DNA from: Candidatus Omnitrophota bacterium | Lineage (GTDB): Bacteria > Omnitrophota > Gorgyraeia > Zapsychrales > JANLHA01 | Direction: 5' to 3' | DNA: 32,000 nt | NCBI GenBank assembly: GCA_963662715.1 | Contig: OY759724.1 | Location: 1,050,001-1,082,000 of the forward strand | Shown: positions 1 to 32,000 of the stretch, in pieces | Layout: each line of letters opens with the position of its first letter | Position numbering within the stretch: position 1 is the first letter of the stretch | The notes under the pieces: model-generated | Told to the model about the DNA's origin: nothing | Seen by the model: the letters and a program-made list of their open reading frames with translations, nothing else | The model's database searches: none | Made by a program: the position numbers and the translations under genes

Positions 1-224
1 ATGTCATGCAACATCTTCGGCAAGGACTCTTTATTAATATCCGACGGAGCCGTCCAGTGAATGACGCTGTCTCCGAGAAACACAATGTCCGGACTCCGGG
101 CTAACCGCTTCTCGAATGTCCTGATATTTTTTGGGACATCAGGAGGGTATACGGAGGATATAAAGAACTGCAGGCTTATGATAATAAACAAAAAAACAAA
201 AACTTTCTTAACAAATTTTTTCAT
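1..224 (-). CDS. SGNH/GDSL-type hydrolase-like protein, N-terminal fragment (gene runs off the window start)
   Basis: Not in the ORF track because it has no stop in the window. The reverse complement of 1-224 reads ATG (224-222) MKKFVKKVFVFLFIIISLQFFISSVYPPDVPKNIRTFEKRLARSPDIVFLGDSVIHWTAPSDINKESLPKMLHD with no stop. It has a hydrophobic N-terminal anchor or signal, then a GDSL block-I-like 'VFLGDSV'. A GGGGGA Shine-Dalgarno-like run (complement of 235-240) lies 10 nt upstream. It is on the same strand as, and directly downstream of, the 305-1903 gene. Confidence 0.45.
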   Translation of the reverse strand, partial: MKKFVKKVFVFLFIIISLQFFISSVYPPDVPKNIRTFEKRLARSPDIVFLGDSVIHWTAPSDINKESLPKMLHD

Positions 225-304
225 TCTGTCGATATCCCCCATAACTGGACGGTGTTCGGCAAAGCCTATTCGCCAGGAAGATTGCTCCTCGAAAACAGAT
301 CATG

Positions 305-1903
305 TTATTGAGACGCTCCTTTCCCTGAAGACGGGAAAGCGTAAAGAAAAAGCACCGGCTCTCCGTGCTTGAGCTGAAAAAGCCGCTCCCCCGTTTTATC
401 CAGGTAAGACGCCAGGAACTCGTTCACGGGAGGATGATAGTGCGACAGCAGGATCCATGTCCTGGGCAAAACAGGAAAAGTCTCTAAGTGATGTTTCTCC
501 GGGGTTATGTTGCCGGGAGCCAATGTTCCATCGGCATATATTCTGCTGTCGAATTGACAGGGAGAATGATACACAAACAAAAACGGCCTGCCGTTTTCTT
601 CCCTCAGATGATCAGAGGTCATGGCCATGACCTTTGCTGCGACAGGAAACCGCAGCTGATAATACTGGAAGGCATAAAGAGTGCCGCCGGAGAGGATCAA
701 ACCGTCATCGGCCTGCGAGTGTTCTGCCAGATATTTCATAAGCGGCCGGATATCCTCTTTGACATACGGATCCGGGAAATGGCCAACGGCGTTTTTAACG
801 GGATAAACCAGCATCAGGCCATAAATCACAATTCCCAAGGCCATCCCTGTCCTGCCTCTCTGCATGAGGAAAGAGACCCCTTCACAAATGAATAAAATCA
901 TTCCGGGACAGATAAATATTAAAGCTCTTCCCGAAAAAGGGTATAAACGGAGAACAGACAATATCAAAGGTATAAATAAAGGCATGACGAGAAGAAAAGC
1001 TTCCCGCGGCTTACGCTTTGATAAATGGACCAGGCCCAGGGAAAAAAGCCCTAGCCCCACGAGGGGAAAACGCAGCCCTACGGGATTCTCAAAAACAGAA
1101 AGCAACCGGTCTCCCAGCCAGCACAGCGAAGCTTTGCTGAATATGGGGCCGGGCAGAAAAGAACTGCTCCACATCGATGCCAACCCCTTGATATCGCCCC
1201 GCTTGCTGATCGCTAAAACATAAACAACCAGCACCATGCAGGCCCAACCCGTATAAACAGCCGCCTGTCGTCGCAAATCTGCAAAATCCCTCCTGACCAG
1301 CGCTGAATAAATAAAGACGCAGGCCGTGGATAATAGAACAAAAAGCGCCGGGTAAGACACCCACGCGGCCAGCATCCCGACCGCGGCAAACAGAAAAATA
1401 TCCCGGGATGTTTTTATCCCGGATAATAATCGAACGGCTAAAAAAAGGACGGACAAGGACATCAGGACGTCCGTGGAATATTGTTTTGCTTCCCCTGAAA
1501 AATATATGAAAGAATCGCAAAAAACAAATAACCCCAGGGCCAAAGGCACCGCGCGGGCTACGAGTATTTTCTTCGCCAGCTGATAAAAAATAAACAGGGA
1601 TAAAATGCCGGCGGAAATTGAGAGAAACCTGAAAGAGTATTCGTGATTTCCCAAAAGCATAACGGAAATCTTGCTTAAAACGGAAAAGCCCAGGGGGGAC
1701 GGAACCGTTAATTTTTGTCCGAGGACAATCTCGGAAAAAGACCTCTGCAGGATGTCCATGGCCCGCCAGCACTCATCCATCCATAAAGCTCTGTTGCTCA
1801 AATAATGATTAAGCCGCAGAACAATCCCTATGCCAATAAGCCCCAGGTTAAAACACTCATAACGGCCCGGCGGTTCCCGGAAAATTTTTTTCAGAAAAGT
1901 CAT
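305..1903 (-). CDS. Polytopic GT-C fold glycosyltransferase (ArnT / PMT, GT39/GT83-like)
   Basis: 532-aa ORF with about 10 or more hydrophobic helices. The first loop carries an acidic motif (NRALWMDECW) of the type seen in ArnT/PMT-family enzymes. A soluble C-terminal ~150 aa follows. An AAAGGGGGGG RBS-like run lies upstream of the ATG. Confidence 0.6.
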   Translation of the reverse strand: MTFLKKIFREPPGRYECFNLGLIGIGIVLRLNHYLSNRALWMDECWRAMDILQRSFSEIVLGQKLTVPSPLGFSVLSKISVMLLGNHEYSFRFLSISAGILSLFIFYQLAKKILVARAVPLALGLFVFCDSFIYFSGEAKQYSTDVLMSLSVLFLAVRLLSGIKTSRDIFLFAAVGMLAAWVSYPALFVLLSTACVFIYSALVRRDFADLRRQAAVYTGWACMVLVVYVLAISKRGDIKGLASMWSSSFLPGPIFSKASLCWLGDRLLSVFENPVGLRFPLVGLGLFSLGLVHLSKRKPREAFLLVMPLFIPLILSVLRLYPFSGRALIFICPGMILFICEGVSFLMQRGRTGMALGIVIYGLMLVYPVKNAVGHFPDPYVKEDIRPLMKYLAEHSQADDGLILSGGTLYAFQYYQLRFPVAAKVMAMTSDHLREENGRPFLFVYHSPCQFDSRIYADGTLAPGNITPEKHHLETFPVLPRTWILLSHYHPPVNEFLASYLDKTGERLFQLKHGEPVLFLYAFPSSGKGASQ

Positions 1904-2154
1904 ACCCCCCCTTTTTCAATTATGGGACTAAAATCCTTGAACATCTTTTAAAAGGAATTCCCTTTCTCCGGACCGCACAAAAAAACAAGACCTTATTTGA
2001 GGTAATTATTGTTAATTCTAACAGCGCGGAAAATGTTCGTCTAGCAATTCCTGGCCCTTGGCTGAAAAGGGCATATCAGAAGGGGACAAGATTGTCCGGG
2101 GCACGGCCTAGAGAGGCGCCGAGATCATTCTTTGCAGGGTTTTCTATAAACAGG

Positions 2155-4590
2155 CTATACAGACTTCATCACGTGGGTTAATTCTTCAATCGTAAACGGT
2201 TTAACGATTATGCCGTCAAATCCGAACTCTTCATAATTCGACAGCACAGGATCCTGGGAATATCCGCTGGCAGCAATAATTTTGACATCCGGACAGACAG
2301 CCCGGAGCCTTTGCACGGTCTCCTTGCCCCCTAAGCCTCCTTTGATTGTTAAATCAAGAATGACTAAATCAAACTGGCGGGAGGAGAGCTTTTCTTTCTG
2401 AAATATCTGAATAGCATCTTCGCCATGAGAAACAGAATGGACCTCATAGCCGTAATTCCTCAGCAGATTGGTCATTGATTCCCGGAGAGAAGGCTCATCG
2501 TCCATTAAAAGGACTTTCTCATGCCCGGACAAAGAGGAAGACCGCCTGACAGGCTCTTTCAGCTCCATCTCTCCGCAAGCCGGTAGATATATTGTAAAAA
2601 CCGCCCCTCCCCCCGGAGGGGAATCCACGGTAACAAGCCCCTCGTGACGCTTAACAACAGAAAAGACCGTCGCCAATCCCAGTCCGCTTCCATTGGGTTT
2701 GGTCGTAAAATAAGGGTCAAAGATTTTTTCCATAATTTCCGGCTCTATGCCCTCACCCGTATCAGAAACTTTAATCCTGACATAAAGCCCCAGGGGCAAT
2801 GTCTTCATTCTTTCTTTCAACGCCAGGTTTTCTGCAGAAATTGTTATGGTCCCTCCGTTCGGCATGGCTTGCTGGGCATTGAGAACGATATTCTGGATAA
2901 CCTGGTTAATCTGCCCCTTATCCACTTCAACGACCCAGAGACCGTCCGGGATAGAAAATTCACATAGGACACTTGAACCGTGCAGCACAAAATTTGAAGA
3001 ATCGATGATAATGTCTTTCAGAGAAGAAAGCTTCTTTATCGGGGCGCCTCCCTTGGAGAAAGTCATCAATTGCTGAGTCAGGTTCTTGGCTCTCAGGGCT
3101 TCGCTCTCAATATCATTCAGAACCTGACAAATGTATTCGTCCAAATCCTCTTTCATTTTTGCCACAGCCACCTGAGTGACAATAACAGCAAGAATATTGT
3201 TAAAATCATGGGCGATCCCGCCGGCTAACAGCCCTAAGGATTCCAACTTCTGTTTCTTGATAAGCTCTTCCTCCATCTTTCTCCGCTCGCTGATATCGCG
3301 GAAAACCAAAACCGCACCGATGATCCTGCTTTCAATGTCCCGGATAGGGGCGACACTGTCATTGATCAGCCTTTGTGTTCCGTCCCGCGCCAACAACAGG
3401 CCTTCCGTTAACTCAATGCTGTCCCCCTTCTCAACAACGCTGTCCAAAAGGCCCTCGATAGGCTGCTTGTTCTTAGGATCTATAAGATGAAAAATCTCTC
3501 CAAAATCCTTGCCGGCCACCTCCTCCTGGCAAAATCCCAGCAGCTGTTCGGCGATTTTGTTGATAAACAAAATTCTCTTTTCCCGGTTGACCGTAATAAC
3601 GCCGTCTCCGATGGAACGCAAAGTTACAGCCAGGCGTTCTTTTTCTTCCGCGATCATGGCCTCGTTTCTTTTCTGTTCGGAAATATCAATAAAGCTTTCA
3701 ATATATACGACTCTGCCGTCCAAAGTCATCGGGACAACGCTTTTGAGGATAGGGATGATGGCCCCGTCCCCTTTTCGCAGTTCACGTTCGGAAAAATCCA
3801 TCAACTGGTTGTTGTCCGCAATCGGACAGCTGGCCTGATCGTTCAAACAAAACAAACCCATGCAGGATTTTCCAAGCAAACCCTTGTCACTGCTTCCCAT
3901 CAAGTCCTGGGCCGCGGAGTTGACGTTGATAATTTTCTTCTCTTGTCCGTCAATCATCATGATGCCGGTTGGGATAGAATCCAGGATCCGTTTAAGATTT
4001 TTTTCACTTTGCTTGATGCTCTCCACGTTCAAAAAACGATGGATCACCATCCCGGCAAAATTTAAATATATTTCAATGACATCCTTGGGTTTGACCTTTT
4101 GCCCTTTGGGAAGAGCGATAAGGCCCAGGGCCATCATCTGATTATCGCTATGACAGGAAAAACGGGAAAAAGAAAGGCCGTCTAAAGGATGATTGTCTTT
4201 CAAAATATGCTCAAAGAATTGTGAACACAAACAGGCGGTAGGATCAGGACAGTCAAATATTTCATTCTTTTTCAATACAGATACGATTTCAGGCGGGAGC
4301 GGAAATTGAGAAACAGGGGCTTCCCGCACCCAGTCTTCCGCCCCTTTTTTAAAACTGATGGTTTCCAGAAAAAACGTTTGTGTTGCGGGTTGAAACCGCC
4401 CCAGGATAACGAATTCCGCCCGGCATATTCTTCTTAAATTTTGGGCCAGGATCTCATAGGCGGATATATCCTTATTTTTCTCCAGTTCAATAATCGTATC
4501 GTAGAGAACCCGGAAAGCCCGGTTTCTTTCCTCAAAGACTTCTAAAGCATGCCGGGAAACCTGTTCTGATTGCTTCTTATTGTCGGCCAC
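2155..4590 (-). CDS. Soluble hybrid sensor histidine kinase (GAF-like N-terminus, 2 PAS, HisKA, HATPase_c, C-terminal receiver)
   Basis: 811 aa with a GTG start (4590-4588) and AAGGA upstream. H-box GGIAHDFNNILAVI. ATPase G-boxes DTGEGI and GSGLGLATV. Receiver domain KVLLMDDEPS...DLVILDLTIKGGLGG...IIVKPF. Two PAS-like blocks (IPTGIMMID..., IGDGVITVN...). No TM segment. Confidence 0.9.
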   Translation of the reverse strand: MADNKKQSEQVSRHALEVFEERNRAFRVLYDTIIELEKNKDISAYEILAQNLRRICRAEFVILGRFQPATQTFFLETISFKKGAEDWVREAPVSQFPLPPEIVSVLKKNEIFDCPDPTACLCSQFFEHILKDNHPLDGLSFSRFSCHSDNQMMALGLIALPKGQKVKPKDVIEIYLNFAGMVIHRFLNVESIKQSEKNLKRILDSIPTGIMMIDGQEKKIINVNSAAQDLMGSSDKGLLGKSCMGLFCLNDQASCPIADNNQLMDFSERELRKGDGAIIPILKSVVPMTLDGRVVYIESFIDISEQKRNEAMIAEEKERLAVTLRSIGDGVITVNREKRILFINKIAEQLLGFCQEEVAGKDFGEIFHLIDPKNKQPIEGLLDSVVEKGDSIELTEGLLLARDGTQRLINDSVAPIRDIESRIIGAVLVFRDISERRKMEEELIKKQKLESLGLLAGGIAHDFNNILAVIVTQVAVAKMKEDLDEYICQVLNDIESEALRAKNLTQQLMTFSKGGAPIKKLSSLKDIIIDSSNFVLHGSSVLCEFSIPDGLWVVEVDKGQINQVIQNIVLNAQQAMPNGGTITISAENLALKERMKTLPLGLYVRIKVSDTGEGIEPEIMEKIFDPYFTTKPNGSGLGLATVFSVVKRHEGLVTVDSPPGGGAVFTIYLPACGEMELKEPVRRSSSLSGHEKVLLMDDEPSLRESMTNLLRNYGYEVHSVSHGEDAIQIFQKEKLSSRQFDLVILDLTIKGGLGGKETVQRLRAVCPDVKIIAASGYSQDPVLSNYEEFGFDGIIVKPFTIEELTHVMKSV

Positions 4591-4599
4591 AACAAATAA

Positions 4600-5130
4600 C
4601 TATCCTTTCTTTTGAGGAGGTTGTAAATATTGCAGCCCCCAAACAGCCAGTAAAATTAACACCCCCGTAATGAAAGCCGCCGGAATCCCCAGCAATTCAG
4701 GCAAAAGAACTTTCTGAATATCATAGCCTTTCTCTATCAGAGGATTCAGGCCGTAAACAACCAGCGCCATTCCGGGGATGAAAGAAAAGAATACGATCAG
4801 AAAGGTCAAATTCCCCTCCCCCAACTGGCGCAACGTCCCAAGAATACATCCTCCGTTGAGGGCGATCCCGGCCCCGAACAAAATCCCGGAAACAATGTTA
4901 AAAAAACCATAGCCGCGAATTTGTCCAACGGGTTTTAGCCCCAAAGAAGAATTCACTAATCCGGACAAAAGAAATCCCGCGGACGTTATGACAAAAACAA
5001 TAAGGAATAACCGGGCGATCTGCTTCCCTTTCCCCATAAAAATCTCGCCGAACCCCTGGGCAAAACATAAACCGGCTCTTTGCACAAAATAGCCAAAACC
5101 TATACCGAATAAAAATCCGATCAGAAGCAT
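4600..5130 (-). CDS. YeeE/YedE-family sulfur (thiosulfate) transporter, second half-size subunit
   Basis: 176 aa, about 4-5 TM. Conserved Cys loops typical of the family (RAGLCFAQGF; NGGCILGTL). AGGAGG RBS. Spaced 3 nt from the upstream half-gene. Confidence 0.75.
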   Translation of the reverse strand: MLLIGFLFGIGFGYFVQRAGLCFAQGFGEIFMGKGKQIARLFLIVFVITSAGFLLSGLVNSSLGLKPVGQIRGYGFFNIVSGILFGAGIALNGGCILGTLRQLGEGNLTFLIVFFSFIPGMALVVYGLNPLIEKGYDIQKVLLPELLGIPAAFITGVLILLAVWGLQYLQPPQKKG

Positions 5131-5133
5131 GGA

Positions 5134-5550
5134 TCACCTCCTGAAGGTAAAATGATAAACAATGAAAGTTCCGATAAAAATACCTGCCGCCGACAAAAAA
5201 GACGATACGGAAAGCATCGGCATCCCGGTCACGAATGCCGTCGTGCAAGTTCCGGGCGCGACCGTAACGCCCATTCCGATAAGAACACCTCCGATGACCG
5301 CTTTGGCGATATTCTGCGGCATGCGCAAACGGAATTCCCCGCTGCTGACGGCACCCAGGAAAGCCCCGACAATAACCCCTAAATTGACAATAAACGCGAA
5401 TAAGAATTTATTATTAGGGCCCATCTGTCCGATCATCGGCAAGAAACTGCTCCCGCCAATCCAGAACTTTTTTATCGTTAAATACATAACGACATTTAAA
5501 GCAGCAAAACAGGCGACCATGACGGATCGCTTATCCCCCAGCATTTTCAT
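5134..5550 (-). CDS. YeeE/YedE-family sulfur transporter, first half-size subunit
   Basis: 138 aa, about 4 TM. Cys loop VAPGTCTTAF. AAGGAGG RBS. Tightly packed between the TusA-like gene and the second half-gene. Confidence 0.75.
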   Translation of the reverse strand: MKMLGDKRSVMVACFAALNVVMYLTIKKFWIGGSSFLPMIGQMGPNNKFLFAFIVNLGVIVGAFLGAVSSGEFRLRMPQNIAKAVIGGVLIGMGVTVAPGTCTTAFVTGMPMLSVSSFLSAAGIFIGTFIVYHFTFRR

Positions 5551-5562
5551 AAACAGCCCTCC

Positions 5563-5793
5563 TTAATTATGAGATCGTTGTACCGATATGATCCAACCAT
5601 TATCAGCATCTTGAACGGCATAGGTCACGTTCGGATAGGAGTCCAGCTCTTCCGGGACGGATTTCAAGACCAAAGGATCATCGACAAGGAAAGTCAGTGA
5701 ATCACCGTCTTTCATCTGTTCGACCTGTTCAATAATAAGGAATATAGGGAAAGGACATATTTTCCCGCAAAGATTTATAGGGTCTTTTGACAT
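5563..5793 (-). CDS. TusA/YeeD-like sulfur-carrier (sulfurtransferase) protein
   Basis: 76 aa with an N-terminal 'CGKICPFP' (the CPxP active-site Cys motif of TusA/SirA-like proteins). First gene of the TusA-YeeE-YeeE string. Confidence 0.75.
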   Translation of the reverse strand: MSKDPINLCGKICPFPIFLIIEQVEQMKDGDSLTFLVDDPLVLKSVPEELDSYPNVTYAVQDADNGWIISVQRSHN

Positions 5794-6229
5794 AATGAAT
5801 TAAAGGATAATAGTCTGCACTGGGACCGTTAATTACGTAACGGGCTTCTTATCCAAAACCCGTCTTTATTAAGGGAATAACAAAGTATTATCTTATTAGA
5901 AGCATTTTAATATTCAACTAATTACTGCGCAAGCGATTACCAATATTTTTCCAACCCGTATGTTTCAACGCCTTTTCCTGCCGGGTAGCAAAAACACAAA
6001 AAGATTATCAAGAGTATATTATATTAATAATTAATATATTAATATTTTTAAATTAGAATTTTGTTATTAATATTTAATACTTCTTCTATCAACCAATACG
6101 CTTTCATTCTTTCCCCTGTCTCGCAAAAATATCGAATGGGCGTCCAGAACACCTGTCTCAAGGCCATTCCGACGAGAACGGCAGGGAATTATCACATTTT
6201 AGGCCTTCCAATAATATCGACAATTTTCT

Positions 6230-6258
6230 TTGCAAAAAATTTTTGAATATTTTATACT
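6230..6258 (+). promoter_or_regulatory. Candidate sigma70-type promoter for the pilin cluster (TTGCAA-N17-TATACT)
   Basis: TTGCAA at 6230-6235, a 17-nt spacer, and TATACT at 6253-6258, about 60 nt upstream of the 6319 ATG (GGAG RBS at 6307-6310). This is a pattern match in very AT-rich DNA, so false positives are likely. Confidence 0.25.
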
Positions 6259-6318
6259 TTAAGTGACTGGGGCCATAGATGAGTACGGGTTTGGAGCATC
6301 CTAACTGGAGCAGAAAAG

Positions 6319-6771
6319 ATGCGTATTAAATTAAAAACTCACAGAGGCCTCACCCTTCCGGAGCTTCTTATCGCCACGATAATACTTCTGCCATTATTTG
6401 TCGGCACAATTCTGTCCTTTATCAAGAGCATGGAAATATGCGAAATGTCCAGGCATTCCTCTATGGCGATCCTTGCATGCAAAAATAAAATCGCCGAAAT
6501 CGAGGACACAGATTTCAGCCTTGTTTACGGGACATTCAACAACACAACCTTCACAATTACGGACCTTAACGGCATCGGCGTGGTTTATGTTGATAACACC
6601 GACCCGAATCTTCTGGAAATCACGCTCTCTTTCTGCTGGCAGGAAAGAAACGGCCGGATTATCGGGGAGGACCTTGACCTTGACGGGCAAATTGACGGAG
6701 GCGAAGACAGCAATAGCAACGGGATGCTGGATTCTACGGTTCAATTGACAACAGCACGTTTTAACACATAG
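6319..6771 (+). CDS. Prepilin-type N-terminal domain protein (type IV pilin / pseudopilin-like)
   Basis: The N-terminus MRIKLKTHRG|LTLPELLIATIILLPLF fits the class III signal: Gly, a hydrophobic residue at +1, Glu at +5, then a hydrophobic helix. GGAG RBS. The C-terminal part has an acidic DLDLDGQIDGGEDSNSNGMLD loop. Confidence 0.7.
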   Translation: MRIKLKTHRGLTLPELLIATIILLPLFVGTILSFIKSMEICEMSRHSSMAILACKNKIAEIEDTDFSLVYGTFNNTTFTITDLNGIGVVYVDNTDPNLLEITLSFCWQERNGRIIGEDLDLDGQIDGGEDSNSNGMLDSTVQLTTARFNT

Positions 6772-7560
6772 ATGAGGAACGGCATGAGAAATCAAAACGG
6801 ATTTTCACTAGTGGAGATGTTGGTCGCGATAGCAATTTTCACAACTGTTTCTGTCGCCGGCTTCCTCTTGTTTGTTGCGGGGAACAACGCCTGGTCTGTC
6901 ACAGACGCTAAAGTTCAAATGCAACAGAATCTGCGCCGGGCCCTCCAGCGCATCGGGACGGAACTTCAACAGTCCGGAGAAGACAGCAGCAGCGTATTAC
7001 AGGTCAGCATCCTTGACGGCACCGGAGTCAACGGCTCGGACATATTACGTTTTTCCATTCCGATATGCGTCTGCGGGGCGCAGGCGCTGGACCTAGACGG
7101 AAACATTCGTTTCTGGGGAGCGCCGCTCTCCTGGGGGAAGACAGGCTGCGGAGACAATTTCGTTTTAAACGGGAACAACAAAGTGGATATCTGTCACATT
7201 CCTCCCGGGAATCCCAGCAATGAGCAATCCATCGAAGTGTCCGTGAACGCCGTTAAGGCCCATTTGGCTCACGGAGATTATCTGGGAGCATGCGGCAGCT
7301 GCGACACATCGACATACACGAACAAAACGATCGAGTACCTTTTAAACAGCGACGGGCATCTTTTAAGGCAGGTATTAGACAGCACGAACAGCGTTCTGAC
7401 TTCGGATGTTTTTGCGCAGAATTTCTCCGATTTTCAGGTCAGCATAAACGCCGGCCAGAGCATTGTAACGTTAGATCTCGAACTTCAAAGAAAAGCTCCG
7501 CCTTTCGGACCGTTATCTTTGGACGGGAGTCTGGACGTAGTATTGAGGAATAAAAATTAA
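6772..7560 (+). CDS. Prepilin-type N-terminal cleavage/methylation domain protein (minor pilin-like, Cys-rich)
   Basis: Canonical QNG|FSLVEMLVAIAIFTTVSVAGF. The ATG directly abuts the stop of the previous gene. There are 9 Cys residues in the globular part. Confidence 0.8.
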   Translation: MRNGMRNQNGFSLVEMLVAIAIFTTVSVAGFLLFVAGNNAWSVTDAKVQMQQNLRRALQRIGTELQQSGEDSSSVLQVSILDGTGVNGSDILRFSIPICVCGAQALDLDGNIRFWGAPLSWGKTGCGDNFVLNGNNKVDICHIPPGNPSNEQSIEVSVNAVKAHLAHGDYLGACGSCDTSTYTNKTIEYLLNSDGHLLRQVLDSTNSVLTSDVFAQNFSDFQVSINAGQSIVTLDLELQRKAPPFGPLSLDGSLDVVLRNKN

Positions 7561-7561
7561 T

Positions 7562-9262
7562 ATGACAAACATCAATAACAATAAAGGCATCGCTATGGCC
7601 ATCACCCTGATGTTTATGGTCACGCTCATCGGGATCAGCGGGGTGTTTGTCTTACGGGCGGCTCACGAAGGGAAAGAAGCCCGGGCAGAAAGGGATTTAA
7701 CGGAAGCCATCCTGGCGGCTCAGGGAGGGAACCAGGCGGCCTTGCATCAATTGGATGTCCTTATTAATGATTACTTGAACGACACGATATCCTCTGCCAA
7801 TCCGAGCGGTGTTGTCAGTTTTGCATCCAATAAAGTTTCCTCCGGGGACGGCATCGGCTGGCTCTTGCACGCCGTCCGGGATAATAACAGTCCCGTACTC
7901 TCGCAAAACGGTGACCAGGCTGAGTATGGGCAAAACGGCTCTTTGGGAAACAACAGTTATCAGTATCAAATTGTCATGACAGAAAAAGTAGACCCCCTGT
8001 CAGCCGGGGTCGATGCATGGGACTTTCCTTTCAGCTATCAAGCTACAACAACAGGTACAGCCGGCGGAGCCTCCGTCACTCTTTCTGTCAGCGGGGATTT
8101 CACCGTCAGGCTCCAAAAGGACAACTTCGCAAAATTCGCCCTTTTCACCAACACGCAGACGACCCCCTCTGGAAGCAATGTCTGGTTCACGGACAAAACA
8201 AACTTTGCCGGCCCCGTGCATACGAATGACCGGTTCAATTTTGCCCTGAATCCCAGCGGAACGTTCGAAGATCTGGCATCTCAGGATGAACAAATGGCCA
8301 GGTTTTATAACGGCGGATCTACGGTATTGCTGGATAACGATCACAACGGGACAAGTGACGTCCCGACCTTCAATAACGGATTCGACCGTGATGCCGGAGA
8401 AATTTCTCTCAGCCTCTCCACCCAGCAGCAGGACATCATTGACCAGGCCCAGGGAGGACAAACATTTGCAACAAACGGTATTTATGTTCCTAATAACGGG
8501 ACTGATTTAACCGGCGGAATCTACGTGCAGGGAAACGCCTCCCTGTCCATGTCTGTCAACGGGACAAATCAGGAATACACATTCACGCAGGGGACAACAA
8601 CGATACGTGTCACGGTCGATACGACCAACAACCAAACGACGGTTGAAGACCTGGGGACAGCTTCAAGCGTTGTCTACACAGGAGTTCCGGACGGACAGGA
8701 TGATGCCGGGACAATCATTCATGTCGATGGAAATGTCTCCAGCCTGAACGGAACAATTGAGTCTGATACCATTGTGACGTTGTCTACAAAAGATGACATT
8801 GTGATCACCAATAATCTCCTCTATTCTGATTATACTTCCGCGGTCGGGAACCCCGGAGATGCCGGGTATGTTCCCCCGTCAGCCAGCGGGACGACAAATT
8901 TGTTAGGACTGGTCTCTTGGGAAGGAGATGTCCGCATCGGGACATCTGCCCCTGATGATGTGCAAATACACGGAACCATTCTGGCGGAAGACGGCATCTT
9001 CCAGGTAGATAACTATAACGATACGGGTGTAGGGGGCCGCGGAACAGCCACGCTCCTCGGGGGCGTCGTAACGGATAATTACGGAGCCTTCGGACAGTTT
9101 AACGGATCGACCGGTCAGCAAATTTCTGGATACGGCCGTAATTTCGTTTACGACGAAAGAATGCTTGGCGGAGTCGCACCGCCCTATTTCCCCACATTAA
9201 ACACATTTATTGCTTTCACGAACGACATCACCGATAAAATGGTCTGGCAGGAGGGAGAATGA
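7562..9262 (+). CDS. Large PilX-N-like pseudopilin / putative pilus-tip protein with a beta-helix-like body
   Basis: 566 aa. The N-terminus NKGIAMAITLMFMVTLIGISGVFVL...AEAILAAQGG resembles the PilX N-terminal domain. The Thr/Asn/Gly-rich body has repetitive 'G.IYV.GN..L / I.V.GN' strands. The start is 1 nt after the previous stop. Confidence 0.6.
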   Translation: MTNINNNKGIAMAITLMFMVTLIGISGVFVLRAAHEGKEARAERDLTEAILAAQGGNQAALHQLDVLINDYLNDTISSANPSGVVSFASNKVSSGDGIGWLLHAVRDNNSPVLSQNGDQAEYGQNGSLGNNSYQYQIVMTEKVDPLSAGVDAWDFPFSYQATTTGTAGGASVTLSVSGDFTVRLQKDNFAKFALFTNTQTTPSGSNVWFTDKTNFAGPVHTNDRFNFALNPSGTFEDLASQDEQMARFYNGGSTVLLDNDHNGTSDVPTFNNGFDRDAGEISLSLSTQQQDIIDQAQGGQTFATNGIYVPNNGTDLTGGIYVQGNASLSMSVNGTNQEYTFTQGTTTIRVTVDTTNNQTTVEDLGTASSVVYTGVPDGQDDAGTIIHVDGNVSSLNGTIESDTIVTLSTKDDIVITNNLLYSDYTSAVGNPGDAGYVPPSASGTTNLLGLVSWEGDVRIGTSAPDDVQIHGTILAEDGIFQVDNYNDTGVGGRGTATLLGGVVTDNYGAFGQFNGSTGQQISGYGRNFVYDERMLGGVAPPYFPTLNTFIAFTNDITDKMVWQEGE

Positions 9263-9594
9263 TGACGGGTTCAGCCAGCAAACTTTTGCTTGGCCTCATA
9301 GTCCTGGGCATGTTTATTCTGGTCGGGGCTATCAGTATTTATAACCATAATATTTTGTTATCCATGGAATCCGATGAAACAGCCCGTCCTCAACAGGCAC
9401 AAAATCAGGAGCAGGCGGATCTCGTGCCGGGAGATAGCCGTCCCCGTCCCATTGTCATTGATTCCCGGAATGATCCCTTAGCCCCGGTGAACCCACCCAA
9501 GACACAAATAACGCAGTCGGATTCTTCTAAAAGCAAAAAAACCGTATCCCGGCAATACGAACAACCTATTAAAAGTCCTGTCTTGATACAATAA
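9259..9594 (+). CDS. Small single-pass membrane protein, function unknown
   Basis: 111 aa. ATGA start/stop overlap with the upstream gene suggests translational coupling. One N-terminal TM (LLLGLIVLGMFILVGAISIY) is followed by a Pro/Gln/Ser-rich tail. Confidence 0.5.
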   Translation: MMTGSASKLLLGLIVLGMFILVGAISIYNHNILLSMESDETARPQQAQNQEQADLVPGDSRPRPIVIDSRNDPLAPVNPPKTQITQSDSSKSKKTVSRQYEQPIKSPVLIQ

Positions 9595-9721
9595 TTTCTT
9601 TCTCAGCACTTATTCTATCAAAACAAAAAACTCAGGATAACCTTTTGCGTGTGGATAAATCCAGAAAAACAAAAGCCTTGTGCCGGCTTATTCGGAAGGC
9701 GGAGAAATGCGGTATAAAGCA

Positions 9722-10102
9722 TTACATAATCGTCTTTTCAATCTCTCTTAAAAAAATCTCCATATCAAATGGTTTGGCAAAAGATTTATAAGCCACACCA
9801 TCAACCTGCAGGGTTGAACTGGTTCCGGAATCATTATCTTCGGCAATACCCGAAAGGAATATGATCGGAATGGCAAGACCGGAAGGCTGCTTCTTAATCT
9901 CACGGACAACATCCGACCCCTGCATATCAGGCAACATAAGGTCCATAATAATAAGATCCGGAGAAAAACTTGCGACTTTCATGATAGCTTCCTGGCCGGA
10001 CTCAGCCGTCACGACATCATATCCTTTCATGGTAAGCATTTTACCCAACAAGTCCGTTATCTTGTTATTATCATCCGTAACGAGAATCTTTTTCCCAGCC
10101 AT
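9722..10102 (-). CDS. Single-domain response regulator (CheY-like receiver)
   Basis: 126 aa. KILVTDDNN...DLIIMDLMLPDMQG...IIFLSG...AKPF gives the acidic pocket, phospho-acceptor Asp, and conserved Ser/Thr and Lys. Strong GAGGGAGGGGG RBS. Confidence 0.9.
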   Translation of the reverse strand: MAGKKILVTDDNNKITDLLGKMLTMKGYDVVTAESGQEAIMKVASFSPDLIIMDLMLPDMQGSDVVREIKKQPSGLAIPIIFLSGIAEDNDSGTSSTLQVDGVAYKSFAKPFDMEIFLREIEKTIM

Positions 10103-10138
10103 AGCCCCCTCCCTCTATTTTTCTGTTATTATCATATA

Positions 10139-10630
10139 TTACTTTTTATCTTTCGGCTTTTTTTTCTTCTCTTTTTTTCGTCTGTTCTGAAAGACAATTT
10201 TAATGCCGGGGTACGTCAAATAAAAAATGACAATAACAGGCCAAAGAATAAAAAAAACGAATAACGTGAATAAAATATTCTGTATCGTCGTCTGCGGAAG
10301 CGGCACATAATTCATCAGCCAGAAAGCCAAAGGCTGGATGGAGGGCCCTAAGAGCCAGTGGATGACGACGACGCCCCAGAGGAACAGGATGGAAAACAGC
10401 CAGACGGCCCCTTTTCTCGCCCATTCTCTTTTAAAAAACAATCCCATACTGCACAAAAAAGCAACAGCCATGTATGCCCAGACAACCGAGGTTAAACGGG
10501 AAAAAGCCAGTTTGTCTCCCATATGATAAGACCAATAAGCACCGGGAAGAACGGATACTAAAAGCCACAAAGCGATGACGTTGATGCCGCGGGGATTATT
10601 CTGGGACAAATTTTCGTCTGGCAAGTTCAT
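10139..10630 (-). CDS. Four-TM membrane protein with a poly-lysine C-terminal tail, unknown function
   Basis: 163 aa with four hydrophobic segments and a C-terminus NRRKKEKKKKPKDKK. Lies 36 nt upstream of the receiver gene on the same strand. No clear RBS. Confidence 0.55.
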   Translation of the reverse strand: MNLPDENLSQNNPRGINVIALWLLVSVLPGAYWSYHMGDKLAFSRLTSVVWAYMAVAFLCSMGLFFKREWARKGAVWLFSILFLWGVVVIHWLLGPSIQPLAFWLMNYVPLPQTTIQNILFTLFVFFILWPVIVIFYLTYPGIKIVFQNRRKKEKKKKPKDKK

Positions 10631-10792
10631 ATTGATTTATCAAAGCATCGTGATTTCCTAATTCTACACGATTCCTTCTTGTTCGGTTAGATTCTCTATT
10701 AAATATTCATACACCTCAGCTTCGCAATGCCACTCTCTTGTTTTCACATTCTTCTTAGGACGGAATAGACCCCGGGACTGATAAAGAAAAGG

Positions 10793-11569
10793 CTATCTCC
10801 TGGATTGCTTCCACTCTATAAGCAACAATACCAAAGCCAATGTCGCCGGGATAGCCCCGAAAGGAAGTACAATCAAGATAAAAAACTGATGCAACGAAAG
10901 CTTCATAATTAATTCAAGCGATATGCGCCAGTAATAAAAAGTGCCGAATATCATGGCCGGCAGGGAAAAAAAGAGCCAAGGATTTCTTACCAGCCAATGA
11001 AAAGGAACAAGCAGTATAAAAGCATACGTAACATGAGGGATCGCCTCGGTCATAATATATTTATTGGTTTCCCCCGCCTCTTCATAGTAAAAGAGAAGTT
11101 CCGGGTTGAGAATAGACGCAAGATGGATGCCGATAATACACAAAGCGAACAAATAAATATATGCCCTTAAAACAAGACCGAATCCCCTTTTAGATTTCTT
11201 ATAAGAACTCTTAAAATTCAAACTAATATTCGAAGAACCCGGGTCCCCCCCCTCCTGCTCGACACCCTTTGATTTCGCATAGGCTTTTGTCGACAGAGTT
11301 AACGCCTGGGCTTCATCATATTCTTCCTGTCCGGACAAACAGCGTCGATAATATTCCAATAATTCCTCGGGAGGCCTTCTTTTATTCGAGGCTTGTGTGA
11401 TGTTCATCAGATCCTGCAGGCTGGCATGGATCAGAGGATCTTCTTGTGTGGATGTCTCATATTCCGGCGTAACAACAATACTTAATACCCATCCATACAT
11501 ATCTTCCGGCGTAATTTTATTTTCCTGCAAAGCCGTAATTTTATCAAAAATAATCTTTCTGTTAAGCAT
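10793..11569 (-). CDS. Membrane protein (soluble ~130-aa N-domain + ~4 TM), unknown function
   Basis: 258-aa ORF with an AAAGGA RBS. The hydrophobic C-terminal half includes LVLRAYIYLFALCIIGIHL, HVTYAFILLVPF, FFSLPAMIFGTFYYW and LIVLPFGAIPATLALVLLLI. Confidence 0.6.
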   Translation of the reverse strand: MLNRKIIFDKITALQENKITPEDMYGWVLSIVVTPEYETSTQEDPLIHASLQDLMNITQASNKRRPPEELLEYYRRCLSGQEEYDEAQALTLSTKAYAKSKGVEQEGGDPGSSNISLNFKSSYKKSKRGFGLVLRAYIYLFALCIIGIHLASILNPELLFYYEEAGETNKYIMTEAIPHVTYAFILLVPFHWLVRNPWLFFSLPAMIFGTFYYWRISLELIMKLSLHQFFILIVLPFGAIPATLALVLLLIEWKQSRR

Positions 11570-11771
11570 GTTGCGGATTCATCCTTTCGACATCAACAGG
11601 AATAAGGGCGAGCCAATAAGCATCCGGCTACAAATAAAATAATGAAAATTTCACAGAGAATCAAGAATATCTTAAACAAAAAAACAACCCTCTCGGATTG
11701 TTTTTCAATAACCCCGGCAGCCTAAAAACAGATCACCAGTTCGTCCATATTTAAATTTCATTATAGATAAA

Positions 11772-13361
11772 TTAATAATTCGCCTGCGTCAAGACCTCAG
11801 ATAATTGTTGCTCCAGCTCTTTAACCTGGATGTCCTTCTCCTGTGAAACCCGCACCAGAACATCCAGACGTTTCTCGGTGTCCAATAACCGGTCTTTCAA
11901 CAAATCGTATTGCTTGCTGTCCTGAAGAGAAGCGGATGCACTTTCCTCCAGCTGAAGCTTAACGATCGTCAGTTGCTCCTTTAAATCAATCAATTTTCTA
12001 ACATCGCTTTGCGCGGCACTCTTTTCCATCGTCCTTATCTCCTGTCTGGCCGCAGCAAGTTTTTCCTTCAGATCAAAGATCAATTGGTCCTGTCTTTTGA
12101 TAAAAGCCATCCGCTCCTGCTCATCCTGGGATATTTTCTGACCTTTCTGCTTCTTAGCAAGAATTTCATTTTTATTGCTCGCCTGAATATGAACAAGCTC
12201 CTGCTCTAAAGCCAGCAGGGATTTTCGCAACTGAGTGATAACCTTGCCCTTGGCTTCCAAAGCTCTCTGAGTTAACTCCAGTTTCATATTGGCTGCGTCA
12301 AGCCGTTTCTCTTTGGCATCCAACTCCGATCTTCTTTCGCGAAGGGCTTTCTTCAAACGTTTCATCTTGCTGTCATATTCCTCCTCAGACTTCGACAACA
12401 GGGTCTTCTGTTGCGTCACGGCAGACTCCAGTTTTTCAATCGTCTTTTCATAATCCGACTTTGTGCTTTCCCAGCGGCTTTCCGTGGTGTTAAGCTCTTT
12501 CTCCAATGAGTTAATCTCCGTGCCTAACTCATTTATTTTCTTTTCTTTTTCACTAAGATTCGTTTCCGTCACCGATAACCGGCCCTGCACATCTATTAAA
12601 TCCGTGTTCAGTTTCGCGATCTCTTGACTTTTTTGACTCGAGGAACGCTCTATGCCCTTAATTAACTCCCTGTCTTCAGCCGCACGCTGTTTCGCCATCT
12701 TTTTGACCTCTTGGACATTTTTATTCAAACTTTTTATTTCAGTTTGCTGGTCTTCTATCAATTCAACTTTCGTTAAAAGAGTTTCTTCCAGCGTACACAA
12801 TTCATCATTTAGACAGGCGATTTCTTTTTTCTGTTTTTCTTTAATCTTTTCCAACTCTTTAATCTTGCCCCTGTCCTCATTAGCTTTTTGATGAAAATGT
12901 TCCTGAACATTATTAATTTTTTCCTTCAATCCCTTGTTTTCTTCTTCTTTGCTGACTAAAATTTGGTTGAGCTTTTCCCGTTCCTTTTGCATTAATTCCG
13001 TTAACTTCGTTTTCTTCATGTTGTCCCGTTCTAATTTTACCAACTCATTCTTATACACTTCAACGTTGCGGGCCATTTGATTTAATTGACTTATTTTACT
13101 GCTTCTCCGCCCCAGCAAGAGACTCGCTGTCGCTCCCAGCTTATTCAGATAATATTGTGCCTCTTCATGATTAGGATCAACCAAAAGGGCTTTGCTTAAT
13201 TCATGAATGGCTTTGGCATAATCGCCGGCCACATAATAATTCTTTCCTTCTGTTACCAGATAATCGGCTATCAAACTTTTTTCCTGAGCGCCAGCAACAG
13301 AATTTAACGTCACAAACACACCTAAAACCAGGCATAAGCATACGACAACTTTAGCTCTCAT
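11772..13361 (-). CDS. Secreted TPR + ~430-aa coiled-coil protein
   Basis: 529 aa. Signal-peptide-like MRAKVVVCLCLVLGVFVTLNSVAGAQE. One TPR-like unit (GKNYYVAGDYAKAIHELSKALLVDPNHEEAQYYL). The rest is continuous E/K/L/Q-rich sequence with heptad character. Confidence 0.7.
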   Translation of the reverse strand: MRAKVVVCLCLVLGVFVTLNSVAGAQEKSLIADYLVTEGKNYYVAGDYAKAIHELSKALLVDPNHEEAQYYLNKLGATASLLLGRRSSKISQLNQMARNVEVYKNELVKLERDNMKKTKLTELMQKEREKLNQILVSKEEENKGLKEKINNVQEHFHQKANEDRGKIKELEKIKEKQKKEIACLNDELCTLEETLLTKVELIEDQQTEIKSLNKNVQEVKKMAKQRAAEDRELIKGIERSSSQKSQEIAKLNTDLIDVQGRLSVTETNLSEKEKKINELGTEINSLEKELNTTESRWESTKSDYEKTIEKLESAVTQQKTLLSKSEEEYDSKMKRLKKALRERRSELDAKEKRLDAANMKLELTQRALEAKGKVITQLRKSLLALEQELVHIQASNKNEILAKKQKGQKISQDEQERMAFIKRQDQLIFDLKEKLAAARQEIRTMEKSAAQSDVRKLIDLKEQLTIVKLQLEESASASLQDSKQYDLLKDRLLDTEKRLDVLVRVSQEKDIQVKELEQQLSEVLTQANY

Positions 13362-13740
13362 AATGGTTATTCCTTTTAATTGTATATTAGTGAAGAATAA
13401 AAATTTAGTAATACTACTAGTTATATAAGTATAACATGCCTAATAATAAAGCGCAAGAATGTCTCCCTTAAGTTATTGAATCAATATTCATATAATTTTC
13501 GTATTTTTAGAAATTAAAAGCATCTTTTCGCTAACTGTCTTATTATCAACATATTACAACGCTGACGTTTTTACTCAATAATCTTCTATTCACCAAATCG
13601 AAGTTTTGTGTTATAACTATTTGGATTATTTTAAAAATATTTCAGCAAAGGTGAAATCCCTTTAAGCAAGCAGAATTTATTCATACGGGCCCGCTAGCCG
13701 CGCCCCAGGATTTTCCCCTTAGAACGTTTCTCTTTTTCCC

Positions 13741-16302
13741 ATGGAAACAGCGACCCCAATGCTTAAGCAGTATCATAAAATAAAAGCCCAGCACCGGGAC
13801 TGTATTCTCTTTTTCCGTTTAGGGGACTTTTATGAAATGTTTTATGATGACGCTAAAGTGGCGTCCCGAATTTTGGACCTGGTCCTCACCTCCCGCGGAA
13901 AAGGTTCGGCCAATCATGTTCCGATGTGCGGGATTCCTTATCATGCTGCGGAAGGCTATATCGCCAGACTGATTAAAGCCGGGTTAAAAGTCGCCATCTG
14001 CGAGCAAATGGAAGACCCGGCCCAAGCTAAAGGAATTGTTCAAAGAGATGTCATCAGGACAATCACATCAGGAACTTTTCTCGATGACGCGTCCCCTGAT
14101 GCCCGCTACCTCATGTGTCTCAGCCCTGTGGCCAAGGTTAAAAATCCGTTCGGATTAGCCTTTATCGACCCGACAACGGGGACGATTTTCGCCAACGCCT
14201 ACCCGTCTTCCCGGCAAGCTCTGCCGGTGATGGCCCGCCTTCCAGTCACCGAATGCCTTTATCCGCAAGGAGCCGCCGAGGAAATCCGGGAATTATTGAA
14301 ACATCCGCTTCTTAAAGCAAAAAATATTATACTCAGTCCGTTTGAAGACTGGATTTACAACCCGGAACTCGCCCGCAAATCCCTGCAGGAACATTTTTCT
14401 GTAAGTAACCTGGCCGGGTTCGGGATTGATGACCTTGAAGCTGCTGTCTCCGGGGCCGGAGCGCTCCTGGAGTATCTGAAAAGGATGAATAAACAGCCGC
14501 TTCAGCATATTGACAGGATATCCTTGTATGCCGACCATGATTATGTTCATATCTCTCCGGCCGCTACTTTTGGCCTGGAACTGGAAACACTTTACCATAC
14601 GATCAATTATACGCTGTGCGCCCTGGGGCGGAGAAAACTCCGTTACTGGCTCTTTCACCCCCTCAAACAACCCGCGCTTATTCTTCAACGGCAGGCGGCC
14701 GTGACATTACTCAAAAACGAGACTGACTCACAAAAAAAGATTAAAGATGATTTGTCCGGATTCCCCGACATTGAAAAAAGCATTTCCAAACTGTCCTGCG
14801 GCTACACAAATCCTAAAGATATCCTGGCCGTCCGGAATGCCTTGGCCCTGCTCCCGGAACTGATCAGGACATTAGAACCTTTAACAGCAAAAAACCGGCT
14901 CTTTGCGCTGGAAGATATTCCTGTTCTGCGTCAACGCCTTGAACAGGCGGTCAATCCGGACATGCCGTTGACCAACCCGGAGGGAAAAGTTATCCAGGCC
15001 GGATTTCATGCGGAACTGGATGAATTGCGGACCATCCAGGAATCCGGCCGGCAATGGCTGAAAAACTTCCAGCAGGAGGAGATCAAGAGAACCGGGATCA
15101 ATTCCCTGAAAGTCGGGTTCAATAAAGTTTTCGGCTACTATATTGAAGTCACTAAGAGCAATCTTCATTCCGTCCCTTCCGACTACATCCGCAAACAAAC
15201 GCTTGTGAACGGAGAACGGTTTATTACCCCGGAACTCAAGGAATACGAAGAAAAAATATTAACGGCCCAGGATAAAATTCTCCGTATCGAATCTGACATC
15301 TTAAAACAGATAAAAACAGAAATATTAAAAGATTCCATGGCCCTGCATCATTATGCGGCTTCCATAGCAAAGCTTGACGCCCTCTATGCCCTGTCCATTC
15401 TGGCGCAGAAACCCCACTATATCGCCCCGGGCATCGATGAAGATACTGTCATCAACATCCAAGAGGGGCGTCATCCCGTGGTGGAACATACCACCAGCGA
15501 CAGTTTTGTTCCGAATGATACTTTCCTAGACTGTGAAAAGAATCACCTCATCGTTTTAACCGGCCCAAATATGGCGGGGAAATCGACATATATCCGTCAA
15601 ACAGCCCTGCTCGTCATCTTAGCCCAAATGGGGAGCTATATCCCTGCCCGTCAGGCGCGTGTCGGCATCGTCGATAAAATCTATACCCGTATAGGAGCCC
15701 ATGATGATATCAGCAAAGGCCAAAGCACGTTCATGGTGGAAATGACCGAAGCCGCTGACATCCTCAACAACCTGACAGACAGGAGTCTCGTGATTCTAGA
15801 TGAAATTGGCCGCGGGACAAGCACTTACGACGGCCTCAGCCTGGCCTGGGCCCTGGCCGAATATTTCCAACAAACCAGGGCCAGGACCCTTTTTGCGACT
15901 CACTTTCATGAGCTTACGGCTCTTGCCAATGAATATTCAGGCATCAAAAATTATAATGTCGCCGTTAAAGAATGGAAAGACGAAATCATTTTCCTCCATA
16001 AAATCATACCGGGCAGCACCGATGATTCCTACGGTATCTATGTCGCAAAACTGGCCGGTATTCCGAAAACGGTCATTGACCGGGCGAAAAAAATTCTCAC
16101 TCAACTGGAGCTGCAATCGGATATCAAGGAAAGGCTGACAACAATGCCCCAAGACACGCAATTAACACTGTTCAACAGTAAAAGCGATCCGCTGATGGAA
16201 CAGGTCAAAGATATTTTACTCGCTATGGATATCAACCAACTGACGCCCCTTGAAGCATTGAATAAACTGCAGGAAATCAAACAGATCATAAATGAGCCGT
16301 AA
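13741..16302 (+). CDS. mutS: DNA mismatch repair protein MutS
   Basis: 853 aa. N-terminal TPMLKQYHKIK...FFRLGDFYEMFYDDA mismatch-binding motif. Walker A GPNMAGKST. DEIGRGTSTYDG. FATHFHEL. Confidence 0.97.
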   Translation: METATPMLKQYHKIKAQHRDCILFFRLGDFYEMFYDDAKVASRILDLVLTSRGKGSANHVPMCGIPYHAAEGYIARLIKAGLKVAICEQMEDPAQAKGIVQRDVIRTITSGTFLDDASPDARYLMCLSPVAKVKNPFGLAFIDPTTGTIFANAYPSSRQALPVMARLPVTECLYPQGAAEEIRELLKHPLLKAKNIILSPFEDWIYNPELARKSLQEHFSVSNLAGFGIDDLEAAVSGAGALLEYLKRMNKQPLQHIDRISLYADHDYVHISPAATFGLELETLYHTINYTLCALGRRKLRYWLFHPLKQPALILQRQAAVTLLKNETDSQKKIKDDLSGFPDIEKSISKLSCGYTNPKDILAVRNALALLPELIRTLEPLTAKNRLFALEDIPVLRQRLEQAVNPDMPLTNPEGKVIQAGFHAELDELRTIQESGRQWLKNFQQEEIKRTGINSLKVGFNKVFGYYIEVTKSNLHSVPSDYIRKQTLVNGERFITPELKEYEEKILTAQDKILRIESDILKQIKTEILKDSMALHHYAASIAKLDALYALSILAQKPHYIAPGIDEDTVINIQEGRHPVVEHTTSDSFVPNDTFLDCEKNHLIVLTGPNMAGKSTYIRQTALLVILAQMGSYIPARQARVGIVDKIYTRIGAHDDISKGQSTFMVEMTEAADILNNLTDRSLVILDEIGRGTSTYDGLSLAWALAEYFQQTRARTLFATHFHELTALANEYSGIKNYNVAVKEWKDEIIFLHKIIPGSTDDSYGIYVAKLAGIPKTVIDRAKKILTQLELQSDIKERLTTMPQDTQLTLFNSKSDPLMEQVKDILLAMDINQLTPLEALNKLQEIKQIINEP

Positions 16303-16409
16303 CGTTCTGGGATAGGCATAAAAACAGCGGGCCGGGACAGTCGCCGCCGGGATCGAATGAAAAATACAACCCTAAAAATAATGCCAACGGCATCCGGAGA
16401 TACAAGACC

Positions 16410-18209
16410 ATGAACAAAGTTCATATATTGTCACCTGATATTATCGCAAAAATCGCCGCGGGAGAAGTCGTGGAGCGCCCGGCATCCGTGTTAAAGGAAC
16501 TTATGGAAAACGCGCTTGATGCCGACACGCAATCCATCGACGTGCACCTGAAGCAGGCCGGAAAAATTTATCTTTCGATCAAAGATAGCGGGACCGGCAT
16601 ATCGGAAGAAGATATTGAAAAAATTTTTCAAAGGCATTCTACCAGCAAAATTTCCTCTCCGGAGGATCTCTTCCGGATTCATTCTCTGGGGTTCCGGGGG
16701 GAAGCCCTTTACAGTATCGCGGCCGTATCGGATATCGTGTTAAGAAGCCGTCCGCAAGACCAGGAGGCCGGATGGGAAATTCATTTGCGGGGGGGAGAAA
16801 AGCTTGGCCTGAAACCCGCGGCCATGCCGGTCGGGACAGAGATCGAGGTCCAGGAACTCTTTTTCAATACTCCGGCCCGAAGAAAATTTTTAAAGTCCAA
16901 CACAACGGAATTGAACCAGATCCTTAACATTTTTATCCCTTATACATTACTGTATCCTCATATCCGTTTCGTTCTCACGCACGGGGAGAAACCGCTTCTC
17001 GACCTGGCGCCGGGGAACCAGCTACGGGCACGCATAGCCGAAGCCCTCAACTTAAACGAAGAACACCTCCTGGAACTGAGCCACACCTTCGAACAAGAAG
17101 CCATTACGGTCCGTGCCGTCCTGGGAGATATCAATATCCACCGCTCCCGCAGGGACATGCAGTTTCTCTTTATTAACAACCGTCCCGTGTTCAGCAAGGT
17201 CCTGAGCTTTCATCTGAATCAAGTCTACCGTCTGATCTTGCCTGACGGGTCTTTCCCCTTCTTCGCCCTTTATATCGACATGCCGGCTGAAGACGTCGAT
17301 GTCAATATTCATCCCACCAAACGGGAAGTCAAAATCAGGGATGAACAAAGTCTGGCAACCCTTCTAAGGCATATGTGCGAAAACGCGCTCCTTTCCGGAG
17401 GATCGGCCAAACAGGCTGTTGCCCGGGACGAAGGCCCTTCATCATCACGACCCTCGTTCGTTCAACAGGCCCTGTCGGGGACGGCGCAGCAAGCAGGAGA
17501 GGAAACGAGAATGTCTTTTGTGCAACAGGGGGAGGAAAAGGCCGTAAAACACTTCCGCCTTTCGCCTACGGAACAATATTCTTTCCCGGAGAAAAAGCAT
17601 CCCGGCCTTCAGGGGGAACCCCTTCTTTTTAAAAAACAGGACAATCTGCCGTCCCGACTGGGCCGGGCCCGTTTCGTCGGAACTTTTATCAATAAATTTC
17701 TGTTTTTTGAAGAAGACCGTTCGCTGCTCGTGATAGACCAACATGCCGCTCAGGAACGGATCACGTTTGAACAGCTTGTGCAGCAGATGGAAAAGGGGCA
17801 GATTGAAGTTCAGAATCTTTTAAGCCCGTATCTTCTGGAACTTTCCCCGCAGGACATGCTTTCCTGGGAAGAAGCCCAGCCGGCGCTTGACCAGATAGGC
17901 TTTTCTTCGACGCAATTCGACGAACAGACCGTCGCCATTCATTCCTACCCTGTCCTTATTAAAGATCCGGCCAAAGCCGTCTGTGATCTTCTGGCCGGAG
18001 GGGATTTCGCCCGCTGTGATCATGAAACCATGGCCAGGAGAGCCTGCCGGTCCTCTATTATGGCCGGCGATAAACTCAACCCGGAACAATGTGAATTTTT
18101 ACGCCGGCAGCTGCTCAAATGCCGGGATCCTTTTACTTGCCCTCACGGCCGCCCCACGGTCATGGAACTTAAGGAAGACTTTTTGGATAAACAGTTCTTA
18201 CGCACATAA
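16410..18209 (+). CDS. mutL: DNA mismatch repair protein MutL (endonuclease-type)
   Basis: 599 aa. GHKL ATPase N-terminus (IAAGEVVERPASVLKELMENALDA, DSGTGI). C-terminal endonuclease motifs DQHAAQERITFE and FTCPHGRP. GGAGA RBS 10 nt upstream. Confidence 0.97.
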   Translation: MNKVHILSPDIIAKIAAGEVVERPASVLKELMENALDADTQSIDVHLKQAGKIYLSIKDSGTGISEEDIEKIFQRHSTSKISSPEDLFRIHSLGFRGEALYSIAAVSDIVLRSRPQDQEAGWEIHLRGGEKLGLKPAAMPVGTEIEVQELFFNTPARRKFLKSNTTELNQILNIFIPYTLLYPHIRFVLTHGEKPLLDLAPGNQLRARIAEALNLNEEHLLELSHTFEQEAITVRAVLGDINIHRSRRDMQFLFINNRPVFSKVLSFHLNQVYRLILPDGSFPFFALYIDMPAEDVDVNIHPTKREVKIRDEQSLATLLRHMCENALLSGGSAKQAVARDEGPSSSRPSFVQQALSGTAQQAGEETRMSFVQQGEEKAVKHFRLSPTEQYSFPEKKHPGLQGEPLLFKKQDNLPSRLGRARFVGTFINKFLFFEEDRSLLVIDQHAAQERITFEQLVQQMEKGQIEVQNLLSPYLLELSPQDMLSWEEAQPALDQIGFSSTQFDEQTVAIHSYPVLIKDPAKAVCDLLAGGDFARCDHETMARRACRSSIMAGDKLNPEQCEFLRRQLLKCRDPFTCPHGRPTVMELKEDFLDKQFLRT

Positions 18210-21200
18210 AATACCCGAAAGATGATCGCGGCCCTCTGAATGACCTGTTCCTTGCTGCAGCAGAGCTTAAAAAGGAAAACCGGAAAATAATTTTCCAAAT
18301 GATCTTTTAAAAACTGCTGTCTCTTCCATCCCTGCCAGAATAACCATGTTTCCTGCAGGCTCTTGGCATACCGTCCTTCTCTCCACTGAAAATGCAGCCG
18401 TTCCATCATCCACAGGACCTGACGTCTGCTAAAAAACAGGACCTCTTTAAAAATATTATTTAACGCCAACAATGCAAAAGCCTCGACATCCTTAAAAAAT
18501 TCGTCTTTATCCGCCGGCGGGCTTAAGCCCGTGCTGGCATAATTATGTTTATCATAGACCACCCGTATGACCTCCTGTTGAAATATTCCGGAGAATCTCG
18601 GAGGCGGGATAATGTTCCCAAATTTGGCAAAAAACAACTCCGTTGTTCGCGTCAGCAAAAACCAATTGAGCCCGGAGGATACCGGGATAGCCGGAGGCAC
18701 TTCCTTGGATAGGCCGAAAGGAGCAAAAGGATTCATAAGGACAGGCGAAGACGGCATCAGTGTCGGCATAAGCAGCTCCGGTATCAGGACGTTCACCGGC
18801 GGCAGGATTTCTCTGTTTTTCTTCTGGCTCTTAACCGGCAACGATTCCACGACAATAGCCGCACCGACAGAAGAGGCTTTTTCCGTTCTCCGCGAAACAG
18901 GATAAGAACCTATCGCAAGAGCCGCTCCGGCACGGACTTTCCGGGGATGTTTTGTAACCTGCCGGCCTTCCGGAGACGGGGCGGAAAGAACCACCGTGGA
19001 TCCCTGCGCTCCGTCTGCTTTATCCCGAATGGGATAAGCCCCTATCATGAGGGCGGCACCGGCACGGAATTTCCGGGCCGACTTTATCTCCGGCGTTCCT
19101 TTAGACACCTGATCCAAAGAAATAAGCCGCAATGAACTGGGGCTGGGGTATTCTGAAGAATCCGGCCTGGCATGTTTTATCCGGACAAAAGCCGTATCGA
19201 CAGCCGCCTCCAAATATATGAAAAGGCGGAAAAACTTATTCAATAAATATATAAGATACTGTAACAACTGATGGAAAAACGCCCTGGCCTTTGATAATAA
19301 CAGCGGCAGGTCAATCCATACAACCTGCTCATCTTCCTCTTCATCAACAATATCAGGGAAAACAAGTGAAATTTCTTGATACTTTTTATTCACAGCAACA
19401 ACATTTGTTGTCGCCGGATTGATCTCCATAAAAATTGTGGGCAGGCCATTCTTCCGGGGGTAAAACATCCAGAAAATAATAACCGCTTTATGAAAAATAT
19501 GTCCTTTATGGCAGCAAAACCTGAAAAGGAAGACCGGAAAATAATGTTCCAAATGCTCTTTCAAAAACTGCTGCCTCTCCCACCCCTGCCAAAACAACCA
19601 TGTTTCCTGCAGGCTTTTCACTAGGCGGCTTTCTCTCCACAGGAAAGGAAGGTGTTCTGTAATCCGCCGGACTTGCCGTCCGGCCATAAACATCGCTTCT
19701 TTAAACGACCGCTCAAAACCCCAGCGGGGTTCCGTAAAAAACCGCCTCAGCGCTCCGGATCCTAATGCCCCAAAGGATTCTTCTTCCTTCGTCCATGACC
19801 GCAGGCGGGACAGCCTTTTCCCGTACCGGTCATCCGGCCACGGGTTCATAGTCATACCGGAAGGGAAAAAAATGGCAGGTGTCTTAAAATAAAAACCTCC
19901 CCGAATCCTTGTGTCTTTTTCTTGTCCGGCAGCAGCAGAAAAAGCAGGAAGAACAGCAGACCGGTAACCGGAAGGCCTCTGCTGAAGCTGAAAGGCCAGG
20001 GGCTGCCTGTGGGCCTTTTCCTGAAACGGACGGAGAAACAGAGATTGGGGAAGGACAGAAATTCGCCGGGAATTCTTTTTCAGCGGAGTCAGCGACACAA
20101 AAGAGTTACGGCGTCCTCTGTTGGGAGACCTGGCTTCGGTTTTATGCCGCTGTGATATCCATTCATGTAATAATTTATACATCCGTTCACGAATGACCTG
20201 CTCCCTATTCTTAAGTTGTGTTCCCCAGAAAATCTCCGGCAGCGGATCCGGGACATAGGGATCGCCGAGAATGATAACTTCACCCCAAACCGTTGAGACA
20301 GAAATATCGAACGGACGCTCTTTTATTTCCATATCAAGACCGAATAATAACACCTCAAAAATCTGTTCCGGAATTTCATGATACCATGACCACAAGGAAA
20401 ATTCTCCGGGCCCCAAGCTCCCTGTTGCCGTTTCTTGAATCTTCACAATGGGAAGCCATTCCCCTTTTCCGGCCTCCGGAAAAGTATATAAAGACGGCCC
20501 GCGCTGCATAGGTGACGGAACAGCCGGCGCCTTTATCCTGACAGCCCCTGTAAAAATACGGCCGACCGGCTCAGAGTAAGAAGCAGGCCCGTATCTTACT
20601 AACACATGGTCTAAAAACTTTAATGCCAACAATTCTTCCGGCAGGCTTTCCTCGGGTTTATTGTAAAAACGCTGAACAGGGGGCAGGCATGTCTCTTCAT
20701 AAACAGCAAAGGAAGGAACCTGGTATAACTCATCCGGGAGCTGTTGGGACTTATATGAATAATACAGCCAGTCCCGTGTGCCTAATAAAACCGTATTATC
20801 ATTCAAGGATAGGCGCTCCAGCTGACACGCCTGCAAAACCGATAAAGCGGGTTTATAAACAGGTTTCTGAAACTGAAGGGGTGAAGATATTTTTCCGTGT
20901 GTTTTATTATCTTTAACTGCTTTCAATCGGCCGGGATCCCGGAGCATAAACGGTTCCGGCACCAATGTCAACCTCTTCATTTTCAATAAAATCTCTCTGA
21001 CAATTTCAAAATCGGCTTTATCGTTTGCGTCGATAAACAAAACGTTCCGCCGGCTCCGTTCAGTCTGAATGACAGGCAAGATAACCTGGCCATGTTCCCT
21101 GACCCGTCTATAGAATAATGAGAGACGTGGGTTGTTATATCGTTTGCGCTGAATCCACCGCTGTTTGGCTGTTTGCTTGGCCACGCCTAAATGCACAATC

Positions 21201-24200
21201 AAAGCCACCCTAAGCTTCTGCTCCTGTAAAACGTTCTTGAACAGCTGATAAGACTCTGCTGTCTTGGGAGAAGTATCAAGCACCAGCCCCCGGGACACAT
21301 CATGTTCTTTCAGCCACTCTGCCAATAAATCCGAATAGATAACCGCGTCGCTGATTTTTGCTCTTTTTCGCATGCCGGAGTCTGCTTGTCTTTTCTGAAC
21401 TTCTAAGCGAATCCTTTCCCCAAAAGAAAGGAACGGTAAACCGAAGTGGTCTGCCATTTTTTGACCGACGGTGGTCTTCCCGGAACACGGCAGGCCCATC
21501 AACACGACAACCGAAGCGTCGGGACGAGCAACCGGAGATGAGACGCTGAAGGGAAGATGCCCGTTAGCAGCGATCAGTCTCCGGGCATCTTTCTGGGCCT
21601 TTAACAGCTCCTGAACAAGATGGCCTTTATTATAAGCGTTCCCCTGAACCGCATCCACGGCATAATCAACGATGGCTTTAAGCTGAGAAGATTTTACCAG
21701 GACAAACCGCCGGGCCATCCAGACCATGTCTTGCGGCTGGGCATTGAGCAATTGATAATAACCGTTACGCCATTTCGGACTAAAAATCTTATTCCGATAC
21801 GGCCCAATAAGTTCACTTCTTTCTTCTCCCATGAAAGCTCCGCCCATATCAAAAAATATAAAAGGATTCGCTCCCTCGCCTTTAAATATGTGGTCCGGAG
21901 TCCTGTCCCAGTTATCAATCACCCTGTCGACAAATTCCACGCCCTGCAAAATCCTGAGCATGCCCGGGGTCAGCCCTTCCGTCACTTCTTCCCAGGTCAA
22001 AGTCGGCAAATCTATAAACGGCATAAGGATAATCTGAGAAAATGCCCGGGAGACCAGATGGGCTTCGGTCGTGGGGATGCCCATAAGGCGGAACAGGCGT
22101 TCGCCGATAATATTAGGGACCAGATGATCGGCATCAATGTATTTGGCAACGTAACGTTCATGCGTTTTTCGATGTTCATAAAGAATCGTGATTTGGGCTC
22201 TCGTCAGGAAACCGAGGAACTGAAAATCCTCCATATCGACCGGCAGGGGCGCCCGTCCGCCGCAGGCCGCCTCTGCCGGTGTGATACGGTTAATCTTCAT
22301 GCGGAAGGTTTCCAGATCATCTTTTAAAATATCCGGCCAGGATTGCCCCGCGGTCCCGTCAATCAACAGCTTGCGGGGCTGGGCCTCCTCATCGACATTT
22401 TGAATGGGCGACGACTCTGCCCGGCGGCCCCGGTCTTGGATGATATCGCTGTCAAGACGCAGGTCCTCGGGGACAGAGGTCTTTCCGGCGATCCTTTCAA
22501 TCATAGGGTTGAAAAAGCGGGCTTTTTCAACAACCTCATGAGGTTCATCCAAATCCCTGTAATTCGAAAGCATGTTTGCGATAAACAGCACAGCAGTGGC
22601 CAGCTGTTCGTCTATGGCGGCCACCGCAACCTGGTTATCCAGATGCGTCCTGAATAAATCTCCTGAAACAAGAAAGGCAAAATCCATCGCATGTATTCCC
22701 AGGGCAGAAAAAACACGCTGTAATGATAAATACTTCATTCCGGAAAACGCGACGTCATCCATAAAAAGGACAGGCATGGCTTTCAGGGCAGAAAAAACGT
22801 CCTGCGCTTGTATTCTTTCAAGGCCGGTCTGCTGCTGAATATCCGTTAAAATCATATCAATCAATAATTTCTTATTTGCATGAACGTGTTGGCTAACAGA
22901 CTTCAGGACTCTTTTTCTCTGCCGGGCTGTGATGTTCTCCGGATGAAGATCAAATGTCTTAATAAGATTTTTATACAGTATATTATTCGTTTCGGGACTC
23001 AGCCAAAGGGTTCCCGGCATGGGTGCATCGCCGTAGGTGTTTTCCCAGGCCACATGGATAAACGCAAATGTCATTGAAGCACTTGAGCCTGAGAGAATAA
23101 TAAGCGAGACCTTTTGCTGATAAATATGCTGAACCATTTTCAGGGCTGCCCGGTAAGCCCCTTCCATAGCAACTTCAAAATCTTCAAGATTAAGCAATAA
23201 CGGTTCCGTTCCCGGAACAGGTGTTCCTGCCGCGCTTTTCCCCCGCACCCCCTTTACGGCTCTGCCTGGCAAAACGGCCGGACGAATTCGAGGCGCGTGC
23301 TGAGGGCTCTTCCCGGGGCTTGAAATCCATGACATTGTTGCATCTTTAAAAACTATCCAGGCCGGCTTAATAAAGGGGATAAATGCCGGGACTTGTCTCA
23401 TGTAGGACAAATACGCCTCCCCGTACTTCAACCATAAAGAATATTCCTCGAGGCGAATACGGAGAATATTCTGCAGGATAAACATGACGATAAACAACAG
23501 TGTTAAAGGACTCGGGATAAAAGCAAGGACGCTTGTGAACAAAACAAGCTGCAAAGCATACTCTGGATGCCGAACCCATTTATAAGGACCGTGTGTCGTC
23601 GGTTCAGACGAAGTGATACTACGATTCCAATCAGCCCAGCGGTTTATCCATAATATTCCTAACCCGCTCAAGACACCGGTAAAAATTCCGCTCATGATTC
23701 TTATGCCGAATCCCGTAAAATCATCCGGGCGGGCCAGACCAAAAGGCACGTGAGCGTCAGGACAGACTAAAAACAAGATAGCGGCGGCAGGCAGCATGAA
23801 TAAGAAAATAAATCTGTTGAGGAATTGCCAGAACCTGCTGTCAAGGGGATGAGTCTGGAGTTTACGACGGAGCTGTTCGCGTTCATGGCTGGTTTTGCAG
23901 GTTTTCCAAGGACGAATTGTCCGGAAAGACATAACCTTATACAAGGAATCAAAACTGCGGCGCAATTCATGATCCGGTCGGAAAAGGATGAAAAGTATGT
24001 CTGCCGCTGAACGGGATATTGTTAAAAGACCGGTGATCACAAGGAATCCGGACAGGGCGGCGTGCCCGGAGAAGAAGGATAAGATAAGAGAAAAGCTGCC
24101 GACGGCCAAAGAAACGGCAACGCCGCTGACCATGCTGAAAGCCTGGCGGGAAGGAGACGCTTGGCTTATACTGACTTTCCCGGAAAAAACACCCCGGGCC

Positions 24201-27200
24201 TGCCGTTTGATTTCCGATAATCCGCGTTTAAAACCGTAAGCCGTGATAAGATGAACTGCTTCCTCTACCCCGACCAGTGTCGGCAGCCACAGCCATTTCC
24301 GGAAGAGCGGCGGCAGTCGGCTGAATGATTCGGAACGGACAAAATTATCCGAAACGGCAACCGTTTCTTGATAATCTGCCCCGTCTTCAGCTTCCTGTTT
24401 CCTTTGAACGGTCTTTGGAGTATTTGTCCTTCGGCCGGCATTCCGGGCATAAATATTAAAAGTGCCTGTGGGGTCAAAACCCAAATTCCTTATCAGTCTA
24501 ATGTAATTATCATATCCCGCCTGCGTCCCTGTTATAAAAACGGCCATGATTTCAAGATGAAATCGCGGGCCGTAGCGTTCAACAAAAGCTTTTAACAGCA
24601 AGGGCCCCAGCCCCTGGCCGCGATATCGCGGATCGACTTCCAGGGTATCTATATGAAAACCGTCCTGGCCCAGTTCCCGGGTTCTAAAAGCCCAAAGAAC
24701 CGCCTTGGGCCGGGCAGGCTCTCCAATATAGAATAAAACCGCTTTCTTTCTAAAACCATGATACCGTCTTATTACAGGCTCCCAGGAGAACTGATCCTGC
24801 AGCAGGACATCGCGGTCCGCTGTATAAAACCAATTCCCTAAGACCTTCAAAACATCCCCCCGGCACACGGTTGCTGTCAGAACAGTGTTCTCTTGCGTAT
24901 CCGGATGAGTAACCGTAAACATCCGGTCTTTCTCTCCCCGAATGACTTCTGCAACCCTTACGACCCCTCCCCAGACAGCTCCGGCGATGGCTCTGACAAG
25001 AACTCTCATCGGGCTCGAAACATTGCCTTGAACCGAAACAGCCCGGGCTTCCCGTGCCGGCATGAACGCATAGATAGCTGCACGTTCCCCGTAAGAATAT
25101 CCGTTCATGCTTTCTTGAGCTGTTTTATAGCCCGGAGGGCTTAAACCTGTACGGGTAAAATTATGATTCGAATCAACCGCTTTGATCATCGCCTCTTTAA
25201 AGCCCCGGATGAAGCGTTGATAGAGGATCATGTTTTCAGATAACACATTGTCTGTAGAACGGTGTTTTCTTTTATCTTGACCTTTACCTTGTTGTCCTGA
25301 TATCTCCCGAAGTACCGTAATGCTTGCCTGAGCTTGATAAGGGGTTCCCGGCCAAGAAGCGGGCGCGGGGATAAATGGGGATCCTTCCTTAGATAAACCA
25401 AAAGGCATGACAGGGTTTATGAGTATCGGCGAAGAAGGTGCGGCCTTTGGCATGAACAGATCCGGCAACAATACTTTCACCGGCGGAGCAGGCAGACGTC
25501 TTTCCGGCAATTTATCCAGATATTCCGCCCAAACATCATCTTTTTCATTTATGATCGGGGATGATGCCGTAGCGACCGTCGCGCCGACAGGTGACGAACT
25601 GATCAATTTGCTTTCCTCCTGCTCCCTGATATACTCCGCCCACACCGGGTCATGCTCATTTATGATCGGGGACGATGCCGTAGCGACCGTCGCGCCGACA
25701 GGTGACGAACTGATCAATTTGCTTTCCTCCTGCTCCCTGATATACTCCGCCCACACCGGATCATGTTTATTGATAAGAGGAGAAGATGTCATCGCCACTG
25801 TTGCCCCCACAGGGGTCGTCCGTGTCTGCATTGTGTTACGACGATTCTGGTCAACAACCTCTAAGGAAATCAACCGTAGCGAACTGCCGGAGTCCCGGGA
25901 CTGTTTACAACCGGCTTGTCTTATCTGCACGGCGGCTGTATGAACGGCTGCTTCAAAATACAGGAAGAAACTCAATGCTTTGTTTATTAAATAAATAAGA
26001 TATTGTAAAAGCTGGTGGAATAAACCCGCGATCTTGGACAATAAGGCAGGGACGTCGATAAAGATAAGCCGGGTGGCCTTTTCTTCATCGGCGACATCCG
26101 GAAAGCCGAATGTCGCTTCTCGATATTCTTTATTTACGATAACAATATTGACTATCCCCTGCGTTTTTTCAGCGGCCTTTGGCATTTTGATATGCTGACG
26201 ATCGCCCATCAAACCCGGATCTTTTTCTATCGCAGTCTTTTTGATAAGCGGTGAACTTGACGGAGTTTCCACAGACAAGGACAATAACTCATCAACACCT
26301 TCCATCTCCTCCTCAAACTGTTCCAGCCGGAAATCGAGGAAAACATCTTTTCGCGCATCCTGCTCATCCTCCAGCATAATAAAGAAATGCTTGCCGGCGT
26401 AATACCGGGCATAGGGTTTCAAAGTTTCAATACAGTAAATCCTCGGGATATGGTGCCCCAGCATATTCAAGGCTTGAGCCAGGGTTGCGTTAATAAAGAC
26501 ACAATATCCCGACAAAGAAATAAAGGACGGCAGGTGTCTGGCCATGATCTTCTGTATTTTCCGGACCTGCCCGGTTAACCTTAAATCCACAAGCTCTGTG
26601 TTCCCTGTCTCCATATCATGAATCATCGATCGATACGCCTCTGCCAATCGGCTGTCCTTCTGAATATTAACAACAAGCTTTTCTATCCGCTCCCTTGCCT
26701 GTCCGGATAAATATTTCCTCGCCATGGGATTATCCCCTGCCAGACGTTCAAGCTGCCGCCGCTCCAGGAAAAGATACCGCATCATCATCGAAGATGAAGA
26801 ACAATCCGAGCCGGCATCCTCGAGGGATGTCTCGGAATGATGTCCGAATGATTTCAAATACCCTGTTAAATAATACGTCGGAATGGTTCTGGCCAGGAAG
26901 TCTTCCCCAAAATGTTCCCGGAGACGGGACCTGTCTCCCTGCCAATGCCTGATCATCCTCATATATAATAATTTTTTCTGTAAATACGTCCTTAAAATAT
27001 CCAGGTAATGCTGATAAAGGTCTGCCTGCTTCATCCCGGCATTCCTTATTTTCCCTTTCTTGGCCACATGAATTCCAAGGTCACGGCAGGCCGCAACCAA
27101 TGTCTGACGCATAAATTTACTCGGAAATCCCTGCAAACGGCTCAACCAGCCTCCCTGGTCATCAGGAACAAAAATATATCCTTTAGCGGTGAGCTCTTTC

Positions 27201-30200
27201 ATGGCTTTGATCCAGAGGATTTTCTTTTCGGACACTTCCGTAAAAGACAGCCGTCCGAAGTCCCTCAACAAGGATCCCCAAAGAGCCCTGATTTCATTTC
27301 CTTCGGTCAAAACGCCGCTTTCAGGCTCATATTCCTCTGCCAGGGATTTCAAAGCCAAAAGATCTTCTAGACGATCGAACAATTCTTCTATTTTTTCTTC
27401 CCGCGCATCCAGCTCCTTTACGGCTTGTTTAAATAAAGCGGCTTTCTCAATCAGCAGCAAAAAGAAGCGGTCCCGGACACCGGAGACAGAATATTCATTC
27501 TTGGGTTTCCTCTTGAAAGAATTCCTGCGTTTCTCTCGAACCATCCGCAGAACGCTTTTATTTATAACGAATGACGCCGAGATAGTTCCGTCATAATTAT
27601 CCAAATATCCGATTAATCTTTTAGACGTATCATCTTTGTTCACATACGCGTAAACATTGATAACAACTTTTGCCCCCTGTTTAACAAATTCTATGTCCGG
27701 GTGCTGTCCGCTTAAAAGCATGCTGAGGATACGGTCGCCGACAGAAATATTCCGGGCGTAAAAGAAATTCAAAACGCCCCTGTGGATGCGCTGCTGCAGC
27801 GTAAACCGGTGAGGCTCCTGCCTCCCCGGAACTGCGGCAAAATAGTCTCCCTGCATATACCTTAATGCATCCAGTTCGAGCTTTGAACGGATCTTGTATT
27901 TTCCTAGATCAACACCACGGAAATTCCTGACTTCCCCTGTCACGGGATCTTCATAATAATGATTTGTCACGACAAGCCTTCCCTCATGCTGCACACAGCA
28001 TTCCACCATCTTTATTTCGCGGACAGGATCAACAATTATATTGAAAAAGGCCCTCTTCCCGACATGTTCCCCTTTCGCACATACCGTGACAAAAGTCCTT
28101 TCACTGAGATGAGAAATGACAACCCGTCCATTCACGGAAATCCTGTCCTTTGTGGCAACGGCTGTGCGCTCTGTAAACGGATACGGCCGATGATTTAAGA
28201 ATTTCATAATATCCATCTCCCCTACCGAGGAAAGCCCGAAACTCGTGTTGCTATCGGCCAAGAAATAATGCCCTTCGCCCGTTACGGCATCCAGATAATA
28301 CAGCGCTTCGACCTTATAGTTCCCGCCGGCATCTTTTACCGAAATCTCTATCATCTCTCCCTGACTTACCGTATCGACAAGCTCAAACCGGACTGTCTGA
28401 TATCCGGCATTCCTGTCCTCCTGGCAGATATGAATATACCGCCGGTAGGCCGGCACCCACAGCCCTCCTTTATAAATTTTGTATCTCTCCTCAACCGGCC
28501 CTTCGTTTCTGATCCTGTAGGCGTAATAATGATAAAAATTACTAAAACTAAAACTGTTTAATTCTGCCAGAAGTCTGTCCGCGGGATACGGGGATATGAC
28601 ACCCGCTTGGGGAGCTGCGCTGTTTTTCATAAAACCAACTTCATGCCGCAGCCATTGACGGTAAATTTCCGGACTTTCTTCTTTTAACCGGTTTAAAAAG
28701 AGTTGGCTTTCAGTCGAAAGCAGGGCGCGGTACAGGAACCTCCGGCTCGTTGGGACCTTCCCGTTGCGTTTTAAGACACGGGCATATGAGACTAAACGCA
28801 CAGGTTCTTCCGACGATAAGACCTTTCTCAAAAGGGACGCTTCACAGGACGTTTCGCCCTTGTTCAAAGTCACAAAAACCGGCTCCACTTCGCTGACGCC
28901 CTGTTCAGCCATTTCCGCAAGAACGTCGTTCTTCAAGGCATCATCCGCAATGTCTTGGCCTTCGTTCTGGCTTTTCAAAGCCAATTTGTTTAACCTGTCG
29001 TTCTGTTTCTGACTGAGTGTTAACCTTTGCCATTGCCCGTCCTCCATTTTAAAAATCAACGAACTGTCCGCTGCGGGCTGGCTCACATCGTTTGTAACCG
29101 GAGAGCTCATCTTCTTTCCTGATATCCCGCTTTGACAGACCGGCCTGTCCTTGAGCTCTAGTCGTGATTTGCTGATATGCCGAGATATTTCCCCGATGGC
29201 TTGCGGGTATTGGTTCTCCCGGTCTTCCCGTCCGGCTTTCTTAAGGTAGGATTCAGCCATGTTTAAAGCCAAAGTGCTTTTGGAGCTGTGGCTGTAACAA
29301 TTAGCCAATTCAATCAGCAGTCCGAGACGAACTTTCTGGTCTTCACATAATTCCAAAGCCTTTTCATAACAGACAATCATTAAGGGCAGACCGGCAGCCT
29401 GTCTGTAAAATTCTCCCAGCAATTTATACAGATCTACGGCTGCTGCATGTCCGATATCCAAAGCCTGCCCGACCATGCTTAAAGCGTCTCCCTCAACGGC
29501 GGCAGAGTCTTTCCCTTGCCGCAGTAATTGATAATAAGCAAAAGCGCCCATAGCGCATAAATCCGCAATTTGGGCAGGATGCTTAGCGTCCGTCTTCTTA
29601 ATAGCTTCTTTTAACAGGCCGAGCCCGGTAGACCAGTTTTTTACCGCAAATTTTTCTTTGGCCAGTTCAACAAAAGCTTCACTTGAACTGTTGATTAAAT
29701 CCAGTTTTTTCTGCATGGACGGCAAACTTTCCGTGAGTCCTAGCGCTGCAAAGATTTCAATATATAAATGGTAAATTTCTGCGGTATATATCTTCCACTC
29801 AACCCAGGGAGCGATAAGGTCGGCCGCATTAAAAAGGGCGTCCACCGCATGAGGCCGCTGCCTTGATTTCATAAGCATTTCATAGCGTGCCATCAGAATA
29901 CGGGTATGGACGGTGCTCATCTCAAACAGGATATATCTAAAATGATCCTGAGCCCAGGCAACATCATCGGTGTGCATACGATCCTGAATCTGAGCAATAA
30001 ACTGTAAGGATTTTTCAAGATAGGCCTCGATTAAGAAATCCTCCTTATCGGCATCGCTCCTGTGCCGGGAGAGATGGAGCTGTTCCCGGGCCAGCATTTC
30101 ATAAATCTTAGCCGCACTTAAAAGCACGTCCATTCTCTGCGGATAAAGCGCCACAGCCCGGTCAATATATATCTGACTCCGGGTCCACAATTTCTCCCGT

Positions 30201-31990
30201 GTATCAGGATCAGTTTCCTGACCTGCCAGGTTTGAGTATAAAAGGGCCAAAGCGCAATGCGCGAGCCCCAGGAGAGGATCTTTATCAACCGCGCGAAGTA
30301 AATAAGATTCTCTTTGTTTCACGCTGTCGCAACTGGCAGCCCTGTTGAAGTCAAGAAGCGCCGGGAAAGATACTCCGGCCCATCGGGACCAGGGAAGGCG
30401 TTCCAACTGTTCGGAAGACATAAAGATAATCTTTTGGCTCCGCTGATCCTCACCGATAACGGCAATCATAAGACTGTCATAGGATTTCTTAAAGTCACGG
30501 TTCATAAGATCGAGGGTCAAAATACGATCTTCGTCCAGCCCGACAATAACGATAACATGCCATGTTTCATGATATCTATGCTCCATCGCGTTCACCGGCA
30601 CAACCCTGGCTTCAAATCCGCTTTCCCGGGCTATTTCGTGATAAATAACAGAAAAGACCAGACAGTTGGCCATATTTAGTTTCATAAAGACTTCGATATC
30701 TCCCTTGGCATTTCTGGTCGAAGGAACCGGGAAAACATTAAACTGCAAAATGTCAAACCAGAATCGGGCGATATCATTGAGGAACAAGGTTGCTTTTTCA
30801 TCGTCCTCCATTTCTTGGACACGGGTTCTGATTCTTCGGGAAATATCATTTAAAGTTAAATTTTTAAACTGCCCGGAAAGAATCTCAGGGGAGTCCGAAG
30901 ACATGAGTTCAGGAATAACGGCCCGGATATTGTCCGGCACAACGTCGGCAAATGTCCGGTAACGAAGAAGCCATAACGGCAGACGCTGATGAACGGCCTC
31001 AAGCAATTCTGTCCTGTGATATTCGTCCAGCACCGGAGAAGATCCAGGAATAAAACCAGCCGCTGCCACCGGTGCTGCCATAAGGATGCTTTTTTCAATT
31101 TCCACGGCGGCAATTTTATCCGTCAGAACGTTAAAGGCATTCAAAGGAACAACACTTTCGTTCCTGGTGGATAACCGCACATCTTTCAGTTGTTTGTGCC
31201 AGAATCCCCCGGAGTTGGCCGTCATGTTGCTTATAATGCACGTTCTGCAATCAGCGTCGGCCAGCATCCGGACAAACGTTCTCAGCAGATTTGTCCCGTA
31301 ACGGGAACCCCGCCCGTGTGCATCCCGGGCGATAACAATGTAAAATAACTTGCCCTGCTTATCGCCTGTGTGGACATAATAGGTCAGCTGCCCGACAACT
31401 TTCCCGCCCCGGGCCATGATAAGGATATCCTGCACAAAGTCATCAGCCAAAAGCCCGATACCATAATCCAGCGGCGGCTCAACATCTCCTTCGTGCAATC
31501 GGTATTCTCTGGGGAAGGAACTTTTGCCGTTATTTCCTAATGCTTGATATAGAGATAAAACATGGATATCGTCATCTCTTCTTGTTGATAAAATAAACTT
31601 CCCGTATAATCTGGCGGCGTCACTTAAAAGCCTGATGTTCGCAAATTCGGAAAACCGGTATTCCTCATCCAGCGACAATACCTTGCTGATGAATTGAGAA
31701 TCACTAAAACAGCTATTTCTGTCGACCTGAACGACGGCATCGAATGCCCGCCCTTTCACCCCTGTCCCTTCCTCTGAAGCAAGAATTCGCATTAATACCT
31801 CACCGACACCCTGACCGAATGAAGAGGCCGTCTGAGCCAAGGATTCCAGTGTCTGAAGCTTTTCAGAAAAATATAATTCTTCCCACCTCGTTTTGATCTG
31901 ATAGACAATCGGCTCCTCCTTCCCCTTCGCAGCGTCTTTTGTCACCGGGGAAGAATGATATTCTGCTGACATTCCAGCCATTGAGGACAT
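18143..31990 (-). CDS. Giant multi-domain protein (>=4,615 aa), unknown function; concatenated enzyme-like modules; 5' end possibly beyond the window
   Basis: A single frame is open for 13,848 nt, from ATG at 31990-31988 to TGA at 18145-18143. There is no in-frame stop between the ATG and the window edge. Domain-like motifs are listed as the sub-features below. Confidence 0.9.
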   Translation of the reverse strand: MSSMAGMSAEYHSSPVTKDAAKGKEEPIVYQIKTRWEELYFSEKLQTLESLAQTASSFGQGVGEVLMRILASEEGTGVKGRAFDAVVQVDRNSCFSDSQFISKVLSLDEEYRFSEFANIRLLSDAARLYGKFILSTRRDDDIHVLSLYQALGNNGKSSFPREYRLHEGDVEPPLDYGIGLLADDFVQDILIMARGGKVVGQLTYYVHTGDKQGKLFYIVIARDAHGRGSRYGTNLLRTFVRMLADADCRTCIISNMTANSGGFWHKQLKDVRLSTRNESVVPLNAFNVLTDKIAAVEIEKSILMAAPVAAAGFIPGSSPVLDEYHRTELLEAVHQRLPLWLLRYRTFADVVPDNIRAVIPELMSSDSPEILSGQFKNLTLNDISRRIRTRVQEMEDDEKATLFLNDIARFWFDILQFNVFPVPSTRNAKGDIEVFMKLNMANCLVFSVIYHEIARESGFEARVVPVNAMEHRYHETWHVIVIVGLDEDRILTLDLMNRDFKKSYDSLMIAVIGEDQRSQKIIFMSSEQLERLPWSRWAGVSFPALLDFNRAASCDSVKQRESYLLRAVDKDPLLGLAHCALALLYSNLAGQETDPDTREKLWTRSQIYIDRAVALYPQRMDVLLSAAKIYEMLAREQLHLSRHRSDADKEDFLIEAYLEKSLQFIAQIQDRMHTDDVAWAQDHFRYILFEMSTVHTRILMARYEMLMKSRQRPHAVDALFNAADLIAPWVEWKIYTAEIYHLYIEIFAALGLTESLPSMQKKLDLINSSSEAFVELAKEKFAVKNWSTGLGLLKEAIKKTDAKHPAQIADLCAMGAFAYYQLLRQGKDSAAVEGDALSMVGQALDIGHAAAVDLYKLLGEFYRQAAGLPLMIVCYEKALELCEDQKVRLGLLIELANCYSHSSKSTLALNMAESYLKKAGREDRENQYPQAIGEISRHISKSRLELKDRPVCQSGISGKKMSSPVTNDVSQPAADSSLIFKMEDGQWQRLTLSQKQNDRLNKLALKSQNEGQDIADDALKNDVLAEMAEQGVSEVEPVFVTLNKGETSCEASLLRKVLSSEEPVRLVSYARVLKRNGKVPTSRRFLYRALLSTESQLFLNRLKEESPEIYRQWLRHEVGFMKNSAAPQAGVISPYPADRLLAELNSFSFSNFYHYYAYRIRNEGPVEERYKIYKGGLWVPAYRRYIHICQEDRNAGYQTVRFELVDTVSQGEMIEISVKDAGGNYKVEALYYLDAVTGEGHYFLADSNTSFGLSSVGEMDIMKFLNHRPYPFTERTAVATKDRISVNGRVVISHLSERTFVTVCAKGEHVGKRAFFNIIVDPVREIKMVECCVQHEGRLVVTNHYYEDPVTGEVRNFRGVDLGKYKIRSKLELDALRYMQGDYFAAVPGRQEPHRFTLQQRIHRGVLNFFYARNISVGDRILSMLLSGQHPDIEFVKQGAKVVINVYAYVNKDDTSKRLIGYLDNYDGTISASFVINKSVLRMVREKRRNSFKRKPKNEYSVSGVRDRFFLLLIEKAALFKQAVKELDAREEKIEELFDRLEDLLALKSLAEEYEPESGVLTEGNEIRALWGSLLRDFGRLSFTEVSEKKILWIKAMKELTAKGYIFVPDDQGGWLSRLQGFPSKFMRQTLVAACRDLGIHVAKKGKIRNAGMKQADLYQHYLDILRTYLQKKLLYMRMIRHWQGDRSRLREHFGEDFLARTIPTYYLTGYLKSFGHHSETSLEDAGSDCSSSSMMMRYLFLERRQLERLAGDNPMARKYLSGQARERIEKLVVNIQKDSRLAEAYRSMIHDMETGNTELVDLRLTGQVRKIQKIMARHLPSFISLSGYCVFINATLAQALNMLGHHIPRIYCIETLKPYARYYAGKHFFIMLEDEQDARKDVFLDFRLEQFEEEMEGVDELLSLSVETPSSSPLIKKTAIEKDPGLMGDRQHIKMPKAAEKTQGIVNIVIVNKEYREATFGFPDVADEEKATRLIFIDVPALLSKIAGLFHQLLQYLIYLINKALSFFLYFEAAVHTAAVQIRQAGCKQSRDSGSSLRLISLEVVDQNRRNTMQTRTTPVGATVAMTSSPLINKHDPVWAEYIREQEESKLISSSPVGATVATASSPIINEHDPVWAEYIREQEESKLISSSPVGATVATASSPIINEKDDVWAEYLDKLPERRLPAPPVKVLLPDLFMPKAAPSSPILINPVMPFGLSKEGSPFIPAPASWPGTPYQAQASITVLREISGQQGKGQDKRKHRSTDNVLSENMILYQRFIRGFKEAMIKAVDSNHNFTRTGLSPPGYKTAQESMNGYSYGERAAIYAFMPAREARAVSVQGNVSSPMRVLVRAIAGAVWGGVVRVAEVIRGEKDRMFTVTHPDTQENTVLTATVCRGDVLKVLGNWFYTADRDVLLQDQFSWEPVIRRYHGFRKKAVLFYIGEPARPKAVLWAFRTRELGQDGFHIDTLEVDPRYRGQGLGPLLLKAFVERYGPRFHLEIMAVFITGTQAGYDNYIRLIRNLGFDPTGTFNIYARNAGRRTNTPKTVQRKQEAEDGADYQETVAVSDNFVRSESFSRLPPLFRKWLWLPTLVGVEEAVHLITAYGFKRGLSEIKRQARGVFSGKVSISQASPSRQAFSMVSGVAVSLAVGSFSLILSFFSGHAALSGFLVITGLLTISRSAADILFILFRPDHELRRSFDSLYKVMSFRTIRPWKTCKTSHEREQLRRKLQTHPLDSRFWQFLNRFIFLFMLPAAAILFLVCPDAHVPFGLARPDDFTGFGIRIMSGIFTGVLSGLGILWINRWADWNRSITSSEPTTHGPYKWVRHPEYALQLVLFTSVLAFIPSPLTLLFIVMFILQNILRIRLEEYSLWLKYGEAYLSYMRQVPAFIPFIKPAWIVFKDATMSWISSPGKSPQHAPRIRPAVLPGRAVKGVRGKSAAGTPVPGTEPLLLNLEDFEVAMEGAYRAALKMVQHIYQQKVSLIILSGSSASMTFAFIHVAWENTYGDAPMPGTLWLSPETNNILYKNLIKTFDLHPENITARQRKRVLKSVSQHVHANKKLLIDMILTDIQQQTGLERIQAQDVFSALKAMPVLFMDDVAFSGMKYLSLQRVFSALGIHAMDFAFLVSGDLFRTHLDNQVAVAAIDEQLATAVLFIANMLSNYRDLDEPHEVVEKARFFNPMIERIAGKTSVPEDLRLDSDIIQDRGRRAESSPIQNVDEEAQPRKLLIDGTAGQSWPDILKDDLETFRMKINRITPAEAACGGRAPLPVDMEDFQFLGFLTRAQITILYEHRKTHERYVAKYIDADHLVPNIIGERLFRLMGIPTTEAHLVSRAFSQIILMPFIDLPTLTWEEVTEGLTPGMLRILQGVEFVDRVIDNWDRTPDHIFKGEGANPFIFFDMGGAFMGEERSELIGPYRNKIFSPKWRNGYYQLLNAQPQDMVWMARRFVLVKSSQLKAIVDYAVDAVQGNAYNKGHLVQELLKAQKDARRLIAANGHLPFSVSSPVARPDASVVVLMGLPCSGKTTVGQKMADHFGLPFLSFGERIRLEVQKRQADSGMRKRAKISDAVIYSDLLAEWLKEHDVSRGLVLDTSPKTAESYQLFKNVLQEQKLRVALIVHLGVAKQTAKQRWIQRKRYNNPRLSLFYRRVREHGQVILPVIQTERSRRNVLFIDANDKADFEIVREILLKMKRLTLVPEPFMLRDPGRLKAVKDNKTHGKISSPLQFQKPVYKPALSVLQACQLERLSLNDNTVLLGTRDWLYYSYKSQQLPDELYQVPSFAVYEETCLPPVQRFYNKPEESLPEELLALKFLDHVLVRYGPASYSEPVGRIFTGAVRIKAPAVPSPMQRGPSLYTFPEAGKGEWLPIVKIQETATGSLGPGEFSLWSWYHEIPEQIFEVLLFGLDMEIKERPFDISVSTVWGEVIILGDPYVPDPLPEIFWGTQLKNREQVIRERMYKLLHEWISQRHKTEARSPNRGRRNSFVSLTPLKKNSRRISVLPQSLFLRPFQEKAHRQPLAFQLQQRPSGYRSAVLPAFSAAAGQEKDTRIRGGFYFKTPAIFFPSGMTMNPWPDDRYGKRLSRLRSWTKEEESFGALGSGALRRFFTEPRWGFERSFKEAMFMAGRQVRRITEHLPFLWRESRLVKSLQETWLFWQGWERQQFLKEHLEHYFPVFLFRFCCHKGHIFHKAVIIFWMFYPRKNGLPTIFMEINPATTNVVAVNKKYQEISLVFPDIVDEEEDEQVVWIDLPLLLSKARAFFHQLLQYLIYLLNKFFRLFIYLEAAVDTAFVRIKHARPDSSEYPSPSSLRLISLDQVSKGTPEIKSARKFRAGAALMIGAYPIRDKADGAQGSTVVLSAPSPEGRQVTKHPRKVRAGAALAIGSYPVSRRTEKASSVGAAIVVESLPVKSQKKNREILPPVNVLIPELLMPTLMPSSPVLMNPFAPFGLSKEVPPAIPVSSGLNWFLLTRTTELFFAKFGNIIPPPRFSGIFQQEVIRVVYDKHNYASTGLSPPADKDEFFKDVEAFALLALNNIFKEVLFFSRRQVLWMMERLHFQWREGRYAKSLQETWLFWQGWKRQQFLKDHLENYFPVFLFKLCCSKEQVIQRAAIIFRVFYVRKNCLSKKSSLSSMTVGRP
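18187..18452 (-). repeat. Dispersed intragenic module B, copy 2 (C-terminal end of the giant ORF)
   Basis: FKEVLFFSRRQVLWMMERLHFQWREGRYAKSLQETWLFWQGWKRQQFLKDHLENYFPVFLFKLCCSKEQVIQRAAIIFRVFYVRKNCL. About 85% nucleotide identity to copy 1 over the central ~90 nt, judged by eye. Confidence 0.8.
18496..19429 (-). repeat. Dispersed intragenic module A, copy 2
   Basis: VNKKYQEISLVFPDIVDEEE..IDLPLLLSKARAFFHQLLQYLIYLLNK..YLEAAVDTA..SSLRLISLD, then the tandem repeats, then IPELLMPTLMPSSPVLMNPFAPFGLSKE, then KHNYASTGLSPP. Collinear with copy 1, which lies about 6.7 kb away. Confidence 0.8.
18815..19078 (-). repeat. Degenerate in-frame 132-bp (44-aa) two-copy tandem repeat inside the giant ORF
   Basis: ARKFRAGAALMIGAYPI... 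and PRKVRAGAALAIGSYPV... The ggataag anchors at 19032 and 18900 are exactly 132 nt apart. Confidence 0.55.
19440..19705 (-). repeat. Dispersed intragenic module B, copy 1 (Trp/Cys-rich WLFWQGW module)
   Basis: FKEAMFMAGRQVRRITEHLPFLWRESRLVKSLQETWLFWQGWERQQFLKEHLEHYFPVFLFRFCCHKGHIFHKAVIIFWMFYPRKNGL. Confidence 0.8.
20990..21515 (-). other. Giant ORF domain: adenylate-kinase-like P-loop NMP kinase
   Basis: VVVLMGLPCSGKTTVGQKMADHFGLPFLSFGERIR (P-loop at 21471-21497) and GLVLDTSPKTAESYQLF. These parallel the AK motifs GxPGxGKgT / hlStGdllR / GfilDGfPRt. Confidence 0.6.
21560..22255 (-). other. Giant ORF domain: atypical kinase-like fold (PI3/4-kinase- or HipA-like)
   Basis: ERYVAKYID (Lys), IIGERLF (Glu), catalytic-loop-like VIDNWDRTPDHIF, and DFG-like FIFFDMGGAF (21834-21931). 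Confidence 0.45.
22640..23215 (-). other. Giant ORF domain: phosphoribosyltransferase (type I PRTase)-like
   Basis: VSLIILSGSSASMTF plus a PRPP-loop-like VLFMDDVAFSGMKYL: four hydrophobic residues, two acidic residues, then a small-residue loop. Motif-level call only. Confidence 0.35.
23350..24150 (-). other. Giant ORF domain: multi-pass membrane ICMT/PEMT-like methyltransferase
   Basis: About 5-6 hydrophobic helices (VSGVAVSLAVGSFSLILSFF, LSGFLVITGLLTI, FIFLFMLPAAAILFLV, IMSGIFTGVLSGLGILWI, LQLVLFTSVLAFIPSPLTLLFIVMFIL). The family signature is HGPYKWVRHPEYALQL...RIRLEEYSLWLKYGEAYLSYMRQVPAFIPF. Confidence 0.65.
24440..24925 (-). other. Giant ORF domain: GNAT acetyltransferase 2
   Basis: FHIDTLEVDPRYRGQGLGPLLLKAFVERYG (textbook GNAT motif A) followed by YIRLIRNLGFDPTG (motif B-like). 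Confidence 0.7.
25126..26185 (-). repeat. Dispersed intragenic module A, copy 1 (FHQLLQYLIYL module)
   Basis: VNKEYREATFGFPDVADEE..IDVPALLSKIAGLFHQLLQYLIYLINK..YFEAAVHTA..SSLRLISLE, then the tandem repeats, then LPDLFMPKAAPSSPILINPVMPFGLSKE, then NHNFTRTGLSPP. Confidence 0.8.
25518..25816 (-). repeat. In-frame 111-bp (37-aa) tandem repeat, ~2.7 copies, inside the giant ORF
   Basis: Units 25551-25661 and 25662-25772 differ at only about 5 of 111 nt. The encoded unit is PVGATVATASSPIINEHDPVWAEYIREQEESKLISSS. The flanking copies are more diverged. Confidence 0.9.
26320..26520 (-). other. Giant ORF domain: transglutaminase/papain-like Cys-His-Asp core 2
   Basis: LSGYC(1830)VFINATLAQALNMLGHHIPRIYCIE...GKHFFIMLEDEQDARKDVFLDF. 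Cys codon at 26501-26503, His at 26387-26389, Asp at 26333-26335. Same spacing logic as core 1. Confidence 0.45.
27565..28420 (-). other. Giant ORF region: three related beta-rich modules
   Basis: Each module ends in a similar hairpin: KVEALYYLDAVTGEGHYF / LVVTNHYYEDPVTGEVRNF / RLIGYLDNYDGTISASF. The similarity was seen by eye only. Confidence 0.35.
29200..30310 (-). other. Giant ORF region: TPR-like / all-helical repeats (~370 aa)
   Basis: Repeated A/L/Y-rich helix pairs, for example LLRAVDKDPLLGLAHCALALLYSNL, YIDRAVALYPQRMDVLLSAAKIYEML, YEKALELCEDQKVRLGLLIELANCY. Confidence 0.5.
30500..30700 (-). other. Giant ORF domain: transglutaminase/papain-like Cys-His-Asp core 1
   Basis: NMANC(443)LVFSVIYHEIARESGFEARVVPV...HETWHVIVIVGLDEDRILTLDL. 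Cys codon at 30662-30664, His at 30556-30558, Asp at 30509-30511. TPR-like repeats follow it, a SirB1/YchA-like arrangement. Confidence 0.5.
31170..31560 (-). other. Giant ORF domain: GNAT-like acetyltransferase 1
   Basis: VVGQLTYYVHTGDKQGKLFYIVIARDAHGRGSRYGTNLLRTFVRMLAD is a beta-strand followed by an R/Q-x-x-G-x-G/A-like acetyl-CoA loop. Motif-level call only. Confidence 0.45.
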
Positions 31991-32000
31991 ATCCTGGTCG

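Follow-up and report, generated by a model that had tools for sequence, protein, structure and literature searches.

The window, the whole 32,000-nucleotide stretch of Candidatus Omnitrophota DNA that was analysed, carries on its minus strand a giant open reading frame that we read, with a probability of about 0.7, as encoding a membrane-tethered string of modifying enzymes belonging to the giant multi-enzyme or 'Archaeovorin-type' class of Omnitrophota proteins. What is new is that a conserved Ser-Ser-Pro-Val/Ile motif (SSP-[V/I/L/M]) punctuates the domains of the protein. The gene and its neighbours are placed as follows.

18143..31990, minus strand, giant ORF (ORF listing, translation, codon usage)
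16410..18209, plus strand, mutL, in convergent orientation to the giant ORF with 67 nt of 3'-end overlap
13741-16302, mutS, a syntenic anchor together with mutL and a 529-aa TPR gene

The giant ORF starts with an ATG at 31990 and comprises 4,615 codons plus a stop with zero internal stops, and over the same stretch the other five frames contain 159-251 stops each. The three codons upstream of the ATG are also free of stops (D-Q-D-M...) and the frame runs on to 31999 at the window edge; since it is unclosed there, the gene may extend further and its true start may be upstream of the window. The visible ORF is probably the 3' part of a giant gene of at least 4,615 codons, possibly the whole of it. 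An earlier note on this DNA had described a continuous ORF of at least 4,615 aa, and the lower bound is apt since the 5' end is open; its remark that an N-terminal signal peptide is absent is moot, as the N-terminus probably lies beyond the window, and no secretion signal or signal peptide was seen in the visible 4.6-kaa part. Codon usage resembles that of the neighbouring mutS and mutL (overall r=0.88 against neighbouring housekeeping genes), with r of 0.67-0.87 in nine of ten 500-codon segments and 0.50 in the last short one of ~115 codons, and the other two frames of the same strand reach at most 0.33. The giant ORF is a genuine native coding frame. That the locus is mis-assembled or decaying, with genes fused in silico or by pseudogenisation, is extremely improbable: the relatives' MAG scaffolds do break or hold N-gaps exactly in the giant gene and one carries a frameshift, but 4,618 stop-free codons have a chance of ~e^-248 (computed from base composition), in-frame codon usage is uniform over the whole length, no sign of a chimeric join was seen within the window, and long near-identical repeats capable of mis-joining are absent, the only long DNA-level repeats being modules B1/B2 (73% over 257 nt) and a 111-bp tandem. 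The order of conserved islands described below is also repeated in an independent assembly.

Profile searches of the translated frame, together with hydropathy and structure comparisons, covered the following enzyme and repeat regions, confirmed or only claimed earlier, from N- to C-terminus.

31235..31423, minus strand, GNAT-like domain 1 (residues 190-252; weak, NCBIfam rimI 2e-5, second stretch of Pfam Acetyltransf_1)
30530..30739, minus strand, transglutaminase/NAT-like Cys-His-Asp core (residues 418-487; weak, Pfam Transglut_core E=0.012)
29141..30373, minus strand, TPR-like helical repeat array (about residues 540-950; weak, Pfam TPR_17/TPR_12 E 0.14-0.29)
26291..26548, minus strand, second Cys-His-Asp core by motif resemblance (candidates C1830, H1868, D1886)
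24452..24748, minus strand, GNAT acetyltransferase domain 2 (residues 2415-2513; Pfam Acetyltransf_1 4e-9 at 2441-2505)
23363..24130, minus strand, membrane block of 5-6 hydrophobic segments by hydropathy (residues 2621-2845), including an ICMT/PEMT-type methyltransferase
21551..23308, minus strand, regions claimed earlier as PRTase-like and kinase-like (residues 2895-3480)
20999..21508, minus strand, adenylate-kinase / NMP-kinase-like domain (residues 3495-3664; Pfam ADK 7e-12, AAA_17 8e-13)

At least three unrelated small-molecule-transfer domains can be confidently recognised on one chain, namely a GNAT, an ICMT/PEMT membrane methyltransferase and an NMP kinase. The GNAT domain 2 has motif A as RGQGLG at 2457-2462, a phrog_1249 match at 2e-7 and weak GNAT matches in the PDB. 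The methyltransferase (residues 2710-2876) matches Pfam PEMT at 4e-6 and ICMT at 1e-5, and in the PDB 8xku_G at 4e-8 and the ICMT entries 5v7p/4a2n at ~1e-3, and its motifs are intact (RHPEY at 2807-2811 and EE..L..YGE.Y at 2848-2860). PDB adenylate kinases match the ADK-like domain at 1e-9 and its P-loop reads GLPCSGKTT (3499-3507). All three domains had been named in the earlier note, and the profile matches bear out both these calls and the chaining of unrelated enzyme domains in one continuous frame. Weaker signals point to another GNAT, to a transglutaminase/NAT-like core of Cys-His-Asp type and to a TPR-like array. The N-terminal GNAT, also proposed before, has a motif-A-like AHGRGSRYG at residues 224-232; the first Cys-His-Asp core matches the PDB arylamine N-acyltransferase 8k51 over residues 432-496 (E=0.05), with C443, H478 and D494 as the candidate triad by motif position; and the TPR-like array matches alpha-SNAP/Sec17 (E=0.028) and gave an all-helical model of low confidence (pLDDT 47) in which every Foldseek match is a TPR protein. 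The core and the array thus both find some support, but not their pairing as a SirB1/YchA-like unit, as none of the 17 Pfam families that reach E<=1 on the giant ORF is SirB1-specific.

Other calls found no support with the methods used: residues 2895-3480 gave zero Pfam matches, zero PDB sequence matches at E<=10 and an AF2 single-sequence model with pLDDT of 34, which leaves the PRTase-like and kinase-like folds unsupported, and the second Cys-His-Asp core and the beta-rich modules matched nothing in Pfam or the PDB. The absence of RTX, NRPS/PKS, Ig/cadherin and Rhs models stands, as none of them scores on the giant ORF even at E<=1 (Pfam). About 60% of the protein is without a recognisable fold, and the 'enzyme string' covers the annotatable minority. 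Like the stand-alone adenylate kinase, GNAT and ICMT/PEMT families, the three domains pass Pfam gathering scores with key motifs intact, but unlike them they sit within a multi-kaa chain. The ADK-like domain lies far below every NCBIfam equivalog cut-off (the top model gives it 51 bits where 187 are required), its P-loop departs from GxPGxGKGT, and substrate specificity is not transferable.

Self-comparison and alignment with orthologs revealed a second layer of organisation made of internally duplicated modules and conserved islands.

31634-31978, minus strand, N-terminal module (residues 5-119; self-comparison)
28775..29131, minus strand, internal copy of the N-terminal module (residues 954-1072; 24% identity, E 2e-5)
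27854..28570, minus strand, two tandem module copies (residues 1141-1265 and 1253-1379; self-comparison)
25124..26170, minus strand, module A1 (residues 1941-2289; self-comparison, island conserved in ortholog)
25493-25801, minus strand, three 37-aa VGATVATASSPI tandem repeats within A1 (residues 2064-2166)
20129..21547, minus strand, conserved island of ADK and ~290 aa downstream (residues 3482-3954; ortholog alignment)
19448..19705, minus strand, module B1, WLFWQGWERQQFLKEHLEHYFPVFLFRFCC (residues 4096-4181; self-comparison, ortholog alignment)
18506..19426, minus strand, module A2, paralogous to A1, its SSP repeats degenerate (residues 4189-4495)
18146..18451, minus strand, module B2, the C-terminal signature, ...VFYVRKNCLSKKSSLSSMTVGRP (residues 4514-4615; ortholog C-termini)

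The A and B modules of the earlier note are real duplications, with 38% identity between A1 and A2 and 64% between B1 (4096-4181) and B2 (4514-4599). A1 contains an FPDV-acidic stretch, a hydrophobic helical segment, SLRLISL, the three repeats and a PPVKVLLPDLFMPKAAPSSPILINPVMPFGLSKE tail, and neither Pfam nor the PDB matched the tandem module at 1141-1265/1253-1379.

Among 1.84 billion representatives the only non-trivial relatives were Omnitrophota proteins (P0002/P0151 and P0005), whose genes, all of them partial, sit in Candidatus Omnitrophota MAGs at the locus that the giant gene occupies in the window. The order of giant gene, convergent mutL, mutS and 529-aa TPR gene is common to all relatives (loci L002-L006), and in two other species of Omnitrophota this locus, tail-to-tail with mutL-mutS, carries orthologs of the giant gene, as synteny and alignment show. 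Pilin-like genes are found at 9-12 kb from the giant ORF. The neighbouring genes share 62-78% identity with their counterparts (MutS 76-77%, MutL 70-72%), whereas the giant gene can be aligned only in four islands at 26-50% identity: module A, ADK with its tail, and module B twice. The ADK-plus-tail island has 30% identity over 489 aa to HPN55283.1 (P0002), and B2 residues 4524-4615 are 49-50% identical to the ortholog C-termini. One ortholog measures 11.6 kaa or more and is called as genes of 7,995 aa and 3,611 aa with the frameshift that joins them inside a GH63 motif, and its apparent stops are N-gaps. On conservation of domain order, a question raised in the earlier note, the answer is divided: the island order A ... 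ADK ... B is identical in the independent assembly, but the enzyme domains between the islands differ, the ortholog's own being HD, LOG/SLOG, GH63-like, GT4/GT1, Pkinase and ADK. The gene would evolve with its scaffold modules fixed and the enzyme cassettes between them exchanged.

Further proteins of several kaa in which an ADK is embedded together with GNAT, methyltransferase or HATPase domains likewise come from Omnitrophota MAGs. The class is already published, so that the earlier remark that no described family with this domain order was known has to be withdrawn. It was described as 'Archaeovorin-type' by West-Roberts et al. 2023 (bioRxiv 10.1101/2023.11.21.568195), is also treated by Seymour et al. 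2023 (PMC10066038) and corresponds to the 'class 1 multi-enzyme', Pfam module 1, of Nielsen & Lui 2026 (bioRxiv 10.64898/2026.06.07.730766); the type example is the 39,678-aa protein of Velamenicoccus archaeovorus LiM, and the class includes a TM-only, cytoplasmic-facing fraction with methyltransferase, GNAT and HATPase content. That the window ORF is a new member is probable. It shares with the class the Omnitrophota genome with pilin/T2SS-like genes nearby, the tiling of unrelated Pfam enzyme domains (GNAT, methyltransferase, kinases, TPR) over a length that mostly cannot be annotated, transmembrane helices with no visible signal peptide, very fast divergence, most members being singletons, and a gene that is truncated in short-read MAGs. 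It differs in having 4.6 kaa visible (at least 11.6 kaa in the ortholog) against at least 30 kaa in the West-Roberts set, the papers' thresholds of 10 kaa and 30 kaa not being demonstrable for this gene because the window ends, and also in having no SecA_DEAD, C39, HEAT, NUDIX or GT domain in the visible part, a convergent mutL rather than PilZ downstream, and the lineage-specific modules A and B with the SSP-[VILM] motif.

By hydropathy the chain has a single internal block, of 5-6 membrane helices, and the ICMT-like bundle would anchor the giant protein in the cell's own inner membrane. Both large flanks would face the cytoplasm, since the K/R-rich loop 2669-2726 fits the positive-inside rule and GNAT, ICMT, ADK and kinase chemistry requires acetyl-CoA, SAM and ATP, although the topology is taken from hydropathy alone and one flank would lie outside if the helix count were odd. 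With its enzymes anchored and facing the cytoplasm, the protein would work as a membrane-tethered string of modifying enzymes and not as an adhesin. Against this reading, Nielsen & Lui (bioRxiv 10.64898/2026.06.07.730766) concluded from DeepTMHMM-predicted topology that in a 147-kaa example similar 'metabolic' domains lie in the periplasm or outside the cell. The prevailing literature proposal for Archaeovorins, an extracellular adhesion or cell-wall-degrading coat protein, is favoured by the GH63-like and GT4/GT1 domains of the ortholog and the TPR-like array of the window protein; we regard it as very unlikely here, as Pfam gave no CAZyme, lectin, dockerin, Ig or beta-helix signal in the 4.6-kaa part, the recognisable chemistry depends on intracellular cofactors and the window shows no sign of a secretion signal.

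MARTX toxins of Vibrio and relatives carry strain-variable, unrelated 'effector' enzyme domains on one giant polypeptide, with short inter-domain linkers as processing sites and a cysteine peptidase domain in cis. The window protein resembles them in its array of unrelated enzymes, short linkers and candidate Cys-His-Asp core in cis, and its acetyl-CoA-, SAM- and ATP-dependent enzymes would function in a foreign cytoplasm after translocation into prey or host, there to act on proteins, lipids and nucleotides. Omnitrophota are ultra-small and inferred to be epibiotic predators or parasites, peptides mapped to the V. archaeovorus giant ORF rise 3-fold in cells attached to larger cells, and the pilin-like genes at 9-12 kb also favour such delivery. 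We nevertheless judge it quite unlikely: no RTX nonapeptides, CPD (C80), T1SS, T3SS or T6SS marker or translocation domain were detected in the window, linker processing is putative, a signal peptide is not visible (though the N-terminus is probably missing), and the integral membrane methyltransferase mid-chain, a bundle of 5-6 helices, points to stable residence in the membrane.

The tripeptide SSP occurs 16 times in the giant ORF against 1.16 expected, with a shuffle maximum of 6.

Giant ORF, minus strand, SSP at residues 13, 317, 962, 1912, 2069, 2095, 2106, 2132, 2143, 2186, 2325, 2890, 3193, 3484, 3702 and 4414
21530..21541, minus strand, SSPV at residues 3484-3487, upstream of the ADK P-loop

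In the window protein and two further sequences together, V/I/L/M directly follows in 33/35 sites and Pfam-supported domains contain none of the 35 (P=0.003), and the SSP codons vary between sites. No linker or motif of this kind, nor cleavage at one, is mentioned in West-Roberts 2023 or Nielsen & Lui 2026. It has the look of a motif for linking, processing or docking. Processing would make the protein a bacterial polyprotein, cut at or near SSP-[V/I/L/M] into a dozen or more separate enzymes by its own Cys-His-Asp peptidase-like domain(s) or by a post-proline protease. Viral replicase polyproteins (e.g. nidovirus pp1ab) similarly chain methyltransferase, kinase/NTPase-like, papain-like protease and membrane-spanning modules with a short conserved site motif between them, but the window protein is encoded on a cellular chromosome beside mutL and mutS, is without polymerase or helicase, and its cleavage is putative. 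The enrichment of SSP, its apparent selection at the protein level and confinement to inter-domain positions, its conservation in orthologs and paralogs with diverged flanks, and the presence in cis of one weakly supported papain/transglutaminase-superfamily core and one motif-resemblance core all agree with cutting, and self-cleavage of giant proteins by C39/S8 domains has been raised as possible (West-Roberts et al., bioRxiv 10.1101/2023.11.21.568195). We still consider a polyprotein unlikely, because transferases outnumber peptidases among transglutaminase/NAT-like cores, several sites fall within the module A tandem repeats rather than between enzymes, and spans of ~950 aa (962-1912) and ~700 aa (3702-4414) have no site. 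In the membrane-tethered string the SSP-hydrophobic segments would be inter-domain joints, which could be flexible linkers and at the same time recognition sites for a partner, for example a protease, a prolyl isomerase, a kinase or a TPR module. The motif keeps its place in both kinds of relative: the SSP before the ADK P-loop is at the same position in the window protein and the ortholog, and the N-terminal module and its 24%-identical internal copy each start with an aligned SSPVT.

ORF calling and translation of the minus strand gave a giant ORF of 4,615 amino acids (window 18143..31990) that covers 43% of the window, contains no internal stop and ends with ...SMTVGRP*. From the ATG at 31990 the frame stays open through three further codons (D-Q-D-M) up to the window edge, so the 5' end of the ORF is not set by the window; the 13.8 kb stated in the earlier note therefore stands as a lower bound. 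Over the same 13.9 kb, the remaining five frames contain 159-251 stops each, and the chance of 4,618 stop-free codons, estimated from base composition, is ~e^-248. The GC content by codon position (0.54/0.39/0.51) is like that of mutS, mutL and the adjacent histidine kinase gene, and codon usage correlates with that of these three genes with an overall r of 0.88; the in-frame values are 0.67-0.87 in nine out of ten segments of 500 codons, the exception being the short final one at 0.50, whereas r is at most 0.33 in the other two frames of the same strand. The ORF is thus native and continuously coding, as had been claimed, and an assembly or pseudogene artefact is hardly credible. The giant ORF is convergent with mutL, sharing 67 nt at the 3' ends (window 18143-18209); an overlap of equal length is present in the related contig L004 (229-295), which shows that the tail-to-tail layout is conserved.

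Searches with Pfam, NCBIfam and PDB sequences yielded three secure and three weak domain assignments along the giant ORF, with ~60% of the chain lacking an assignable fold.

Features of the giant ORF (minus strand, window 18143..31990; residues counted from the ATG at 31990)
5-119 and 954-1072: N-terminal module and its repeat, 24% identity
190-252: rimI-type GNAT (GNAT-1), NCBIfam E=2e-5
317: SSP site, between GNAT-1 and the Cys-His-Asp core
418-487: Transglut_core, Pfam E=0.012, below gathering score
432-496: arylamine N-acyltransferase (a Cys-His-Asp enzyme), E=0.05, weak, with plausible C443/H478/D494
962: SSP site, past the TPR-like array
1141-1265 and 1253-1379: segments that align with each other
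1912: SSP site, ahead of module A1
1941-2289: module A1, 38% identity to A2
2064-2166: three 37-aa tandem repeats
2325: SSP site, ahead of GNAT-2
2441-2505: GNAT (GNAT-2), Pfam E=4e-9, above gathering score
2621-2845: 5-6 hydrophobic segments (hydropathy only)
2669-2726: K/R-rich loop, 14 of 58 residues K/R
2792-2857: PEMT/ICMT, Pfam E=4e-6 and 1e-5, above gathering score
2890: SSP site, 14 residues past the ICMT domain
3193: SSP site
3484: SSP site, 11 residues ahead of ADK beta-1/P-loop
3495-3640: ADK/AAA_17, Pfam E=7e-12 and 8e-13, above gathering score
3702: SSP site, 38 residues past ADK
4096-4181: module B1, 64% identity to B2
4189-4495: module A2
4514-4599: module B2

The secure assignments are those that the earlier note had read as a clear GNAT, an ICMT/PEMT-like methyltransferase and an adenylate-kinase-like P-loop, and all three are borne out by profile matches and by intact catalytic motifs: RGQGLG (GNAT motif A), RHPEY and EE..L..YGE.Y (ICMT) and GLPCSGKTT (P-loop). 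The Pfam scores were 27.8 against a cut-off of 25 for PEMT, 26.2 against 24 for ICMT and 46.2 bits against 26.8 for ADK (PF00406). The PDB sequence search returned dozens of adenylate kinases at ~1e-9, and also the ICMT structures 5v7p and 4a2n and the ICMT-like chain 8xku_G. The NCBIfam adenylate and UMP-CMP kinase models scored far below their equivalog cut-offs (adk ~50 bits against 168-262), so the ADK domain is not an equivalog.

Further towards the N-terminus, the proposed GNAT, first Cys-His-Asp core and TPR-like repeats each found weak matches, the last through TPR_17/TPR_12 (E 0.14-0.29, below gathering score) and alpha-SNAP (0.028), but none of them is secure. An AF2 single-sequence model of residues 280-950 (pLDDT 47) is all-helical past ~residue 540, and Foldseek matched it to TPR proteins only, generically and with TM-scores of 0.1-0.4. 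The SirB1/YchA pairing suggested for this region did not hold, since the 17 Pfam families at E<=1 include only the generic Transglut_core and TPR_17/TPR_12; the likeness is at fold-class level only. Residues 2895-3480, taken by eye for PRTase-like and kinase-like folds, matched nothing in Pfam, NCBIfam or the PDB sequences at thresholds as loose as E<=10; an AF2 single-sequence model of residues 2895-3485 reached a pLDDT of 34, and both AF2 models are too poor to assign a fold. Neither profiles nor the PDB supported the second Cys-His-Asp core and the beta modules, and these, like the PRTase-like and kinase-like calls, remain by-eye motif resemblances. PADLOC and PHROGs gave generic kinase and acetyltransferase matches only in the window, with no defence-system or phage signal, and Rfam and tRNA scans of the window returned nothing.

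The internal modules described from the sequence were reproduced by tile-against-tile BLAST, which recovered the A1/A2 and B1/B2 pairs as well as the repeated N-terminal module and the alignment of residues 1141-1265 with 1253-1379. The DNA encoding the three 37-aa repeats is a 111-bp tandem with 91-98% identity; the duplication lies at window 25520-25741 (TRF array 25545-25813), encodes the VGATVATASSPIINEHDPVWAEYIREQEESKLISSS repeats of module A1 and suggests that an SSP-bearing unit expanded recently and in frame. Three analogous 30-aa repeats are present in the ortholog (upstream ORF of its contig L003, residues ~1061-1150).

The hydrophobic segments make up a 5-6-helix ICMT-type membrane block, with TM topology as given by hydropathy only. 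Our preferred reading, to which we assign a probability of about 0.7 together with the class membership discussed below, is that the giant protein is a membrane-tethered string of modifying enzymes, anchored in the inner membrane and with both flanks cytoplasmic. The ICMT bundle would anchor the protein in the inner membrane of its producer, both flanks would face the cytoplasm given the positive-inside loop and the need for acetyl-CoA, SAM and ATP, and the joints of the string would be SSP-hydrophobic segments. Published options for the function of giants are adhesion or cell-wall attack, secreted CAZymes and membrane-anchored cytoplasmic enzymes. The coat proposed for the class, with an extracellular role in adhesion or cell-wall degradation, is very improbable for this protein: the acetyl-CoA/SAM/ATP chemistry and the integral ICMT bundle favour a membrane-anchored, cytoplasm-facing enzyme string over an adhesin, a pointer that the published surveys do not contain. 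The absence of RTX, NRPS/PKS, cadherin/Ig and Rhs motifs noted by eye was confirmed with Pfam across the giant ORF. We regard a delivered effector array as decidedly unlikely; unlike MARTX toxins, the giant ORF and its neighbours gave no HemolysinCabind, Peptidase_C80 or T1SS matches.

The giant ORF also carries a short motif that is not reported in the earlier note. SSP is its most enriched tripeptide, with 16 occurrences against 1.16 expected (13.8-fold; maximum of 6 in 2,000 shuffles), and 15 of the 16 sites are followed by V, I, L or M, SSPV and SSPI being enriched 89-fold and 59-fold, respectively. The serines are encoded by TCT, TCC, TCA, TCG, AGC and AGT and the prolines by CCG, CCT and CCC; selection therefore acts on the peptide and not on a DNA element, and a recombination site or cassette boundary at the DNA level was discarded on account of the many different codons. 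The other 14 proteins of the window contain a single SSP in 5,274 aa. Enrichment is also found in the ortholog, both in P0151 (3,611 aa; 9 SSP, 15.5-fold) and in the 3,359 aa upstream of it on L003 (10 SSP, 19.7-fold), where nearly all sites are SSPV or SSPI. Over these two sequences and the giant ORF, 33 of 35 sites are followed by V/I/L/M with no flank consensus, and the flanks are mildly enriched in disorder-promoting residues (p 0.01-0.08 per protein).

The SSP sites bracket recognisable domains. None of the 35 falls inside a Pfam-supported domain envelope, against 5.4 expected from envelopes that make up 15.4% of residues (P=0.003). The motif stands at the same position ahead of the ADK P-loop in both lineages (SSPVARPDASVVVLMGLPCSGK vs SSPVTGDQRPVVVFVGLPCSGK), is aligned in the internal paralogs of 24% identity (HSSPVTKDA vs MSSPVTNDV) and is found again in the module-A repeats of the two lineages (VGATVATASSPI vs VGALTVMSSSPV). 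Nine other long ADK-bearing proteins, several of them confirmed Omnitrophota MAG proteins with GNAT, methyltransferase or HATPase domains as well, show no SSP enrichment, so the motif is specific to the ortholog group of the giant ORF; we accordingly rejected it as a general trait of Omnitrophota giants or, with one SSP in 5,274 aa, of the organism's own proteome. A VRK motif in P0018, a partial Omnitrophota MAG protein, was considered as a similar candidate and set aside as it is not linker-like. A literature search for the SSPV motif gave nothing relevant, and linker motifs, cleavage sites, MutS and adenylate kinase all go unmentioned in West-Roberts 2023 and Nielsen & Lui 2026. The published surveys lack a short SSP-hydrophobic motif under strong selection that marks inter-domain positions. 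Processing, isomerisation, phosphorylation or docking could be tested at this defined site, which might be recognised by a protease, a parvulin-type isomerase, a proline-directed kinase or a TPR module.

That the giant protein is a true polyprotein, with cuts at the SSP joints, is an unlikely alternative to which the placement of the motif is relevant. Equally tentative is the wider view in which SSP-[V/I/L/M] is a dedicated processing or docking signal and the giant gene a cellular 'polyprotein operon'. Its single product would be cut into at least a dozen enzymes, or folded as such through partner binding; the cutter might be its own Cys-His-Asp modules or a post-proline protease, the binding partner the TPR array or a parvulin-type prolyl isomerase, and new enzyme cassettes would be plugged in between the fixed scaffold modules A and B. 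If true, ultra-small bacteria would have a means of expressing and exchanging sets of enzymes that has not been recognised before. The membrane-tethered string of modifying enzymes, with the SSP segments as joints, remains the reading that we prefer.

We also searched for relatives of the giant gene. The full-length protein had no match in a word-indexed search of 5.8 billion protein clusters, a module-B profile found only P0005 and a module-A profile nothing in the same database, and exact-sequence look-ups of the giant protein and MutL returned no record. A peptide-pattern scan of GTDB genomes gave L001 as its sole match, which was dismissed as a spurious adenylate kinase from a Sphingomonadaceae MAG; a first peptide-pattern scan of JGI metagenomes gave nothing, and the yield of a second JGI scan, run with the module-B profile, was limited to two further contig ends, which belong to the two related species already represented. 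When the C-terminal 1,200 aa were searched exhaustively with HMMER against 1.84 billion representatives, 746 matches reached E<=0.001, and among the best 150 of these all but two align to the ADK-like domain only. Of these two true relatives, P0002 (3,108 aa, partial) scored 151 bits over the ADK domain, an alignment that BLASTP extends to residues 3482-3954 at 30% identity, and P0005 (97 aa, partial) is 50% identical to the last 92 residues of the giant ORF; NCBI names both as Candidatus Omnitrophota MAG proteins, and P0151 is a 90%-cluster mate of P0002.

The gene order running from the 3' end of the giant gene through convergent mutL, mutS, a ~530-aa TPR gene and a ~258-aa gene is found on the contigs of all relatives, and the window gene order occurs on contigs of three NCBI MAG assemblies with proteins that NCBI names Candidatus Omnitrophota. 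Identity to the window is 76-77% for MutS, 70-72% for MutL and 62-78% for most others, the 111-aa ORF being at 37.5%. Judged by the shared gene order and these identities, the source of the window is an Omnitrophota bacterium and the locus an orthologous one. On contigs L004 and L006 the order continues with a ~160-aa protein, a response regulator and a DUF4900 protein. The ortholog group so far comprises three species-level lineages, all partial save for the 4.6 kaa of the window and one 11.6-kaa scaffold.

Between the window protein and the ortholog, tblastn aligned only islands: module A (26% identity), ADK (42%) with its downstream tail and module B (44-50%). Outside these islands the two are unalignable and differ in Pfam content. 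The ortholog runs HD, module A, LOG/SLOG, GH63/MGH1-like hydrolase, GT4/GT1, TPR, Hanks-type Pkinase, ADK and module B, whereas the window has module A, GNAT, ICMT, unassigned regions and ADK; the distance from A to ADK is ~1,530 aa in the window and ~5,400 aa in the ortholog. Between the two, the domain order is kept only as the islands A, ADK and B, with different enzymes in between. The comparison indicates that the giant gene changes much more rapidly than the genes around it, through the exchange of cassettes between scaffold modules that are conserved. A syntenically fixed orthologous giant-gene locus, tail-to-tail with mutL, is not in the published surveys; it permits like-for-like comparison across species and shows turnover of enzyme cassettes between the scaffold islands.

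In the ortholog assembly (GCA_035389205.1) the gene is called as a 7,995-aa ORF overlapping a 3,611-aa ORF, with a frameshift at the junction in the GH63 motif (GWDNSP / RWD; L003 near 10000-10082); with the frameshift bridged, the protein has at least 7,995 + 3,611 aa (at least 11.6 kaa), and the window ORF therefore likely runs on upstream too. In every related short-read MAG the giant gene runs off the contig or is broken by an N-run in the duplicated B1/B2 region.

Breaks of the giant gene in relatives
L002 ~9325-9423
L003 ~20835-20934
L004, L005 and L006, contig starts

Apparent in-frame stops ahead of module B in the orthologs were considered as recoding and are in fact scaffold N-gaps. 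Given the contig ends, N-runs and frameshift, public annotations systematically split or shorten the giant gene, and short-read MAGs systematically truncate it. Several partial Omnitrophota MAG proteins of 1.5-4 kaa (P0007, P0008, P0018, P0019/P0152 and P0061) have an embedded adenylate-kinase-like domain with GNAT, SAM-methyltransferase, HATPase or HPr companions, none being SSP-enriched; it appears that long Omnitrophota proteins repeatedly include an NMP kinase of this embedded kind.

Few predicted proteins in biology are as large as the Omnitrophota giants. ORFs of more than 20 kb occur in most Omnitrophota classes and are described as showing little conservation and having few annotations (Seymour et al. 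2023, PMC10066038). Archaeovorin-type proteins combine GT, methyltransferase, GH, peptidase, NUDIX, GNAT, TPR and HEAT domains with many TM helices, a SecA_DEAD domain and an N-terminal C39/S8 peptidase, and have T2SS/T4P genes upstream, PilZ downstream and a parvulin-type prolyl isomerase conserved beside the giant genes (West-Roberts et al. 2023, bioRxiv 10.1101/2023.11.21.568195). A catalogue of 916 proteins of at least 10 kaa has a multi-enzyme class 1, a Pfam co-occurrence module of methyltransferase/HATPase/GNAT/HAD, 80% of clusters as singletons at 30% identity and 46% of entries TM-only, read as inner-membrane-anchored with cytoplasmic domains (Nielsen & Lui 2026, bioRxiv 10.64898/2026.06.07.730766). 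The giant ORF resembles Omnitrophota giants in taxon, mosaic enzyme content and rapid divergence, in a TM block without a visible signal peptide and in being tiled by distinct Pfam enzyme domains, none dominant. Pilin-like genes in its vicinity may be a further likeness, the window ending before the region upstream of the giant gene. It differs in having convergent mutL where the Archaeovorin type has PilZ directly downstream, and Pfam returned no SecA_DEAD, C39/S8 or HEAT match at E<=1 across the available 4,615 aa; such domains could still be encoded in an N-terminal part beyond the window. Its 4,615 aa within the window compare with published limits of at least 10 kaa (Nielsen & Lui) and at least 30 kaa (West-Roberts), with the frame open at the edge. 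We therefore file the giant ORF in the known Omnitrophota giant multi-enzyme class, with lineage-specific scaffold modules and an SSP punctuation motif.

Among the neighbouring genes, a pilin-like cluster at window 6319-9594 (+) comprises 150-aa and 262-aa prepilin N-methylation proteins, a 566-aa DUF4900 protein (N_methyl and DUF4900 matches at 6319-9262) and the 111-aa ORF, and is consistent with the T2SS/T4P-like genes described in the vicinity of giant genes of this phylum. The YeeE/YedE-type sulphur-transport family is represented by two adjacent ORFs at 4600-5130 and 5134-5550 (-), one matching the N-terminal and the other the C-terminal half of the Pfam model; the family may truly take the form of two genes here, or the gene may be disrupted. 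The 529-aa protein at 11772-13361 (-) has a hydrophobic N-terminus and a TPR-like and coiled-coil-like match, is kept in all relatives at ~62% identity, and its gene has an unusually strong bias in strand composition (AT skew -0.34, GC skew -0.26 over 12001-13000). The minus-strand ORFs at 10793-11569 (258 aa) and 10139-10630 (163 aa), which have no Pfam match, are 66-72% identical to counterparts at the same positions in relatives, between the response regulator and the TPR gene.

Follow-up and report, generated by a model that had tools for sequence, protein, structure and literature searches.

A recurrent Ser-Ser-Pro-hydrophobic motif in the module linkers of a giant Omnitrophota protein is a candidate polyprotein processing site

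Introduction

Omnitrophota, like other symbiotic bacteria with small cells, are characterised by giant open reading frames (ORFs). [quoted passage not shown] In the main study of these giants the proteins could not be split for analysis because their cleavage points were not known, and a literature search on the motif strings described below returned unrelated uses only.

Here we examine a 32,000-nucleotide stretch of a Candidatus Omnitrophota bacterium genome (assembly GCA_963662715.1, contig OY759724.1, positions 1,050,001 to 1,082,000; hereafter the window), most of whose right-hand part is occupied by one such ORF. Like the Omnitrophota giants already described, it is a single frame of thousands of residues that joins unrelated ordinary enzymes (GNAT, kinases, methyltransferase) and contains internal membrane helices, although at 4.6 kaa, or more past the window, it falls under the 20-kb or 10-kaa thresholds of the published surveys.

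Viral polyproteins provide a precedent for strict peptides between protein units: the picornavirus 3C and potyvirus NIa proteases recognise strict sites of 4-7 residues, with variable flanks, in the linkers between units. The motif reported here is likewise short, strict, confined to linkers and of lineage-specific identity; in contrast to the viral case, however, it occurs in a chromosomal bacterial gene adjoining mutS and mutL, its modules are enzymes of metabolism and regulation, the giant ORF has no recognised cognate protease, and cleavage is a step that we infer. In the MARTX toxins of Vibrio the effector domains are set free by a cysteine protease domain of the toxin itself, which cleaves the linkers after Leu. 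The present protein resembles these toxins in being a giant bacterial protein with several unrelated enzymatic modules and linkers between them, but its motif is SSP[VILM] rather than x-Leu followed by Ala, Ser or Gly, and it shows no sign of secretion or of a eukaryotic target; Pfam/NCBIfam scans of the whole protein revealed neither RTX repeats nor a CPD (inositol-hexakisphosphate-activated cysteine protease domain). Proline-directed phosphorylation, finally, uses Ser or Thr before Pro interchangeably. An invariant Ser-Pro pair in disordered linkers, together with a kinase-fold domain in the same protein, is reminiscent of such sites, whereas Thr-Pro is unused here, a preceding Ser or Ala and a following hydrophobic residue are also required, and the embedded kinase-like domain resembles Helicobacter pylori CtkA, not CDK- or MAPK-type kinases.

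Results

Module content of the giant ORF

The giant ORF can be tiled into two GNAT modules, a weak transglutaminase-like core, a helical-repeat block and ICMT-like, Rossmann-like, kinase-like and adenylate-kinase domains (Table 1). Its reading frame meets no stop before the right edge of the window (upstream codons GAC CAG GAT), so that the protein may exceed 4,615 residues and the SSPV at residue 13 may not be N-terminal. The initial annotation had described two thiol-protease-like Cys-His-Asp cores, of which the first is backed by a Transglut_core match below the Pfam cut-off (Table 1), whilst the second found no family support in the Pfam scan. The helical-repeat (TPR-like) block ends with a helix at residues 928-945 in a low-confidence model. 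The uncharacterised membrane domain belongs to no Pfam family, and its only PDB match, to the site-2 protease 3b4r, is non-significant; its EExxH is replaced by HExxH in one relative. Hydrophobic helices at residues ~2620-2680, 2727-2750 and 2820-2850 form an internal membrane anchor, and the first ~2,600 residues contain no signal peptide and no hydrophobic stretch over the transmembrane threshold.

The Rossmann-like domain is common to other giant proteins (homologues P0004, P0005, P0008, P0021, P0038 and P0050). For the kinase-like domain Foldseek returned H. pylori CtkA (3akl, E = 3e-4, TM 0.56-0.58), and homologues were found in P0001-P0003, P0006, P0007 and P0015. Searches of genome and metagenome collections with the whole giant protein gave no close relative and an adenylate-kinase-like match only; in a word-indexed homologue search neither the whole protein nor residues 2880-3720 gave a hit, and residues 3150-3500 gave P0006 only. 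A scan with the PADLOC library produced a weak match only, to the adenylate-kinase P-loop region.

Table 1. Giant ORF, its modules and its SSP motif sites (window coordinates; 12-base ranges span the four residues SSPx)
Feature	Coordinates	Strand	Residues	Remarks
Giant ORF	18143..31990	minus	4,615 aa	chain of unrelated enzyme modules
SSPV	31943..31954	minus	13-16	paralogue of the residue 962 site
SSPV	31031..31042	minus	317-320	after GNAT1; coil in low-confidence model
Transglutaminase-like Cys-His-Asp core 1	30530..30754	minus	413-487	Transglut_core E = 2e-4, 21.9 bits (Pfam cut-off 23 bits)
SSPV	29096..29107	minus	962-965	after TPR-like block; coil in low-confidence model
SSPL	26246..26257	minus	1912-1915	
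Five SSP[LVI]	25553..25786	minus	2069, 2095, 2106, 2132, 2143	within tandem array
SSPI	25424..25435	minus	2186-2189	in conserved stretch PSSPILINPVMPFGLSKE; paralogue of the residue 4414 site
SSPM	25007..25018	minus	2325-2328	upstream of GNAT2 (homologous region from residue 2361)
GNAT2 acetyltransferase module	24431..24910	minus	2361-2520	
Membrane domain, uncharacterised	23891..24355	minus	2546-2700	invariant EExxH and HEL
ICMT/PEMT-like membrane methyltransferase domain	23354..23674	minus	2773-2879	
SSPG	23312..23323	minus	2890-2893	after ICMT-like domain; opens Pro/Gly/Lys/Arg-rich linker
Rossmann-like domain	22454..23197	minus	2932-3179	initially 'PRTase-like'; pLDDT about 90
SSPI	22403..22414	minus	3193-3196	in 35-residue linker, Rossmann-like to kinase-like domain
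Protein-kinase-like domain	21554..22345	minus	3216-3479	starts WPDIL
SSPV	21530..21541	minus	3484-3487	between kinase-like domain and adenylate kinase
Adenylate-kinase domain	20999..21508	minus	3495-3664	
SSPL	20876..20887	minus	3702-3705	after adenylate-kinase domain (match ends about residue 3664)
SSPV	18740..18751	minus	4414-4417	paralogue of the residue 2186 site

Enrichment of the motif and the level of selection

The initial annotation had counted 16 SSP tripeptides in the giant protein, 15 followed by V, I, L or M and one by G (ISSPG), and all of them were recovered at their positions in the frame of the ORF, although the ranges cover SSPx and not the five residues originally written. 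Composition alone leads one to expect 1.16 SSP, in line with the earlier rough estimate of about one, and 0.30 SSP[VILM]; the maxima among 3000 residue shuffles were six and three, respectively. No other tripeptide of the protein comes near SSP in over-representation (P = 1.8e-13, against about 1e-4 for the runner-up). Five of the sites fall in a tandem array at 25545-25813, with about 2.3 units of 37 aa (111 nt) that are 87-98% identical, and removal of two of three tandem units leaves 12 SSP and 11 SSP[VILM]. With the paralogue pairs (13/962 and 2186/4414) collapsed as well, 11 SSP (P = 4.5e-8) and 10 SSP[VILM] (P = 1.1e-12) remain, so that the enrichment survives the collapsing of repeats asked for at the outset.

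The motif depends on the order of its residues. Permuted tripeptides occur near expectation (SPS 2, PSS 4, SPP 2, PSP 4), and Ser/Pro-rich linker composition is thereby ruled out as the cause. Ser precedes 16 of the 32 SP dipeptides, compared with a Ser content of 7.1% (P = 8e-11), a hydrophobic residue follows SSP at 15 of 16 sites (P = 1.5e-8), and among Thr variants TSP occurs once and STP never. The five other reading frames of the region contain 0-5 SSP each, and a single SSP, the KISSPEDL of MutL that had been spotted by eye, is present among the 4,899 residues of the window's 11 other ORFs. Within the giant ORF the codons used for Ser, Pro and the hydrophobic residue differ from site to site, which indicates that a peptide motif is selected at the protein level and not a DNA word; an uptake or recombination sequence can be ruled out in the window on the same grounds.

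Placement relative to folded modules

Most of the boundaries to which the motif had been assigned hold up on inspection of the individual domains. It follows GNAT1 (Pfam match at residues 188-253, motif at 317), precedes GNAT2, and stands after the ICMT-like domain, whose match ends at about residue 2876; the model places it between the Rossmann-like and kinase-like domains and again between the kinase-like and adenylate-kinase domains, where SSPV 3484 lies six residues ahead of the first strand of the adenylate kinase, and a further copy follows the adenylate kinase (Table 1). Residues flanking the motif lean towards disorder promotion (mean index 0.157, compared with 0.065 for the whole protein).

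An AlphaFold model that drew on homologues covers the four sites at residues 2890, 3193, 3484 and 3702. All four lie in stretches with pLDDT below 50 (model residues 1-52 for the SSPG 2890 region and 302-336 for the SSPI 3193 linker), although the adenylate-kinase part of the model has no alignment depth and the low confidence around site 3702 accordingly says little. Three of the four directly flank two confident domains, for which the chance probability is about 0.005 given that 17.5% of the region is of low confidence. The single-sequence AlphaFold model of residues 1-1000 is poor (mean pLDDT 41.7) and provides coil assignments only, for sites 13, 317 and 962. The modelled SSP sites are predicted to sit in linkers rather than in folded cores, as had been anticipated.

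The same boundaries in relatives

Conservation at equivalent boundaries, for which the initial annotation had suggested looking, is observed among domain-level relatives: homologous domains in other giants are flanked by [SA]SP[VILA] (eight sequences) or by R[SA]ExR (three further sequences). At the alignment position upstream of the kinase-like domain, where our protein has SSPI (residue 3193), P0006 has SSPI, P0007 and P0002 have SSPV, and P0015 has both SSPV and SSPA; downstream of this domain our SSPV (3484) aligns with AASPV of P0002. The kinase-like relatives P0001 and P0003, which are short or stand-alone, lack the motif, and their sequences end no more than about 25 residues from our SSPV site. 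At the GNAT2 boundary, where ours is SSPM, P0012 and P0024 have SSPV 0-19 aa upstream of the domain. SSPV flanks the GNAT domain of P0012 on both sides, and in this fragment motifs separate every Pfam domain (PGK / ASPI / SSPA / HD / SSPV / GNAT / SSPV). Across the pooled SSP-type sites, for which the search pattern fixed Pro and left Ser as the sole unfixed residue, Ser before Pro is invariant (40/40).

Other lineages have the unrelated motif R[SA]ExR at those module boundaries. The positional equivalents of SSPI 3193 are RSEVR in P0005 (twice), RTEMR in P0008 and RHENR in P0021, where it stands downstream of the Rossmann-like domain, and the boundary of SSPG 2890 is occupied by RSEVR in P0005 and RTETR in P0008. 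R[SAT]ExR occurs 17, 13 and 16 times in P0005, P0008 and P0021, against 0.31, 0.43 and 0.44 expected, and its sites lie outside Pfam envelopes, boundary-edge cases excepted. The Ser position of R[SA]ExR is Ala at 9 of 47 sites and Ala, His or Thr at 12 of 47, and the fourth motif position in P0021 is N, A, D, S or T and not hydrophobic.

Ordinary neighbouring sequence is almost free of motifs (one in 3,008 aa at locus L002, none in 5,284 aa at L008, and none in the upstream all-frame ORF segments of L003, 4,904 residues in total), and diverse codons accompany a strict peptide in L004, L007 and L008 also. The order of modules varies between giants. Four other giants (P0010, P0014, P0018 and the giant ORF in L005) have no delimiter, indicating that the motif is not required for a giant multi-enzyme architecture; since the L005 ORF does contain the kinase-like domain, this domain is ruled out as an obligatory partner of the motif. 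The closest domain-level relatives with a source name come mostly from Omnitrophota assemblies, among them P0002, P0005, P0006, P0012, P0015 and P0038, whilst P0001 and P0003 are from Auribacterota and P0024 is from a 'Desulfobulbaceae' assembly.

Discussion

We consider SSP[V/I/L/M] to be a signal, selected at the protein level, that marks the linkers between modules and would most likely serve as a polyprotein processing site, a reading to which we assign a probability of roughly 0.4. As a lineage-specific delimiter the motif would be read by a dedicated factor, most likely a site-specific endopeptidase that would cut the precursor into separate enzymes as happens in viral polyproteins or MARTX toxins, and the motif and its reader would co-evolve within each lineage. 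Exchange of Ser for Ala at the small-residue positions (AASPV, RAExR) fits recognition of shape by a protease. The modules, moreover, look like whole proteins, as SSPV 3484 falls where free adenylate kinases begin and P0001 and P0003 end near the same site.

Candidate proteases within the ORF would be the weak transglutaminase-like Cys-His-Asp core and the EExxH/HEL membrane domain, the latter, quite speculatively, acting within its own protein. Neither Cys-His-Asp core is shared with the other motif-bearing giants, which weakens the original suggestion that the thiol-protease-like cores are the processing enzymes; the membrane domain is not shared specifically with other SSP-type giants, and a search for a protease domain common to the motif-bearing giants found none. 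Two further features count against cleavage: some segments between motifs run to 950 and 712 aa and probably contain several domains each, and sites that come in pairs with a spacing of 10-11 residues, as they do in P0005 and in our tandem units, would yield very small peptides if cut.

The invariant Ser before Pro would also suit a phospho- or glyco-acceptor, and the linkers might instead be modified, by phosphorylation of this Ser (possibly by the embedded CtkA-like domain) or by O-glycosylation, which would regulate or stiffen them or shield them from proteases. The exposed position of the sites, the presence of a protein-kinase fold in the giant itself and the adjacency of kinase-like domain and SSP motif in P0002, P0006, P0007 and P0015 all favour modification, and the window holds a weakly PMT_2-like glycosyltransferase ORF (305-1903). 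This gene, however, lies 16 kb from the giant gene and its match is weak, and periplasmic glycosylation of the first ~2,600 residues is improbable given that they lack a signal peptide or transmembrane stretch. The kinase-like domain occurs with no motif in P0001, P0003 and the L005 giant, which weakens the earlier proposal that it is the modifier; Thr-Pro is unused; and the equivalent R[SA]ExR tolerates replacement of Ser, its Ala-containing sites speaking against hydroxyl-dependent modification for that class. On balance we regard modification as unlikely. The motif might alternatively be a docking peptide of an uncleaved, 'beads on a string' scaffold, each copy recruiting the same partner to its linker; chaperones, factors for secretion or assembly, and TPR or PDZ-type domains are conceivable partners. 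Docking would produce the same anatomy as cleavage sites, that is, short and strict motifs in disordered linkers with variable flanks and lineage-specific identity. The giant has a TPR-like block of its own (in a low-confidence model), and [S/A]-x-hydrophobic, present in both motif classes, may resemble peptide ligands of PDZ-type domains. Docking nonetheless leaves unexplained why the motif appears at almost every module boundary, even directly before small soluble enzymes, and the fourth position in P0021 is not hydrophobic; we hold it to be more doubtful than modification.

Explanations that give the peptide no recognised function fare worse. The motif might be the scar of module assembly or shuffling at the DNA level through a short shared sequence. 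In P0002, an ORF of 40% G+C, six copies of AASP[VM] share one G+C-rich DNA sequence amid unrelated flanks, five being exactly GCC GCC TCG CCG GTG and one ending in ATG, with a chance per site of about 0.001 under the codon usage of that ORF. The identical 15-mer, GCCGCCTCGCCGGTG, is found in assembly GCA_038068755.1. In P0005, similarly, all 17 sites encode the initial Arg by CGN and 12 of them by CGT, a codon with 23% usage in the ORF, and the differing module order between giants would also fit shuffling. In our window, as in L004, L007 and L008, codons are instead fully diverse and the peptide strict, which is how purifying selection on a peptide shows itself; a scar of 12-15 nt would not survive synonymous turnover as a peptide unless the peptide mattered, and a pure scar is therefore very improbable. 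Least probable of all, in our view, is a passive structural element, for instance a helix cap or an extended turn with Pro, arising from linker composition and recognised by no factor. Its location in coil or low-confidence regions with disorder-leaning flanks agrees with this, but the same residues in other orders show no enrichment, a hydrophobic residue follows almost without exception, some giants have no motif at all, and other lineages use a chemically unrelated and equally strict motif at the same boundaries.

If the processing reading is extended to the family, Omnitrophota-type giant ORFs may be true bacterial polyproteins, each operon-like and cut at lineage-specific [SA]SP[VILA] or R[SA]ExR sites by co-evolving proteases, and the delimiter DNA may in addition provide microhomology for the shuffling of modules between giants; we put this forward more tentatively than the reading of the motif itself. 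Whether such giants persist as one polypeptide or as many cut products is a question that the motifs make testable. A strict and positionally conserved delimiter represents the first set of concrete candidate cut or recognition sites in these proteins, and it allows existing proteomes to be searched for peptide termini at motif sites, giants to be split into modules for structure prediction, and phylogenetic profiling to be directed at the enzyme reading each motif. Should cleavage prove true, expression of ordinary metabolic enzymes as polyproteins would constitute a bacterial strategy of gene organisation.

SSP motifs in the giant protein

The giant protein is encoded by a single 4,615-codon ORF, which lies on the minus strand of the window. 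At the right edge (31990-32000) this frame has not closed, the codons GAC CAG GAT that precede the first ATG including no stop; the protein may thus exceed 4,615 aa, translation may begin upstream of the ATG at 31990 and the first SSP site may be internal. All 16 SSP tripeptides reported in the initial annotation were recovered at exactly matching coordinates in the ORF frame, with V, I, L or M as the next residue in 15 and G in the other. Residue composition predicts 1.16 SSP and 0.30 SSP[VILM], 3000 shuffles gave maxima of 6 and 3, respectively, and SSP leads all tripeptides of the protein in over-representation by nine orders of magnitude. This enrichment survives when duplicated sites, including those in a 111-nt tandem repeat that looks like a recent expansion, are counted once each (11 SSP, P = 4.5e-8; 10 SSP[VILM], P = 1.1e-12). 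Permuted tripeptides are not enriched (SPS 2, PSS 4, SPP 2, PSP 4), S precedes half of all SP dipeptides, and the near-absence of SSP from the other CDS of the window, also previously proposed, holds: there are essentially none in the remaining 4,899 codons, nor in other reading frames. Since codons differ between sites (e.g. TCT TCC CCG GTG, AGC TCT CCG GTT, TCG AGC CCG ATG), what is conserved is the peptide.

Features of the giant protein and of neighbouring genes
Feature	Protein (aa)	Window (nt)	Remarks
Giant ORF		18143-31990 (-)	
GNAT1	188-253		Sequence search
Transglutaminase-like core	413-487		Sequence search, sub-threshold match
GNAT2	~2361-2520		Sequence search
Uncharacterised membrane domain	2546-2700	23891-24355	Invariant P, EE..H (EExxH; HExxH in relative P0022), G, Q, G, HEL
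ICMT/PEMT-like membrane domain	~2773-2879		Sequence search
Rossmann-like domain	2932-3179		
Kinase-like domain	3216-3479		
Adenylate kinase	3495-3664		Sequence search
Tandem array		25545-25813	~2.3 units of 37 aa, 87-98% identical; two SSP sites copied per unit
Dispersed duplication	5-119 and 954-1072		
Dispersed duplication	1941-2289 and 4189-4495	25124-26170 and 18506-19426	38% identity; AYPI and SYPV in the second (C-terminal) copy at positions matching two SSP sites
Dispersed duplication	4096-4181 and 4514-4599	19448-19705 and 18194-18451	64% identity
mutL		16410-18209 (+)	3' end convergent with that of giant ORF; 67-nt overlap at 18143-18209
ORF	529 aa in total	11772-13361 (-)	TPR match; ~1 proline in entire protein (fraction 0.002)
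ORF		305-1903 (-)	Weak PMT_2 match (protein O-mannosyltransferase-like glycosyltransferases), E = 4.6e-4; relevant only if the motif is a glycosylation site

Placement of the sites

An AlphaFold model of aa 2880-3720, built on an alignment of 13 homologous segments, shows two domains of high confidence, one spanning model residues 53-300 (pLDDT ~90) and a second, spanning 337-600, that has a protein-kinase fold (best Foldseek match H. pylori CtkA, E = 3e-4, TM 0.56-0.58). The four SSP sites modelled all fall in stretches of pLDDT <50, i.e. in linkers and not in folded cores, in keeping with the boundary placement originally suggested: SSPG lies within a 52-residue leader, SSPI within the 35-residue linker joining the two domains, SSPV five residues past the second domain and SSPL in the tail. 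Within the alignment-covered part, low-confidence residues make up 17.5% and include 3/3 sites (chance ~0.005). Sites 13, 317 and 962 are coil in a single-sequence model of aa 1-1000 that is too poor to use.

Relatives and their delimiters

No close relative of the giant protein was returned by word-indexed search, genome and metagenome scans or exact look-ups, and aa 2300-3499, searched exhaustively with HMMER, gave single-domain matches only, many of them to other very long proteins. Relatives with a named source come mostly from Candidatus Omnitrophota assemblies, and the long ones likewise chain ordinary enzymes (PGK, HD, GNAT, deaminase, LOG-like domain, ICMT, GT4 glycosyltransferases, FAD oxidoreductase, PLP enzyme, phosphoglucomutase), strings that match the Omnitrophota giant proteins classed as 'multi-enzyme' (bioRxiv 10.1101/2023.11.21.568195, 10.64898/2026.06.07.730766). 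Locus L007 (ENA ERZ1286166 contig_1152) carries ~25 short same-strand genes with enzyme-domain fragments (PGI, Bac_transf, Pantoate_transf, Lactamase_B, kinase-like) and looks like a giant multi-enzyme gene split by assembly frameshift errors.

Motifs in relatives found by homology search (P numbers) and their loci (L numbers)
Relative	Size	Motif sites
P0009	4,042 aa	8 SSP vs 0.5 expected
P0002 (L002:23-4852, Omnitrophota assembly GCA_038068755.1)	1,609 aa	9 [SA]SP[VMA]
P0012 / P0024	Fragments	4 / 3
P0006, P0015	Fragments	Present
L007, incl. P0007 (frameshift-broken gene)	12 kb	6 SSP[VIL] in plus-strand frames, 0 in minus
P0005 (L003:10001-24789)	4,930 aa	17 R[SAT]ExR vs 0.31 expected
P0008	4,931 aa	13 R[SAT]ExR vs 0.43 expected
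P0021 (L008:10001-29569)	6,522 aa	16 R[SAT]ExR vs 0.44 expected

In P0005, P0008 and P0021 a second delimiter, R[SA]ExR, is located between Pfam domains. Both motifs are missing from P0001, P0003, P0038 and P0050, which are short or stand-alone relatives, and essentially missing from ordinary neighbouring genes in the window and in L002, L003 and L008. Four giants (P0010, P0014, P0018 and the L005 ORF) also lack both; in L005 (metagenome contig Ga0156378_1042) the entire 20.8 kb forms an uninterrupted frame of at least 6,924 aa, with membrane helices downstream of the kinase-like domain and no delimiter of either type. The match line of L006 (metagenome contig Ga0209417_1001090) is identical to that of L005. 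Pooled logos show a core of 4 or 5 residues with nearly uninformative flanks, the small residues S or A being favoured immediately upstream of SSP.

Alignment places the two motif types at equivalent positions around homologous domains, so that the boundary association extends to homologues for the Rossmann-like, kinase-like and GNAT domains. The C-terminal 'P-DLR-D' of the Rossmann-like domain is conserved, and the motif follows 5-16 residues downstream (SSPI in our protein, RSEVR twice in P0005, RTEMR in P0008, RHENR in P0021); SSPG, RSEVR or RTETR precedes this domain. At variable distance before the 'WPDIL' start of the kinase-like domain are SSPI (ours, P0006), SSPV (P0007, P0002) or SSPV plus SSPA (P0015), and after it our SSPV corresponds in the alignment to AASPV in P0002. 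GNAT domains are preceded by SSPM (ours) or SSPV (P0012, P0024), and P0012 has one motif between every Pfam domain.

Interpretation

We regard it as established that the motif is a protein-level-selected, lineage-specific peptide signal punctuating linkers between independent modules. Module order varies among giants and the sequences of short kinase-like relatives stop near our SSPV site in the alignment, which is consistent with modules corresponding to whole proteins; free adenylate kinases would begin just past this SSPV.

Viruses and MARTX toxins provide known cases of polyprotein processing. We tentatively favour, at a probability of roughly 0.4, the reading that the motifs are processing sites, at which a giant precursor would be cut into separate enzymes. 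This is preferred because the motif anatomy is that of viral polyprotein sites, because cleavage is already suspected in the Omnitrophota giant-protein literature, where cut sites are missing, and because Ser/Ala interchange at small-residue positions is more readily reconciled with recognition of shape than with hydroxyl chemistry. The last point bears on a rival in which the invariant Ser-Pro is modified; docking of a partner at the motif and a passive linker element are further rivals. The motif could also be a recombination scar at module junctions, and some relatives do carry a DNA-level signal: in P0002 (ORF 40% G+C) six AASP[VM] sites with unrelated flanks share one G+C-rich coding DNA, GCCGCCTCGCCGGTG, five of them exactly and the sixth with an ATG ending, the 12-mer having no other copy in the 14.8-kb locus, and in P0005 the first Arg of the motif is always CGN, mostly CGT. 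Delimiter-coding DNA may therefore reflect recent spread or a recombination junction in some genomes, but codons are diverse at motif sites in the window, L004, L007 and L008, and the DNA-level signal leaves the window unexplained.

For the processing-site reading, no convincing protease was found within the giant protein. The transglutaminase-like core is a weak candidate. The uncharacterised membrane domain, which has no Pfam family and no significant PDB match, is common to many Omnitrophota-like proteins (P0010, P0014, P0018, P0022, P0031, P0060, P0099) and forms the extreme C-terminus in four of its relatives; it could be a membrane metalloprotease, and as such a weak candidate reader of the motif.

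Giant multi-enzyme ORFs are already known; for a conserved inter-module delimiter in bacterial giant proteins we found no report in the Omnitrophota giant-protein literature or by full-text searches (motif strings; 'polyprotein' with Omnitrophota). The delimiter makes the question of whether giant proteins are cleaved directly testable.

Follow-up and report, generated by a model that had tools for sequence, protein, structure and literature searches.

A predicted ICMT/PEMT-type methyltransferase within a six-helix membrane block of an Omnitrophota-type multi-enzyme giant protein

We analysed a giant ORF on the minus strand of the window (the whole 32,000-nucleotide stretch of DNA presented here). 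Its product carries, between two long arrays of soluble domains, a membrane block built from two fused modules: a two-helix module (residues 2545-2686) and a four-helix methyltransferase core of the ICMT/PEMT superfamily (residues 2709-2877). We consider it probable that the protein is a multi-enzyme giant of the Omnitrophota type, in which a six-helix block, made of the two-helix module fused to an active ICMT-type core, is flanked on both sides by arrays that lie in the cytoplasm.

The giant ORF and its membrane block

The ORF occupied positions 18143-31990 (minus strand) and encoded at least 4,615 aa. It ran to the end of the window without an in-frame stop, so this length is a lower bound, and the true start, and with it further helices or a signal peptide, may lie upstream. 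With the N-terminus beyond the window, two statements of the preliminary description are to be read accordingly: the 2,600 residues that it counted upstream of the membrane block are also a lower bound, and its statement that there is no signal peptide, which held for the visible N-terminus, is provisional. The possibility that the ORF is an artefact was rejected on the basis of its 13.8 kb free of stop codons and the module-by-module homology of its product to several other giants.

The enzyme array comprised two GNAT domains, a transglutaminase-like Cys-His-Asp domain (residues 415-487), TPR, the ICMT core, an adenylate-kinase-like (ADK-like) domain and at least three conserved modules of unknown function, and internal duplications were present. 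A GNAT acetyltransferase domain lay directly upstream of the membrane block, as had been described. Its homology span covered residues 2373-2522 (24425-24874, minus strand), the match to Pfam Acetyltransf_1 (37.2 bits) covered residues 2441-2505, and the domain was homologous to the GNAT modules of two relatives, P0130 and P0133. Downstream of the block, a conserved domain of unknown function (residues 2915-3197; 22400-23248, minus strand) was common to P0124, P0125, P0128 and P0232. A phosphoribosyltransferase identity for this domain had a match with E = 1.5 as its sole support; it was not accepted and is retained as a guess. An adenylate-kinase-like P-loop domain followed at residues 3494-3667 (20990-21511, minus strand). 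PADLOC and PHROGs returned generic kinase and acetyltransferase matches only, and Rfam and tRNA scans found nothing. The giant gene was located in a chromosomal housekeeping context, adjoining mutS and mutL. Pilin-like genes were also observed near the ORF.

The stretch at 23350-24150 (minus strand) corresponded to residues 2614-2880 of the giant protein. On the Kyte-Doolittle scale, all 19-residue segments scoring at least 1.5 fell within residues 2619-2847, except for a borderline segment at 2963-2981, which we read as a buried core; on the Hessa scale, all segments with a sum below 3 kcal/mol fell within residues 2623-2839. Residues ~2614-2880 are the sole membrane-competent stretch of the visible protein. 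The earlier statement that the flanks contain no other obvious TM segments therefore holds for the visible ORF, with that one borderline exception. The five to six hydrophobic helices of the stretch had been attributed to a single methyltransferase. Six helices were found, but the first two belong to a separate conserved module, and the block is two modules fused to each other, the two-helix module (2545-2686) and the four-helix ICMT core (2709-2877).

The methyltransferase core and the two-helix module

The ICMT/PEMT-superfamily core (23360-23866, minus strand) contained, in order, TM3 (2725-2745), TM4 (2763-2784), a GPY..RHPEY motif (2801-2811), a TM5/TM6 hairpin (2812-2845), an EE pair (2848-2849) and a C-terminal helix. 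The strings HGPYKWVRHPEYALQL and RIRLEEYSLWLKYGEAYLSYMRQVPAFIPF, which had been taken as the conserved C-terminal signature of such enzymes, were located at residues 2800-2875, and the invariant residues of the ICMT family were kept there. An alignment of 117 ICMT-family sequences had eight invariant columns, all of which were retained in the core: G2801, R2807, H2808, P2809, E2848, E2849, Y2860 and P2872. These included the R, H and P of the RHPEY motif (residues 2807-2811; 23558-23572, minus strand), which is predicted to lie in a cytoplasm-facing loop, and both residues of the EE pair in the RIRLEE motif (23444-23449, minus strand).

We examined the core with profile, sequence-to-structure and fold comparisons. 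Pfam PEMT (PF04191) and ICMT (PF04140) matched a 400-aa fragment with 30.7 bits (cut-off 25) and 30.2 bits (cut-off 24), respectively, and the whole protein with 27.8 and 26.2 bits, all above the gathering cut-offs, the matches being confined to the C-terminal two-thirds of each family model. The best sequence match in the PDB was 8xku_G (AtTam46; E = 1e-9), followed by the ICMT structures 5v7p (Tribolium)/5vg9 (E = 3e-5) and Ma-ICMT, 4a2n (E = 5e-5), and the core was aligned residue by residue to 5V7P, 5VG9 and 8XKU. In the AF2 model, the core had a pLDDT of 70-92. Foldseek gave the ICMT-superfamily folds 8xku_G, 4quv and 5v7p as the best matches, with a probability of 0.98-1.0 and weak E-values (~1e-2) and TM-scores (~0.3). 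Hydropathy and the AF2 helices both supported a multi-pass helical fold with a hairpin between RHPxY and EE. Thus, HMM, sequence-to-structure and fold evidence agreed on an ICMT/PEMT-like methyltransferase in the middle of the protein, as first proposed, for the C-terminal part of the block.

The window copy reached the cut-off of no substrate-specific subfamily. Its scores were far lower than required: 26.9 bits (cut-off 160) for the NCBIfam equivalog NF040696 (protein-S-isoprenylcysteine O-methyltransferase proper), 31.9 bits (cut-off 325) for the lipid A 1-phosphate methyltransferase LmtA (TIGR04571), and 24.4 bits (cut-off 270) for MddA (NF045656). Because all invariant family residues were kept, residues 2709-2877 are most likely an active SAM-dependent methyltransferase, and the predicted enzyme probably acts on a lipid, or a molecule resembling one, that is embedded in the membrane.

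With the rest of the superfamily, the window copy shares the GPY-x-W-x-RHPxY loop, the helical hairpin, R-x-x-x-EE and the C-terminal G..Y..Y..P helix. It lacks, however, the helix with which most stand-alone homologues begin: three hydrophobic segments preceded the RHP motif in 92 of 116 of these, whereas the window core, P0126 and P0212 had two. Stand-alone relatives are ~190-250 aa long. The window copy, by contrast, is an internal part of a protein of at least 4,615 aa, ~2,700 residues from its visible start, and is fused behind an unrelated two-helix module. Among the proteins listed by a word-indexed search with the membrane block, only stand-alone forms of ~200 aa occurred, all 120 being 117-254 aa in length, and 19 of 20 metagenome loci had ORFs of 95-417 aa. 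Among 1.84 billion representative proteins, the best ICMT match was a copy inside another giant, P0126 (4,042 aa; E = 1e-14). As an internal module of a giant polypeptide, the ICMT-type core is trimmed to an even helix count, which would allow its insertion without flipping the flanking domains; such trimming would be a simple and testable rule for embedding membrane enzymes in cytoplasmic arrays.

The two-helix module (residues 2545-2686; 23933-24358, minus strand) contained an EEAVH helix, TM1 (2619-2642), TM2 (2646-2669) and a DHELRR motif. HMMER identified relatives in seven other proteins of the representative library (P0127, P0132, P0136, P0139, P0147, P0173 and P0214); the word-indexed protein search found nothing, and Pfam gave no match. 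The alignment had the signature [E/H]ExxH...HE, in which E43, H46, H140 and E141 were invariant. At its first position, seven of the eight members, including the window copy (EEAVH), had Glu in place of His, and one read HEFIH; an Asp was present in TM2 of 7/8 members. TM1-TM2 had low confidence in a first AF2 model and a pLDDT of 82 in a second model built from eight sequences.

Both by sequence profile (E = 1.9) and by fold (E = 1.7, probability 0.35, TM-score 0.40), the top match of the module was 3b4r, neither match being significant. The module family shows a pattern that may resemble that of the site-2 proteases (S2P, peptidase M50; 3B4R): [H/E]ExxH, then G..G.V, then AGPLVS where a TM helix begins, and an Asp conserved in the helix after it. 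The AGP of the family reads SGV in the window copy, however, and the module has just two full TM helices, fewer than the cores of S2P enzymes. HExxH helices of the S2P type are embedded in the membrane. The EEAVH helix was considered as a seventh TM helix and rejected; it spanned just 13 residues in the AF2 model and had a Hessa-scale sum of +8.5 kcal/mol. The module is weakly site-2-protease-like and, as a recurrent [E/H]ExxH two-helix unit, may serve as a cis-acting protease or as an anchor.

Interdomain SSP motifs and possible processing

The tripeptide SSP occurred 16 times in the giant protein, against 1.16 expected and a maximum of 8 in 2,000 shuffles, and in an enrichment scan free of prior assumptions it ranked first among the 3-mers. 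V, I or L came next at 14 of the 16 sites (p = 9e-8). It was absent from the interior of all seven recognised domains checked in the giant protein, and SSP sites bracketed the ICMT, ADK, GNAT and downstream domains within 10-62 residues. The motif at residues 2325-2327 (25010-25018, minus strand) bounded the GNAT-membrane unit on its upstream side, that at 2890-2892 (23315-23323, minus strand) lay 13 residues past the end of the ICMT core, and those at 3484 and 3702 enclosed the adenylate-kinase-like domain.

Three simpler origins of the motif were considered and rejected. Chance was disfavoured by the shuffles, by a Poisson test and by the rest of the window, where SSP occurred once in the remaining 4,899 aa. 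The motif is not a by-product of S/P-rich linkers, because its flanks contained 6.5% Ser and the local composition predicted 0.14 motifs. The codons at the sites vary synonymously, and the next codon is often CTT, GTT or GTC, which speaks against a signal at the nucleotide level or an internal start. Because of this synonymous variation, selection acts on the SSP peptide.

In P0130, which has four Pfam domains, a single motif separated each from the next. Other giants had R[ST]E[VM]R at positions equivalent to those of SSP: an orthologous domain was followed by SSP in the window protein and by R[ST]E[VM]R in its P0125, P0128 and P0232 counterparts. Both SSP and R[ST]E[VM]R could serve for processing or as hinges. 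If they are processing sites, the ORF would be a polyprotein cut at SSP[V/I/L], with R[ST]E[VM]R serving in other giants, and the unit at residues 2325-2889, ~565 aa with the GNAT domain, the two-helix module and the ICMT core, would be freed as an independent membrane enzyme. The enrichment of SSP, the preference for V, I or L after it, its confinement to interdomain positions, its rarity in the rest of the window, its flanks that are not rich in Ser, its synonymous codons and the exchange of motifs between relatives all favour this reading, and candidate cis proteases are at hand in the [E/H]ExxH module and the transglutaminase-like domain. Arguing against it, no known protease has such a specificity, P0126 carries one SSP within its ICMT loop, and the enrichment scan found no enriched motif in P0127 or P0136; moreover, a conserved hinge, docking motif or modification motif would yield equal statistics. 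We therefore regard cleavage at these peptides as possible but rather unlikely.

Viral and toxin polyproteins, for instance the MARTX effector arrays that an internal protease releases, offer a general analogy, as the window giant carries unrelated enzyme modules in one ORF with a short recurring peptide between them. It differs from them in that neither a CPD nor another processing protease of known type was detected in it and in that its gene lies in a chromosomal housekeeping context beside mutS and mutL; processing here is hypothetical. A fuller version, in which the protein is a true bacterial polyprotein with lineage-specific processing peptides, SSP[V/I/L] in the window protein, P0126, P0130 and P0133 and R[ST]E[VM]R in P0125, P0128 and P0232, and in which the GNAT/S2P-like/ICMT unit is freed, perhaps by the [E/H]ExxH module or the transglutaminase-like domain, seems doubtful to us. 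The cleavage points of such giants were stated to be unknown by West-Roberts et al. (2023; doi 10.1101/2023.11.21.568195), a statement that leaves room for the polyprotein reading; if true, this reading would supply the cleavage map so far missing for Omnitrophota giants. Literature searches on the motifs and on ICMT in giant proteins returned nothing relevant. If the short, lineage-specific border peptides mark cleavage or hinge points, they could be used in searches for neo-termini in existing metaproteomes and for rational splitting of giants in structure prediction.

Activity, topology and relation to known giants

Tam46, the best PDB match of the core, is an ICMT-like subunit integral to the large chloroplast Ycf2-FtsHi membrane motor; an enzymatic role of Tam46 has yet to be proven. 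By analogy, the core of the window protein could be a catalytically dead anchor or scaffold that tethers the enzyme array, and its failure to reach any specific NCBIfam equivalog, like the strength of the Tam46 match, would fit this. Retention of every invariant family residue is, however, unexpected for a mere anchor, and anchoring would need just two hydrophobic helices, which makes a dead core improbable.

The topology of the six-helix block was predicted from hydropathy and the positive-inside rule. K and R residues numbered 7, 13, 2 and 5 in the putative cytoplasmic segments and 0, 1 and 0 in the putative periplasmic loops. The even helix count together with this strong positive-inside pattern places both flanking arrays on the same, cytoplasmic, face. 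Anchoring by the middle had been proposed with the arrays on one or both faces of the membrane; the same-face option is the one now predicted, and opposite faces are disfavoured. Each module would add an even number of helices, so that the polypeptide would enter and exit the membrane from the cytoplasmic side. Both arrays, of at least 2,540 residues upstream and ~1,730 residues downstream, would then lie in the cytoplasm, tethered by the membrane block, and the methyltransferase active site, predicted to be on the cytoplasmic face as well, would face both of them. An odd number of crossings, arising if the EEAVH helix crossed the membrane as S2P-type HExxH helices do or if residues 2812-2845 were arranged differently, would put one array outside the cytoplasm, where published predictions place many domains of Omnitrophota giants, but the short and unfavourable EEAVH helix, the agreement of the K and R distribution with an N-in/C-in topology, the use of the cytoplasmic cofactors acetyl-CoA and ATP by the flanking GNAT and adenylate-kinase-like domains and the visible N-terminus without a signal peptide make this very improbable.

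'Archaeovorin-type' multi-enzyme giants have been described in Omnitrophota (West-Roberts et al., 2023), and a class 1 of 'multi-enzyme metabolic clusters' with TM-only topology was defined by Nielsen and Lui (2026; doi 10.64898/2026.06.07.730766). In published catalogues, 46% of the multi-enzyme Omnitrophota giants have 'TM-only', membrane-anchored cytoplasmic architectures. The window protein fits this 'multi-enzyme, TM-only' class: a single ORF strings together many unrelated enzyme domains, one six-helix block lies in a soluble array, and a signal peptide is missing from the visible N-terminus. It differs in that its visible 4,615 aa fall below the catalogues' thresholds of 10-30 kaa, the ORF being open-ended. 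In text searches, ICMT was mentioned in neither paper, and neither describes an interdomain punctuation motif; PEMT and isoprenylcysteine were absent from West-Roberts et al., and 'motif', 'linker' and 'cleav' were absent from Nielsen and Lui. If the SSP and [E/H]ExxH leads both fail, the window protein will be an unusual but unsurprising member of the described class.

Further points of likeness to the Omnitrophota giants are the internal duplications, the nearby pilin-like genes and the modules held in common with Omnitrophota-labelled proteins. A scan of viral contigs found no relatives. The relatives shared single modules with the window protein and not its whole architecture. P0125 (4,930 aa) and P0130, which matched it module by module, carry the NCBI label Candidatus Omnitrophota; module matches were also found in five unlabelled giants (P0126, P0127, P0128, P0136 and P0232), and P0133 is labelled Desulfobulbaceae.

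Identity of the embedded ICMT core

The window protein is probably an Omnitrophota-type multi-enzyme giant with a single composite membrane anchor, in which a recurrent [E/H]ExxH two-helix module is joined to a trimmed ICMT core. Its ORF occupies 18143-31990 on the minus strand and encodes 4,615 aa when counted from an ATG at 31990. The three codons between this ATG and the window edge (31991-32000) contained no in-frame stop, so the protein may start upstream and exceed 4,615 aa, and all statements on its N-terminus are provisional. Residues 5-119 are similar to an internal segment (954-1072) of the same protein, so the start seen here could be a module border within a longer protein.

A preliminary description had placed a membrane methyltransferase at 23350-24150, which corresponds to residues 2614-2880, and the peptides that it quoted were found there. 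A 400-aa fragment scored 30.7 bits with PEMT (Pfam cut-off 25) and 30.2 bits with ICMT (cut-off 24); the whole giant protein scored 27.8 and 26.2 bits, respectively. Sequence matches in the PDB were Arabidopsis Tam46 (8xku_G, E = 1e-9), Tribolium ICMT (5v7p and 5vg9, E = 3e-5) and Methanosarcina ICMT (4a2n, E = 5e-5, over chain residues 34-191). When aligned with 116 family members, the window protein kept all eight invariant columns (G2801, R2807, H2808, P2809, E2848, E2849, Y2860 and P2872). An AlphaFold2 model built from this alignment gave pLDDT values of 70-92 for residues 2709-2872, and its best Foldseek matches were folds of the ICMT superfamily, namely Tam46, delta-14 sterol reductase and ICMT (probability 0.98-1.0, E only about 1e-2). 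The predicted core (residues 2709-2877) comprises TM3, TM4, a GPY..RHPEY loop, a TM5/TM6 hairpin, an EE pair and a C-terminal helix. The HMM, motif and fold comparisons all place it in the ICMT/PEMT superfamily. The proposed methyltransferase block is thereby confirmed, far beyond chance.

The core scored far under the cut-offs of the equivalog HMMs for isoprenylcysteine methyltransferase, LmtA and MddA, indicating that it belongs to none of these substrate-defined subfamilies. Judging from the family, the most reasonable guess for the acceptor of this putative methyltransferase is a membrane lipid or lipid-like molecule. Its nearest relative among 1.84 billion representative proteins was itself embedded, at residues 649-758 of the giant P0126 (4,042 aa; E = 1e-14, 37-40% identity). 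All 120 matches listed in a word-indexed profile search were of stand-alone size (117-254 aa), and the ORFs at 20 metagenome loci were 95-417 aa long in 19 cases and 931 aa in one. Embedding of the ICMT core in a larger protein is thus rare.

Two-helix module and membrane topology

Upstream of the core, residues 2545-2686 form a self-contained module with a short EEAVH helix, TM1, TM2 and a DHELRR segment. Seven other proteins contain the module. It lies in the interior of P0127 (4,129 aa) and P0136 (5,538 aa), and stands at the C-terminal end of P0132, P0147, P0173, P0214 and the incomplete P0139. Invariant positions in the module alignment were E43, H46, G52, Q63, G66, G70, V72, T123, H140 and E141, and the signature reads [H/E]ExxH ... 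G..G.V ... AGPLVS (TM1 start) ... Asp in TM2 ... HEL, with a true HEFIH in one member. The AlphaFold2 model, built from only eight sequences, was confident (pLDDT 82, pTM 0.72). The site-2 protease 3b4r of M. jannaschii was the best match both in a sequence-profile search (E = 1.9) and by fold (E = 1.7, probability 0.35, TM-score 0.40). Since neither match was significant and a Pfam search with the module returned nothing, we regard it as only weakly S2P-like. In P0132 (1,973 aa), the module occurs together with an M48 (Ste24-type) peptidase and an ABC1 kinase. M48 peptidases and ICMT belong to the same eukaryotic CAAX pathway; the combination in P0132 may be a coincidence.

Six hydrophobic helices were counted in the membrane block, in agreement with the five to six first proposed, and a second GNAT domain lies directly upstream, as had been described. 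Kyte-Doolittle 19-residue windows of at least 1.5 were confined to residues 2619-2847, and windows with a Hessa-scale sum below 3 kcal/mol all fell within 2623-2839. The view that the protein has no other obvious TM segments held apart from one borderline segment (2963-2981), which we read as buried core rather than membrane. The EEAVH helix was rejected as a seventh crossing: with 13 residues in the model it is too short, and at +8.5 kcal/mol too polar.

The predicted cytoplasmic segments contain 7, 13, 2 and 5 Lys and Arg residues, and the three short predicted periplasmic loops 0, 1 and 0. From this distribution and the six helices, we infer an N-in/C-in topology for the block of a protein whose N-terminus may lie outside the window. 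The RHPEY/EE site would then face the cytoplasm, and it is cytoplasmic in solved ICMTs (4A2N, 5V7P). A crude hydropathy count agrees with this topology: three hydrophobic segments precede the RHP motif in 92 of the 116 stand-alone homologues and two in the window core, P0126 and P0212, so that the first helix found in most stand-alone enzymes seems to be missing from the embedded cores. An even number of helices is also seen in the two-helix module. Each module can therefore sit in a cytoplasmic polypeptide while its neighbours stay on the same side, and both would insert in a cytoplasmic array without moving the flanking domains across the membrane. These domains fit a cytoplasmic location, their cofactors being acetyl-CoA for GNAT and ATP for the adenylate-kinase-like domain.

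Domain organisation, relatives and gene neighbourhood

Other domains of the giant protein include a first GNAT domain (residues 188-253, 22.7 bits against a cut-off of 20.7), weak TPR matches and an adenylate-kinase-like domain (3494-3667). A papain-fold domain of transglutaminase-like type, showing a Cys...His...Asp pattern (415-487, window 30530-30748), scored 21.1 bits, just under the Pfam cut-off of 23, and is a candidate for a protease acting in cis. A further conserved domain, of unknown function (2915-3197, window 22400-23248), is common to P0124, P0125, P0128 and P0232, which are giant or fragmentary proteins. It carries an invariant DD and a G.S motif and looks PRTase-like by eye, the sole support being a PDB profile match at E = 1.5. 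Besides the pair 5-119/954-1072, internal duplications were found at 1941-2289/4189-4495 (window 25123-26170/18506-19426, 33-47% identity) and 4096-4181/4514-4599 (window 19448-19705/18194-18451, 64% identity). A conserved helix of moderate hydrophobicity, LLQYLIYL(I/L)NK, is part of the duplications.

HMMER detected no full-length relative of residues 1941-3140 among 1.84 billion representative proteins, only module-wise relatives, and local BLAST showed that each relative has exactly one module in common with the window protein. Two module-sharing relatives are labelled 'Candidatus Omnitrophota bacterium' at NCBI; a third, from a 2.7-kb contig, has the label Desulfobulbaceae. Omnitrophota giants tile GNAT, methyltransferase, HD, HAD, glycosyltransferase, PGM, ROK, HATPase and LOG-type domains (West-Roberts et al., 2023, doi 10.1101/2023.11.21.568195; Nielsen and Lui, 2026, doi 10.64898/2026.06.07.730766), and the window protein fits this class. 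'TM-only' giants make up 46% of a 916-protein catalogue and were read as membrane-anchored cytoplasmic arrays (Nielsen and Lui, 2026). The cleavage points of such giants are stated to be unknown (West-Roberts et al., 2023). ICMT was not found in text searches of either preprint, nor were PEMT or isoprenylcysteine in that of West-Roberts et al. (2023), and neither preprint reports an inter-domain motif. The architecture would not surprise a specialist on Omnitrophota giants; the embedding would look unusual to an ICMT specialist.

The neighbours of the giant gene are ordinary chromosomal genes, namely mutS, mutL, pilin-like genes and a hybrid histidine kinase. The 3' end of mutL (16410-18209, plus strand) overlaps that of the giant ORF convergently by 67 bp (18143-18209). 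Some 9 kb separate the giant gene from the pilin-like cluster (6319-9262), which features an N-terminal methylation motif and DUF4900 and recalls the pilus or secretion genes that often flank Omnitrophota giants (West-Roberts et al., 2023; Nielsen and Lui, 2026).

Inter-domain punctuation motifs

SSP was the top enriched 3-mer in an assumption-free scan of the window protein, with 16 occurrences against 1.16 expected and a maximum of 8 in 2,000 shuffles (Poisson p = 4e-10 with tandem-repeat copies collapsed to 13 sites); the remaining 4,899 aa encoded by the window contain one. V, I or L follows directly at 14 of the 16 sites (p = 9e-8), and the flanks are not Ser-rich. The SSP codons vary synonymously, showing that the peptide rather than the DNA or RNA is under constraint. 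No SSP falls inside a recognised domain. Those at 2325 and 2890 bracket the GNAT-membrane unit, the latter 13 residues past the ICMT core; those at 2890 and 3193 bracket the downstream domain, and those at 3484 and 3702 the adenylate-kinase-like domain.

P0126 is likewise SSP-enriched (8 against 0.5 expected), and in P0130 each pair of the four Pfam domains is separated by exactly one motif. P0125, P0128 and P0232 carry R[ST]E[VM]R instead of SSP, with RSEV occurring 9 times in P0125 against 0.11 expected. In the downstream-domain alignment, a conserved 'PEDLRLD' end is followed within a few residues by SSP in the window protein and by R-x-E-x-R in the others, so the two motifs are positionally equivalent. 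The recurring inter-domain peptide of P0215 is DNANLSDADD[AT]S. This pattern suggests lineage-specific punctuation 'dialects' among multi-enzyme giants.

The simplest readings of these motifs are polyprotein processing sites or else conserved hinge or docking peptides. That the giant is a true polyprotein cleaved at its lineage-specific motifs seems rather unlikely to us: one SSP lies within the ICMT loop of P0126, P0127 and P0136 have no enriched motif, and no protease is known to have specificity for these motifs, which counts against cleavage. Of all the features described, the motifs most deserve follow-up, as they make the subdivision of giants directly testable. A 111-bp tandem repeat at window 25545-25813 (residues ~2060-2150; 2.0-2.3 copies, 98% identity) encodes the 37-aa unit SSPVGATVATASSPIINEHDPVWAEYIREQEESKLIS, with two SSP per unit, and a similar peptide, 'S-P-x...DPVW.AY', occurs in the relative P0133.
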